64,000 nucleotides of DNA from Bilabrum cf. latius (taxonomy: Eukaryota): contig OZ237735.1 of assembly GCA_965178125.1 (NCBI GenBank), positions 992,001-1,056,000 on the forward strand, in the 5' to 3' direction. Each line of letters opens with the position of its first letter. Positions within the stretch are counted from its first letter, which is position 1. The position numbers and the translations under genes are program-made. This document shows positions 1-64,000 of the stretch, piece after piece. The notes beneath the pieces are model-generated. The model was not told the DNA's origin. It did not search any database and saw only the letters and a list, made by a program, of their open reading frames with translations.

Positions 1-3000
1 ATCGTGGCTGTCCTTGACATGGCGACAACGATTGCAAACGACGCAGGTCTGGGTTCTCTGCTGACCGAAGACTCATCTGCAGTAGCCATCGATGCGCTAT
101 GCTTGGAGGGATCTCCTAGGGGAGAACACATTGCAACCAATGTTTTGTTCTAGTTTTTTCCAGAGCCACCATCGCATCAGCTGCCCGAAGAGGATCTTGC
201 AGCTCTTGCTGTTCGAGTTGCTGCTGGCCTGCGATTAGCTCTCAACACGGCATTTCGCCTGAAACAGTTAGAATCTTTTGGTCAACCTGGTCATATATTT
301 GAGGTGGACCCCACTGAAGCCCTGCAAGGACCCATGGGGGGCTTCGGGCCGTGGAGAAACGGGGCGTACTTTGACGCCATTCGTCTGTCTCCCAGCGGTG
401 GCACCCGTGTCTGGACTCGCTGGTGCAGCGCCACAGAAACTTCCATCGTAGCAGCACGGACAAAACAGCACATGGACGGTTCTCGGGACGGCTCACCTGA
501 CTTTGCTACGGTGGGCACACGGACAGCGGATGTGACAAGTTCAGGACGGGTATCGCGTGCAGCTGGTGCCAAACCAAGGCTATCAGCTGGTCTGCAGGCT
601 GCTATTGGGGTGGGTCCATTGAACTTAGTTGGGGGTTCGCTAGGGGTGTCAATAGAGCTCATTCAAAAGCAAAGGAGGCGCCAGAGCGTAACTGAGCGAG
701 CGAAGCGGCTGTTAGACAGCGACGACAAGCTCGTTGGAGACTCGCGAAGGTCGCAGGAGCGCATGATCGATGCAAGGCGGAGAGTTGTAAATTCGGGCGA
801 CCTTCGCTCCGCGCTTGCGCTGCTTGCCTTGGAGCTGCACTGGGCGTTTGCAGTTGCTGCTGGATTTGCTGAGCAAGGCGGTCGCTCCGAGGAGGCCGCC
901 TCCTTGCAGAGCCTCGCGAGAAGGAGCCGCAACCTGGGCGCGCATGATTCGTCCAAGAGCGGCAAAGTTGCTTCAAAAGTCACAAACGACGACATTCTTT
1001 GGGAATCTATGGGTGATGGGTCCCCAGATGCCCCGGCTATTCACTGGTCGTCAATCTTGCAAAGCATCGATCGATCCGTTCCAAGTGACCATGCACAGAC
1101 CGCTCATGTAGAACCGCTGGAGCGTGCAGAGGCACTTAGCATAGCTGAAACTGCCGTGGCGGTGCTTCGTGTCCTCCAGGAGGACACTGCAGCCGAAGGA
1201 GTCATCAACATGGAGCTTCGCAGGACCAACTCTTTGACCCCAAAGCTCGCTAGCGAACTCGTGCACGTGCTTGTGCACAAGAATGATGCCGAGTAGGCAT
1301 CCGCAGTTGTCGACTGGCTTGCCCGCAGTGGCGCACTTTTGCACCCTCATGCTCTGGTTTAGATCATGCGGTCCCTTTGCAAAGATCATAGCTACCAGAG
1401 AGCTGTTCAGATTGGTCTGGTGGCTCTCCGACTGCTGCACTCTGACGAGAGTGGGCTCCGTGTGTACGAGAACAGGATTGCATCTGAGATCTTAAATTCA
1501 TTGATTCGAAAGATGCAACGTGACCACTTGGCTTGGATCCGAGGAATTGGACCTAGCACTGGGCTTTATTCGGCCGTTGTATCCGGGCACGTTGTGCGTG
1601 GAAGCGAACAAGTCGAGTAGGATGATACAGAAGATGAGGACGGCCATAGTGGTAGCAGGACAGAAGAAGATGTGCCACAGTCGCTAGTTCTTTCTGGTTT
1701 TGGTGCTGACAGTATCCGAAGAAATACGAGCTTGCGACGGCTTCCCCGAGCAGGCGAAGTTACGTGCGACGCACGATCGCTGTCGGTTGTTGAAGAGGCG
1801 GCATTTGAGATCATACGAAAAACGGCCCTCAACGACATGTTGTCTAGTGACGTCTTCTTTGCAGCCGTGATGAAGTTCTTTGTGGGCATATCGAGGCCCT
1901 CGCTCGCATTGGCTGCGTTCGAGCAGTCGCTGTGCAGCACTGAGCCGCCGTCCACTTCGATGGTGCAAGCCTTGGCTCTCGCGTCGTCTGCGTGTGGAGT
2001 ATCGCTTCCAGTAAAAATGGCTGCGTCCTCTCTTGTTCTTCCGGCTGTCCGGACGTTCAGCGAGCTGGACAGTCACGGCCGTGGCGACTCAGACTCAGAC
2101 GCAGATGTGGAGGGGCCCGCGGCAACACATCTGTAGCAGCAAGCTAGAACTGGGAGCTCTCGTGATTTGTTTGCTGATTTTGCCGCCGACAGGTTGCAGC
2201 AAGTGTGGTTTCCGTCCGACTCGCACGCCTGGGTCGCAGAGGAGACCCACCACTCATCAGAATGGAGTCCGCAATCTAGGCAGGGCGGGACCTTCGTGGA
2301 GGACGTCGTCGTGCCTCCAACAGGTTCTAGCCCTGCTGCGAGGTACACCCCGACACAGGACACTGTGCAGCAGCCTGTGGTTCTTGGGATGCTGTCTGAC
2401 CCGGATGCATCTTCGCGTGATGTACTCAGTTTCCGCGAGAGTCGCAGTCTCGAACGGCTTCCTACGGACTGGACGAGGCTACGCGATATCGACTAGGTCC
2501 TCCGCGCTTCGATTATTGCATTGTAGTCGGTAGGCGATTGGAGTGGTGTGCAGGACCTTTTGGAAGAGGTTCTCCACGAGCGCAGCCCGGGAGCACCCCC
2601 TGGAGAGCACACCGTCGTTGGGCTGCTCCTATGCACCGCCAAGTGCGGCAGACCCGAAGCAGCTGGAGCTGCTGTGATTGCTTCACTTCGTGCATCCGGT
2701 GCACTTGAAGAGCTTCCTGGTTGGACTGTGACATCAACTGACGTGGTGGAGTACTTGATCAGCAAGCTCGGGGTCACAGGCCCAGGGGAATCTGGAGCAG
2801 CAAACTCGCCGGGCACAGAACCACGCAATGTGACTGGAAGAGTAAGTTCACAGTCCGCTTCACAGTCTGCCAACTTGCCAGCAGGCCTGCTTCAAGACGA
2901 TGAAAGAGACACCTTTACACAGAGCGGATGGGGCGGTGCAGAGTCGCCGTCGTTCTACTCGGCTGAACTCGCTGCTGACGTGCAGTTGGATTCGGCGTCG

Positions 3001-3210
3001 GGCCATGGTGGTACCGCGGATGTTTGGAACCCAGAGGATCAGGCGTGGGGGTTCCGCGTTCGCTTGACAAGCGCTGGGCATAGGGATTCATTGGCTGAGG
3101 AACTCCGTCTCAGGGTCCCTCGGCTGCGAAAGCTGCTTGTAGGGGCACCTTCCACCCGGGGTGCGACTGGGCGTGCACCTCATCGAGTTCTTTCAACGGA
3201 GTCCAGCTGA
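1..3210 (+). CDS. Hypothetical large protein, 5'-partial (>1,069 aa with TAG read as sense)
   Basis: ORFs 304, 1366, 1672, 2167 and 2548 share one frame, broken only by TAG (e.g. 151, 1294, 1618, 2134, 2494). The frame is open from base 1 to TGA at 3208-3210. No family recognised. Confidence 0.7.
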
Positions 3211-3579
3211 CGATCTTGGCAAGCATGGTTCGGAGAGCCGTGTCATTTCTACAGCGCAATGCATTGCGCGGCCAAGGGGACGCACGGCCGCGCGTACCAG
3301 AATACCAGAATAATTTGTAGGGTAAAGAAACCACACAAAGTAATGTGCAACCACGAATGGCTGTCACACCCCCAAGGTGGGGCCATCAAAGATGACCTCA
3401 GAGAACAACGCGATCAAAAGACCCGCAGCCCCCCCCTAGCGCGTCGGCACGGACATACAGTAACGTTTCAATTCTGGTATTCTTGTAAATGTGTGGCAGA
3501 TTGTCTGCGCACCGTTACTGTGAGCTGGAACGCACTTCAACTTACCCACCAACTCTATTGAAACAAATCGATTGTTACT

Positions 3580-6129
3580 ATGTCATCCGTCCCACCAGTC
3601 CAAGTTACGCCTGATTTGACTATTCGATTGGATTCTGACGAGGTCCTGCGAGTCAATGGATTCAGAATCTTGTCCACAATCGGGCGCGGAACTTTCTCAG
3701 AGGTAGTTCTTGCCGAGAAAGATGGCTGTCACTACGTAAGTCGATGTATCCTGGTTTGTTTGAATCTACTCCGGGCCTTCATGGGGCGCACCTTGATCAG
3801 AGCCTCGGTTTCGACAGCAATTCCCCGCAGGCAATCAAGTGGCTCGACAGAGTTAAGCTAGCCAGGCAAGGTGCATTTCGGTCGAGTGGGGGCATTGGGT
3901 GCACTGCAAGGACTCCGCTTCAACTGGTTTCGAATGAGGTCGTTGCTACTGGACTGCGGATCCTCTCAACTTCATCCACAGTGCCGGCACTAGAAGTGAT
4001 TAGTGACGGGGGGAGGGACTTGTTCATTGGTAAGTCACATAAGAATTCTGTGGTTTCAGTTCGGAGATTTACGATGCTCCGAACGGCTCAGGCATGCATG
4101 TCGTCGAATTAGCTTCCCCGCAGTGCAAGAGTATGCTGAAGCTGGGGCCATCATGGTGCCACTTGACGAAGAGAAGGGCTCGTATCTTGCCTCATTTGGC
4201 GGTATTTCTAGCCCACTTACCCCAGCATCTGAGGCTGAGGTATCGCAGGAGCCATCTGCAGAGTGTTTTGAGGAAGGCATTGCTAGGGTGATGTTTCGCT
4301 CCATTCTAGCCGCATTGAAAGAGTGCCACGAAAAAGGTATTGCCCACCGTGACGTTAAACCTGAAAATGTTGTAGCTAGCGCGGATGGTCGAGTTCGACT
4401 GACTGATTTCTCAAGCTGTTACCTTTTCTCGCGCCCTGCACAAGCGGCGAGCACGAGCAGCGCCGAAGACGCACTACTGGTGCAGGGAATCGAGGCCCTC
4501 ATCACGGGAGATGACCCTGCCGACCAACACATTGCTGCTGAGATTGCAGCTGCGGCGCATCCGGTGGGTCGCGGGTCCGTGTCGGACCGTCAGATCCGGC
4601 AGCTGCATGCGAAGGAGCACCCAGCGTCGGGCGCTCACACTGGCTCCAAGCAATCTGCCCACGCTGATCCCGGGCACTCGGGAAAAAACGAGCAGACTGA
4701 AGCACAAGAGAGTGTTTCCCGCTCTGCTCCTCGGTCCACTTCGCGAGTGGACAACTTCGATGCCACTCCGAGGCCAGCGTGCCCCAACACGAAGCCACCC
4801 AGGCCGCCGATGCCGCCTCCAGGCGACACAGATTTGGATTAGGCTTTCGTCACCGCCCCGAGCGCTGGTGCTAGCAAAGAGGCGCCCGCAGAGGATGAGT
4901 AGGCGGTGGATGCGGCCGGATCCGTCGAGGCAAAGGAGCGCGCGCCTCGAGCTGAGGTGACAGACACACAAGGAACTCCCGCGTTCTTTCCACCCGAGGC
5001 GTGCAGTGCCGCGGGTGGGGGCCACAGGGAGGCCAGCCAGCAAGTGCGGTTCGATGCCTTCAAGCAAGACGCGTGGGCAGCTGGGGTCACTCTGTACTGC
5101 TTGCTGTTCGGCTACCACCCGTTTGCATCCGAGGAAACTCCCACGGCTGAGGAACTGTTCTAGAGGATCGGGAAGGGCACCGTGGACCTTCCACGGCGAG
5201 CTGGCGACGGGGCGGTGGAGCACTTGGAGGTGCCGCTGTCTGGGAACGGAGCAGCCGACATTGCAGCCGCTGAGAAAGCTGCCCTGGCTGGGATTCCAGA
5301 TGATGAGGCCGCCGAGGCATTGGCTGACAGCGATCGCTTGTTTGTTTCGCCGCAGGCTGAAGAGCTGCTCGTCCTCCTGCTAGCCGCAGATCCCGACAAG
5401 CGGCTGTCCGTCCAGCAAGCCATGGATCACCCGTGGATTCAAACAGACCACGACAGGCAGTTCACCGAGTGCCCTGCCATCGATCTATCTGCTCTGGAAC
5501 CGTATGAGTCCCTCATCGTCGACTAGCTTCGAGAGGACAAGGCACGCGGCGGCACTGGCGTGCTCTCGGCAGACGGCAAGCAGAGCATGCTAACCTTTGA
5601 TCCTGGGGCCTCAATGCCAGCGACCGATCTTGGTGCCATTGAGGCTCCAGGATCGAAGGCAGCAGCTGATGCAGGACGGGAGCCTGTAGGTGCTGCTGCA
5701 GGTGCCGACTCTGGGATGCCAAGCGTTGCTGCAGACGGTGCCGCAGCCGCCCCTGTTGCTCGCGAGCCAGCTCGGCTGGTGGATCGCGGGTTCCTGTCTA
5801 AGAGGGGTCGCATCTTGAAGAGCTGGAAGCAGCGCTGGATACTGATCCGAGAAAACGTGTTGATGTACTTCGCTGACGAAGTGGAGGATGCGGACGAGCT
5901 GGACTTGGAGGAGCTGGGCAAGCGAGCGACGGGCGAGGTGATCCCACTCGACGGGCCGACTTATGTGTCCGCGCAGCCCAAGCCGAAGAAACCGTATCGA
6001 TTCTGTGTGGAAGTAGAAGGAAGACAGCTGTACCTGCAGGCAGCAAGCCAAGACGACCTAGACGCGTGGATGGAGTCAATCAAGTATCTTGCCGCCAAAG
6101 CAAGGGCAGACGCCGCACACTCGTCGTGA
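3580..6129 (+). CDS. CaMKK/GRIK(SnAK)-like Ser/Thr protein kinase with C-terminal PH domain
   Basis: Kinase motifs IGRGTFSEV, AIK, HRDVKPEN, DFS, GTPAFFPPE, DAWAAGVTLY and DPDKRLSVQQAMDHPW. PH domain RGFLSKRGRILKSWKQRW...LYLQAASQDDLDAWMESI. Introns 3736-3830 and 4030-4123 (GTAAGT...CAG). In-frame TAGs at 4840, 4900, 5161 and 5524; ends TGA. Confidence 0.85.
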
Positions 6130-6467
6130 GGGGCATCATCCTCGCCATTTTTTGGCTGCATGTACTGCAAGAGCGTTGGGGTTTCTGCTTGCTTGATAAC
6201 TGTTGTCGTGCAAGCCAGCAAATGCCAGTCTCGTAGATGTTCGATGCCTTGCAACAAACGCTGTGCACTGTGCACACACGCAGTGGCTCCATAAAAAGGA
6301 GGCACATCAGTCCAACGGCCCTCGTCTCGGGATTTGTTCACCTAACACCACCACTCCAACAACTGCCCGCCTTTTGCGAATGATGAGGAGAACCAATCGT
6401 ACACAACCCCGCCGGCGGCGACCTCTCGCCCCAGATCCAGTCAATTTGGATCGGTACCCTGTCCGAA

Positions 6468-9325
6468 ATGGCCGCTTCTGGCGCTGGTGAAAGCTTGAAG
6501 GCATCTAAAACTGACATTAGTGAACCAGGGAAGGATCTTGTTGGCCGCACTGAGCGAGGTGTCAAGCTGCAGCAGTTTGAGAATCCACTCCCTCTGGTCT
6601 TCTTCTCTTCGGCTGACGAGACATCCATAGATGGCCAATCAAAATATAACCCAAGAGTAGCCTCCTTCTTGCGCGACGATTGGATTGCGGGCCAAATGAG
6701 CGTTCGGTGAGATTACAGCATTGCAAACGCACGCGTCCCGCCATTCTTAATTAAACTGGTTCAACGCGGGCCTCTTAAACTATTTGCACAGGGAATCAGA
6801 GTACACCGAGTATCACGCTATGAGATTATTCGCTGGAAGCTGGAATGTCAACGGGAAACATCCTGACAAAGACATGGCCCCTTGGCTTCTTGGGAGAGCC
6901 GCAGGTGCAGCCGCTGCCGAATCACGCGAAGCCGGTACCTCGCTTCCCGAAGTTTCCCAGCTCGCTGATATCATTGTGATAGGGTAAGAAGGTGTTTACC
7001 ACAGCGGAGATTTGCAAGGCGTTTTTCGGCATTTCACGATAGTCTTGCTTTCGACCGATTCGTCGCAGGCTGCAAGAAATGGTCGATCTAAGCGCTGCAA
7101 ATGTAGCCATGGCAGGTGAAAGCGTGGCAAGAGCAAACCAGTGGCAGCGATGGCTACTTTAGACCCTAAATTCGGCTGCCATTGACGAGCACGACGATGA
7201 GGTAGTTCCAGTGGCCTCCCAGGCTCTCGTCGGTGTGTATGCCATTGTTTTCGTAAAGAAGAAGCATTTGCCTTTCTTGCATGACGTAGATGTTACCAGT
7301 ACGGCAGTGGGAATGCTCGGGATGGGCAACAAAGGTGCTGTTGCGGTTCGCCTTCGCTTGCACGATTCCACGTTCTGCTTCATTTGCTCACACCTGGCCG
7401 CACATCGCGACAAGGTGGACGCAAGAAACAAGGATTTTGCAAGCATTATGGAGCGAACAGCGTTTTCTGGAGAAGGGGAATCCCTGACAGAGGGTGAAGG
7501 CGGGGCAGGCGGGCGACCTGCGCGTCAGCTCACGACCTCGCGGCCCATCCCAATATCTGAGCACGAGTTCATCATCTGGCTCGGGGATCTGAACTATCGT
7601 GTAGATTCGGTTGTGTCGGTCAAAACTGCAATGTCTCTTGCGAAGGAAAGCAAGAAGAGTGCCGGTGCCCTCGAGAGCTTGTATCGACACGATCAGCTGC
7701 GCCGGGAGCGCGCCGAGGGCAGGGTATTTCAGGGCTTCGAGGAAGGCGAGATCAGGTTTCCTCCCACCTACAAGTTCATTCCTGGTACTGATCGGTTCGA
7801 TGATCGGCCGGATAAGAAGATGAGAGCGCCTGCTTGGTGCGACCGCATCCTGTGGCGGGTGACACGGGATCCGAGGCACCTGCAGGCCCTCTTCTACGGC
7901 TCTTGTCAGCAGATGGTAGCATCTGATCACAAGCCCGTCATGACCCTGTTCGATACAGCTGTGCGAACTACCGTGGTTGCACGGCGCCAAGAAGTTTATC
8001 TCTCAATTTTGAAGCAGCTGGACGAAATGGAGAACCTGATGCGACCAAAGGTCGAGCTCACTCCGTCGGATGGCCTGCTGGACGTTGGGCCTGTCAGTGT
8101 AGGTGTCGCCGTTCAGAAAACAGTAACCTTGAGAAATGTGTCGCCTGTAGCAGCAGGTTTCCGTTTTGTCCCGAAGCCGGAGGAGCGAGTGCTGTTTCCT
8201 CCGTGGCTGCACGTAGCACCGGCCTTTGGGCTCCTTCCTCCCGGCGAGTCTGTGTCTATCGATATCACTGTTGCCGTTGGCCCTGCTGTTGCGCGGGATC
8301 TTGCTCTAGGTCGGCCAACATTGAGCGATATTCTAATCTTACGGATAGAGAAAGGAAGAGACTTCTTCCTGTCGATTTCTGGCAAGGCAATGCCATCGTG
8401 TTTTGGCTGCACACCTTCTCAGCTCGCCGGGCGCATCGAGCCAATGCATTCAATTGCTGCTCCAGGCATCGCTGTCAGCAGTATCATATCAACTGCAGAC
8501 TCTGCTAGTGGTGCAGCAGGTGGTATCTCTGGTGCTTCAGGTGAACCATCAGTTCAACTAGCAGCAGGAAGTGGTGCCGACGAGTCTGCCCCTGCAAAGG
8601 CAACCACTGGGGGCCGAGCCGGTGAGCTCATGAAGCTTCCAAAGGAGGTGTGGAGACTTGTAGATGCGCTTGCTGTAGCGCCTGGAGGTGCTGGCCTGTA
8701 GCATCCTGGACTTCTCGTATGTCCGGGTAGTCCAAGCGAGGTTGTCACCATTCGCCAGTGCCTTGACACCGGCAAGGACTTTCCTGGCACTGTCAGCCCT
8801 CTATCCATCGGCCAGGTCCTAATTGAGCTGGTATCCAGCTTTGTTGAGCCGTTGATACCATGCGCACTGTTCCCGACCGATGATTTCGACGGTCTCTCCG
8901 TGGAAAGGTGGTGCAAGGAGATGGCGAGCGTGCTTCCGGGACCACACTACAACCTGCTTGTCTACATGGTTGCATTTGGACGAGAGCTGCTTCACCCAGA
9001 GAACTCCAAGAAGAACTTGCTCAACGCAGACTCGCTTGCGTTTATCCTGTCTCGTGCCATGATGCGATCCGTTCCACACGACTGCGCCCTCGCACACTGT
9101 GAAGCAGGGCACGAAGCAGACCACTTGTACGGAATGCTGCATGCAACGGGCACTCATGACGATACTTCAATTGTAGTTTAGGGTTCAAGAGCATTCGTGA
9201 GATTCTTGCATGATTCGTACTCGGATTTAGGCACAATGTGGCGACCAACGCAGGCGGAGCAGCGGAGGATGCATCAAGTACTCCGGCTACTGCTAGTCGC
9301 AGAAAAAGTCCAGGAATTGTTGTGA
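6468..9325 (+). CDS. OCRL/INPP5B: Type II inositol polyphosphate 5-phosphatase, OCRL/INPP5B family (5-phosphatase + ASH + RhoGAP-like)
   Basis: Motifs FAGSWNVNG, IG|LQEMVDL, MGNKGAVAVR, WLGDLNYR, PTYKF, PAWCDRILW and SDHKPV, followed by an ASH domain and a RhoGAP-like region (LPKEVWRLVD). Introns about 6706-6791 and 6984-7068. In-frame TAGs at 7160, 8699 and 9179; TGA at 9323-9325. Start codon uncertain. Confidence 0.9.
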
Positions 9326-9384
9326 GGGCTGATGGTGAATTGAATACAATCGAAACCATTTGGCAACTAGCGTCATGTGGAAAT

Positions 9385-12300
9385 TTATTTTAACAGAGTG
9401 TCATGCAGAGACACGTGAAACCGCTTAGACATCCTTAGAATACTCCTAGCTCGCTCACTATCTCCTCGCTCTTTAGCTTCCAAGAATGCAGACCTGATCC
9501 CGTGTTGCAATCGGTCGAGCACCATTCTAGGGTCCCATGAAATAGGAATACCCTCGCCTATCTCCTTGAACTGCCGAAAAAACTTACCATCGAGTATCCT
9601 CAACCCTGACGCATCGTCCACAACCGAACCTTCATGTCCGGAGGTCAAGTGCCTGGGGCTGTCAATTCCAATTGACCCCGTCTGCAGATACCTGAGAACA
9701 CCTCTTACATCTGACACCGCAGTCCTAACCCCAAGACCGTGCTCAATGGCACCCTCCACCAACCTAAGCACGCGCTTCGCGGCCTACCCAGCAACCCACA
9801 GCTCATTCTAGAGCTCCTGCACGGAATGCTCACCGATACAAGACATCACGTTGATGTCGCTTACCGCTACAATTGTGTCGTCATGCTTTAAGTCGCGCCT
9901 GGAGAGTTCAGATGCAAGCACGCTGCACTCATCCGCTAGGGTTCTCAGTCGGTGGCGGGCGTCAATGCTTCGAAATATGGAGTCGACAAACCACAGACTA
10001 GACTAGAGATGACAAAGACGCTCACAGCACGTAGCAAGCAGCTCAGACACACGTGGGCTGGCAGCATTAGTCTTCGCAAGGCAACGCTGGTGAAAGTGGT
10101 CGAGCAATGGCACTGCTGCTGCGGCCGGTAGCGGACATGCTCGCACCCACAGCCGATTGGCGTTCTTTTCCAGAGCCGTACACTCGGGGGCAGACTCTAA
10201 GTGGGCTGCCATGCCCGCTTCACTCGGCCGCATGCACAGAGCATACAACTGTCCAGCGGTGCTGCCCGCATGGCCGGCCTGGACAGTTTCAGCTGCTTCA
10301 AGCACGGTCCTGGAAACTGTGCTTAAAGCCTTCTCAACTTGATGGGATCCCAATACTTGCTCAATCGAATGCCGTCCTGGTACAGCTCCAATGCTTCGAA
10401 TGCTTGATGAACTTGCTGGGGGGCGTGTCGAGCCAAGGGAGATCCAAGAGCCGTACCGAGCAGCTCTTTCTAAAGCATCAATGCTAGCTCCTACACGAGA
10501 GGCGTAAGGCGCCACAGTCTGGAGCTCCTTTTCCTCCCCACTGAGCACCGGTAAAATAGAGCTCAGCTATGTGCTCGAGGAATGCTTGCTCGCCGGACTA
10601 CGCAACGCAGCTGGGGCAGCTTCTTCAACCTTCCCAGTCTCATCGGACAGCGCTAGCCTAGATACAAACAGCCTCGGGCCTCTCAAGGCACCAACGCACC
10701 GTTCATGAGACTGCTTGCCCTCAGTGTCCTCGCGAGATTTATTGGGTGGTTCCTCAGAACTCGGACTCTATCGGGCCAGTAAGGTCGATGGCGGCGTACT
10801 CCCGATTGCTTCAGGGCTGGAGAACTCAAAGTACTTTCGGGATCGCAATACAAGCCTAGTATAGCGAACAACTAACGCAGCGATGTTTCGCTACCACTAT
10901 TGAGCTTTATTGCCATCAGGTCCTGCTGCAAGTGCAACACTAGTATTAAGCACATGCTGCTTTATGGTTTGCCAGCGGGTGCAAACCTCACTTTGAACCA
11001 CAAGCCATTCACAGCACGCAATTAGAGAACACTCACCGGCGCCAGCAGGTCGCGTGTTGGCAATCTCAGACATGTGCTTGCAATCGCGACCTAACTAACA
11101 AGACTCACAACGTGGAATGGAGATCATGCTCCGCAATACTTCTGCAAGAGATGCCAAAGCAGCAAGATCGCTGGTCAGCCACTCCAGCAGCGTTGAACCA
11201 ATGGGATGATCCTTTGCGCGAGATGATGCCGAGCTATGGATTTCGGGAGCCTGTTTCTCGAGTACCGCCTCAAGCCTAGAACACAGCAGGCTCAGTTGCC
11301 GACCAGCTGCCGTTCTGCTTGCGCGTATGCTGCACGCTTCCAAAACATTTGCGTACAGAGAAGCAGTCTGCTCGATGATAACGTATACAGACGATTCAGC
11401 AGCAAGCATTGACTCAGAACCACTGCTGTGCGATCCACTGAGCATTGTGGCAAGCGTTCGTAGCGATCCAGAGTTGACTAGCACGCTCTCTTTCAGGTCG
11501 TCAACATCAACGCGATAGTCTTGTGCAGCATCTGACAGTGAAGCAGAGGCAAGCCACCAGATTGCCGACTCAAAGGATAATCGATTGCCTGCACCACGCG
11601 ATGCATGAGTTGCGCTGCCATGCACAGGAGACATCCCACCACAGCTAAAGCTACGATGCGCGCGAACTCGTGACAGAATGGAGTCGCTCAAGGCATTCCA
11701 CGTCGATCTCGAAGCCAACACCTACGCGATCCAAATGACGCCTGCGATAGCCTTGTCAGACCTCAGAGGCTCTAGCCATGCAACCAGTGCTCGAGGATCG
11801 AGGCAAGACTGCAGCTCCCCACTAGTAGGTTCAGTGCTCTCTGACAACAGTGAATCACCCAGCAAAGCAACTATGGACTCTGCGACCAGAACGCTCTTGT
11901 CCTCACCCTCGAGCAGAATCATACTTCGAACTTGACGACTACCTACTGAGCATTGAGGTGCCCGCACACTTTCCGCGCAGAAATCAGACAGCAAAGATGA
12001 CTTGTGAGCAGGGCGAGCCACGGAATCGGAATGGCCAGAGAACAGAGTGTTGAGGTACACGGCCGGCTGCGTCGATGATCTCCCTTGCGTCCATGCCCAG
12101 CCAAGCCCATGCTTTCCCATAAATGGACGACGCGGAGCAACACACTTTGACAGCATTGCAAGGGTTGGAACACAACGCTTCACAGCAGTGCGGACATCTG
12201 CCATATTCGCGACTAGAGGGAGTGCTCGCACGCGCCCAAGCAGCAAGCGAAGCTGGGCAACTCGGACGGATGCTACTGCAACGAAGATAGACCGCACCGA

Positions 12301-15300
12301 TAGGTCTCTCCAGCCCTATACTTTGCTTACACTAGCTTTGCTATGGCGAACAAACCTGACCAATGACTCTGCTGCACCCCATGCGTCCCTTGTGTCGTCG
12401 ATTTCCTTCTGGATGTCAGCGCCCGCCCAAGTTCCGCAGTCTGTGCACAGCCTGTTGAGCTGGTCGATATGCTCGGTAAGCTAATCAGTGGCCTGTTCAG
12501 CTCGCCCAGATGAAGCAAGCAGCACACTCGATAGCTCCTACGCAGCATCCCGAACTCGCATTGTACAAGTTCCAACTGCGTCAGAAGAAGACTACCTCAG
12601 CCGAACAGTAGCTGCCCACAATGCCGCGTTGCACGTCAATGCCAGTAAGCTAGCACGCAAGGATCCCAATTGATGGCTGCGTACTTCATCACTACAAAGT
12701 GAATCGGATCTGGTTAGCAAGGCTACAGCTGATTTGCACCGTGATACAGTCAAGTCACGAATGAAGTCCGCTGGGACAATTGACCTCTGCCCAGCTTGCT
12801 GTAGCAGCTCAGCTGACTGTGCATGCATCCCGATTATTTCCCCAGATACAGCTGCTGTAGCATCGCTTAGCACAGTTCCAGCCATGGCAGCATGAACGCA
12901 CCCAGAGATCAGCTGTGAGGCATCAAACACACCTTTTGCAACTTCGATGCCGAAGCGGAGCCGAGGAGTTGATTCAGGTCCGGCAAGCTCGAGGCACTGC
13001 TCGAGCCTGCTGAACCATCGATTCTCAGATTCAAACTTAGTCTGCAACTCTCTAAAATAGTGCCCATGTACGTCTGAAATGATTGGCACGGCCTCAGCTT
13101 GACTCTGCAGCTCGGAGCGAGCACTTGATTTAGCAGCAACAGGGGGACTAGTTGACTTCGATGATGCTCGATGCGATCGAGCCGCAACACTGCTCGCTGC
13201 AAAGACTCGTTTCATCGGAACGATGTCGTCAAATGCATTGCTTTTAATGCTTGTTTGAGCTGGTTTTGATTCCTACAGCGCTGCCAATCGCGGGGTGGTC
13301 CAGCGATCAACAACACTGGGCGACTCAAAAGCCTATTCATCAGTAGCCGCTTGCAAGATGTCGCTCCCAATTCGAAGAAATGCGACGAGTCTATCTATTG
13401 CTATCCAAGAGTGTCGCAGGTCATGCTCGCCGCTGAGCTTCCCAAACAACTTCTTTCCAAGTGGCTGGCCTTGGATCGTAGTGGCAAGCTGTATCACGTC
13501 TATCGTAGTCCCTGGTGACCTAGAGAAGTCTCGGACACATGCGAACAAGTGCAAATACTCCAGCAGAATGCGAAACCGCTTGAGCTCAATATTAACAATC
13601 TATCGATCTGAATCACTCAGGCCCAATGCGAGTCTGGTCGCCACGTCGAGTTGGCTGCTCATCAAACCGACAGACTCCCGTACAAGTGTGGGGACTATGT
13701 TGCTTTGAAACAGCTGGTCAGCTCTAGACCGCAACTGAAACAGGGCAGCAAGCAAGTTCACGGATCGTCGAAGTCCAACAAACATTGCATCTCTAGATTG
13801 TTCTGACCTCAAGAATACGTGCCAAGGCGGCAAAGAGGGGTCAAACATCCAAGACACCGGGGGTGGCTTAAGAGTCGATATGATTGCGCTCCTGCTGCTC
13901 TCTCTCAATGGGGCTGAAGTGGTCTGAGGGGGCTGAACTTGCAGCATTGCTGGCCTTCTTTTCTTGTCTCGAAGACGAGGCACACGCATGCTGGTCCTTC
14001 GCAACAGCAGCACAGAGGCTCCTGAACCTGGCATGGTGCCCAATGCCCTTCGTGGCGACATCTGCAAAGTCGCCGACCGATCGTGCTGGAGTCGCGCACG
14101 TTCCGCTAGCGATTCTTTGTATCTGGCAACGAGTGAGTTTCCAATGCGAGAAATAGTGGACAGGCTGGCTTTCTCACTCACGCTGGCTTGACCGATGCTG
14201 GCGGCCCGCGAAATGACAACACATGCACCTGAAAGCAGGGCATCGGGATCTGTAGGAGCTATACGACTGGATTCTGGCACCCCTGAGGGCTTTGATGTGC
14301 GTGGACCAGAGGCCCTCGGTGTATCCGCTAGAGCGTCCAAAATATCAGCGACTTCATCGCCTGATACAACCGCACTCTCATCATCACCATCGCCATCATC
14401 GGTATCGTCAGAAACCTCATCCAAAGCACTGAAGTCGAAGTGGTGTTGCACCACTCGGCTACTATGCGCAGTTCGGAGGCCCGATCGATGCACCGATTGC
14501 TTCTACACGCAGGACACAAGCTGCCCAGACAGACTCAGCTCGTATGGATCGCAAGCCAACGACAGAGTGGAAGATGCAGCTGCCAGTGAATCGCTGGACA
14601 GCATCCAACCGGGCACCTGCAGCTCACCAATTGACACACCATCTGTGCGAGCCTGCCACGCAGGATTAGTTAGAGTTTGCCTGAGTAGCACTGCAGTCCG
14701 GTGGTTCTACCAAATCACGAGCATGAAAAAAAACTCGGCTGCAAAGCTGACATCGAGACCTAGCGGGGGGCTGGCGGTCTCTGTAAGGCTCGTAGCCGGC
14801 AGTTCGCTATCAGCAATGCCACCCTCAACAGCACCTCGAGACTCATCTAGCGTGCTCTACGATCTTGTGTCATTGCAACGGATGCAGAGAAGTGGAGTCT
14901 GGATCGGGAAAAAGAAAGCAACACCACCAGTGTTAATAGCACGAACGAGCTCTCGAGCATATTTGGCCCGGTCTCCATGGGCGAGTGCCCGTCTGCACTC
15001 TGCAATGATGGAGATAGTGGACACTAAATCCTACAAGGAGGATCCGCCATCCACGACCCCCCCAGCAAGACCAGATTGAACTGCAGCTAATTGAGCCCTA
15101 CAGCTCTCTGCAATCTTAGCACCTCGCTCGCAGGCATCCATATCGACTCCAGCAGCGTTGAGAGCTGCTTGAAGGTCGATTGGAGATTCAGTTTCAGGCA
15201 TGGATTGCACATGCTCCAGCACAAGACTTGCTGCTCGAGCAACCGAACTCTGCCGCTTGTCAGATGATTTGGGGCCTGCCAACTCTGGCACTCGATCATC

Positions 15301-18300
15301 ACAAACAGAATCAGATGCCTAGTTCGTGTTCCGCGAGGCTGCTTTGCTGTGCTCGCCGCGCGGATCGCTGCTGCTCTCGAACACTGAAGCAAGCCCAAGC
15401 ATCTCTTCGTACTGTGACTTCCGCCGCCGACGCGATCGTTTCTTTTGTTTTGATGGCCCAAGCTCTGAGCTTGAACCATCATGCTTGCCGGCGCGAGGGC
15501 TCGATCCGGACGACTGTGTTTGGCTTGGCACTCCAGTTCCGGTCAATAGACCCAAGTGATTTAACCAAGCAAGCCGCACTGAAGAAGGCAGCACAGAGCT
15601 CCGAAGCGCTTCTCGTCTACACGCATTCAAGACTTCCTGCAACTCTTGGGCCTTGTGTAGAATGAGTCTCGCTTCAGTAACCAGCTCCTCAAGTTCTCCG
15701 ATCCATTTGGCCCGTCTAGCTGCACTGGTCCCACTACCATTTGCAGAAGTAAGCAGTGCGTCGGCCATACGCAAACCCCGTGCAAGAATTGAGCTTCGCT
15801 TCATTTTAATGCCTCGCAATAGGGTTCTACGGCTCTCCATCCGCTCGAACACTGCCTGTCTGCGTCGCTCTGCCCGAATCACCTCGTCCCTCGCGGAGAG
15901 CCCGGCAGATCTGGCCTCATCGATCGAGGCTGCCAAGCGGTCATAAATGGCTGGGTCTTCGATATCTTCTGATTCACACTCATGCAACACCTTCAGAATT
16001 TTGGCTTGACGGGATAGATTTGAGAGCACCCGCTTTGCAGCCCACACCACGGGGGTTGGCTGCAAAGCCACTGGCAACAACCTGATCCGCTGCAGTGCCA
16101 GTCTAAGCTCTCGTTCTACCTGAACCCTGCTGACAACGTGAGCATGCCTTGGAGACAATCTACTCGACTAGGAGCGCGAGATTGTCGGTGGTAGTGCCTA
16201 CTAGTATCGACCCGACCAAGCGATTGGGAGCGGGGCATCGCTGCTGCGGCGGTTCGTGCCACGCGTGCCTGCGACTGACGAAGGTGGCTGAGCTAGTACC
16301 TACCCGTCGGGACCGACAATCACCTCTTGAAACAGCTCAGCTGCATGATTCAAAGCAGCACGTAGCTCAATCGAGCATTTGGACCGGGACTATATCAATC
16401 GGCGAAGCTGCATGCCTCTCATCGTTGCCTGAATCCGCTGTGCAGCCGATGCGTGCAGCAAGTCTCGAAATCTAGCCAGTCGCAATACAGCTTCAGTTGA
16501 AACATGAACTGAAGCGTCATCCATGCTGCTAACCTAAACTTCGTTAGCAGAAACAATCGCTGCGGAGTGCAGCCAGGGGAAGAGAGTTGTCTTTGGCTAC
16601 TCAGTGCCGGCCATGACAGTGGGTCGGAGCTGCGACCAGAACACCATTTCCAGCCACAGATGGGTGAGCTAGCGTTCATAATTTACCCGTGCATCTACAG
16701 TGGTACATTTTGAGCTATCAGAGGAGGAGGATCCTTGCCCAGATACGATCGCACGACGAAGAGCTGCCTCAGCACTCGCGTCACCAGATGCAGTCACCAT
16801 CACGCGCCGTTTGGCCTTTTCATAGCGCTACCCAGCGCGTTTCAAGGACGGGTTCTGCCTTTCGAGCTGTTTACGTACTGCCGGTGGGATGAAAACGGCA
16901 AGTTTAGCTGGAGAAGCAAGGTAATCAATTCGCTGCAGCCAGTGGCGCGATATGGAAACCGAGCAGCCCGCCAGTGACGCCACGGCTTCGACAGCTCCCG
17001 CCATTTCTAGCTCCTCGCGGGGAACCACATGAAGCGACTTGTCTCCTTCGGTGCTGCATTGACCTGAAGAGGACAGTACGCAATGCACGTGGACAAGGGC
17101 AGAATCCGACCGGCGCATACCAGCTGGTTTGAGGTAGTCGAGTTTACCTGCTGCTGCTCGAACCAAATCGCATGCAGCCCCAACGATAGCAATGTCAAGA
17201 TCACCTGGCAAGCTACGCGATAAAGCCGAGTCTAGCTTTAAAACTCCACCAAGAATCGCCCTAGACGAATCGAGTGACGTTTGCTCCGCAAGGACACCCA
17301 GAGCCGGTCCAACATGCTCATCATGATGCGAATCTAGCTACGCAACTGCTCTGCCGAAGCCACTGATAAAAACGTCTTGGATCATAGCCAACCTAGATTC
17401 AGCAGAGGGATCGACATGGGCTATCGCACCAGGAAGCCTCCCAAACCTGCCGAGCCGCAACCTGTGCACTGGTCTGAATACGCAGGCCACGTCTACTGCG
17501 GCAGCATGCCGTGCGGAGTCAGACATCCCGCGCTTCAAATCGACGGTCTCTTCTAAGGTGGTAAACGCTGTCACAAACTCTGCATCACCACTGGTACTCA
17601 GCGGCTACCTTCTCACCGAGCTGCAATTAAACCACAGCAGGTCCTGGAGGCATTCGTTGACACGCCGGATTGCACACCCGCTCGCGCTGCTGAACAGAAG
17701 CCGAGCCACCCACGTGCATTCATCCTGCTACAAGCTGCGTCCAGTGACTCGTACAAGCTCCTCGAGTGATCCAGAGCTGAGTCTCTTGAACTACCGACGC
17801 AAAACCCTATGCGCCGAGGCCATTTCACCTCTTTGCGCCAGCAGTGCTGCTGCAACCATAGCAAGTTCTGGTAGGACAGCCTTGGTCCCGCGTATGGCAA
17901 TGCTAGTAGTCGACACACCAAATGACCCCTACCCATATACTGAGGATCGAACTGAAGCTCCGATCCCTACACCAGCACCAGCACCAGCACCAGCACCAGC
18001 ACCAGCACCAGCACCAGCACCAGCACCAGCACCAGCACCAGCACCAGCACCAGCACCAGCACCAGCACCAGCACCAGCACCAGCATCGCCTAGTTGCAGG
18101 CTTCCAGCGGGCGTAATAACATGCTCAAGGAGCCAGAGGAAGTCCTCTCTGTCTGCTTCGCCAGACCTGCCACTTACTCCTGGTGCGGACAAGATGCCCC
18201 GGCCTGAATTTGATGGGTCAGCAAATGCACCAGCAAGTATCATTACTGCCTCCAACTCGTCGTCACTTGCAGTGAGGGCATGCAGTGGGCGAGCGGCGCT

Positions 18301-19527
18301 GTCTCGGTCCAATGCTCGCCGGGCGACAGTGCAGGCAAAGGCTACCGCTCCCGGCAGCTTCAGTCCAGCATCGGGAACGATGATTCTATCCGTCGTCTTA
18401 TCAACCTTCACTTGATGCTTCAAAGATTCTGCCCGGGTACTCTCGCTTGGAAAAACTGAAGCGCAGCAAGTCGCGGCAAGCCTAATGCGAGTGCAAACCA
18501 GCCGTGACTTCGCAGTTGGGGAGTCCAACCTACCACACGAATCCCCCAAACTGCTCATAATGCTTGCATCAGAGGTATTCGACCCATCGATCCATGGTTT
18601 TGCAGGGGCGTCTTGATGAAGTGGAACGTCAGTGGAGCAAACAGCTGCAACAAGAGCGGGTCCAAACGGGGACTCTGTCACCGTGCACGGGGCCATCTCG
18701 CTGATAGAGTCTCTCGATCTCCTTAATCTCGACTACATGTGAGACGTAATGGATTTAAATTTTGCTAGACTGCTTGAGGCTGGCCCCGAGCCGGCGATGG
18801 AGAGCTCAACATCAGCGGCCACAACTCCAACACCGTCTTCTGTGGTTGTTGATGCCGCAAACGCCCGACATAGATCCCAAGCGCCCCGAATTCGCTGTTG
18901 CAGCATTAAACTGCGCGACATAGCCGTTCTCTGCATGACCTTCAGCTGTCTGTGACCCGACGAAGTGCTGGACATGTGCTCAAGCTTGTGACGGAACCGC
19001 AGCTGGCGAACCGAGTCGAACACCAAACCAGTGTCCATGCAGTGAGCCAGGCATCGCATTAATGACTCGGTACACGAGACTTGCTCGCACTAGATTTGCG
19101 CCAACCCGGCCGTCGGGCCGGGCAGTAAGCACGTACCAATCAACGAGAAATCTGGTGGATCGGCCAAGGTCCTCTGAAGCTGGCAAGAAATGCGCACTTT
19201 GCACAATACGAAGTCCACTGCAGCCAATAAGCTTTTGTCAGGTGACATGGATTTCTTTCGGGTGCTATTGACACGTAAGCGCCTCTACCATTCTGCTTTG
19301 CTGTTGGTGGCGTCCTCCTCAACGGCTACCGCGGTCCACGATTCGCCACAATGCAACAGATTCCCGGCAGCAACTGAATCGTGTGGAATGTTGCTGAAGG
19401 AAGATTCACGGAAAAGGGCATCTCCAACGAAAGAGCTCATGACAATGAATGAGAGATACCGTTCGCGTCGAACTAATTTGGCTTCATCTTCAAAGTGTGG
19501 CTTCACCATGGTCGCACGAAGAGGCAT
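9385..19527 (-). CDS. ~3,380-aa intronless protein with a degenerate myosin-motor-like N-terminal region, an IQ motif and a long tail
   Basis: Fifteen minus-strand ORFs (9385...19285) share one frame. The main gaps read by eye contain only TAG, and the frame ends at TAA 9385-9387. IQ motif AAQRIQATMRGMQLRR at about 16400-16446. Myosin-like motif remnants lie upstream in the expected order. The CDS is well supported, the family call is tentative, and the start is uncertain. Confidence 0.7.
17971..18084. repeat. (ACCAGC)19 hexanucleotide microsatellite encoding poly(Ala-Gly) in the minus-strand gene
   Basis: Perfect tandem ACCAGC visible at 17971-18084. Confidence 0.95.
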
Positions 19528-19554
19528 GAAATACAAAAATCTTGTACCAAGCAG

Positions 19555-22500
19555 TCACTTAAGCTTGTTCGTGAGGTGGTGCCTTGCCAGCAAGTTGTAA
19601 ATATCAGCCTTGTCGGACGGCTTGGGAAGACTTCCTGCGATCGGAGTGCCTTGGAAGTCTGCGCCCCCGTTGCCGCTGTGCGCGATGATTGTGCAAGCCC
19701 CGACCTAGGCCTGCTTCTTGATCAGCTTGGTAGCTTCGGCCCCAGACATGCCGGGCAGCCCATTATCCATGAGTACGAACCAGTTCGGCAGCCCAGCGGG
19801 GTGCTTCCCTGTCTTTGCCTCGCGCTTCATGTAGTCGAGAGCCGACTCAGCGGTGCCGTGCGACACGATGTGCACGCGCGACTTGTCCACCATGTCCGGT
19901 TTTGCAAGCATGGCTTCCATCTGTTTGCGGACTGTAGCCTCGTCATCCACGATCAGAATCACGGGCGAAGGATGGTCACCACAAAGCACCGGACGGTGCC
20001 CGCCCGCACCCGCGGAATCCAGGGACTGTTGCAGCACCTGTGGAAGCCTGACCCAGAAAAAGAGCAGAGAACCAACCCCTTCGGCACTGGCATATCCGAT
20101 CAAACCACCGTGCAGAGCCACGGTTGCATCCGATATCACCAGCCCGAGACTCGCCCCTCCTTCGTGCAGCATCAGGTTGCTCGACAGCAGTTGCCGGGAG
20201 AGCATCAGCGCATCGTTGTGACTAAACTTTGGAGATTCTCCTCGAACCCATACCCATCCACTCAAGAAGCGCGGTGCTACCCATCGGACCCTTGATGAAA
20301 GCAGCATGCTTTCTAGGATGCCTCGGCTACCCGACGACCCCTGCAGCCGACCAGCCGTCGAACCTGAAGCACCTTGGTGGTTGCTATTGAAACTTCTGCC
20401 CTCATACACCTTGCGATGACTTCGGCTGCGCTGGGGGGGCAACTTCTGCCTAGAACCGCGCCTACTGGACTGCCTAGTCGCGACCGCTGCTCCATGCCCT
20501 CCTGCGTGCTAATGCTAGTCAGACGCTACCTCAGACTCTTCCTCTCCACCCAGGGGGTCGTCCAGCATGTCGATATACATCGAAGTGATGGCGCTCCGAA
20601 TCCAGGACAAGCACATGGGGGCACAGTTCCTCTCCGTTCGGGGACTGAGCATCCCTTCCATCCTGCTCGCCATGGCATCACCTGCTCCATGGATTCGCCG
20701 CACCACGTCTTTCTGCACCTGCTTGTACGACTGTTGGCCAGAAGGTGCCGAAGCACCGCTCGCTGTAGTTGAAGCGCTATTGCTAGCAGTGATTCTAGCG
20801 CTGCTACCTTCGTGTTCGGGACTGTCGCGACGCAGCTGCTCCGACCAACCACACCCTGCTTGCCCTTCCCGCCCTGCAGGCTTGCCAGAGCCTTTCGATT
20901 GGTTCGAGCCCTAGGACGGCATGCTTGCAGGCGATGAGACAGGCGATTCGGCTGCTCGAGTAGAACGCAAAAGCAATCCAAGTTCATCGACGAGAGCTGG
21001 AGACAGCTGCCCAGATTTCCGCACCTGGTCTAGGTCCCATAGCGGTGGCGGCAGCGGAGAGAGCCCAGCCACAACCTGAGCAGTTCTCATCGAACCTTGC
21101 TCCCTGTCTGCAGATGCAGATGTATGGATAGCTTCCGCATCAATCCTTCCAGTCTGTGGGTCCACACCGAACATGCGCAGCATGCCAGACTCCGCGTCAA
21201 CGGGTTTCTGGATGTCGCGCCCGCGATGCATCGGCGACCCGGTGAGGTCTTGGACCTATTCTTCAAAGCCGTCTCTTGGAATACTCGAGCTGCACGCCCT
21301 TGAAGCAGCTCCTGATCGCCCCGGCATGGTACTCTCTCTACCAGATCGCGCGTCATCGCTGATGAGGCCGGACGTAGTCTGCTGGACACCGGCAGGAACA
21401 GATACCTTCGAATCAATGCGTGCATTTGCATGCGAGTCCTTGGTGGTAGAGCTGTGAGCTGTTGCAGCGTCGTATCCAGAAGAATGTGCCGCAACTGGGC
21501 CTAGGTCGGCCTCGGAGCCGCCCGAGTTCGGGTAGGTGACCATGCGTCGAACTCCAAACAGCAGAATGTTGAAGTACGCCTGCGCGAGTTTCGGCCCGTC
21601 AGCAAACGCCTCTAAGTGCACAGTCCCAGCTGCAGGCGCCGAGCTTCGCCGCCATGGCCCATGCTCTGCGCCGTGGCGGTCTATGCTGAGGCTGCGTAGC
21701 TGTCGCATTTGCACTTTGACTCTGTCCTCGGCAGGCTGTCGTGGACCTGGAGTTGCCCCCGAGTTGTTCGTTCCAAGCAGACCAGGCGCATCTGGCGTGC
21801 CGATTTCCGCGTCGGTAGCACCACTATTTCGTGGGCCGCTCTTGGTGCCAAGAACACGTGGTCCCGGTGTTGGAGTGGCGGTTGGCATTGCAGCCCCACC
21901 AACGGAGTCGACAGATTGTCGAGGCACCCCTTCCCCCCCAGAGGAGCCCCTGGAGAAGCGCCGGGACGACTGCATTGCGCCTGACCCTTCTCGTCCAGCT
22001 GATCCGCCCAGTTGCTCGCCCATATCTCTCAGAACCATGAGCTACATCGCGGCTCTCCCCGCAGCCTTCCACAGCTCGAGATTTACCCGAGCACCCATTC
22101 GGTCAGCGACGCTGAAATCGTTCGGTTCTGAGACCTCCTTGAGACCGAAAGTGGCAGTCTGTCCCACCATGCTACTGCTTGGTGAGCATAGCATATTCGC
22201 AACTGTCCAATGGATTGATCGCGGCATTTGGTTGCGCACCACGCTCTGCGCTCTCTTCACGTTCCTCACGAGGAGCTCGTCAATGTCGCACACCTGAGGC
22301 TCCACAACAAGCTTTCCATCATCAAGTCTCTGCAGCGAGAGAACATCCGACACAATGGCGTCAATTGCCTGCGCGCTCTGCGAAATCTGCTGGGCGCCCT
22401 AGTCTAGCACTTGCATGCTGTCAAGGAGACCACCCGGAGGGAGCTCAGGCGGCTCCGACCCAGCAGTTTCGGAGTGAGTAGCCGAACGCTGCGAATTGGA

Positions 22501-25500
22501 GGAATGCTTCTTTGCTGGGCGACTTGATTGTGATTGCGAGATGGAGGCATCTGGCCGACCACTAGGTTGCTCTGTGACAGGGGCGTCAGATGCTCCCTTG
22601 TCCCCAGGGCCCTTGTTGGCATCGCCGTCGGCTGGAGCAGGATCCGCTGCAACCCCGTTGGAACCAGCAGCTGCGGCCTTCTTTTTCTTGCGCTTCACAA
22701 CGCGCCTTCGTTTCGGCGGTTCAGTAGCTGCAGCAGCAGTGGCTGCATCATCGTGGGCAGCATCTGCTTTCTAGGCAGCAGGCACGTCGCCTCCGCTGGA
22801 TGGCGCTGCTCCGCTGGCCTAAGGTTGGTCTACTTTCTGCTCTTGCTTCTCTTCCTACTCTTGCCTCTGCGCCTTCTTCTTCTTCTTAACCACGCGCCGC
22901 TTCCCTTTTGGCTTGGTGCTAGAAGGTCCATCGTCATGTGGTGCACCAGAGACACCCGACTATTTGGACTCGTCAGGGCCCGCCGTGGCCGAGCTTTTCG
23001 TCAGAGGGACCCGGCTTCCTGCTCCAACCTGCAAACGTTGCTAATTGTTTTGTGAGCCATTCGACAGCTGCAGCTGGCCACTTGGCTGGCGCTTTGCCTC
23101 GCGGCGTCTCTTGACGACGTCGAACAGCCACCCCTTGAACTTGTCAAGCACCTCGTTGCTCTCCTCCGCACCTGCCGTCAGCCCCATCAGGCTGTTTCTC
23201 GCTTCATGCGAGCAAAATTTCAGCCTGGATTGCAAACCGAGGTGAATCTGGGCTGCCTCCCTTGCTGCCTTCCGCAAGTCGATCACCAGCATGATCCATC
23301 TTGCAAACACGAGGATAGGTAGGGTGTCCATGAACACGGACAGCATTGCATAAGAAATGGCCAGCACGATCTGACCTACAAACAGGCTATGGACCTCGTC
23401 GTGGATGCGAGAAGGAGCCGTCGCATTCCATACGGCACGCATGGGTGCCAGGGCAGCAGTCACGCTCGAGTTGGCCCCAAGCAACTAGTCCGGCCGGCCG
23501 CCGCTCAGTCGGTCCACAAATGGAAGCTCTGCGCACGGCACGCCGGGGTGCCACGCGTTGCCCCATCGCAAGGCACACATTACGTCCACGTTCGGCTGCA
23601 GGAGGCTAACATCGGCTAACGACACGTTGACCGCAACGTCGAACCGGTCTGTGGACCACGAGTCTGTGCCACCTGATGCCTTCGTGCCGTTGGAAATTAT
23701 CCAATCGGGTGCGGACACAGTCAGATGAAGCGACCCGAACTCGTGAAGCCACGCACCTGCAGCTCCTGAGGTGGTCATCTGCATGTTCATGGACGTGCAG
23801 TTCTGCGCCGTGGAGCCGTATGGGCCTCGCTGGAAGCCGTCCACTGCGATGAGTATTATCACCAGCCACCGGCTCCACTGCAACAAAGAGGCAGAATTGG
23901 ATTCGAGAGTGTGCGCAGACACCAGCAAGGCATCTGCCTCCGGGCTCTACGCTAGGCTCAGTGCCTGCCCCTTCCTGCGCATCTGCTGGTGGGCTGCGCT
24001 TGGCAGCGAGATGCCACCCGAGCCTGCCCCACTATTTCCATTTGCAGACGACGCCTGATGCGCCATAATGTGCGCCCCCCCAGCTAGGCTTCGTGCAACG
24101 CTTTCGTTGTCAGCAATGTCACCAGATGCCTCGTGCCTGCTCGCTCGAGTGCTGTTCAAAGCCTCGCCGGTGGCACCACCTCTGTCATCGCCACCATCGC
24201 GGTCTAAAATGTAGTCGGAACCAAACAGACGGTCTGTGTAGCGAGAGAGTCTGTTCAGCGAGGCAGAGTCACGCTCGGATGGCCAGCCTCCCTGCCACGT
24301 GCTGGGCGTGTCCGCGTCCGCGCCACCGCAGCAGCCAAGCACACGAGACAGCCAGGAGTCCCCCACGCGGGATTCGGACGAGCCGAACCATGTTGAAGAA
24401 CAGCACGGGGCGGGACCGCTTTGCTCGGCGCGAGAGCAGCGGAAGCAGCAGAAGAGATGCGACAGGAACCCCAAGCAGCCCGTTCCACGTGAGCCGCGCC
24501 CTGCAGAGTCAGTGCCACGAACGGGATCCAAGACCCAGACGATCCAAAACAAGCACAACCCGATCGAAAGGTATCCCAAGATCTCAAGGCACCCCACGAT
24601 CCAGAGCAGCACCTCAAAGTCGAACCAGTTCTGGGCCGAGTCGAACAGTCCGAGATGTGCCTCCACACGGAGCCCGCTGGCGCCATCCCAGTAGTCCCAG
24701 CCGTTCGGAATGCTCCCATTCTGAGCGTGCTGGACAAGACCGGCCAGGAGAGGGCTGATGGCGTCATGTGTCGGCGTACCTGGACGGGCCCAGGCAAGCA
24801 CGCTCGGGTGAACCTGCATGGCAGCTCCTGCAGGAAGGACCAGCGGCTCGAGCATCTGGGACGCCGAACCAGCTCCCATCCCGGCCTCTAGCGCCCCCTG
24901 CGGCATGGATGCGTCCAGCATGCCCCTGCTCGACATGAGCCCTGCGTCCTGCAGCCTCAACCGCAGCTCGGAGAATGCGAATGCGGCACAGGTGGCGCTG
25001 GGAAGCAGGCCCAGCTGGGCCTCGTCTGCCAGCCCCAGCAGCCTCTCTGACTCAGACACAACGAGTAGCTGTAGCAAGGAAGCCAACACCGCCAGGAACT
25101 GCACCGTGAACACCACCGCCGCAGCGAACAGGACGTTCGTGACGCTCGGCTGCTCTCGAATCACCGGTGAGGAGCGGGGCGTTACCGCCCAGAGTAGTGC
25201 TACCAGGGCAATGTAGTACATGGTCCTGGACGCGAAGAAGCCGAGGTACTGGTATCCGATTGCAGGGCTGGTGAAGGATGCTCCATCGGACACACCGAGC
25301 TGCACCTGTGGCAGCACGAGATGCACTTCCTCATCCTCCTACGCCATCTGGTATTCGCCAGCCCCCCGAATTGCCGCGACCAGTACCACGATGGCGGAGA
25401 ATCGGAGAACAAGCGCCTGGTCGCGACGCTGATGAGCATCACGGCTCCGGCGGCACGGCAGCAAGAGCAGCAACAGTCCAACGGCCAGGAGGGAGCTCAG

Positions 25501-26211
25501 CAAAGCAGTTGCGAGCTCCACCGATTGCGTGAGGTGCCAAGCCCCATCCGCTGCTGCTGTATCCCATCCAAACTAGTTCCTCACTACTTCCCGCATCTAG
25601 ATTCCGTGCAGAAACGGGCCGCTACTCGAAGAAGTTTGGTTTCGCATCGACGACAAGTCGAAGCGAAGCACGTCCTCTTCGGACAGAGAATTGACGTCGT
25701 ACAACTCGCTCTTGCTCAGCGATTGCGAAATGGCAGTCGTAACATACCCGCAAACTGTGAACAGGATCACGTCAAGAGCCGTCATTAAGATCAGAAAGGT
25801 GAAGACGAACCTAACATTTGGCCACGGCTCCAGCCAGAGATTGCTGAAGGTGTCTCCTTCGTTCTAGTTCGACTAGCTCGGCTTGTTTTCCTTGTCTGAC
25901 GATCCTGGAGTACGGTTGCGCTCGCTTGTGCTCGTCAAACCAGGGTATACCAGGGACGTCGAGCCTTCGCTCGACGGCTAGCGCATCCTTGTCCCGCTGC
26001 TCACGGCGCGCTTGTGTTCGCTCGATGCGCTCGGCATCGGACTGAGCTTGGTATTATTATCGATGTTTGCGATATGGCCAATCTACTGCGATGAAGAGCG
26101 AGTTGTTAGTCCGGCAAACGACGATTGACTACAAACACTAGTCTTGCATGGCGGTGGTACCATGCAGACATGACTGTGCATGCTTGGGTTCCTTTTGAAA
26201 TATGACTGCAT
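19555..26211 (-). CDS. Membrane-bound hybrid histidine kinase (TM region + HisKA + HATPase-like + receiver), ~2,200 aa
   Basis: ORFs 25597, 25339, 23947, 23485, 23041, 22399, 22042, 21256, 20911, 20515 and 19705 share one frame, joined by TAGs. H-box FCSHEARNSL; G2-like GASLGLVISDATVALHGGLIGYASAEGVGS; receiver ILIVDDE...LMDNGLPGMSG...IIAHSG...PKP. TGA at 19555-19557. Start could be ATG 26211, 26181, 26163, 26037 or 25986. Confidence 0.85.
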
Positions 26212-26452
26212 ACAATTCTCTTACATGAGCCTTTTCACTTCCCTGACCAAGGATTCGAAGGGTCAATTGATTGTCGCGAGCGGCGACCCCATGTGCGGGC
26301 GTGGTCGCAACAGCAGTGGGCATGCGAGCGTGCACTGCATCCCTCACCAAAAATTAGCTTGCTCAGCTTTGTACACAACGATCAGCCTGCAATGGAGAAG
26401 ACATCAATGATCCGTTTGTCTGCACGGTAGAAGCGGCGCGTGTTTGGGAAAT

Positions 26453-27298
26453 ATGAATGACTCCTTGGATCCGTTCTCTATTCACGACGATCAGCAACCC
26501 GAGCCTGATGATACCGATTGGAGTGTGTTCGAGGCCGAAGAGGGCCGATTTAGTTCCCGCGGATTGATCCAGCAAATGACCTAGATGACGTCGCTTAGCG
26601 AAGCGAGGCCAAAGGGGACCAGGCAGCAGCATCAAGCCGCTGAACCTAGTCGCGGAGGCGTAGAGTCGATCGCACTGCTTCACAGCGGGGCTTCTCCACA
26701 AGCATCTAAGGATTGGGCAGCATGTGCTCAACGTTCGTCTAGGCCTAGAGTCGATTCTGGCATTCACAGCTCAGATTCTGACGGGGGTGTGGCTCCTGAC
26801 GATGCTGCTAGTGGAGCACCTCGTGGAGGCCCTGCCACGGCGTGCTGCAGCAACTGCGAGGCCAGTTGCGCGGGTTACTGTCCCTGCTGTAGCCAGTGGG
26901 TCGCACCGGCCGTGAGGGTTGTATGTTCGACGATCCGAATAGTCTTGGCCTCAATACTCGGAGCCGAGCCCCGCGACCCGGAAGCGTCGCCTCACACTCA
27001 CCAGGTTCAAGTTTCGCATGTTCGCCTGGAGGACGCGCCAAGCTCTAGCAACCCTGCGCAGCGAGGCAGTGCGCATATAACTCGTTCGGCAGCGTTGCCA
27101 GCCCCGGCAAGATCGCCGCCTGACGCCTGCATGCAGGCGCGTGTGGCCGGTGCTCAGGCCCAGACCGCCGGCTCTGGATGGGAGACGACCCGGTGGGAGG
27201 GGGAGTGGCGCGAGGGTGACGAATAGGAAGAGGATCTCGACCTCGACCTTGACCTTGGGGCGGGCACTGTGAGTAGCGATGACGACGGTGCGTTTTGA
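26453..27298 (+). CDS. Hypothetical ~281-aa protein with a Cys-rich patch and acidic termini
   Basis: ATG 26453 to TGA 27296-27298, open when TAGs at 26582 and 27224 are read through. Contains CCSNCEASCAGYCPCC. AT-rich flanks. Confidence 0.5.
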
Positions 27299-27557
27299 TG
27301 GGATGATGAGAGATCGATGCACGGTTGCGTGCAACGACCAGCTGACCGCAGCATGAAGCAGATTGAGCAAATCTACCCACTTCAATGGTTCTTTTAATTT
27401 TTGTCCTTCTTTCCAATGCATCTAATCAAGTATAGCAATGTACTTTTTCGCGGTCCACTCCCCCGGCTGATTCGTAGCGGACCGCTCCAAGCCGCTATTC
27501 AGAATAATCGTCAGGCCCCCAGGGGCCACCCAGTAGATCTAGCCGGCACCGAGCAGC

Positions 27558-28979
27558 TTAGCTCTCTCCTTTAGAGATGACGGGGCTCCACTCCGGGCGC
27601 TCTACACGGCCGTACTGCACGTCGGTGATGGCCTGCCAGACCCTCTGGGCGAGCGGGCCCGCGCCCTCCTCTTGCTGCGGGTACAGCGGGCGCACCACCT
27701 TGCCATCGGAATCCATCGACTTGATCGGGCTGACTACCGCAGCCGTCCCGCACCCGAAACACTCCAGAAGCCTGCCAGCATCTGCGGCCCGCTCCAGCTC
27801 CCCCATGGTGATCTTCCTCTCGCTCACCTCGAACTCGCCCCACTCCCGCGCCAGCTCCAGCACAGACACCCTCGTCACGCCAGGCAGGATGGTCCCATCC
27901 AGCGGGGGCGTCACCAGCTCCTGTCCTGAGCCGTCCTCCTTCTCCAACAGCGCGAAAAAATTCATCGTCCCCGCCTCGGTCACCTCCCCCCCGTCCTCCT
28001 CGCCAAATACCCACAGCACCTGAGAGAATCCCTTGCCAGCGGCGAGCACCTGCGGCTGGATGGTCGGGCCGTAGTTAGAGCCCAGCTTGCTGGCGCCGGT
28101 GCCACCGGGCCACGCCCGGACGTATCGGCGCTCGGCCAGCAGGCTGACTGGTTTGAAACCCTCGGGATAGTAGGGGCCCACCGGCGCTGCAATGCAGTAC
28201 AATTTCACGCTGCCGCTCGGCCCCACGCCGAGGAAGGGGTGCGTGGAAATGGCTGTGGGTCTGAGGTACAGGGAATATCCATCGCCCTCAGGAATCCAGT
28301 CCTGATCGACACGCACGAATTCCTCGATGCACCTCAGGAACTCTTCCTTGTCAAAGGCAGGAAACTGAAGCCGGGTGCAGGAATCCCAGAATCGGTCCAT
28401 GTTCTTCATGGGGCGGAACATGCGAACATTGCCGCTATCATCGCGATACGCCTTCATCCCTTCAAAGCACTCCAATGCGTAGTGCAAGACACTTGCGGCA
28501 GGATCGATCTAGAACGGTGCATACGGGACGATCTTCGGCGACTCCCAGCCTCCGGTCTTCGTCCAGTTCACTTCCATCATGTGGTCACTGAATGTGGTGC
28601 CAAATGTAAGCTCCTCTTTAGGTTTCTTGGACTTGGGCGCCTTCGTCTTCTCGATAACCATCCGTGATGACTGCGGCAGCAAAGATGGGGAGCACTGAGG
28701 AGCACGTGCCACGTAGCGCTTGCATGTGTCCGTGTCAGACCCTATTCATGATCCAGATGCAAGCGAAGGGATTCAATAATCATAGTTGTACCGGTGTTTG
28801 GAGAACAGCGCCAACACAACCAGACTGCGGCGATCAATCATGGCAGTTGCACAAGGGAGGCTCACATCAATGCCACCGCCAACGGAGGCAGCTTCCGAAG
28901 ACATGCGCTGCACTGAAGGCCTTCCGATTGAGAGAACTCTCGCTGAAATTCGACTGCTTGACATAATGAGCCTGTTCAT
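27558..28979 (-). CDS. BCAT: Branched-chain amino acid aminotransferase, probably mitochondrial
   Basis: Motifs FGTTFSDHM, LHYALECFEGMKAY, YLRPT, KLGSNYG, EAGTMNFF, ILPGVTR and GCGTAAVVSP. Arg/Ser-rich N-terminal presequence. Intron 28671-28865. In-frame TAG at 28509-28511; ends TAA 27558. Confidence 0.95.
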
Positions 28980-29141
28980 GATGAGTTGAGTGACAATGCG
29001 TTGTTAATTGGCAACCGCACCATCGTGCCAATTTTAATGTTGCGAGCTAATAAATAACAACATTCAAATCGGATAATGAACGTTCATTGGTCGGAAGCGC
29101 AAAAAAGGCGCATTTCAACCTTGTCCTCCTGCGGCAGGTAC

Positions 29142-30428
29142 ATGCCAGCTTCCGCTCCATCGGACGCGCAGACGAAGACTATAGCAATGGAGCAGCCAGA
29201 ACCGCAGACCGGAACTGGGAAGATTGCCGGGGTGGTTGCGTTCTACTTTGTGATTAGCATTTCTCTCGTGTTTGTGAACAAGACCATTCTTAGCTCAAAG
29301 GAGCTGTCCATTCCGGCGCCTCTGGCAGTCACATGGTTTCAGTGTCTAGTTTCAGCCATCATTTGCTACGCTGTAGGGGAGCTTGGACGTAACGCGAGCA
29401 AGGGCAGCTTCCTGTACTAGTTTCCGGCTCTTCGCATCGATCAGAAAACCCTGTTCAGCGTGGCAAAGCTGTCATTTTTCTTCGTGGGAATGATTACGTT
29501 TAATAATTTGTGTCTCAAGTACGTAGAAGTATCGTTTTATCAAGTGGCAAGATCGCTAACGATTGGATTCAATGTGCTCTTCACTTGGTTGCTCCTCGGG
29601 GAGCAAACCACTGCCCAGGTCGTTGGCTGCCTTGCCATTGTTGTCATGGGCTTTTATCTCGGTGAGACGTATTCTGTGTGGCGGATGGCTACCGCTGTGC
29701 CATTGTGCCATTCCAGTGCAAACAGCGCTCGGCGTTCGTCTCCGCTCCTACCCTGCCCCTCTCCCTCCGCAGGAACCGAGTCTGAAGTGAACTTTAGCCT
29801 ATTAGGAGTGATCTTTGGAGTTTCATCTAGTGCGTTTGTGTCCTTGAATTCAATCTTCATCAAGGAGGCCCTGGGATTCGTGAAGGCTGCGAACGTGGTC
29901 GAGAAGGGCAGGGACAAGATGTGGCTCCTCAGCGGCGTCAACAACGTGATCGCCACGGTGCTGTTCCTCCCGCTGATCCTGGTGTCTGGGGAAGTGGACA
30001 TTGTGCTAGAGCACTCGGACCAGCTGGCCAGCCCCGCCTTCTGGGGCAGCATGCTGCTGAGCGGCGTGCTCGGGTTCCTCATCGGTATCGCCACGGTCAT
30101 GCAGATCCAGGCCACCTCCCCGCTGACGCACAACGTCAGCGGGACTGCCAAGGCCGCCGTGCAGACCGTCCTGGGACTGCTATACTTCGGGAACGAGACC
30201 AACGTGACGAACATGACGGGCGTGGCGCTGGTGCTCGGCGGCTCCCTCCTGTACGCCTACGTGAGGCAGCAGGAGAAGGCCGCAGCAGACGCGGCGAAGA
30301 AGGTGGCCCAGGCGGCCCAAGTGGAACTGAAGGGCGCAAGCGCGGGCCCAAGCGAATCCGAGCTGGTCACTCGCGGTGCCGCCGCCGCCTCCTCCTCCGG
30401 CGGAGCTGACCGCAAAGTCGAGCTGTGA
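29142..30428 (+). CDS. SLC35C1: GDP-fucose transporter-like nucleotide-sugar transporter (SLC35C1 family)
   Basis: Motifs FVISISLVFVNK, TWFQC, GMITFNNLCLKYVEVSFYQVARSLT and TSPLTHNVSGTAKA. In-frame TAG at 29418. A 111-nt in-frame intron at 29662-29772. Start may be 29142 or 29187. Confidence 0.9.
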
Positions 30429-30568
30429 TCTGGTCTGGATGTCATTAGGGATGCTCGCACTGGCACAGAGCAAGTCCTCTCCCTATGGTACAAATACGCT
30501 TGGATTTTCCCATTCAATTAGACGGCGATTGCACAAAGAAAATTAATATTGTTCCAGCGACGGTGGAA

Positions 30569-31459
30569 TCACAGGATCATGCACCACTTCGATTTCTTCT
30601 TTGGCTTCTCGCGCGCCGACAGCCCGCAGCGAATTGCTTGGTCGAAAATCGCCTTCAATCCCGTTGTGTGAAGCGCACTGCACTCCATGTACTGTACTGC
30701 ACCAATCTCGCCGGCCAATTTGGTACCATCCTCAGCGGACAGCGGAGCGCGGCCTTCCTCCTTCAATTCTGCAAGCGCCTTGGGGTCTTCGCGCAGGTCT
30801 GTCTTGGTACCGACAAGAATAATGGGAACCCCTTTCGCGTGATGATCGAGCTCTGGCACCCACTTCCCGCGCACGTTCTCGTAGGATGCATGCGAAACCA
30901 CGCTGAAGCAGACTAAGAACACGTTCGTTCCTGGGTAGCTCAAGGGCCTAAGCTTGTCATAGTCCTCCTAGCCTGCAAAATGAATCCAAACAAAAGGGAA
31001 TGGGGGGCATAGCATGAATGGTAGGCCCCACAGCATCACGGCGTGACTTGCAGCTGCGGCAGTGTCTGCAGCCAAACTCACCGGCAGTGTCCCACAAACC
31101 CAGGTTTACAACAACACCGTCCACCAAAACGGATGCTGAGAAGTTGTCAAATATAGTTGGGATACTGCGGGGTTGGAACTTGGGAGTTGCAGTGCGTGGG
31201 CGAGCGCTAAGGCGCGCCAAGAGCAGCACCGCGAAGTTTACAGCAGGTGTGCTACGCATAGTAACTCACTACTCCGTCGGAAATTGGCTGCGATGAGTAC
31301 GAATACGCTCTATCAAGGCGGGAAGTGAGATGGGCTGCCTAAATTTCGAGTGACCGTCGAAACAGCATCTCACTTGTGGGTGTATGAAATCAGCATGCAG
31401 GTCTTGCCAACAGCGCCGTCCCCGACGACCACTGCCTTGACACTTTCATCACTCGCCAT
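30569..31459 (-). CDS. RAC: Rac/Rho-family small GTPase
   Basis: Exons 31459-31374, 31287-31270, 31164-31082 and 30972-30569. Motifs [55 protein letters not shown], polybasic tail and CAAX CMIL; TGA stop. Confidence 0.95.
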
Positions 31460-31678
31460 TAGATTAGGTGCACGCAGAACCCCGTAAAGTATGCCTAGGC
31501 TAGTCGCAGTGCGGTAGCCAAGTATCTGGGTCCCTACCGATCATGATGAGGTGACCGCACATTTTATCTTCATCTTAATTTATAGCATGAACGAGGTCGC
31601 ACGTAGAGACGCGCCTCAACCAGGTTGAGCAGTTGGAAACTACCCTCTTTGCCGTCAATTTCATGGATTTCGTGAAAA

Positions 31679-34600
31679 TTACACTATGGAGGCGGCCTGG
31701 TCGCGCTTCCCCCCCGCGGTGGAGGCTTCCCCTCTGCTGCCTCCACTCAGTGCTCCGCTGTCGACGCGGCGAATTTTAGTGCCTTCCTCTACCTGCTTGT
31801 TGTCCTGCCCAGGAAATGGAACCTTTGATATCGAGGTGGAGCTACCCTTCCGCATGCTGCGAGAGTCAGAGCCGTGCAGCGACCCAAGCCGGCGCGTTGG
31901 TGTGCCGCCGTGGCAGTGCGGCAGGCAGGTGCACCACCCTTTTTTTCGCAGCCATCTCAGGACCGCTTCCGTGTAGAACATGGCCACGAAGCCGGCAGGT
32001 ATGAGCGCAATGGCGCTGATGACTGTTCGGACCCACAGCTCCGCCTGCGTGCTCTCCCTGGCTATCTCCTCCTCCTGCGCCCTGGCCATCATCTCGAATG
32101 CAGCCACGCCCACAAGGCAACCGGCCATGATGTTGTAGCTGAGTCGTACCCGCCACTCACTGAGGGCCTGCATGGTCACCTGTGAGCCCATCAGAGCCAG
32201 AGCGATGAGGAAGAGAGCTCCGGCGCGAGCCAGGGGAGGCTCTGCCAGGAACACGCCAACGAATGCATACAGGTTCTTGCGCACGAAGAACCACGCTTCG
32301 TACCACAGCCTGTGCTCATGGTGCACCCACGCGCCGAATTCAACTCCTAGATCCTGCAGGGTGTCCATGCGGATGAGAGACCACCGTCTGTGGCGCTTGC
32401 TCTTCTTGGACCTGAGGCCGCCCTTGCCCTTGCCCCTGCCCTTCCCCCTGCGCCCGCGCCGGCTCGACAAGATCGCCTGGTCCGGGACAGTGCTCCACCG
32501 CTCTGTTGTTCTGGTGGGTGCCAAGATTCCGCTTTGCATTTCGCTGTGGCTACTCAGCGATCCAACCCGGCTGCCCTTGTTTGCAGTGGAACCTGCCGCG
32601 CTCCACGCCTCGATCACTACTGGCCTCCCGTCGCTGCCTTCGAAGCTTGGAGCAGACGGCTCTCGGGCCGATGGAAGCATATCGTCGGCATTGTCAGGGT
32701 CGGCTCTACCCTTCTCTCGGGAGCTAGTAGCTGCAGAATGCACGTGCGAGCTCCCATGTTGAACCGAGTGGGCCTCGCTCATGAGAATCGCCGCGTCTGC
32801 GCTGTCTACAGACCCTGTCACGGAAGACCTGGATGCGACGGATTTCATTGCGAACGATTCCGAGTTCATCGAATTCCCTTCGCTGAAACCCTCGTCGGCT
32901 GGATCTCCGCCACGGGCAATGATGTCGCGACGGGCCTGCGCCACCTGCTCCGGATGGAGCACAAACCAACCGTCGGTAGCATGCCCGGCCACGTACCTGC
33001 GATACGAGTCTGATGCTCGCAGTTTCGCACAGCAGCATGGCCCAAAGAGAGGCAAGGAGGCACAGCGAAGCCTTGTCCACTGGAACACGATCGCCACCCA
33101 GAAGCTGATACCGGTAAACTTGCCGTGGCGCAAAGCCTTCCCACCCCCAAGCTCGTTGAACATGACCCAAATCAGTGCAGTTGGAAGTCCAACCACGGCA
33201 ACAGCCACCACTGCAGCCATGACTGTGGCTGCCACAGTATGAGACGGGGTACCGCACTCTATTGTCAGCTGCGATCGCATGAGCGATGTCCCGGCAACCT
33301 CGCGGCACGACATGAATGCCAGCGCCGTGGTGATAACCGATGTATAGGCAATCAAGACGAGCCGCCACAAGGCACTGACGTATTTCATCAGCCAGGAGCT
33401 ACCCAGTTGCGCCGATGGCATGGGCAGCACAGCAATTCCCTCTGCTTCCAAATCCTCCGACTCTTCGCGATCACTGCCAGAGTCGTCAGGCCCATGAGTG
33501 GTTGACTTCTTCAAACCACCCCCCCAGTTGACGGCGGGGGTGTTGCGACTATATCACTGCAATTTGGCGCGGGGTTTGCCCCATACTTTGCCCCGGGCTA
33601 CTCTTGAGTGCCCTGGCTGGAACCCGAGGTCTGAATGCGCACCGTGGGAGCAGTTGTCGCCGCCGCCTGTTGCTACTGCTTCCTTGCTGAGTTTTCGACT
33701 TCGATCGTGTCTGGCAGGCAGGAGTCACCGCAGCACACGAAACAACAAAAACTACATTGTCGCACTCCATGATGTGCGTAGAGAGCACGGATGTGGGAGT
33801 GGCTGTGCTTGACAGACTTTGTCCGCACATCAAAGTTGAGCGCGAATAGGGCATCATCGCTTATCTGGGACGCACGCTCCATCGGCACTTCTCCTGTTCG
33901 CGACTGCAGCACCTCGTCTATGCGACCAGCATCAGCTGAACACGGGAAAAAGAAGGCACCCCAGCCACCCATGCTCTCCTTCACAAGGTGGGCTTTCCGA
34001 AACACACCCTCCAGCAGAAGGGCAAGCAGCACTTGTAGGATCAGCACGGTCGTCCACCCCAAGCTGAAGAACGCTGACGAGAAAGGAGCCAGCGGAACCA
34101 GGCAGGGGAACTCCTCGTCGCCGAGGAGAGACGAAAAGTCAAGAGCTGAGATATCCAACCGAATTGAAGCCATCCTGGAAGCACCCATGATCACGACTAG
34201 CATCTGGACAAAATCAGCGTACACCTTGAAAAGAGCAAAGCCCCCGGCGTCGTTGTCGTTGCTTGCCAACAGCAAGAATGCTACGACAGCGAAGCCAAGA
34301 AGTAAGGCAAACACAATGAACGGCGCGTTCGTACGGGTGCATCGCACACATGACGATCCGAACGGGGTGAAACCTTCGGCACACTCGCCGCACAGGGGGC
34401 TGTCATCAACTCGTCGAAACCCACAACGCTAAGGCGAGTCTAGGGAGCAAAACCCTGTGGGACTATTAATGCAGCACACGTCCGGATCACACCGATAGAG
34501 ATCGGCCAAGTCATCCGGATTCTACCAGAAATCACGCGCAGCCGCAATGTGGCTCCCTCCTGTGCAAGCTGCCCCTCTTGGGCACTCACGGCACACGCCC

Positions 34601-37600
34601 TGGGCGTCCAGGCTGTACGTGCCTTCTGGACACGGTACGCACAGCTAATTTGAGATGCGATACTCACCAACTTGGCATTTTATCTCTGTAGGCACGATTG
34701 GGCTGCTGTCACACAACACTTGGAGCCCCACGGCTTGCCTTCCGGCGAGCAGGACATCAGGTGGCATCAGACCAACACCAAAGGATGCTAGAGGCACAGC
34801 TGTTACACTTGGGTCAAGCATCCACTACAGGAATGCAGCAGTGATACGACCGTCCTCGCACGACAAAGCAGTATACCCGTCCATCTGGACAAGAGCCGAG
34901 GCCGCAGCGGCATCGGCATTCCCGCCTGCGGCAAGCCCCGCCGAATGCGTTTGAACGGCCGCAGTTGTAGACTAGAGAGATTCTGTGGACGAGAAGAACA
35001 GCCTTGGGACCATGGCGTACACAACGCCTCTGATGGGCCAGCAACCATCGGGAGTCACACTGTCTGTGAATCGCCACGACTCAGCCTAGAAAACATCCGC
35101 GCGGACCGTTCGAAACGACGATTGCTATGTTGTTCCGTTCACCGATGAATTTACATGCTACTCCACGGACACACAGTCCTGAAGAGACTCCGAGCTTACC
35201 GTCACTGCGTTGGGCTGACCATCACTACCCTGCACCAGCAAGGCTGCAGCTTCAGCTCGGACCTCGCCCACCTGCTGGAGGTATCCAAGCATTAAGTCTC
35301 CGTCCAGAATAATGGCCTCCATTTGACCTTCTCCTTGCACACGCCTATGAGACCCGGCTCCAGTCTGGGGCCAGAAGTCCAGATCAGTCTCAGTAGCTGC
35401 CTGGGCCGCGGAACGAGCTTGCTCGTCGTTGCTGGGTGCCAGAGCCAGAAGGCGGGCGCGCATCCAGGCCAAGAATGCCGCACTTGACCGTCCAAGTGCA
35501 GCAGTCATCAGGCGGGTGGACTCGCTTGGCGCCGCCTATACGAGCACTTTGATCGGCTATGCTGGCAAAACGCTCCCAAGTTCTGGGTTGTCCTGTTGCA
35601 GGGCAGGGGCATCCCAAGAAGTCACCGTTCCCATGTAGATCTGAGCGAGTGTCTCCATAGACAGTCGAAGCTAAGTGGATCCGATCGCAGACACTGAGTA
35701 AACCGGGGCCACGCCAACCACTGCCACAGGCAGGACCAGCGACTGGAACCTGGTACCTGCTGTGGAGCCATCTGCTGCAGCAGCGTCTCCGCCTCGGTGG
35801 GTGAGAGCAGCGTACCCGGGTATGGCGGCCGCTGAGCCAGCAGAAATGAGGGATACGTTCGCTCCAGGGAAGACGGCTGGAGCGCTCGGTGGGAGCCCAA
35901 TCGCTGTAGCTGTGGAGATCCTCGCGCCTGGGATATCTGACCAGCTAGTCGCTGGCGGTCTCAGCAGCAGGGCGAACCTAGCATCTCCAGAGCGCAGATA
36001 GCTGCTCGCCGTGTGTCCGAAGGTCAGTGTAGCCCCAAGAGCCTCTGCTTCAGATGTGCCCGTTTCCGTGTTGCTGAACTGCAGATTCCGGTGTGCGCTC
36101 ACCGGATCGCTGTAGCTCGTGGAGCGCAGAATGTCGCGCAGGGCACCAACGGCATCATCGAAGTCGACCCCTTTATCTTGGTCCAAGGAGTCTATCATCG
36201 ACAGCCCGCGAAGGGTGCTGGTGCCACCGACGCTCCTGCTACCGCTGGCCGAGGCACTGGCTGTGGTGCTCGTGCTTGGTATTGAAGCACCATTGTACTC
36301 CAGATCAACTGCTGGATCCACGACAGCATATGCACTTCGAAACAAATCGAGCACAGGTACCAGGGTGGACGTTCCAATGGCCGGCACAGCCTGCTGTTCC
36401 TCCACGGCAAGGGCGGGGGACCCAGCGCACTGCACTTGATGGAGGAGTCGACCGAGCACCTGATCACGCACTACCGCAGGAAGGGTCGCAAAACCAAGCC
36501 GAGCAGCTCCAGCCGCTACTACGGGTGACGTGTAGAACCACTGCCAGAACCGGACAGTTTCAATCCGCTCGCGACACAAAGCCTGCACGGCGTCATTGCC
36601 CAGCAGAGCCACGGCGTCGGCCTGCGAGTCGGTAGCCGCAATCGCAGCAGCCTGCGCGGCTTCATCGGTAATGGCGGTACCTCGGGCTTGTGCAAGCGGC
36701 AGTACAAGCTGTCTGACGGTAGTCGTCCTGAAAATGATGTAAGTGTACCCTGCCGCGGGCCACGCGAAGGATGAGGCAGCGTTTGACAGGTCAGCATTCA
36801 GCCTGTCGTCGAATCGCCCCCCGAGCTCCATCAAGGCAAATAGCACCCCATTGATGTCTGCATCCACAACAAGCCCGGCTCGGTTGCGTATAAGTGCTAC
36901 GCTAAGCCCGCGGTTGATGGCCTCGTTCGCCACAACGTATCCAATGGTGCCTTGCTTGGCAACCACACGCGATGCCACCCCTCTGTTCCCACTCACGGGC
37001 TGTAGCTCGCTTCGAGTACCCCCAGGGACGCTTGCATTCGTGACCGGCCATAAAGGCGCAGCTAGAGATCCGTCCCCGTCGGGTAGAGCGCTCGACTCGA
37101 AGAACGGCGAGGCGGCGCGCAGCATGCTCGCGAAGATGGCCGTGGTTCCACTGCCCCGGGCCCTGACCACGCGGATGATTGGAATGTCCGGGAACCTGCC
37201 ACTCAGATGCGGATTCTCGTCTTCGATTCGAGAATCATTCCAGAACAATACCGTGCCGGCGAACACGTCAGCAAGCAGCTCGCGCGACATGACAATCCGG
37301 TCGCCGACGGTGACGCCGGGAGAGATGTCTGAAACCGTGCTAGGTGCAGGTGCAGGCCCCGCCCTAGGCTGCAATGGCACATTATACGTTGGGACGACTG
37401 CAGCAGCGACAGTTGGAAACATCTGCAGGTCTGGGTACGTGCTGTAGTCGTTGTCGTCAAGTAGCGAGTCTGACCCTGCGTACTCCACAGGGTTCGCCCT
37501 AATCTCCCGTTTCCCTGATGAAGATCCGACAGCTTCATATGTTACTTCCTGCAGCGACAGACGGCCTGGAGCGAGACGAGGTGATCAGTGTCTTGTTGGA

Positions 37601-37782
37601 TAGAGTTACAAAGCTTGCCGCATTGTGCGTCTCACCACTTCAGCTCTATCGAACTTCGAGGCAAACAGCGCCATTTGATACACATCAGCAGGCAGCGATG
37701 CCCCTTTTCCAACTACCGCAACTTCAGCTCGTGCTGAACTCAAAGCAACGAACAGAACGGTTGCCCGTGCCAAGCATTGCAT
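31679..37782 (-). CDS. Receptor-like membrane protein: signal peptide, two PstS-type periplasmic-binding domains, Cys-rich region, multi-TM domain (one apparent frameshift at ~33520)
   Basis: N-terminus MQCLARATVLFVALSSARAE, then PstS motifs GKGASLPADVY, YEAVGSSSG, EYAGSD, RARGSGTT, GTIGYV and WP. Second PstS copy LSMETLAQIYMGTVTSWDAP. Cys-rich CVPCPEGTYS...CRECPRGAAC...PLCGECAEGF, then several TM helices. Intron 37549-37635; multiple in-frame TAGs; ends TAA 31679. Confidence 0.8.
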
Positions 37783-38384
37783 CACGACTGCCAGAACAAT
37801 GCAGAGGCACCGGGTGAAAGGCAGCGAGGCAACCCTGAGATCTAGTGCAATATCTAAATAGTCTCAATCGCCACTGCAGCTGGGCTTGCCCTTTTCGTCA
37901 GAGGCTCTGCACGAAAATAACTGGCAGCGGAAAACACCAAGTCGGTCTATCTTCATCTTTCAACTTATTTCTGGTCGCAGCAGCGTGCCATGCTCGTGTG
38001 CCTGAACTCTTTCAGCCTTCAGATACCGTTTTCTTAGCCTGGGATCTCGACACAGAGCTCCGCTCGCAAGATACCATCGTATGTCATAGATGCACGCAGC
38101 CGCAGGGTGCTGGTGCACACAGAGCCTCTTCTTCGAGCCCCAACCGTGCGCACTCCGTGACATCGGACCCACACGCCTCAGCATGCCGCAGTCTCCCTCC
38201 CCTCGACAATACGAGAGACCTCTAACCCGGATCGACTGCATCTGCATCCATGATACCCCGCTGGATGTCTGCAGTAAGGACAGTATCCGGTCGGGCCCGA
38301 GTTTGATATAAGTTCAACGAAGTTCCGGTTTGCGTCGCTACGGCCACTGGTGGCACTCTTCTTCTGTGGCCCTCATCTTTGTGG

Positions 38385-40833
38385 ATGTCTGGAAAAGGGG
38401 GACGCAGACTGCAAATTCACGATGAATCAGCGTAAGAGCATTCGGGTGTGCGTGTATCTATTGGTAAACCTCTGCAGGTGGTAGACTGCGATACCTTGAC
38501 AGCTTTGTAAATCGGTCGCAGGGGCAAGCATGCGGGAGCACGGCCGATTCTCGTGTCTCCTACTGACGTTGAAAAGACGACCGAACGTTTCCATGCTTTT
38601 CCAGTCTCAAAGTTTGGGTCAAGTGCGTGGATAAGGCAGCATGCAGATCTTGAACGGCTTAATACGTAGGCTCACATCAATGCGCAGTACCAGGCTGATC
38701 CATACGTGCTAGAATCGTTCATTACGTTTGAAAAGGTGCCCGAATTGCTGAAAGAGCTGCTGGCGGCCGAAATTTGGGCTGATAAGGTGCTGCCACGCCT
38801 GGCAGCCGATGTGTCTCAGCAAAACTCTCTGCGTGCCTACTATCTCATTCACCATGAAGCTGTTCTAGTGAATCTTCTGGAAGTTTTCCTGTTTCACTCG
38901 TATGCGGCGGAAGCGATGGGCGACGGGCTGGTGGACCTGGTTGACTACATTGCCCGACGGATGCGGGAGCTGATTGCGAGGTAAGGCTTGCGGCTTGTGA
39001 AGAGGCCCGCGCGCATTGCTTCCGGATGACCCACACGAGTATTATCCGATTATTTCCTGAAGTCGCAGAACCTTGCGGGAGCAGAAGGAGGCTCGGGACC
39101 GCCGGAAGCGCCGGAAGAAGGCAAAGCGCAAAGGCGCCAGCGCCGTCGCATCCGGCGCGTCGACATCCACCGGTGGCTCTGATGGTGGTGCTCCAGACAA
39201 GCTATCACAGGCTCGACAGGCAGCACGAAGCTACGCTGCGAGAGTCTCAGGGCCAGGGGCGGTGCAGGAGCAGCTTGCGCAGCAGCGCCGCGACATCCGG
39301 TTGAGGGTGTGTGTGACGAGTGTTGCCTTGCTGCGATACCTGTGCGAGCACGCCAAGAGCCTCCCCCTGGCGTGCTTTTCCCGCATCGTAGACACGCACG
39401 ACCTTCTCATGGCAGTGGTGCCTCTGGTGGAGAACCCGCCGTGGACCAGGCACCTCACACCCGACACTGCCCCGGAGGACGCTGGGCTGGTGCTGGAGCC
39501 GAGGTGGGAGAAGCTGATCGAGTTCAAGTGGACTGCCGTGCAGCCCGCAGACCTCCTCAAGCTGACCCCGACCGAGGCTCAGGCATGGCTCGTGGTACAC
39601 TTCCTGCTGTCTTCGGACGAGTTCAGGAAAAGCTACCACCTGCACTCGTCACGCAAGGGCACCCTCATGCGCCTCAGGAAGTACCTGAATGACACGCTGT
39701 GCGACCAGCTTCCGGTACTGCGGCATATGCAGCGCTACCTCGACGAGCTTCAGGTGGCAGAGGCCCCTGAACCCACCGACATGGCCGCCCGCGGGCTCAG
39801 GTCGGCGGGCCTTGTGCTGGAGGCGGTCCCTGAGGTCACCGCGGGTCTGGTGCGGCGTGCCTTCGAGGATGCGGGGCTGAGTCCGGACGGGCGCTTTGAG
39901 GCACGTGTGGCTGCACTGCCGGCGGGTGAGGGTGAAGACGAGGCTGAGGACGACGATGGGGAGGGGTGTGACATGCAGCAACCAGCAGGCTTGAAAGCGA
40001 AGGGAGGTTCAGGTTCCAAATCGAATCCAGCAGGGGTGGAGGTGAAAGCCACAGGTAGCAAGAAGGTGGTATCGAAGAAGGCTCCTCTCATTCAGGTCGT
40101 GGAGCCAGCGGTGGCAAGCTCTGCGGCTCCGTCTAGCGGGGAAAGTGCTCCAGCTCAGCATTCTTCACGCGAGCAAAGGCCAGGCCAAGGCACAGTGACA
40201 GCAACAGATGGCACGCCGGGCTCTTTGGACACCGACAGAGGAACAATGGCTGGCGACGCCACGCCGGACCGTCACAGTCACATTGTGGGCGAAGCATCAT
40301 CTGCAAGTGGTACCCCCGCCCCCGCCCCCGCCCCATCACCGGCGGTGCCCATCCGTAGCCTCCTCATCACAGGGGACGGACCCAGCAAGGGTGGCAGCAA
40401 GCGTGCCCTCACGTCCTCACTGATGATGAGCGCTGTGGCCACACGAAGCATAGGCCCCGATGGAGCCGTATCGTTGGAAGAGACTGCTGCTGCTGCTGTT
40501 GGCACTAGCGCTGGATCTGCTGCTGCTGGCGGCAGTTCCAGGGCACAGGCCAATGGGCCCTCCCAGGGCAGCGGGACTGGAAGGGCGAGGGCGAGGGCGA
40601 GGGAAAGCCGAATTGCGGTGAAGAACCCGTGGGAGCGGGTCGCCAGAGTATGCTCAGGTGTAGCGTTTTCCAGGGCAGATCGCGAGGAGCCCGCGATGCG
40701 AGCTGTTGCAGAGCTCTACACTACCCCAGAGTTCGAGGCTGGGTTGACCGAGATGGGTGCCCCAGCACCCGGGAGCAGCTCTGCAGCTAGCGGGCGCAGT
40801 GCTTCTGTGGGCGCTAAAGTGTAGGTTGTATGA
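38385..40833 (+). CDS. ZMYND10: ZMYND10 (BLU/DNAAF7)-like dynein assembly factor lacking the MYND finger
   Basis: Motifs FGSSAWIRQHADLERLNT*AH, LLKELLAAEIW, YYLIHHEAVLVNLLEVFLFH, LVDLVDYIARR, THDLLMAVVPLVENPPW, EAQAWL and LRKYLNDTLCDQLPVL. Intron 38981-39068. TAG at 40822 is read through to TGA 40831-40833. The first exon/start (38385) is tentative. Confidence 0.85.
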
Positions 40834-40975
40834 GCTGCTAAGGGAACATGCATGTCTGTCGAAGCACTCGAAGCCACTGCGAATCTCGCCACTGGCAGTT
40901 GCGGAACTTTCCGTCCCGGCTCAACGAACCCCCTGCAGCTGTCGAGCTGGCGATATGGCGCTCACGATTGGACTG

Positions 40976-42466
40976 ATGTCCGGCAAGTTGTACTTGGATG
41001 ACTTGCGAGGGTGGATTTTTGATGAGCAAACGTCAGTGTCCTACTTATGGCTAGCGAGGGAGCTGGGATGCTCATCAGAGGACGCGAAACGGTAAGCACA
41101 TTCGAATTCGAATATGTGCTTCGAGGTATCCTCTGCTTCTTGTGTGGTATCGGAGTCCGTACCCGTTGCATTGATTGTGGTGGTTCATTTTAATCAGTGC
41201 AGTATTCTGGCTGAGTTTTCTGAGGGTCGTACCGATTTAGAGGTACTTGTTTGTGTTGTAGGCTTATCCCACGACAACGGGATAGAATTTGCCCTGTTCA
41301 CCCAAAACGAGGACTTCGAAACAAGTGAGTCGACCATCTTACCATGATTAACTTAGGCGTAGCCATTGCAAGAACCAATCTTGCCAATTGAGTCCTCCAC
41401 CCACGCTGCAGAAGTGAAACACAGATTCAGACGATTGCTCGGTCAGCATATTTTCTCCGTCTCTCCGCGAATGGAGCGACCACAACGAAACGGTATGGTT
41501 TCGGAAGTAGTGTGTAGCCCGCTGCAAGAGCAGTCTATTACGTTGTCTGATTCGAGTTCGGATGCGGGGCAGCGATTTCGCTCCAACCGATCGTCTGCCT
41601 TGCAGCACACGAATGTGCGATTGGCGCCACCCGCCTCCCATATTGCCAACAGTGGAGTGAAACTCCACGGCTAGAATGGTGGTGCTCGTAGTGTCGGCAG
41701 CGGCAAAGCCACTGCCACTGGCAGCAGACAGAAGCCGGTTCACGAGCGTGCGAAAGGCCGGCCCCAAGTAAAGAGCAGAACCGCGGCAAGCTTCTTCGGT
41801 GCGTCCTCCACAAGCAAGCCAGGCAAAAAGAAGACTCAATCTGGACCCAGAACCCCCTCTAGCCAGATGGCGTCCAAGAAGGGCATCCTGGGCTAGAAGA
41901 GAGTCGCAGCCAGCGAGCCAACTGAGGCCATGTTTGACGATGAGGCGTACGAGGATGACGATGAGAAGTAGAAATCGAAAGAGTCTCGAAAGTCCGAACC
42001 TGCGAGAAGTATTGCGGGGAAGAAGCCCGCCAGAGCAGCTGTGGATGAGAGCAGCGACGAAGATGAAGATGAAGATGAAGACAGACCAATTGCCGCCAAG
42101 GCTGGACCGTCCGGCAGCAGGAAGGCGGAGGCATCTCCTTCGAGAAAGCAGAAGCCAAGGAAAAAAGCCAAGGAGGCCCCAAAGTTTGGGAAGGTCAAAG
42201 TGCTCGAAGATGGACCCTCCAGTGGCCCGGCTGTCAGGAGGGCTCGAAGGGAGGTCACCTTCATGGACGAGAACGGGTACCTTGTAACGAAGGAGGAGTG
42301 GGTAGAGCTCGAGGTCCCTTCTGGTACCGATACTGCTGTGCCGAAACAGGTGGCAGGTTCAGCATTGCCTACCGCTCAATCGAAAGCAACGGCTGCCGAA
42401 GGCCGCAAACCCGCTGGAAAGCCCAAGCAGCCCAGCCTATCAAGCTTCTTTAGGAAGTCAAGTTGA
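40976..42466 (+). CDS. POLD3: DNA polymerase delta subunit 3 (p66/Cdc27)
   Basis: N-terminal LYLDDLRGWIFDEQTSVSYLWLARELG, C-terminal TFMDENGYLVTKEEW and PIP box KQPSLSSFF. Introns start at about 41092 and 41325. In-frame TAGs at about 41672, 41894 and 41969; TGA stop. Confidence 0.85.
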
Positions 42467-42683
42467 GATGCAGCATGATGGGTCGCACAGGTTCGCACCG
42501 TTGCCGGATGTTGCCGACCCGGATTTAGATACGGAAACTTGGTTCTCTCTTTCAAAAGGCATGTGCGGTTTACAACAAAACATTGAACCGCGTGCACTAC
42601 CTGCACTAGGAGCCAAAACTCTGCAATATACATCCTTGATAGGCTCACCTTCCCTCCCATACTGAGAGCTAGTGCGGCCTTTG

Positions 42684-43478
42684 ATGCATCGTCAAGCCAT
42701 GCGGAGGGTGGCTGGGATAAGGTTGATGCAACCGCTACTGCGGATGGCTGCATGGGAAATGAAAGCCTCGCTGGAAAGTTAGCATCGTGCTGCCGTCATG
42801 ACCAAGGCAGTACGCCAGGGAAATGATTCGAAGGAAGCATTGCTTGGGACAGTCCCGAATGCATTGTGTACTTTAAGGATAGTGGCATCTCCGGTCGCAG
42901 CCTGGCACGTTGCTCAGGGGGATTTTGTCGTGGGCACGTGTTTATTTATGGCATGTGGCTTGTCGGACCTCGTAGATGGAGAAATAGCCAGAACGAATCC
43001 CGAATCGCAGAGCTCGGTCCTTGGATCATACCTAGACCCTTTCGCTGACAAAGTGATGGTCACATCGGCCATGATTTCGCTATCATACGCGGGTATTATA
43101 TCTCCAATTTTTGCTGCTTTGGTCATCGCCAGGGATGTAAGCCTCGTCACCGCTGGCTTTGTCATCAGGGCTAGGACGAAATCAAAATCCGCGGCTTTTT
43201 TCTCGACAACTGATAGCAGCTCTTTGCAAGTTGAGCCAACTACACTGTCGAAGTTGAATACTATGGGCCTACTCATGCTCATCTCTGCAAGCTGCTACTC
43301 TGCAGCGTTAGACTACGATTTCTCCAGCTGGGCTGGGCCAATTCAAGGGGTTCTTGGATTGACAACGCTAGGTTCATGGTGGCAGTACTATCGCACTTAC
43401 AACACAAAGACAGTTTTGCACGGGACGATTACTAGTGCAGTGGATGAAAGAACTGATGCGTTGAAGAACAGAGTGTGA
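42684..43478 (+). CDS. CRLS1: Cardiolipin synthase (CMP-forming) / CDP-alcohol phosphatidyltransferase
   Basis: TVPNALCTLR, CDP-alcohol motif SDLVDGEIAR...SVLGSYLDPFADK, VIARD and PTTLSKLNT. Reading through TAG 42780 adds an Arg-rich presequence from ATG 42684. PGP-synthase-type specificity is not excluded. Confidence 0.8.
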
Positions 43479-44101
43479 GAACTGCCAACCTTGCATACTA
43501 CTGGAGCTGCGAACGGTGTAATTGGGCAAGGCGTTGCTTAACAGCTCCAGTGTGGTGAAGCAGGTAGTACTAGTAGGCTGGTCGTTGAGAGAAGGGGGAT
43601 CGGGCACGGGAGATTGACAAGCACAACTTGAAGACCCACGGGGCTGATGTGGAGTGGCGCGGGGCATGTGAGTTGATGCTAGGTGGCTACTCGTCAATTA
43701 GTGAGGCCAGTAAGGTCGCTGACTCGAAGGTTGAGATCTTGATTTGGACGTTGTACCCGCTTGAGGTGTAGGCACGGCTGCGACGGAGCGAAGAGGAGGA
43801 GTGAGAGGTCGGCGGGGGTCAAGTCAAGCGAGGCACGAGCAGGAGCGGCGGTCATTATGGGTGAAGATGAACGCGCTGATGGGGCAGGAGTAATAGTACA
43901 TCAGGTGGGTGGAGGGCCGTTAGAGGGGATGGTCACCGGGGTCCTCTGGTCGATAGGGGGGATAGAAATGGGGATGATTAGCATCATGTGTGCTGTCTGC
44001 GAGATCCGGATAGGTGCTGTGAGCCACGCGTGATCTCAATTCTATCAACTAAAGAAGATACCAAAGATTGATTCAATTCACATTCATATCCAAAGCTTCC
44101 A

Positions 44102-47100
44102 TTATGTCCGTGTCTTGATGATGAAGACCGTAAATGACCCACCATCGTGTGCTGTAAGTGATGAACCCCCAACGTTGGTGAAGGACACTCTGAAGGTTCT
44201 GCCGGCCGCTGGCGAGCCCTTCGAGCCCGAAGTTCCATCAGTAACAACCGTAGCACGCAGCCCAGCCATAGCCGCAACGAACCTTGGCTGTAGGATCACA
44301 AGATCTGTTGGATCAAGCTGCCAGTAGTCAGGCAGCCCAGCCGTGATGGTTGCATCCTCATCGACCGAACCATCTGAAACCACGGTGCCTGTGGTGAAGT
44401 CTAGAGTCGCTTCTCCCATAATTAAGCTATGTATTGGGGTTCCAGATGGCCCAATCTGTACGTGCCCATGATCCGTATCAGTGGTGGCCGATCCCCCTTC
44501 AATGACGATATCACCACCGGTCCCCGTCGTCGAATCACCAGCCTGCAAGTACACACTGCCAGCTGTCGTATCTGAGCTGCCCGCTGAGAGGCTCATCGAC
44601 CCCGAAGTATGTCCATTCGCAGTACCAGTTGACAGAACCAGCCATCCACTATTAGCTCCAGTTGACTGACCAGTTGTAAGTGAGAGAAGCCCAGACGATC
44701 CAGACTACGAGGTTCCACTAGAGACAGTAATCACACCAGAATCACCTAGATGCGACGCTCCTGAACTCAAGGTAATCCCCCCAGTTGAGCCACCCGAGGT
44801 AGTACCAGAGGAAACCGCCACAGGTCCAGTATCAGAGGCAACACTGGATCCAGAAATAACAGAGATACCGCCAGACACCGCGTTCGTCGATGCGCCCGAC
44901 GCCACGCTCACCGCGCCCGATGACGCTGATGCCGCATCGCCAGACCGCACAGTCACCGTGCCCGTCACATCCTTGTCAGACACGCCCGACAGCACGCTCA
45001 CGCCGCCAGATGCAGCCGACACCGCCGCGCCCGAGCCCACAGTCACCACGCCAGACACCGCGTTCGTCGATGCGCCCGACGCCACGCTCACCGCGCCCGA
45101 TGACGCTGATGCCGCATCGCCAGACCGCACAGTCACCGTGCCCGTCACATCCTTGTCAGACACGCCCGACAGCACGCTCACGCCGCCAGATGCAGCCGAC
45201 ACCGCCGCGCCCGAGCCCACAGTCACCACGCCAGACACCGCGTTCGTCGATGCGCCCGACGCCACGCTCACCGCGCCCGATGACGCGGATGCCGCATCGC
45301 CAGACCGCACAGTCACCGTGCCCGTCACATCCTTGTCAGACACGCCCGACAGCACGCTCACGCCGCCAGATGCAGCCGACACCGCCGCGCCCGAGCCCAC
45401 AGTCACCACGCCAGACACCGCGTTCGTCGATGCGCCCGACGCCACGCTCACCGCGCCCGATGACGCAGATGCCGCATCGCCAGACCGCACAGTCACCGTG
45501 CCCGTCACATCCTTGTCAGACACGCCCGACAGCACGCTCACGCCGCCAGATGCAGCCGACACCGCCGCGCCCGAGCCCACAGTCACCACGCCAGACACCG
45601 CGTTCGTCGATGCGCCCGACGCCACGCTCACCGCGCCCGATGACGCAGATGCCGCATCGCCAGACCGCACAGTCACCGCGCCCGTCACATCCACGTCGGA
45701 CGTGCCAGAGCCCACAGTCACCGCGCCCGACGAGTCAAGCGACGAAGACCCAGACAGCACGCTCACGCCGCCAGATGCAGCCGACACCGCCGCGCCCGAG
45801 CCCACAGTCACCACGCCAGACACCGCGTTCGTCGATGCGCCCGACGCCACGCTCACCGCGCCCGATGACGCGGATGCCGCATCGCCAGACCGCACAGTCA
45901 CCGCGCCCGTCACATCCTTGTCAGACACGCCCGACAGCACGCTCACGCCGCCAGATGCAGCCGACACCGCCGCGCCCGAGCCCACAGTCACCACGCCAGA
46001 CACCGCGTTCGTCGATGCGCCCGACGCCACGCTCACCGCGCCCGATGACGCAGATGCCGCATCGCCGGACCGCACAGTCACCGTGCCCGTCACATCCACG
46101 TCGGACGTGCCAGAGCCCACAGTCACCGCGCCCGACGAGTCAAGCGACGAAGACCCAGACAGCACGCTCACGCCGCCAGATGCAGCCGACACCGCCGCGC
46201 CCGAGCCCACAGTCACCACGCCAGACACCGCGTTCGTCGATGCGCCCGACGCCACGCTCACCGCGCCCGATGACGCCGATGCCGCATCGCCAGACCGCAC
46301 AGTCACCGCGCCCGTCACATCCTTGTCAGACACGCCCGACAGCACGCTCACGCCGCCAGATGCAGCCGACACCGCCGCGCCCGAGCCCACAGTCACCACG
46401 CCAGACACCGCGTTCGTCGATGCGCCCGACGCCACGCTCACCGCGCCCGATGACGCGGATGCCGCATCGCCAGACCGCACAGTCACCGTGCCCGTCACAT
46501 CCTTGTCAGACACGCCCGACAGCACGCTCACGCCGCCAGATGCAGCCGACACCGCCGCGCCCGAGCCCACAGTCACCACGCCAGACACCGCGTTCGTCGA
46601 TGCGCCCGACGCCACGCTCACCGCGCCCGATGACGCGGATGCCGCATCGCCAGACCGCACAGTCACCGCGCCCGTCACATCCACGTCGGACGTGCCAGAG
46701 CCCACAGTCACCGCGCCCGACGAGTCCAGCGACGAAGACCCAGACAGCACGCTCACGCCGCCAGATGCAGCCGACACCGCCGCGCCCGAGCCCACAGTCA
46801 CCACGCCAGACACCGCGTTCGTCGATGCGCCCGACGCCACGCTCACCGCGCCCGATGACGCGGATGCCGCATCGCCAGACCGCACAGTCACCGTGCCCGT
46901 CACATCCTTGTCAGACACGCCCGACAGCACGCTCACGCCGCCAGATGCAGCCGACACCGCCGCGCCCGAGCCCACAGTCACCACGCCAGACACCGCGTTC
47001 GTCGATGCGCCCGACGCCACGCTCACCGCGCCCGATGACGCGGATGCCGCATCGCCAGACCGCACAGTCACCGCGCCCGTCACATCCACGTCGGACGTGC

Positions 47101-50100
47101 CAGAGCCCACAGTCACCGCGCCCGACGAGTCCAGCGACGAAGACCCAGACAGCACGCTCACGCCGCCAGATGCAGCCGACACCGCCGCGCCCGAGCCCAC
47201 AGTCACCACGCCAGACACCGCGTTCGTCGATGCGCCCGACGCCACGCTCACCGCGCCCGATGACGCAGATGCCGCATCGCCAGACCGCACAGTCACCGTG
47301 CCCGTCACATCCTTGTCAGACACGCCCGACAGCACGCTCACGCCGCCAGATGCAGCCGACACCGCCGCGCCCGAGCCCACAGTCACCACGCCAGACACCG
47401 CGTTCGTCGATGCGCCCGACGCCACGCTCACCGCGCCCGATGACGCAGATGCCGCATCGCCAGACCGCACAGTCACCGTGCCCGTCACATCCTTGTCAGA
47501 CACGCCCGACAGCACGCTCACGCCGCCAGATGCAGCCGACACCGCCGCGCCCGAGCCCACAGTCACCACGCCAGACACCGCGTTCGTCGATGCGCCCGAC
47601 GCCACGCTCACCGCGCCCGATGACGCGGATGCCGCATCGCCAGACCGCACAGTCACCGCGCCCGTCACATCCTTGTCAGACACGCCCGACAGCACGCTCA
47701 CGCCGCCAGATGCAGCCGACACCGCCGCGCCCGAGCCCACAGTCACCACGCCAGACACCGCGTTCGTCGATGCGCCCGACGCCACGCTCACCGCGCCCGA
47801 TGACGCAGATGCCGCATCGCCAGACCGCACAGTCACCGTGCCCGTCACATCCACGTCGGACGTGCCAGAGCCCACAGTCACCGCGCCCGACGAGTCAAGC
47901 GACGAAGACCCAGACAGCACGCTCACGCCGCCAGATGCAGCCGACACCGCCGCGCCCGAGCCCACAGTCACCACGCCAGACACCGCGTTCGTCGATGCGC
48001 CCGACGCCACGCTCACCGCGCCCGATGACGCGGATGCCGCATCGCCAGACCGCACAGTCACCGCGCCCGTCACATCCTTGTCAGACACGCCCGACAGCAC
48101 GCTCACGCCGCCAGATGCAGCCGACACCGCCGCGCCCGAGCCCACAGTCACCACGCCAGACACCGCGTTCGTCGATGCGCCCGACGCCACGCTCACCGCG
48201 CCCGATGACGCAGATGCCGCATCGCCAGACCGCACAGTCACCGTGCCCGTCACATCCACGTCGGACGTGCCAGAGCCCACAGTCACCGCGCCCGACGAGT
48301 CCAGCGACGAAGACCCAGACAGCACGCTCACGCCGCCAGATGCAGCCGACACCGCCGCGCCCGAGCCCACAGTCACCACGCCAGACACCGCGTTCGTCGA
48401 TGCGCCCGACGCCACGCTCACCGCGCCCGATGACGCGGATGCCGCATCGCCAGACCGCACAGTCACCGCGCCCGTCACATCCTTGTCAGACACGCCCGAC
48501 AGCACGCTCACGCCGCCAGATGCAGCCGACACCGCCGCGCCCGAGCCCACAGTCACCACGCCAGACACCGCGTTCGTCGATGCGCCCGACGCCACGCTCA
48601 CCGCGCCCGATGACGCGGATGCCGCATCGCCAGACCGCACAGTCACCGCGCCCGTCACATCCACGTCGGACGTGCCAGAGCCCACAGTCACCGCGCCCGA
48701 CGAGTCAAGCGACGAAGACCCAGACAGCACGCTCACGCCGCCAGATGCAGCCGACACCGCCGCGCCCGAGCCCACAGTCACCACGCCAGACACCGCGTTC
48801 GTCGATGCGCCCGACGCCACGCTCACCGCGCCCGATGACGCGGATGCCGCATCGCCAGACCGCACAGTCACCGTGCCCGTCACATCCTTGTCAGACACGC
48901 CCGACAGCACGCTCACGCCGCCAGATGCAGCCGACACCGCCGCGCCCGAGCCCACAGTCACCACGCCAGACACCGCGTTCGTCGATGCGCCCGACGCCAC
49001 GCTCACCGCGCCCGATGACGCGGATGCCGCATCGCCAGACCGCACAGTCACCGTGCCCGTCACATCCTTGTCAGACACGCCCGACAGCACGCTCACGCCG
49101 CCAGATGCAGCCGACACCGCCGCGCCCGAGCCCACAGTCACCACGCCAGACACCGCGTTCGTCGATGCGCCCGACGCCACGCTCACCGCGCCCGATGACG
49201 CGGATGCCGCATCGCCAGACCGCACAGTCACCGCGCCCGTCACATCCACGTCGGACGTGCCAGAGCCCACAGTCACCGCGCCCGACGAGTCCAGCGACGA
49301 AGACCCAGACAGCACGCTCACGCCGCCAGATGCAGCCGACACCGCCGCGCCCGAGCCCACAGTCACCACGCCAGACACCGCGTTCGTCGATGCGCCCGAC
49401 GCCACGCTCACCGCGCCCGATGACGCAGATGCCGCATCGCCAGACCGCACAGTCACCGTGCCCGTCACATCCTTGTCAGACACGCCCGACAGCACGCTCA
49501 CGCCGCCAGATGCAGCCGACACCGCCGCGCCCGAGCCCACAGTCACCACGCCAGACACCGCGTTCGTCGATGCGCCCGACGCCACGCTCACCGCGCCCGA
49601 TGACGCAGATGCCGCATCGCCAGACCGCACAGTCACCGTGCCCGTCACATCCTTGTCAGACACGCCCGACAGCACGCTCACGCCGCCAGATGCAGCCGAC
49701 ACCGCCGCGCCCGAGCCCACAGTCACCACGCCAGACACCGCGTTCGTCGATGCGCCCGACGCCACGCTCACCGCGCCCGATGACGCAGATGCCGCATCGC
49801 CAGACCGCACAGTCACCGTGCCCGTCACATCCTTGTCAGACACGCCCGACAGCACGCTCACGCCGCCAGATGCAGCCGACACCGCCGCGCCCGAGCCCAC
49901 AGTCACCACGCCAGACACCGCGTTCGTTGATGCGCCCGACGCCACGCTCACCGCGCCCGATGACGCGGATGCCGCATCGCCAGACCGCACAGTCACCGCG
50001 CCCGTCACATCCTTGTCAGACACGCCCGACAGCACGCTCACGCCGCCAGATGCAGCCGACACCGCCGCGCCCGAGCCCACAGTCACCACGCCAGACACCG

Positions 50101-53100
50101 CGTTCGTTGATGCGCCCGACGCCACGCTCACCGCGCCCGATGACGCAGATGCCGCATCGCCAGACCGCACAGTCACCGTGCCCGTCACATCCACGTCAGA
50201 CACGCCCGACAGCACGCTCACGCCGCCAGATGCAGCCGACACCGCCGCGCCCGAGCCCACAGTCACCACGCCAGACACCGCGTTCGTTGATGCGCCCGAC
50301 GCCACGCTCACCGCGCCCGATGACGCGGATGCCGCATCGCCAGACCGCACAGTCACCGCGCCCGTCACATCCTTGTCAGACACGCCCGACAGCACGCTCA
50401 CGCCGCCAGATGCAGCCGACACCGCCGCGCCCGAGCCCACAGTCACCACGCCAGACACCGCGTTCGTCGATGCGCCCGACGCCACGCTCACCGCGCCCGA
50501 TGACGCGGATGCCGCATCGCCAGACCGCACAGTCACCGTGCCCGTCACATCCACGTCGGACGTGCCAGAGCCCACAGTCACCGCGCCCGACGAGTCAAGC
50601 GACGAAGACCCAGACAGCACGCTCACGCCGCCAGATGCAGCCGACACCGCCGCGCCCGAGCCCACAGTCACCACGCCAGACACCGCGTTCGTTGATGCGC
50701 CCGACGCCACGCTCACCGCGCCCGATGACGCGGATGCCGCATCGCCAGACCGCACAGTCACCGTGCCCGTCACATCCTTGTCAGACACGCCCGACAGCAC
50801 GCTCACGCCGCCAGATGCAGCCGACACCGCCGCGCCCGAGCCCACAGTCACCACGCCAGACACCGCGTTCGTCGATGCGCCCGACGCCACGCTCACCGCG
50901 CCCGATGACGCGGATGCCGCATCGCCAGACCGCACAGTCACCGTGCCCGTCACATCCTTGTCAGACACGCCCGACAGCACGCTCACGCCGCCAGATGCAG
51001 CCGACACCGCCGCGCCCGAGCCCACAGTCACCACGCCAGACACCGCGTTCGTCGATGCGCCCGACGCCACGCTCACCGCGCCCGATGACGCGGATGCCGC
51101 ATCGCCAGACCGCACAGTCACCGCGCCCGTCACATCCACGTCGGACGTGCCAGAGCCCACAGTCACCGCGCCCGACGAGTCCAGCGACGAAGACCCAGAC
51201 AGCACGCTCACGCCGCCAGATGCAGCCGACACCGCCGCGCCCGAGCCCACAGTCACCACGCCAGACACCGCGTTCGTCGATGCGCCCGACGCCACGCTCA
51301 CCGCGCCCGATGACGCGGATGCCGCATCGCCAGACCGCACAGTCACCGTGCCCGTCACATCCTTGTCAGACACGCCCGACAGCACGCTCACGCCGCCAGA
51401 TGCAGCCGACACCGCCGCGCCCGAGCCCACAGTCACCACGCCAGACACCGCGTTCGTCGATGCGCCCGACGCCACGCTCACCGCGCCCGATGACGCGGAT
51501 GCCGCATCGCCAGACCGCACAGTCACCGCTCCCGTCACATCCACGTCGGACGTGCCAGAGCCCACAGTCACCGCGCCCGACGAGTCCAGCGACGAAGACC
51601 CAGACAGCACGCTCACGCCGCCAGATGCAGCCGACACCGCCGCGCCCGAGCCCACAGTCACCACGCCAGACACCGCGTTCGTCGATGCGCCCGACGCCAC
51701 GCTCACCGCGCCCGATGACGCGGATGCCGCATCGCCAGACCGCACAGTCACCGTGCCCGTCACATCCTTGTCAGACACGCCCGACAGCACGCTCACGCCG
51801 CCAGATGCAGCCGACACCGCCGCGCCCGAGCCCACAGTCACCACGCCAGACACCGCGTTCGTCGATGCGCCCGACGCCACGCTCACCGCGCCCGATGACG
51901 CGGATGCCGCATCGCCAGACCGCACAGTCACCGCGCCCGTCACATCCTTGTCAGACACGCCCGACAGCACGCTCACGCCGCCAGATGCAGCCGACACCGC
52001 CGCGCCCGAGCCCACAGTCACCACGCCAGACACCGCGTTCGTCGATGCGCCCGACGCCACGCTCACCGCGCCCGATGACGCGGATGCCGCATCGCCAGAC
52101 CGCACAGTCACCGTGCCCGTCACATCCACGTCGGACGTGCCAGAGCCCACAGTCACCGCGCCCGACGAGTCAAGCGACGAAGACCCAGACAGCACGCTCA
52201 CGCCGCCAGATGCAGCCGACACCGCCGCGCCCGAGCCCACAGTCACCACGCCAGACACCGCGTTCGTTGATGCGCCCGACGCCACGCTCACCGCGCCCGA
52301 TGACGCGGATGCCGCATCGCCGGACCGCACAGTCACCGTGCCCGTCACATCCTTGTCAGACACGCCCGACAGCACGCTCACGCCGCCAGATGCAGCCGAC
52401 ACCGCCGCGCCCGAGCCCACAGTCACCACGCCAGACACCGCGTTCGTCGATGCGCCCGACGCCACGCTCACCGCGCCCGATGACGCGGATGCCGCATCGC
52501 CAGACCGCACAGTCACCGCGCCCGTCACATCCACGTCGGACGTGCCAGAGCCCACAGTCACCGCGCCCGACGAGTCCAGCGACGAAGACCCAGACAGCAC
52601 GCTCACGCCGCCAGATGCAGCCGACACCGCCGCGCCCGAGCCCACAGTCACCACGCCAGACACCGCGTTCGTCGATGCGCCCGACGCCACGCTCACCGCG
52701 CCCGATGACGCAGATGCCGCATCGCCAGACCGCACAGTCACCGTGCCCGTCACATCCTTGTCAGACACGCCCGACAGCACGCTCACGCCGCCAGATGCAG
52801 CCGACACCGCCGCGCCCGAGCCCACAGTCACCACGCCAGACACCGCGTTCGTCGATGCGCCCGACGCCACGCTCACCGCGCCCGATGACGCAGATGCCGC
52901 ATCGCCAGACCGCACAGTCACCGTGCCCGTCACATCCTTGTCAGACACGCCCGACAGCACGCTCACGCCGCCAGATGCAGCCGACACCGCCGCGCCCGAG
53001 CCCACAGTCACCACGCCAGACACCGCGTTCGTTGATGCGCCCGACGCCACGCTCACCGCGCCCGATGACGCGGATGCCGCATCGCCAGACCGCACAGTCA

Positions 53101-56100
53101 CCGCGCCCGTCACATCCTTGTCAGACACGCCCGACAGCACGCTCACGCCGCCAGATGCAGCCGACACCGCCGCGCCCGAGCCCACAGTCACCACGCCAGA
53201 CACCGCGTTCGTTGATGCGCCCGACGCCACGCTCACCGCGCCCGATGACGCAGATGCCGCATCGCCAGACCGCACAGTCACCGTGCCCGTCACATCCACG
53301 TCAGACACGCCCGACAGCACGCTCACGCCGCCAGATGCAGCCGACACCGCCGCGCCCGAGCCCACAGTCACCACGCCAGACACCGCGTTCGTTGATGCGC
53401 CCGACGCCACGCTCACCGCGCCCGATGACGCGGATGCCGCATCGCCAGACCGCACAGTCACCGCGCCCGTCACATCCTTGTCAGACACGCCCGACAGCAC
53501 GCTCACGCCGCCAGATGCAGCCGACACCGCCGCGCCCGAGCCCACAGTCACCACGCCAGACACCGCGTTCGTCGATGCGCCCGACGCCACGCTCACCGCG
53601 CCCGATGACGCGGATGCCGCATCGCCAGACCGCACAGTCACCGTGCCCGTCACATCCACGTCGGACGTGCCAGAGCCCACAGTCACCGCGCCCGACGAGT
53701 CAAGCGACGAAGACCCAGACAGCACGCTCACGCCGCCAGATGCAGCCGACACCGCCGCGCCCGAGCCCACAGTCACCACGCCAGACACCGCGTTCGTTGA
53801 TGCGCCCGACGCCACGCTCACCGCGCCCGATGACGCGGATGCCGCATCGCCAGACCGCACAGTCACCGTGCCCGTCACATCCTTGTCAGACACGCCCGAC
53901 AGCACGCTCACGCCGCCAGATGCAGCCGACACCGCCGCGCCCGAGCCCACAGTCACCACGCCAGACACCGCGTTCGTCGATGCGCCCGACGCCACGCTCA
54001 CCGCGCCCGATGACGCGGATGCCGCATCGCCAGACCGCACAGTCACCGTGCCCGTCACATCCTTGTCAGACACGCCCGACAGCACGCTCACGCCGCCAGA
54101 TGCAGCCGACACCGCCGCGCCCGAGCCCACAGTCACCACGCCAGACACCGCGTTCGTCGATGCGCCCGACGCCACGCTCACCGCGCCCGATGACGCGGAT
54201 GCCGCATCGCCAGACCGCACAGTCACCGCGCCCGTCACATCCACGTCGGACGTGCCAGAGCCCACAGTCACCGCGCCCGACGAGTCCAGCGACGAAGACC
54301 CAGACAGCACGCTCACGCCGCCAGATGCAGCCGACACCGCCGCGCCCGAGCCCACAGTCACCACGCCAGACACCGCGTTCGTCGATGCGCCCGACGCCAC
54401 GCTCACCGCGCCCGATGACGCGGATGCCGCATCGCCAGACCGCACAGTCACCGTGCCCGTCACATCCTTGTCAGACACGCCCGACAGCACGCTCACGCCG
54501 CCAGATGCAGCCGACACCGCCGCGCCCGAGCCCACAGTCACCACGCCAGACACCGCGTTCGTCGATGCGCCCGACGCCACGCTCACCGCGCCCGATGACG
54601 CGGATGCCGCATCGCCAGACCGCACAGTCACCGCGCCCGTCACATCCACGTCGGACGTGCCAGAGCCCACAGTCACCGCGCCCGACGAGTCCAGCGACGA
54701 AGACCCAGACAGCACGCTCACGCCGCCAGATGCAGCCGACACCGCCGCGCCCGAGCCCACAGTCACCACGCCAGACACCGCGTTCGTCGATGCGCCCGAC
54801 GCCACGCTCACCGCGCCCGATGACGCGGATGCCGCATCGCCAGACCGCACAGTCACCGTGCCCGTCACATCCTTGTCAGACACGCCCGACAGCACGCTCA
54901 CGCCGCCAGATGCAGCCGACACCGCCGCGCCCGAGCCCACAGTCACCACGCCAGACACCGCGTTCGTCGATGCGCCCGACGCCACGCTCACCGCGCCCGA
55001 TGACGCGGATGCCGCATCGCCAGACCGCACAGTCACCGCGCCCGTCACATCCTTGTCAGACACGCCCGACAGCACGCTCACGCCGCCAGATGCAGCCGAC
55101 ACCGCCGCGCCCGAGCCCACAGTCACCACGCCAGACACCGCGTTCGTCGATGCGCCCGACGCCACGCTCACCGCGCCCGATGACGCGGATGCCGCATCGC
55201 CAGACCGCACAGTCACCGTGCCCGTCACATCCACGTCGGACGTGCCAGAGCCCACAGTCACCGCGCCCGACGAGTCAAGCGACGAAGACCCAGACAGCAC
55301 GCTCACGCCGCCAGATGCAGCCGACACCGCCGCGCCCGAGCCCACAGTCACCACGCCAGACACCGCGTTCGTTGATGCGCCCGACGCCACGCTCACCGCG
55401 CCCGATGACGCGGATGCCGCATCGCCGGACCGCACAGTCACCGTGCCCGTCACATCCTTGTCAGACACGCCCGACAGCACGCTCACGCCGCCAGATGCAG
55501 CCGACACCGCCGCGCCCGAGCCCACAGTCACCACGCCAGACACCGCGTTCGTCGATGCGCCCGACGCCACGCTCACCGCGCCCGATGACGCGGATGCCGC
55601 ATCGCCAGACCGCACAGTCACCGTGCCCGTCACATCCTTGTCAGACACGCCCGACAGCACGCTCACGCCGCCAGATGCAGCCGACACCGCCGCGCCCGAG
55701 CCCACAGTCACCACGCCAGACACCGCGTTCGTTGATGCGCCCGACGCCACGCTCACCGCGCCCGATGACGCGGATGCCGCATCGCCAGACCGCACAGTCA
55801 CCGCGCCCGTCACATCCTTGTCAGACACGCCCGACAGCACGCTCACGCCGCCAGATGCAGCCGACACCGCCGCGCCCGAGCCCACAGTCACCACGCCAGA
55901 CACCGCGTTCGTTGATGCGCCCGACGCCACGCTCACCGCGCCCGATGACGCAGATGCCGCATCGCCAGACCGCACAGTCACCGTGCCCGTCACATCCACG
56001 TCGGACGTGCCAGAGCCCACAGTCACCGCGCCCGACGAGTCAAGCGACGAAGACCCAGACAGCACGCTCACGCCGCCAGATGCAGCCGACACCGCCGCGC

Positions 56101-59100
56101 CCGAGCCCACAGTCACCACGCCAGACACCGCGTTCGTCGATGCGCCCGACGCCACGCTCACCGCGCCCGATGACGCGGATGCCGCATCGCCAGACCGCAC
56201 AGTCACCGTGCCCGTCACATCCTTGTCAGACACGCCCGACAGCACGCTCACGCCGCCAGATGCAGCCGACACCGCCGCGCCCGAGCCCACAGTCACCGCG
56301 CCAGACACCGCGTTCGTCGATGCGCCCGACGCCACGCTCACCGCGCCCGATGACGCAGATGCCGCATCGCCAGACCGCACAGTCACCGTGCCCGTCACAT
56401 CCTTGTCAGACACGCCCGACAGCACGCTCACGCCGCCAGATGCAGCCGACACCGCCGCGCCCGAGCCCACAGTCACCACGCCAGACACCGCGTTCGTCGA
56501 TGCGCCCGACGCCACGCTCACCGCGCCCGATGACGCGGATGCCGCATCGCCAGACCGCACAGTCACCGCGCCCGTCACATCCACGTCGGACGTGCCAGAG
56601 CCCACAGTCACCGCGCCCGACGAGTCCAGCGACGAAGACCCAGACAGCACGCTCACGCCGCCAGATGCAGCCGACACCGCCGCGCCCGAGCCCACAGTCA
56701 CCACGCCAGACACCGCGTTCGTCGATGCGCCCGACGCCACGCTCACCGCGCCCGATGACGCAGATGCCGCATCGCCAGACCGCACAGTCACCGTGCCCGT
56801 CACATCCTTGTCAGACACGCCCGACAGCACGCTCACGCCGCCAGATGCAGCCGACACCGCCGCGCCCGAGCCCACAGTCACCACGCCAGACACCGCGTTC
56901 GTCGATGCGCCCGACGCCACGCTCACCGCGCCCGATGACGCAGATGCCGCATCGCCAGACCGCACAGTCACCGTGCCCGTCACATCCTTGTCAGACACGC
57001 CCGACAGCACGTTCACGCCGCCAGATGCAGCCGACACCGCCGCGCCCGAGCCCACAGTCACCACGCCAGACACCGCGTTCGTTGATGCGCCCGACGCCAC
57101 GCTCACCGCGCCCGATGACGCGGATGCCGCATCGCCAGACCGCACAGTCACCGCGCCCGTCACATCCTTGTCAGACACGCCCGACAGCACGCTCACGCCG
57201 CCAGATGCAGCCGACACCGCCGCGCCCGAGCCCACAGTCACCACGCCAGACACCGCGTTCGTTGATGCGCCCGACGCCACGCTCACCGCGCCCGATGACG
57301 CAGATGCCGCATCGCCAGACCGCACAGTCACCGCGCCCGTCACATCCTTGTCAGACACGCCCGACAGCACGCTCACGCCGCCAGATGCAGCCGACACCGC
57401 CGCGCCCGAGCCCACAGTCACCACGCCAGACACCGCGTTCGTTGATGCGCCCGACGCCACGCTCACCGCGCCCGATGACGCGGATGCCGCATCGCCAGAC
57501 CGCACAGTCACCGCGCCCGTCACATCCTTGTCAGACACGCCCGACAGCACGCTCACGCCGCCAGATGCAGCCGACACCGCCGCGCCCGAGCCCACAGTCA
57601 CCACGCCAGACACCGCGTTCGTCGATGCGCCCGACGCCACGCTCACCGCGCCCGATGACGCGGATGCCGCATCGCCAGACCGCACAGTCACCGTGCCCGT
57701 CACATCCACGTCGGACGTGCCAGAGCCCACAGTCACCGCGCCCGACGAGTCAAGCGACGAAGACCCAGACAGCACGCTCACGCCGCCAGATGCAGCCGAC
57801 ACCGCCGCGCCCGAGCCCACAGTCACCACGCCAGACACCGCGTTCGTCGATGCGCCCGACGCCACGCTCACCGCGCCCGATGACGCGGATGCCGCATCGC
57901 CAGACCGCACAGTCACCGTGCCCGTCACATCCTTGTCAGACACGCCCGACAGCACGCTCACGCCGCCAGATGCAGCCGACACCGCCGCGCCCGAGCCCAC
58001 AGTCACCACGCCAGACACCGCGTTCGTCGATGCGCCCGACGCCACGCTCACCGCGCCCGATGACGCGGATGCCGCATCGCCAGACCGCACAGTCACCGTG
58101 CCCGTCACATCCTTGTCAGACACGCCCGACAGCACGCTCACGCCGCCAGATGCAGCCGACACCGCCGCGCCCGAGCCCACAGTCACCACGCCAGACACCG
58201 CGTTCGTCGATGCGCCCGACGCCACGCTCACCGCGCCCGATGACGCGGATGCCGCATCGCCAGACCGCACAGTCACCGCGCCCGTCACATCCACGTCGGA
58301 CGTGCCAGAGCCCACAGTCACCGCGCCCGACGAGTCCAGCGACGAAGACCCAGACAGCACGCTCACGCCGCCAGATGCAGCCGACACCGCCGCGCCCGAG
58401 CCCACAGTCACCACGCCAGACACCGCGTTCGTCGATGCGCCCGACGCCACGCTCACCGCGCCCGATGACGCGGATGCCGCATCGCCAGACCGCACAGTCA
58501 CCGTGCCCGTCACATCCACGTCGGACGTGCCAGAGCCCACAGTCACCGCGCCCGACGAGTCAAGCGACGAAGACCCAGACAGCACGCTCACGCCGCCAGA
58601 TGCAGCCGACACCGCCGCGCCCGAGCCCACAGTCACCACGCCAGACACCGCGTTCGTCGATGCGCCCGACGCCACGCTCACCGCGCCCGATGACGCGGAT
58701 GCCGCATCGCCAGACCGCACAGTCACCGTGCCCGTCACATCCTTGTCAGACACGCCCGACAGCACGCTCACGCCGCCAGATGCAGCCGACACCGCCGCGC
58801 CCGAGCCCACAGTCACCACGCCAGACACCGCGTTCGTCGATGCGCCCGACGCCACGCTCACCGCGCCCGATGACGCGGATGCCGCATCGCCAGACCGCAC
58901 AGTCACCGTGCCCGTCACATCCTTGTCAGACACGCCCGACAGCACGCTCACGCCGCCAGATGCAGCCGACACCGCCGCGCCCGAGCCCACAGTCACCACG
59001 CCAGACACCGCGTTCGTCGATGCGCCCGACGCCACGCTCACCGCGCCCGATGACGCGGATGCCGCATCGCCAGACCGCACAGTCACCGCGCCCGTCACAT

Positions 59101-62100
59101 CCACGTCGGACGTGCCAGAGCCCACAGTCACCGCGCCCGACGAGTCCAGCGACGAAGACCCAGACAGCACGCTCACGCCGCCAGATGCAGCCGACACCGC
59201 CGCGCCCGAGCCCACAGTCACCACGCCAGACACCGCGTTCGTCGATGCGCCCGACGCCACGCTCACCGCGCCCGATGACGCAGATGCCGCATCGCCAGAC
59301 CGCACAGTCACCGTGCCCGTCACATCCTTGTCAGACACGCCCGACAGCACGCTCACGCCGCCAGATGCAGCCGACACCGCCGCGCCCGAGCCCACAGTCA
59401 CCACGCCAGACACCGCGTTCGTTGATGCGCCCGACGCCACGCTCACCGCGCCCGATGACGCGGATGCCGCATCGCCAGACCGCACAGTCACCGCGCCCGT
59501 CACATCCTTGTCAGACACGCCCGACAGCACGCTCACGCCGCCAGATGCAGCCGACACCGCCGCGCCCGAGCCCACAGTCACCACGCCAGACACCGCGTTC
59601 GTTGATGCGCCCGACGCCACGCTCACCGCGCCCGATGACGCGGATGCCGCATCGCCAGACCGCACAGTCACCGCGCCCGTCACATCCTTGTCAGACACGC
59701 CCGACAGCACGCTCACGCCGCCAGATGCAGCCGACACCGCCGCGCCCGAGCCCACAGTCACCACGCCAGACACCGCGTTCGTTGATGCGCCCGACGCCAC
59801 GCTCACCGCGCCCGATGACGCGGATGCCGCATCGCCAGACCGCACAGTCACCGCGCCCGTCACATCCTTGTCAGACACGCCCGACAGCACGCTCACGCCG
59901 CCAGATGCAGCCGACACCGCCGCGCCCGAGCCCACAGTCACCACGCCAGACACCGCGTTCGTCGATGCGCCCGACGCCACGCTCACCGCGCCCGATGACG
60001 CGGATGCCGCATCGCCAGACCGCACAGTCACCGTGCCCGTCACATCCACGTCGGACGTGCCAGAGCCCACAGTCACCGCGCCCGACGAGTCAAGCGACGA
60101 AGACCCAGACAGCACGCTCACGCCGCCAGATGCAGCCGACACCGCCGCGCCCGAGCCCACAGTCACCACGCCAGACACCGCGTTCGTCGATGCGCCCGAC
60201 GCCACGCTCACCGCGCCCGATGACGCAGATGCCGCATCGCCAGACCGCACAGTCACCGTGCCCGTCACATCCTTGTCAGACACGCCCGACAGCACGCTCA
60301 CGCCGCCAGATGCAGCCGACACCGCCGCGCCCGAGCCCACAGTCACCACGCCAGACACCGCGTTCGTCGATGCGCCCGACGCCACGCTCACCGCGCCCGA
60401 TGACGCGGATGCCGCATCGCCAGACCGCACAGTCACCGCGCCCGTCACATCCACGTCGGACGTGCCAGAGCCCACAGTCACCGTGCCCGACGAGTCCAGC
60501 GACGAAGACCCAGACAGCACGCTCACGCCGCCAGATGCAGCCGACACCGCCGCGCCCGAGCCCACAGTCACCACGCCAGACACCGCGTTCGTCGATGCGC
60601 CCGACGCCACGCTCACCGCGCCCGATGACGCTGATGCCGCATCGCCAGACCGCACAGTCACCGTGCCCGTCACATCCTTGTCAGACACGCCCGACAGCAC
60701 GCTCACGCCGCCAGATGCAGCCGACACCGCCGCGCCCGAGCCCACAGTCACCACGCCAGACACCGCGTTCGTCGATGCGCCCGACGCCACGCTCACCGCG
60801 CCCGATGACGCGGATGCCGCATCGCCAGACCGCACAGTCACCGCGCCCGTCACATCCACGTCGGACGTGCCAGAGCCCACAGTCACCGCGCCCGACGAGT
60901 CCAGCGACGAAGACCCAGACAGCACGCTCACGCCGCCAGATGCAGCCGACACCGCCGCGCCCGAGCCCACAGTCACCACGCCAGACACCGCGTTCGTCGA
61001 TGCGCCCGACGCCACGCTCACCGCGCCCGATGACGCGGATGCCGCATCGCCAGACCGCACAGTCACCGTGCCCGTCACATCCTTGTCAGACACGCCCGAC
61101 AGCACGCTCACGCCGCCAGATGCAGCCGACACCGCCGCGCCCGAGCCCACAGTCACCACGCCAGACACCGCGTTCGTCGATGCGCCCGACGCCACGCTCA
61201 CCGCGCCCGATGACGCAGATGCCGCATCGCCAGACCGCACAGTCACCGTGCCCGTCACATCCTTGTCAGACACGCCCGACAGCACGCTCACGCCGCCAGA
61301 TGCAGCCGACACCGCCGCGCCCGAGCCCACAGTCACCACGCCAGACACCGCGTTCGTTGATGCGCCCGACGCCACGCTCACCGCGCCCGATGACGCGGAT
61401 GCCGCATCGCCAGACCGCACAGTCACCGCGCCCGTCACATCCTTGTCAGACACGCCCGACAGCACGCTCACGCCGCCAGATGCAGCCGACACCGCCGCGC
61501 CCGAGCCCACAGTCACCACGCCAGACACCGCGTTCGTCGATGCGCCCGACGCCACGCTCACCGCGCCCGATGACGCCGATGCCGCATCGCCAGACCGCAC
61601 AGTCACCGTGCCCGTCACATCCACGTCGGACGTGCCAGAGCCCACAGTCACCGCGCCCGACGAGTCCAGCGACGAAGACCCAGACAGCACGCTCACGCCG
61701 CCAGATGCAGCCGACACCGCCGCGCCCGAGCCCACAGTCACCACGCCAGACACCGCGTTCGTCGATGCGCCCGACGCCACGCTCACCGCGCCCGATGACG
61801 CGGATGCCGCATCGCCAGACCGCACAGTCACCGCGCCCGTCACATCCTTGTCAGACACGCCCGACAGCACGCTCACGCCGCCAGATGCAGCCGACACCGC
61901 CGCGCCCGAGCCCACAGTCACCACGCCAGACACCGCGTTCGTCGATGCGCCCGACGCCACGCTCACCGCGCCCGATGACGCCGATGCCGCATCGCCGGAC
62001 CGCACAGTCACCGTGCCCGTCACATCCACGTCGGACGTGCCAGAGCCCACAGTCACCGCGCCCGACGAGTCAAGCGACGAAGACCCAGACAGCACGCTCA

Positions 62101-64000
62101 CGCCGCCAGATGCAGCCGACACCGCCGCGCCCGAGCCCACAGTCACCACGCCAGACACCGCGTTCGTCGATGCGCCCGACGCCACGCTCACCGCGCCCGA
62201 TGACGCGGATGCCGCATCGCCAGACCGCACAGTCACCGCGCCCGTCACATCCTTGTCAGACACGCCCGACAGCACGCTCACGCCGCCAGATGCAGCCGAC
62301 ACCGCCGCGCCCGAGCCCACAGTCACCACGCCAGACACCGCGTTCGTCGATGCGCCCGACGCCACGCTCACCGCGCCCGATGACGCAGATGCCGCATCGC
62401 CAGACCGCACAGTCACCGCGCCCGTCACATCCACGTCGGACGTGCCAGAGCCCACAGTCACCGCGCCCGACGAGTCCAGCGACGAAGACCCAGACAGCAC
62501 GCTCACGCCGCCAGATGCAGCCGACACCGCCGCGCCCGAGCCCACAGTCACCACGCCAGACACCGCGTTCGTCGATGCGCCCGACGCCACGCTCACCGCG
62601 CCCGATGACGCGGATGCCGCATCGCCAGACCGCACAGTCACCGTGCCCGTCACATCCTTGTCAGACACGCCCGACAGCACGCTCACGCCGCCAGATGCAG
62701 CCGACACCGCCGCGCCCGAGCCCACAGTCACCACGCCAGACACCGCGTTCGTCGATGCGCCCGACGCCACGCTCACCGCGCCCGATGACGCGGATGCCGC
62801 ATCGCCAGACCGCACAGTCACCGTGCCCGTCACATCCTTGTCAGACACGCCCGACAGCACGCTCACGCCGCCAGATGCAGCCGACACCGCCGCGCCCGAG
62901 CCCACAGTCACCACGCCAGACACCGCGTTCGTCGATGCGCCCGACGCCACGCTCACCGCGCCCGATGACGCAGATGCCGCATCGCCAGACCGCACAGTCA
63001 CCGCGCCCGTCACATCCTTGTCAGACACGCCCGACAGCACGCTCACGCCGCCAGATGCAGCCGACACCGCCGCGCCCGAGCCCACAGTCACCACGCCAGA
63101 CACCGCGTTCGTCGATGCGCCCGACGCCACGCTCACCGCGCCCGATGACGCCGATGCCGCATCGCCAGACCGCACAGTCACCGCGCCCGTCACATCCACG
63201 TCGGACGTGCCAGAGCCCACAGTCACCGCGCCCGACGAGTCAAGCGACGAAGACCCAGACAGCACGCTCACGCCGCCAGATGCAGCCGACACCGCCGCGC
63301 CCGAGCCCACAGTCACCACGCCAGACACCGCGTTCGTCGATGCGCCCGACGCCACGCTCACCGCGCCCGATGACGCGGATGCCGCATCGCCAGACCGCAC
63401 AGTCACCGCGCCCGTCACATCCTTGTCAGACACGCCCGACAGCACGCTCACGCCGCCAGATGCAGCCGACACCGCCGCGCCCGAGCCCACAGTCACCACG
63501 CCAGACACCGCGTTCGTCGATGCGCCCGACGCCACGCTCACCGCGCCCGATGACGCGGATGCCGCATCGCCAGACCGCACAGTCACCGCGCCCGTCACAT
63601 CCTTGTCAGACACGCCCGACAGCACGCTCACGCCGCCAGATGCAGCCGACACCGCCGCGCCCGATCCCACAGTCACCACGCCAGACACCGCGTTCGTCGA
63701 TGCGCCCGACGCCACGCTCACCGCGCCCGATGACGCGGATGCCGCATCGCCAGACCGCACAGTCACCGTGCCCGTCACATCCACGTCGGACGTGCCAGAG
63801 CCCACAGTCACCGCGCCCGACGAGTCAAGCGACGAAGACCCAGACAGCACGCTCACGCCGCCAGATGCAGCCGACACCGCCGCGCCCGAGCCCACAGTCA
63901 CCACGCCAGACACCGCGTTCGTCGATGCGCCCGACGCCACGCTCACCGCGCCCGATGACGCGGATGCCGCATCGCCAGACCGCACAGTCACCGTGCCCGT
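44102..64000 (-). CDS. Giant (>6,600 aa, 5'-partial) Ser/Gly/Val/Ala repeat protein with a unique C-terminal domain
   Basis: The 6,428-aa ORF ends at TAG 44705, but the frame continues with degenerate repeats into ORF 44102..44596 and ends at TAA 44102-44104. It is open to the window end. Confidence 0.85.
44870..64000. repeat. ~19-kb coding tandem array of 180-bp and 225-bp modules built from 45-bp (15-aa) subunits
   Basis: Near-identical modules: 60 aa (...VSDKDVT...) and 75 aa (...SSSLDSSGAVTVGSGTSDVDVT...), irregularly interspersed. Few variants, many of them synonymous. Confidence 0.95.

Follow-up and report, generated by a model that had tools for sequence, protein, structure and literature searches.

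Gene content of the locus

The stretch of DNA analysed here, 64,000 nucleotides in length and hereafter called the window, holds fourteen frames that can be followed as genes or parts of genes (Table 1). GC content is 54–60% over 1–44 kb, and the introns are of the GT..AG type, with lengths of 87–195 nt. The membrane-protein frame and the PstS-like gene lie on one common RNA contig.

Table 1. Frames of the window, their coordinates and their main features.
Feature	Coordinates	Strand	Details
Gene 1	1..3210	+	5'-open frame; 1069 codons; 7 TAG; TGA end; no Pfam family found
Protein kinase + PH domain frame	4000..6129	+	709 codons; 4 TAG; TGA end; Pkinase 93.1 bits, PH 56.2 bits (Pfam)
OCRL-like inositol 5-phosphatase	6980..9325	+	ASH and RhoGAP-like parts; 781 codons; 5 TAG; TGA at C-terminus of homologues
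3389-codon open frame	9385..19554	-	38 TAG; TAA end; no Pfam family found
Large-protein exon	19555..26085	-	~2176 codons; 21 TAG; TGA end; intron 26086-26224 upstream; receiver-like C-terminus (Response_reg 28.1 bits, under the 30.2 cut-off)
Branched-chain aminotransferase (BCAT), last exon	27558..28670	-	one TAG, 28509-28511 (CAG in relative); TAA end; intron 28671-28865
TPT-family sugar-phosphate/nucleotide-sugar transporter	29058..30428	+	TAG at 29418-29420 (CAG in relative); intron 29661-29771; TGA end
Rac/Rho GTPase, last exon	30569..30971	-	TAG at 30968-30970, Gln61 of DTAGQE; CMIL then TGA; intron 30972-31080
Membrane-protein frame	31679..33553	-	624 codons; no TAG; TAA end
PstS-like (PBP_like_2) domain protein + Cys-rich part	33511..37547	-	13 TAG; TGA end, next to a G7 run (33519-33525); intron 37548-37634
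Gene 11, conserved protein of unknown family	38522..40833	+	exons 38522-38978 and 39067-40833; TAG at 38667-38669 and 40822-40824; TGA end
DNA polymerase delta subunit Cdc27/POLD3-like, last exon	41412..42466	+	PF09507 37.9 bits; 3 TAG; TGA end
CDP-alcohol phosphatidyltransferase	42666..43478	+	TAG at 42780-42782; TGA end
Giant tandem-repeat frame	44102..64000	-	6632 codons, runs off window; non-repeat C-terminus; single TAG at 44705-44707; TAA end

Open frames and codon usage with TAG as a sense codon

An earlier note on this DNA had proposed that UAG encodes Gln here while UAA and UGA remain stops, and had observed that reading through TAG merges fragments into long frames. A stop-to-stop search for open reading frames of at least 300 aa in positions 1–44,700 bears this out: with the standard stops the longest frame is 637 aa, and with TAG as sense there are frames of 3389, 2221 (19555–26220, minus strand, 21 TAG), 1357, 1069, 781, and 709 aa. 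Making TAA the sense codon instead gives no gain at all (637 aa), and making TGA the sense codon gives at most 753 aa, without the long frames. On the plus strand, the 44,700 positions contain 184 TAA and 695 TGA, together 879 or about 0.020 per codon, and by arithmetic from these plus-strand counts the chance of a 3389-codon frame free of both is about e^-66. That 3389-codon frame stands open as described in the note, and the tandem TAG TAG at 16198–16203 is real, corresponding by coordinate arithmetic to Q1118 and Q1119 of the protein. The 6.6-kb frame, which the note had also taken to be intronless, is not wholly so, as a contig from sequencing run X5 skips 26086–26224.

Codons were tallied over 14 coding segments of 13 genes, amounting to 12,156 in-frame codons. 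TAG occurs 97 times, next to 280 CAG and 139 CAA, and thus makes up about one in five Gln-type codons (97/516). The note's observation that exons lack in-frame TAA and TGA also stands, with zero of each, a result that is partly circular since the same codons delimited the frames. Its statement that every gene contains TAG is nearly right: 12 of the 13 tallied genes do, or 13 of 14 once the repeat gene is added, the exception being the membrane-protein frame. The same tally bears on the ordinary UAR=Gln code, in which UGA would be the sole stop and UAA would simply be rare in a GC-rich genome, and which is by far the commoner variant in the surveys we draw on (PMC5304391, PMC11687900). In two-fold codons the share of NNA is 0.31–0.35, so that some 48 in-frame TAA would be expected by arithmetic if UAA were also Gln, against none observed; with CAA at half the count of CAG, codons ending in A are not avoided.

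TAG codons in transcript-derived contigs

Could the TAGs be sequencing or assembly errors, be lost from the RNA through editing or splicing, or mark pseudogenes? Nine GT..AG introns are missing from contigs of runs X5, X6, and X7, which belong to two other studies, and these contigs differ from the window at no letter. Eight of the nine introns are skipped in all three runs, the remaining one in X5 only, and none in the DNA run X1. X5 is labelled "RNA? (probably DNA)" and X6 and X7 are RNA by guess; we call the contigs of all three transcript-derived because of their intron-less joints. The listed contig pieces cover 25 TAG sites, and in the PstS-like gene all 13 TAGs are covered by RNA contigs with no differences. 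Being intron-free and yet letter-identical to the window, these contigs show that the TAGs stay in the spliced mRNA, neither edited nor removed, which answers the first doubt that the earlier note had raised against its own reading.

Its second doubt, systematic sequencing error, fares no better. DNA run X1 carries the same TAG letters, although it may underlie the window's own assembly and so is not independent; the runs of the two other studies agree with it. In a strain 95–98% identical to the window, gene calls made with the standard code break at TAG, one of them (P0123) stopping just before a TAG and another (P0004) starting at the first Met past a different one. A diverged relative has in-frame TAGs of its own, two of them at common sites, and the frames show no build-up of TAA or TGA. 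Nothing was found in favour of an artefact, and we consider it barely credible.

Gene ends and termination

The 14 frames close in TAA four times (9385, 27558, 31679, and 44102) and in TGA ten times, at 3210, 6129, 9325, 19555, 30428, 30569, 40833, 42466, and 43478, with a further one at 33511, at a frame break; none closes in TAG. The stop positions given in the earlier note, and its statement that no gene ends in TAG, were therefore correct. TAA sits only at the extreme ends of real frames and is internal in wrong frames. Because a TGA follows 4–6 codons after the TAA in three of the four TAA-ended frames, frame length alone is no proof of termination at TAA, and this proximity speaks for the UAR=Gln code. 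Against it stands BCAT, where the TAA lies at the conserved C-terminus both in the window and in the relative, where the contigs of all three transcript-derived runs stop 152–155 nt past it, and where reading TAA as sense would append 43 residues past the C-terminus common to 17 homologues. With the absence of TAA among codons that include 97 TAG, this makes the UAR=Gln code very unlikely here. At the scale of the window, UAA ends genes and does not serve as a sense codon; the same goes for UGA, which in Rac directly follows the CAAX-like end CMIL.

Another alternative concerns UAG itself, which may have a dual meaning, Gln within genes and a context-dependent terminator near the 3' end of some. 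Such codes exist: context-dependent stop/sense codons are described from Condylostoma and karyorelict ciliates (PMC4967479, 10.1101/2022.04.12.488043). In gene 11, a TAG (40822–40824) lies three codons before the TGA, so that UAG could terminate there, and the RNA contig stops about 100 nt on; 14 genes are also a small sample in which to meet a minority of UAG stops. However, TAG is needed as a terminator in none of the 14 frames, and the C-termini that can be judged (Rac with its CAAX-like end, BCAT, OCRL-like, and Cdc27-like) all close at TAA or TGA. We regard a dual meaning as unlikely, though less so than the UAR=Gln code, and take UAG to be probably a sense codon throughout.

The residue inserted at TAG

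In the Rac GTPase, a TAG falls on the invariant Gln61, the spliced message reading DTAG-Q-EDYD, and Rac1 has Gln at that site. Further evidence comes from a related metagenome contig (L001, 7 kb), whose BCAT is 83% identical to that of the window and which has in-frame TAG too. The window was aligned with it with TAG masked during alignment, giving three good alignments and one poor one. Two sites are TAG in both. The three good alignments contain 17 sites where only one side has TAG, and there the partner is Gln in ten (nine CAG and one CAA) and S, S, P, P, G, R, and A in the other seven; ordinary Gln conservation in those alignments is 0.52, and Gln makes up 3.3% of residues. Elsewhere, the protein P0003 has Q at the TAG site of BCAT, and an orthologue of the OCRL-like protein (P0124) has Gln at one of the two TAG sites it covers. 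The TAG sites of the kinase fall in variable columns, with K or L in kinases, and those of the OCRL-like protein in columns where relatives have A, E, S, K, D, and others; both sets are uninformative.

Since seven of the 17 partners are not Gln, and since reassignment of UAG alone to Leu and to Ser is known (PMC11687900), one may ask whether UAG encodes some other residue. Candidates are Leu (the rhizarian exLh), Ser (Scotinosphaera), and the Glu, Lys, or Tyr of some ciliates. Over all 22 one-sided sites, five of them from the poor alignment, the log-likelihood is −49.0 for Gln, compared with −69.8 for Ser, −72.1 for His, and −76.3 for Glu; CAG, a single transition away from TAG, accounts for nine of the ten Gln partners, and the invariant Gln of Rac is itself TAG. 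Another residue is thus highly improbable, and the match to random residues that the earlier note had considered is not what the orthologous sites show. On these alignments, TAG means Gln. L001 represents a second, clearly diverged species that has the same trait, two identical TAG sites among them, so the code change is older than the split between the two.

Host lineage

Named homologues of three genes (OCRL-like, BCAT, and gene 11) are mostly or all stramenopiles. Among the best 120 matches of the OCRL-like protein, the named ones are stramenopiles except for one partial "archaeon" protein, and in a single-gene FastTree tree the window falls in an unnamed clade of 24 sequences beside oomycetes and ochrophytes. 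The corresponding BCAT tree places it in a group of 13 with Heterosigma (support 88), and the named matches of gene 11 are the brown algae Ectocarpus and Hapterophycus. From such homologies the host is probably a stramenopile, which fits the earlier impression that it is not a ciliate.

Proposed mechanism and scope

Taken together, the open frames, the codon tally, the RNA contigs, and the Gln alignment make it very probable that the nuclear genes of this organism, probably a stramenopile, read UAG as an ordinary Gln codon, used for about a fifth of Gln codons here, with UAA and UGA as terminators. The evidence comes from the 14 genes in this window and from 7 kb of sequence of one relative; to the extent that the window permits a check, none of the four refuting outcomes named in the earlier note holds. 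Mechanistically, CUA is described as unique among anticodons in reading UAG but not UAA (PMC5304391). From established knowledge, a tRNA-Gln with this anticodon would decode UAG and be unable to pair with UAA, eRF1 would have lost or weakened its recognition of UAG and kept that of UAA and UGA, and new TAG codons would arise mostly from CAG by a C-to-T transition. No tRNA genes were found in the window or in L001, an Rfam search of positions 1–44,700 gave no match, and the eRF1 gene lies outside the window.

The code is real and of a known rare type, in a lineage that is probably new for it. The literature searched yielded no report of a UAG-only Gln nuclear code in stramenopiles, and on these searches alone the code may be undescribed in the host lineage. 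As to whether reassignment of UAG alone to Gln arose independently in a stramenopile lineage, in at least two species with orthologues 65–85% identical, we find the matter evenly balanced. If true, stramenopiles would have their first non-standard nuclear code, in an organism that is GC-rich, has ordinary introns, and is already represented by genome and transcriptome reads in public archives. How UAG came to be uncoupled from UAA, by way of tRNA-Gln(CUA) and eRF1 changes, could then be tested directly in a host that is neither a ciliate nor an anaerobic metamonad.

Comparison with known variant codes

The closest match is the nuclear code of Iotanema spirale (Fornicata), which has the same three assignments, UAG=Gln with UAA and UGA as stops; according to PMC5304391, UAG stands for Gln in numerous genes there, with no reassignment seen for UAA or UGA. 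Iotanema is an unrelated anaerobic metamonad, whereas the named homologues here are stramenopiles, and its predominant stop is UAA (PMC5304391), in contrast to ten TGA and four TAA here. The precedents listed in the earlier note agree with PMC11687900, which adds Protocruzia tuzeti and Scotinosphaera. In Protocruzia tuzeti and two phyllopharyngean lineages, among which this code is reported to have had repeated origins, UAG and not UAA is reassigned to Gln, as in the window (PMC11687900). Unlike in those ciliates, the window is GC-rich over 1–44 kb, has GT..AG introns of 87–195 nt, and has stramenopile named homologues.

Codes of the UAR=Gln kind (NCBI table 6 type) occur in many ciliates, Hexamita, Streblomastix, Ulvophyceae, and Amoeboaphelidium protococcarum. 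They share with the present case the change from stop to Gln, for which a mutated tRNA-Gln is presumably responsible, but UAA is sense in them, whereas here it is absent from the in-frame codons tallied and closes four frames. A tRNA-Gln(CUA) is documented in UAR=Gln organisms (PMC5304391). Other nuclear codes also give UAG and UAA different meanings, such as those of the rhizarian exLh (UAG=Leu) and Scotinosphaera (UAG=Ser) (PMC11687900) and of the ciliate PL0344 (UAA=Lys, UAG=Glu) (PMC10553269); the amino acid differs from ours, Gln exceeding Ser by 20.8 log-likelihood units in our alignments. Finally, TAG=Gln is found in crAss-like phages under genetic code 15 (PMC9523058), a viral code in bacteria, whereas the locus described here is eukaryotic and nuclear, with spliceosomal introns.

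Results

Under standard stops the longest stop-to-stop frame within positions 1-44700 of the window is 637 codons, and reading through TAG gives frames of 3389, 2221, 1357, 1069, 781, and 709 codons. When TAA is read through instead, the maximum stays at 637 codons, and TGA read-through brings it to just 753. Since TAA and TGA together occur 879 times over the 44,700 positions of one strand, the chance of a 3389-codon frame containing neither is, by our own arithmetic, about e^-66. That frame holds 38 TAG codons, including a tandem pair at 16198-16203, and the 2221-codon frame holds 21. The first 44.7 kb are 54-60% GC with genes densely packed on both strands, and Pfam and PDB searches identified ordinary eukaryotic proteins in the TAG-read-through frames (see table). 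For the receiver-like C-terminus, the PDB search gave no match at E <= 1e-5. An initial identification of gene 11, a conserved gene, as ZMYND10 was unsupported (0 Pfam families). About 20 Gly-Ala dipeptides (GAGAGA...) lie within the 3389-residue frame at residues ~505-545 (window about 17950-18050).

The final 20 kb of the window is a tandem array of 70% GC with periods from 90 to 405 bases. On the minus strand (44102-64000) the periods are 90, 180, 225, and 405, the last with 82% matches, and the array is open in three listed frames across both strands. Its minus-strand reading gives Ser/Gly/Ala/Val-rich repeats, then a non-repeat C-terminal part of ~200 residues, then TAA; Pfam found no match in the last 532 residues. 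This repeat gene, which has a single TAG at 44705-44707, looks like one for a giant surface-type protein.

Features of the window and the evidence attached to them
Feature	Position (strand)	Observation
Kinase with PH domain		Pfam/PDB match
OCRL-like inositol 5-phosphatase		Pfam/PDB match
Large receiver-like gene	19555..26085 (-)
Branched-chain aminotransferase (BCAT)	27558..28670 (-)	Pfam/PDB match
TPT-family transporter	29058..30428 (+)	Pfam/PDB match
Rac GTPase, last exon	30569..30971 (-)	Pfam/PDB match
Protein with PstS-like domains	33511..37547 (-)	Pfam/PDB match
Gene 11	38522..40833 (+)
Cdc27/POLD3-like subunit		Pfam/PDB match
CDP-alcohol phosphatidyltransferase		Pfam/PDB match
Intron	26086-26224	GT..AG; skipped in X5 only
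Intron	28671-28865	GT..AG; skipped in X5, X6, X7
Intron	29661-29771	GT..AG; skipped in X5, X6, X7
Intron	30972-31080	GT..AG; skipped in X5, X6, X7
Intron	37548-37634	GT..AG; skipped in X5, X6, X7
Intron	38432-38521	GT..AG; skipped in X5, X6, X7
Intron	38979-39066	GT..AG; skipped in X5, X6, X7
Intron	41091-41201	GT..AG; skipped in X5, X6, X7
Intron	41325-41411	GT..AG; skipped in X5, X6, X7
TAA-ended frames (4)	9385, 27558, 31679, 44102
TGA-ended frames (10)	3210, 6129, 9325, 19555, 30428, 30569, 33511, 40833, 42466, 43478

Contigs of four public sequencing runs (X1, X5, X6, X7) were aligned to window 24000-43990. Run X1 has even depth and one near-identical record over the whole interval, with no intron-type joints; by its behaviour it is genomic DNA, and it may be the source of the window's own assembly. 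In X5, X6, and X7, which come from two other studies, depth is uneven and the contigs omit nine short GT..AG stretches in gene sense. The run labels were guesses (X5 "RNA? (probably DNA)", X6 and X7 "RNA?"), with no RNA on record, and the joined contigs were taken to derive from transcripts, since introns would be retained in genomic DNA. In the reported tables the runs show 0 letter differences and 0 gaps relative to the window, and 25 TAG sites are covered among the pieces listed, in BCAT, the transporter, Rac, the PstS-like gene (all 13), the large receiver-like gene (7), gene 11, and the phosphatidyltransferase. Since these intron-less contigs are identical to the window, editing, splicing-out, and sequencing error are excluded for the covered TAG sites.

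Several other features appear in the same alignments. The TAG at 26083-26085 forms the first bases of the exon after the intron skipped in X5 only, adjoining its AG acceptor, and its coding status depends on the upstream exon. Depth spikes occur in all four runs at 32420-32450, 40310-40610, 24929, and 30399 (for example, a depth of 118-175 for bin 32004-32670), and many long-range "joints" cluster, together with loose ends, at short GC-rich low-complexity stretches within coding regions; both look like simple repeats common to many loci, not rearrangements. The transporter and Rac are convergent, with stops 140 bases apart, and X5 and X6 transcript contigs span both, which implies 3' ends that either abut or overlap. 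A run of seven G (33519-33525, minus strand) lies just ahead of the TGA that closes the PstS-like frame, and a frame at 31679-33553, which Atlas features alone mark as TRP-like, overlaps the PstS-like frame with a one-base offset. Contigs of X5 and X6 cross 33511-33553 without a gap, which means either that the frame break is present in the RNA too or that two adjacent genes lie on merged contigs; the break may be a frameshift, a split gene, or a decaying gene.

The strongest single TAG site is in Rac, where the message with intron 30972-31080 removed reads through the codon (a stretch of 23 residues, letters not shown) and the TAG falls at the position in the DTAGQE motif that is Gln in wild-type Rac1 (PDB). 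A second line of evidence is L001, a 7,075-base metagenome contig of a diverged relative, whose BCAT is 83-85% identical to the window's and which has in-frame TAGs of its own, 12 of them within an open 982-codon frame. Orthologous frames of the two were aligned with TAG masked as X, at identities of 65% (large protein), 83% (BCAT), and 82% (transporter exon 1). Across these three alignments TAG is present in both species at 2 sites and in one species only at 17, and the partner of a one-sided TAG is Gln at 10 of the 17 (9 CAG, 1 CAA), the other seven being S, S, P, P, G, R, and A; conservation of ordinary Gln codons is 0.52, and 56 of 1706 residues are Gln. A fourth alignment (window 26411-27298 with L001 2538-3536), just 31% identical, has partners A, D, A, H, and L, which were left out of the 10/17 figure and included in the likelihood, where Gln is best at -49.0, followed by Ser (-69.8), His (-72.1), and Glu (-76.3). 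In P0124, a public OCRL-like orthologue (64-66% identical), one TAG site is matched by Gln and another by Lys; TAG sites in the kinase, and phosphatase sites at variable columns, do not help to identify the residue. These results show that UAG is decoded as Gln in the window's genes, and that two diverged species have the variant code in common and share two TAG sites.

Over 14 coding segments of 13 genes we tallied 12,156 codons, with 97 TAG, 280 CAG, 139 CAA, and 0 each of TAA and TGA, this zero being partly circular because the same codons set the frame limits. TAG thus makes up ~19% of Gln-type codons. The earlier note had every gene carrying TAG, which holds for 12 of the 13 tallied genes (at least one each) and for the repeat gene, and is slightly overstated, as the 624-codon frame at 31679-33553 has none. 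Were UAA also Gln, ~48 TAA would be expected, given that the A-ending member makes up 31-35% of two-fold codon pairs in the tallied segments, and would interrupt frames every few hundred codons. With TGA as the only stop, TAA in real frames is confined to the extreme ends (codon positions 3390/3393, 625/630, 396/439, 14/2235, and 32/488), and it is internal in wrong frames.

TAG ends 0 of 14 frames, fourteen genes being too few to show that UAG never terminates. In Rac the CAAX-like end CMIL is directly followed by TGA. The TAA of BCAT lies only a few residues from the point where the proteins of 17 aligned homologues end, the L001 BCAT closes with TAA in the same place, and the BCAT contigs of the three transcript runs end at 27403-27406, 152-155 nt downstream of the stop. 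The evidence for TAA is weakened by a TGA lying 4-6 codons after it in three of the four TAA-ended frames. Taken with the tally, the transcripts, and the Gln partners, the frame ends bear out at window scale the earlier proposal of UAG as Gln with UAA and UGA kept as stops, and show that UAA and UGA are not decoded as sense in the window's genes. Only at 40822-40824 in gene 11, where a TAG lies three codons ahead of the TGA and an X5 contig ends at 40929, could UAG be a terminator within the window.

Single-gene results, with uneven sampling of named organisms, suggest that the organism is quite probably a stramenopile. Named organisms among the best 120 rows of the OCRL-like search are diatoms, bolidophytes, a dictyochophyte, and oomycetes, with one partial protein labelled "archaeon", and in a FastTree tree the window falls in a 24-row clade (support 99) adjoining oomycete and ochrophyte clades. 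In the BCAT tree it lies in a 13-row group (support 88) with Heterosigma, separate from fungal, dictyostelid, and oomycete groups. Gene 11 has 11 protein matches at E <= 0.001, and all four with a named organism are brown algae. The TAG-free 624-residue frame gave TRP-like clusters of mixed taxa only in the ESM Atlas, which is uninformative for placement. An aphelid host was rejected for two reasons: the algal parasite Amoeboaphelidium also has a variant code, but one reported as UAR=Gln, unlike the window's (excerpts of PMC11687900 and PMC5304391), and fungal BCATs sit elsewhere in the tree.

Discussion

Mechanistically, a tRNA-Gln with a CUA anticodon would decode UAG, and eRF1 would no longer compete there. 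Among anticodons, CUA alone reads UAG while ignoring UAA, according to an excerpt of PMC5304391. TAG codons may have come from CAG by C-to-T transition, which the CAG-dominated partners fit. A tRNA search with ARAGORN came back empty for both the window and L001, and Rfam gave no family at gathering score in window 1-44700.

There are practical consequences for annotation. In a 95-98% identical strain with standard-code calls in the public protein collection, P0123 ends exactly before a TAG and P0004 begins at the first Met past one, which further supports the reading of UAG as Gln. Genes of this organism and its relatives are thus broken up when called with the standard code, leaving the lineage's public protein sets fragmented and in need of re-prediction.

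UAA and UAG are nearly always reassigned together. Lineages that split them are natural experiments on release-factor specificity and suppressor tRNA co-evolution. To our knowledge, no variant nuclear code is known in stramenopiles, and full-text searches, which covered few subscription journals and no supplements, turned up no stramenopile or ochrophyte with a reassigned nuclear UAG; a published report may exist. If the case is one more origin, in another supergroup-level lineage with a GC-rich genome and common to diverged species, it would add an independent replicate, and the idea tying such code changes to base composition (PMC11687900, in part) could be tested.

The code itself is already known, and it is probably the host lineage that is new. 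Split-UAR cases named in excerpts of PMC11687900 are few, namely Iotanema, Protocruzia, some phyllopharyngean ciliates, one rhizarian, and Scotinosphaera. According to the same excerpts, UAG alone is reassigned to Leu in the rhizarian exLh and to Ser in Scotinosphaera. The assignment in the window, UAG as Gln with UAA as a stop, is that described for Iotanema spirale (also in PMC5304391, in part) and Protocruzia tuzeti, and for phyllopharyngean ciliates, in which it arose twice.

Follow-up and report, generated by a model that had tools for sequence, protein, structure and literature searches.

The window, by which we mean the whole 64-kb stretch of DNA analysed here, carries on its minus strand a Rho/Rac-type GTPase gene that, in the spliced model, runs from 31459 to 30569 and comprises four exons and three introns. 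The spliced coding sequence of 591 nt specifies 196 amino acids followed by TGA and contains a single internal TAG, at codon 64. The parts of the gene are listed below in transcript order, with the contigs of public sequencing runs that bear on them (X5, X6 and X7, described further on).

31374..31459, minus strand: Rac exon 1, with the start ATG at 31459 and the P-loop GDGAVGKT; transcript contigs cover it with the pieces 31374-31474 and 31374-31513
31288..31373, minus strand: Rac intron 1, 86 nt, GTGAG..CAG; missing from the X5, X6 and X7 contigs
31270..31287, minus strand: Rac exon 2, an 18-nt micro-exon encoding (N)QFPTE(Y); an 18-nt piece of its own in the X5, X6 and X7 contigs
31165..31269, minus strand: Rac intron 2, 105 nt, GTGAG..CAG; removed in the transcript contigs
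31082..31164, minus strand: Rac exon 3, from switch I IPTIFDNF to WDTAG; matched by the transcript contigs
30973..31081, minus strand: Rac intron 3, 109 nt, GTGAG..TGCAG, acceptor 2 nt upstream of the TAG; skipped in X5, X6 and X7
30968..30970, minus strand: in-frame TAG, codon 64 of Rac, corresponding to the catalytic Gln61 of Rac1 in the switch II motif DTAGQE
30572..30972, minus strand: coding part of Rac exon 4, with TKTD and CSAL; identified by Pfam Ras and by phmmer against the PDB
30569..30571, minus strand: Rac stop TGA, immediately 3' of the CAAX box CMIL

With TAG read as glutamine, exon 4 (P0001) matches the Pfam Ras family at 1.5e-24 and aligns end to end with residues 61-192 of human Rac1 in a phmmer search of the PDB (E 7.7e-45), its first residue, the one written TAG, falling on Gln61; its scores to Rac1 and Cdc42 are almost equal. 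The alignment is gapless over the Rac1 segment after TKLD, which we take to be the Rho insert. Three full-length Rac-type database proteins (P0139, P0170 and P0131) share 63.7-64.2% of residues with the spliced product in global alignments, and in all three the TAG is paired with the Q of WDTAGQEDYDRLR. Both comparisons bear out the first-pass annotation, which had placed TAG 30968-30970 at the Gln61 position of Rac from the DNA letters. It had also called the rest of the gene intact, and the motifs agree: the P-loop, switch I, the DxxG of switch II, TKTD, CSAL and the Rho-insert region are all found, and the C-terminus bears a polybasic stretch and the CAAX box CMIL before the TGA. The P-loop, switch II, the Rho-insert region, the polybasic stretch and the CAAX box are shared with human Rac1 and Cdc42, while the window protein differs from these in having three additional N-terminal residues and, in EDYDK, D-K where D-R is expected. 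Its catalytic residue is glutamine only if the code reassignment argued for below is correct; Q stands at this site in P0124, a related Rac of 83% identity whose gene was called with the standard code.

Contigs of the public runs X1, X5, X6 and X7 were aligned to positions 30300-31800 of the window, the low-share runs X8-X18 being left out. In X1 the region is an unspliced stretch within one identical contig, and this run is probably the source DNA. X5, X6 and X7, which belong to studies P2 and P3, both separate from that of X1, contribute one contig each, made up of the pieces 30300 (or 30532)-30971, 31081-31164, 31270-31287 and 31374-31474 (or 31513), agreeing with the window at every letter and free of gaps. 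At the joint 30971/31081, 109 bases are skipped, with ends CT..AC (cut +1) that correspond to a minus-strand GT..AG at 31081/30973. The splice donor 31081 and acceptor 30973 given in the first-pass annotation are thus exact, intron 3 extending from the G at 31081 to the G at 30973 with the same joint in the transcript contigs. The run labels read only 'RNA?' ('probably DNA' for X5) and none of the runs is on record as RNA; we take X5, X6 and X7 as RNA because the introns are exactly removed. These contigs are spliced Rac mRNA from which the three predicted introns are out and in which UAG is unchanged: since they have the predicted joints and no other letters, the message is spliced as predicted and still carries the UAG. 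A cDNA with a different acceptor or with CAG had been named as evidence against a sense TAG, and neither is seen, the three contigs using the predicted acceptor and reading TAG at 30968-30970. Around intron 3, 28 GT/GC..AG pairings give a standard-code open frame; DTAGQEDYD is kept in none of them, all deleting or replacing the motif, and an acceptor at the AG within the TAG would put the sequence out of frame.

The transcript contigs also bear on the two ends of the Rac message. The X5 contig stops at 31474 in Illumina adapter, while those of X6 and X7 reach 31513, so that the 5' UTR is at least 54 nt long. At the other end, the X5 and X6 contigs run well below 30300 into a convergent TPT transporter gene (29058-30428), whose stop lies just 140 nt from that of Rac; the 3' ends of the two transcripts therefore overlap or nearly touch, an arrangement that indicates a very compact genome.

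In-frame TAGs are by no means confined to Rac. Stop-free frames were surveyed on both strands of window positions 1-45000 under three readings of the stop codons:

Standard code: longest frame 637 codons; 21 frames of at least 250 codons
TAG as sense: longest frames 3389, 2221, 1357, 1069, 781 and 709 codons; 33 frames of at least 250 codons
TAA as sense: longest frame still 637 codons; 25 frames of at least 250 codons

The gain in frame length is specific to TAG, the six longest frames containing 38, 21, 13, 7, 5 and 4 TAGs, respectively, and many unrelated genes carry the codon in frame. Recognisable among the long TAG-bearing frames are a protein kinase with a PH domain, an OCRL-like inositol 5-phosphatase with ASH and RhoGAP domains, a branched-chain aminotransferase (BCAT), a TPT-family transporter, a PBP-like domain protein, a receiver-domain protein, a Cdc27-type DNA polymerase subunit and a CDP-alcohol phosphatidyltransferase. 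In 14 gene-like frames totalling 12,600 codons, counted from stop to stop and including some 5' non-coding sequence, there are 99 TAG, 292 CAG and 143 CAA codons, such that TAG makes up 18.5% of the glutamine-type codons. Two of these loci are referred to repeatedly below:

27558..28745, minus strand: BCAT gene with one in-frame TAG and a TAA end; in the nearest relative, the standard-code protein P0002, the residue facing this TAG is Q (CAG)
9385..26220, minus strand: two giant open frames of 3389 and 2221 codons with 38 and 21 TAGs; the metagenome contig L001 can be aligned to the 5' half of the 2221-codon one

No Pfam domain was found in the 3389-codon frame (9385-19554, minus strand), which has a perfect (Gly-Ala)n tract, about 20 repeats long, and the window maximum of TAGs. 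The TGA at 19555-19557 (minus strand) ends the 2221-codon receiver-domain frame, and the 3389-codon frame goes on in the same reading frame, its nearest ATGs lying 10 and 16 codons downstream of this TGA; either two giant genes less than 50 nt apart or readthrough to a 5611-residue product would account for this layout. In the TPT frame (29058-30428, plus strand), Pfam TPT matches two stretches separated by a segment of low similarity around SVWRMATAVPLCHSSANSARRSS, and alignment to L001 fails in this part too; this middle segment may be an in-frame unspliced intron.

The other two stop codons behave as terminators. A CAAX box must be C-terminal, and the TGA directly after it consequently terminates Rac. 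The BCAT gene ends in TAA in the window and in L001 alike, at about the ends of the aligned homologues, and the longest frame stays at 637 codons when TAA is read as sense, in keeping with a TAA that is not a sense codon. Of 12 frame ends examined, 9 are TGA and 3 TAA, a small sample and one partly shaped by the way frames are defined; in these 12 frames, UAA and UGA still terminate.

Which amino acid TAG specifies can be approached through L001, a metagenome contig of 7075 bp that is syntenic with window positions 23179-29696 and comes from a related organism, amino-acid identities to the window being 83% for BCAT, 79% for TPT and 66% for the giant gene. L001 has in-frame TAGs of its own, 12 of them in one 982-codon frame. 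Across 1490 aligned codon pairs, the partners of TAG are distributed as follows:

Window TAG, partner codon in L001: CAG 3, CAA 1, TAG 2, AGC 1, GGT 1, CCC 1, TCT 1
L001 TAG, partner codon in the window: CAG 6, TAG 2, CCG 1, CGT 1, GCA 1, TAT 1

Glutamine codons account for 10 of the 18 non-TAG partners, as against a background of 3.4% (naive binomial P 7.5e-11), while GAG, AAG, TTG, TCG and TGG, the other single-step neighbours of TAG, are found in none of the 18. Most of the eight non-glutamine partners (AGC, GGT, CCC, TCT, CCG, CGT, GCA and TAT) lie in poorly conserved stretches, CCC and CGT being in well-conserved ones; where at least 7 of 10 flanking residues are identical, a manual tally gives glutamine codons in 9 of 11 partners, with CCC and CGT as the exceptions. 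Seen from the other side, the commonest non-identical partner of CAG is TAG (9), compared with 5 for CAA and 3 for GAG, and the exchange of TAG and CAG resembles that within the true synonymous pairs GAG/GAA, AAG/AAA and TAT/TAC in the same alignment. TAG is one transition away from CAG, and this mutational proximity accounts for part of the enrichment, but it leaves the lack of the other neighbours unexplained.

Proteins of relatives point the same way, those called by others under the standard code (P0124, P0002 and P0243) giving independent support. Besides the Rac relative P0124, glutamine stands at the TAG site of BCAT in P0002, at that of TPT in a relative, and at one TAG site of the OCRL-like protein in P0243, which has K at another; among distant homologues, the columns holding the BCAT site and two OCRL-like TAG sites are variable and uninformative. 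Three further proteins, P0003, P0122 and P0242, were compared with window positions 27558-28745, 30569-30972 and 6980-9325, respectively. They are 95-99% identical to the window genes, and each either begins directly behind an in-frame TAG or breaks off directly ahead of one; they appear to be truncated, as standard-code calling of TAG-bearing genes would make them.

Since TAG lies within many gene frames, TAA brings no comparable gain, the aligned partners of TAG are largely glutamine codons and genes end in TGA or TAA, we conclude, with a probability of about 0.9, that UAG encodes glutamine in the nuclear genes of this organism while UAA and UGA stay stops. On the same joint reading, and with the same confidence, Rac is a normal, expressed and correctly spliced gene in which the catalytic glutamine of switch II is written with the reassigned codon. 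The first-pass proposal that TAG encodes glutamine is supported in this refined form, in which TAG alone is reassigned and TAA and TGA continue to end genes. Its further suggestion that the Rac codon is the strongest single-site evidence holds in part: the site is a good one, being catalytic and backed by RNA, while the assignment to glutamine comes from the combined evidence.

In the likeliest mechanism, a dedicated tRNA-Gln with the anticodon CUA would decode UAG, and eRF1 would have lost its recognition of this codon. A tRNA with this anticodon would read UAG and not UAA, which would allow UAA to remain a stop. This reasoning follows what excerpts of PMC5304391 and PMC11687900 propose for other UAG-only reassignments. 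ARAGORN found no tRNA genes in the window or in L001, an Rfam search gave no match at gathering thresholds, and the eRF1 gene lies outside the 64-kb window.

Several other accounts of the TAG codons were weighed against this one. UAG might be dual and context-dependent, as in some ciliates and Blastocrithidia, standing for glutamine within genes and for stop at some gene ends; a sample of 64 kb leaves some room for this, and in frames bounded by TAA or TGA a terminating TAG would simply be read through. Yet all 12 examined frames end with the other two codons, and in the cases that allow the C-terminus to be assessed (the CAAX box of Rac, BCAT, the receiver domain) the protein does not call for a stop at an earlier TAG, so that we regard a dual UAG as unlikely. 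It is more doubtful still that UAG is a sense codon for some other amino acid, such as Glu, Lys, Leu, Tyr or Ser, which would make Rac an atypical, GTPase-deficient protein. Some Rho proteins do lack Gln61, one OCRL-like TAG site faces a K and one L001 TAG a TAT, and UAG is read as leucine or serine in other eukaryotes according to excerpts of PMC11687900. These points are set against the preponderance of CAG and CAA and the complete lack of GAG, AAG, TTG, TCG and TGG among the 18 non-TAG partners, against the Q of relatives at the Rac, BCAT and TPT sites, and against a TAG-CAG exchange as frequent as that within true synonymous pairs.

The two readings in which TAG is never a sense codon fare worse. 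Under the standard code the Rac product ends after DTAG, which could mean a pseudogene, a nonsense allele or a gene rescued by low-level readthrough; we consider it highly improbable that TAG is still a stop, as Rac is transcribed, fully spliced in three runs and free of further defects, some 99 in-frame TAGs lie nearby in conserved and very long frames (38 of them in the 3389-codon frame), and the diverged relative L001 keeps open frames with TAGs at different positions. Removal or alteration of the TAG before translation, through another acceptor or donor or through U-to-C RNA editing, has a certain appeal in that the acceptor AG lies 2 nt upstream and TAG itself ends in AG, giving the look of a tandem acceptor. 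The X5, X6 and X7 contigs, however, have the 31081/30973 intron and match the window letter for letter; splicing at the AG of the TAG would break the frame, and none of the 28 frame-preserving alternatives retains the switch II motif. Contigs can drop rare variants, and a minor isoform is possible on this evidence. An assembly error is opposed by the identical X1 DNA contig, and we find either version of this explanation scarcely credible.

The same code is known from few organisms. In the fornicate Iotanema spirale, UAG alone is reassigned to glutamine and UAA is still a terminator (PMC5304391, excerpts), and the likeness to the window extends to both the codon and the amino acid. This species is an anaerobic metamonad known from its transcriptome, whereas the window is GC-rich (53-62%) and compact, with stramenopile-like best named matches; moreover, the primary stop of I. 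spirale is UAA according to the same excerpts, while TGA is the commoner one in the window (9 of 12 frames). The ciliates Hartmannula sinica, Trochilia petrani and Protocruzia tuzeti likewise read UAG as glutamine and keep UAA as stop, as described in parts of PMC11687900, with codon and amino acid identical to those found here. These parts give UAA as the preferred stop in all three, unlike the window, which further differs in lying within an X1 contig of at least 212 kb with GT-AG introns of about 100 nt and in its Rac gene. No ciliate appears among the named best matches of the BCAT, Rac and OCRL-like proteins.

Reassignment of both UAA and UAG is the commoner variant and includes Amoeboaphelidium protococcarum (excerpts of PMC5304391, PMC6299283 and PMC6394959); the UAR-to-glutamine form (NCBI table 6 type) is recorded for many ciliates, some ulvophytes, hexamitids, Streblomastix and A. 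protococcarum (PMC5304391 and PMC6299283, in part). The window resembles these codes in its UAG and departs from them in its UAA, which does not behave as sense. An aphelid with an Amoeboaphelidium-like UAR-to-glutamine code was considered as the source and rejected, TAA being a stop and BCAT not grouping with Holomycota in a single-gene tree, a weak indication. UAG has also been reassigned apart from UAA to leucine, in the rhizarian exLh and some phyllopharyngean ciliates, and to serine, in Scotinosphaera (sources including PMC11687900, in part). The window shares with these lineages the separate fate of UAG but differs in the amino acid, TTG, CTN and TCG occurring in 0 of the 18 non-TAG partners; the other serine codons AGC and TCT make up two of the eight non-glutamine partners, in poorly or moderately conserved stretches.

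A literature search, covering sources other than subscription journals and supplements, brought up neither a stramenopile with an altered nuclear code nor any additional case of UAG read as glutamine. The window probably adds a new lineage to a known variant (NCBI table 15 type), since its genome is GC-rich and its best named matches are stramenopile, as opposed to the fornicate and ciliates in which the variant is known. If a paper on this genome exists, it may already state the code of the lineage.

The affinity of the organism is approached from its composition and its best matches. Outside the repeat described below, 2-kb windows have a GC content of 53-62%; the genes lie close together, and introns measure about 100 nt. 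Among the 120 matches listed for the OCRL-like protein, the placeable named organisms are all stramenopiles, namely diatoms, bolidophytes and oomycetes with identities of 33-39%, and one further match is labelled only 'archaeon'. The best named matches of BCAT and Rac are mostly oomycetes, while the closest relatives, at 83-98% identity, are metagenome or run-assembly proteins. In a BCAT tree (a single gene with 37 rows, built by a quick method), the window protein and P0002 are unplaced and do not fall with Holomycota. A stramenopile affinity is likely, the named best matches of these three proteins lending it weak support.

It is conceivable, at somewhat less than even odds, that the window represents an independent and previously unreported reassignment of UAG alone to glutamine in a GC-rich, compact, stramenopile-affiliated eukaryote, present in at least two species. 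The window organism and that of L001 have about 76% nucleotide identity in BCAT, and a reassignment shared by two species so far apart would therefore count as a settled character of their clade and not as a recent accident. The reassigned codon would then be in use even at a catalytic residue. Known cases of UAG as glutamine with UAA as stop amount to one fornicate and three ciliates in the excerpts of PMC5304391 and PMC11687900. Split meanings of UAG and UAA are rare and bear on how the recognition of the two codons by release factor and tRNA separates; a further case would broaden the conditions under which this change occurs to a GC-rich genome, neither ciliate nor metamonad, with TGA as the usual stop, and the organism would offer a comparison for the evolution of eRF1. 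In practical terms, public gene calls of this lineage appear to be truncated at TAG, as in P0003, P0122 and P0242, and annotation or phylogenomics of the genome under the standard code would go wrong for a large proportion of the genes.

Beyond the surveyed genes, window positions 44893-64000 are occupied by a tandem array that extends for about 19 kb to the end of the window, with periods that are multiples of 45 nt (90, 180, 225 and 405). A Pfam search of the three open frames in the 45-64 kb repeat gave no match. The array has a GC content of 70.6% with a strong skew of C over G and of A over T, and it is open for more than 6000 codons in two plus-strand frames and one minus-strand frame, one of the plus-strand frames encoding a 15-residue repeat rich in A, P, D and T, as read from the TRF consensus unit. 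Possible identities are a satellite and a giant, repetitive gene for a surface protein.
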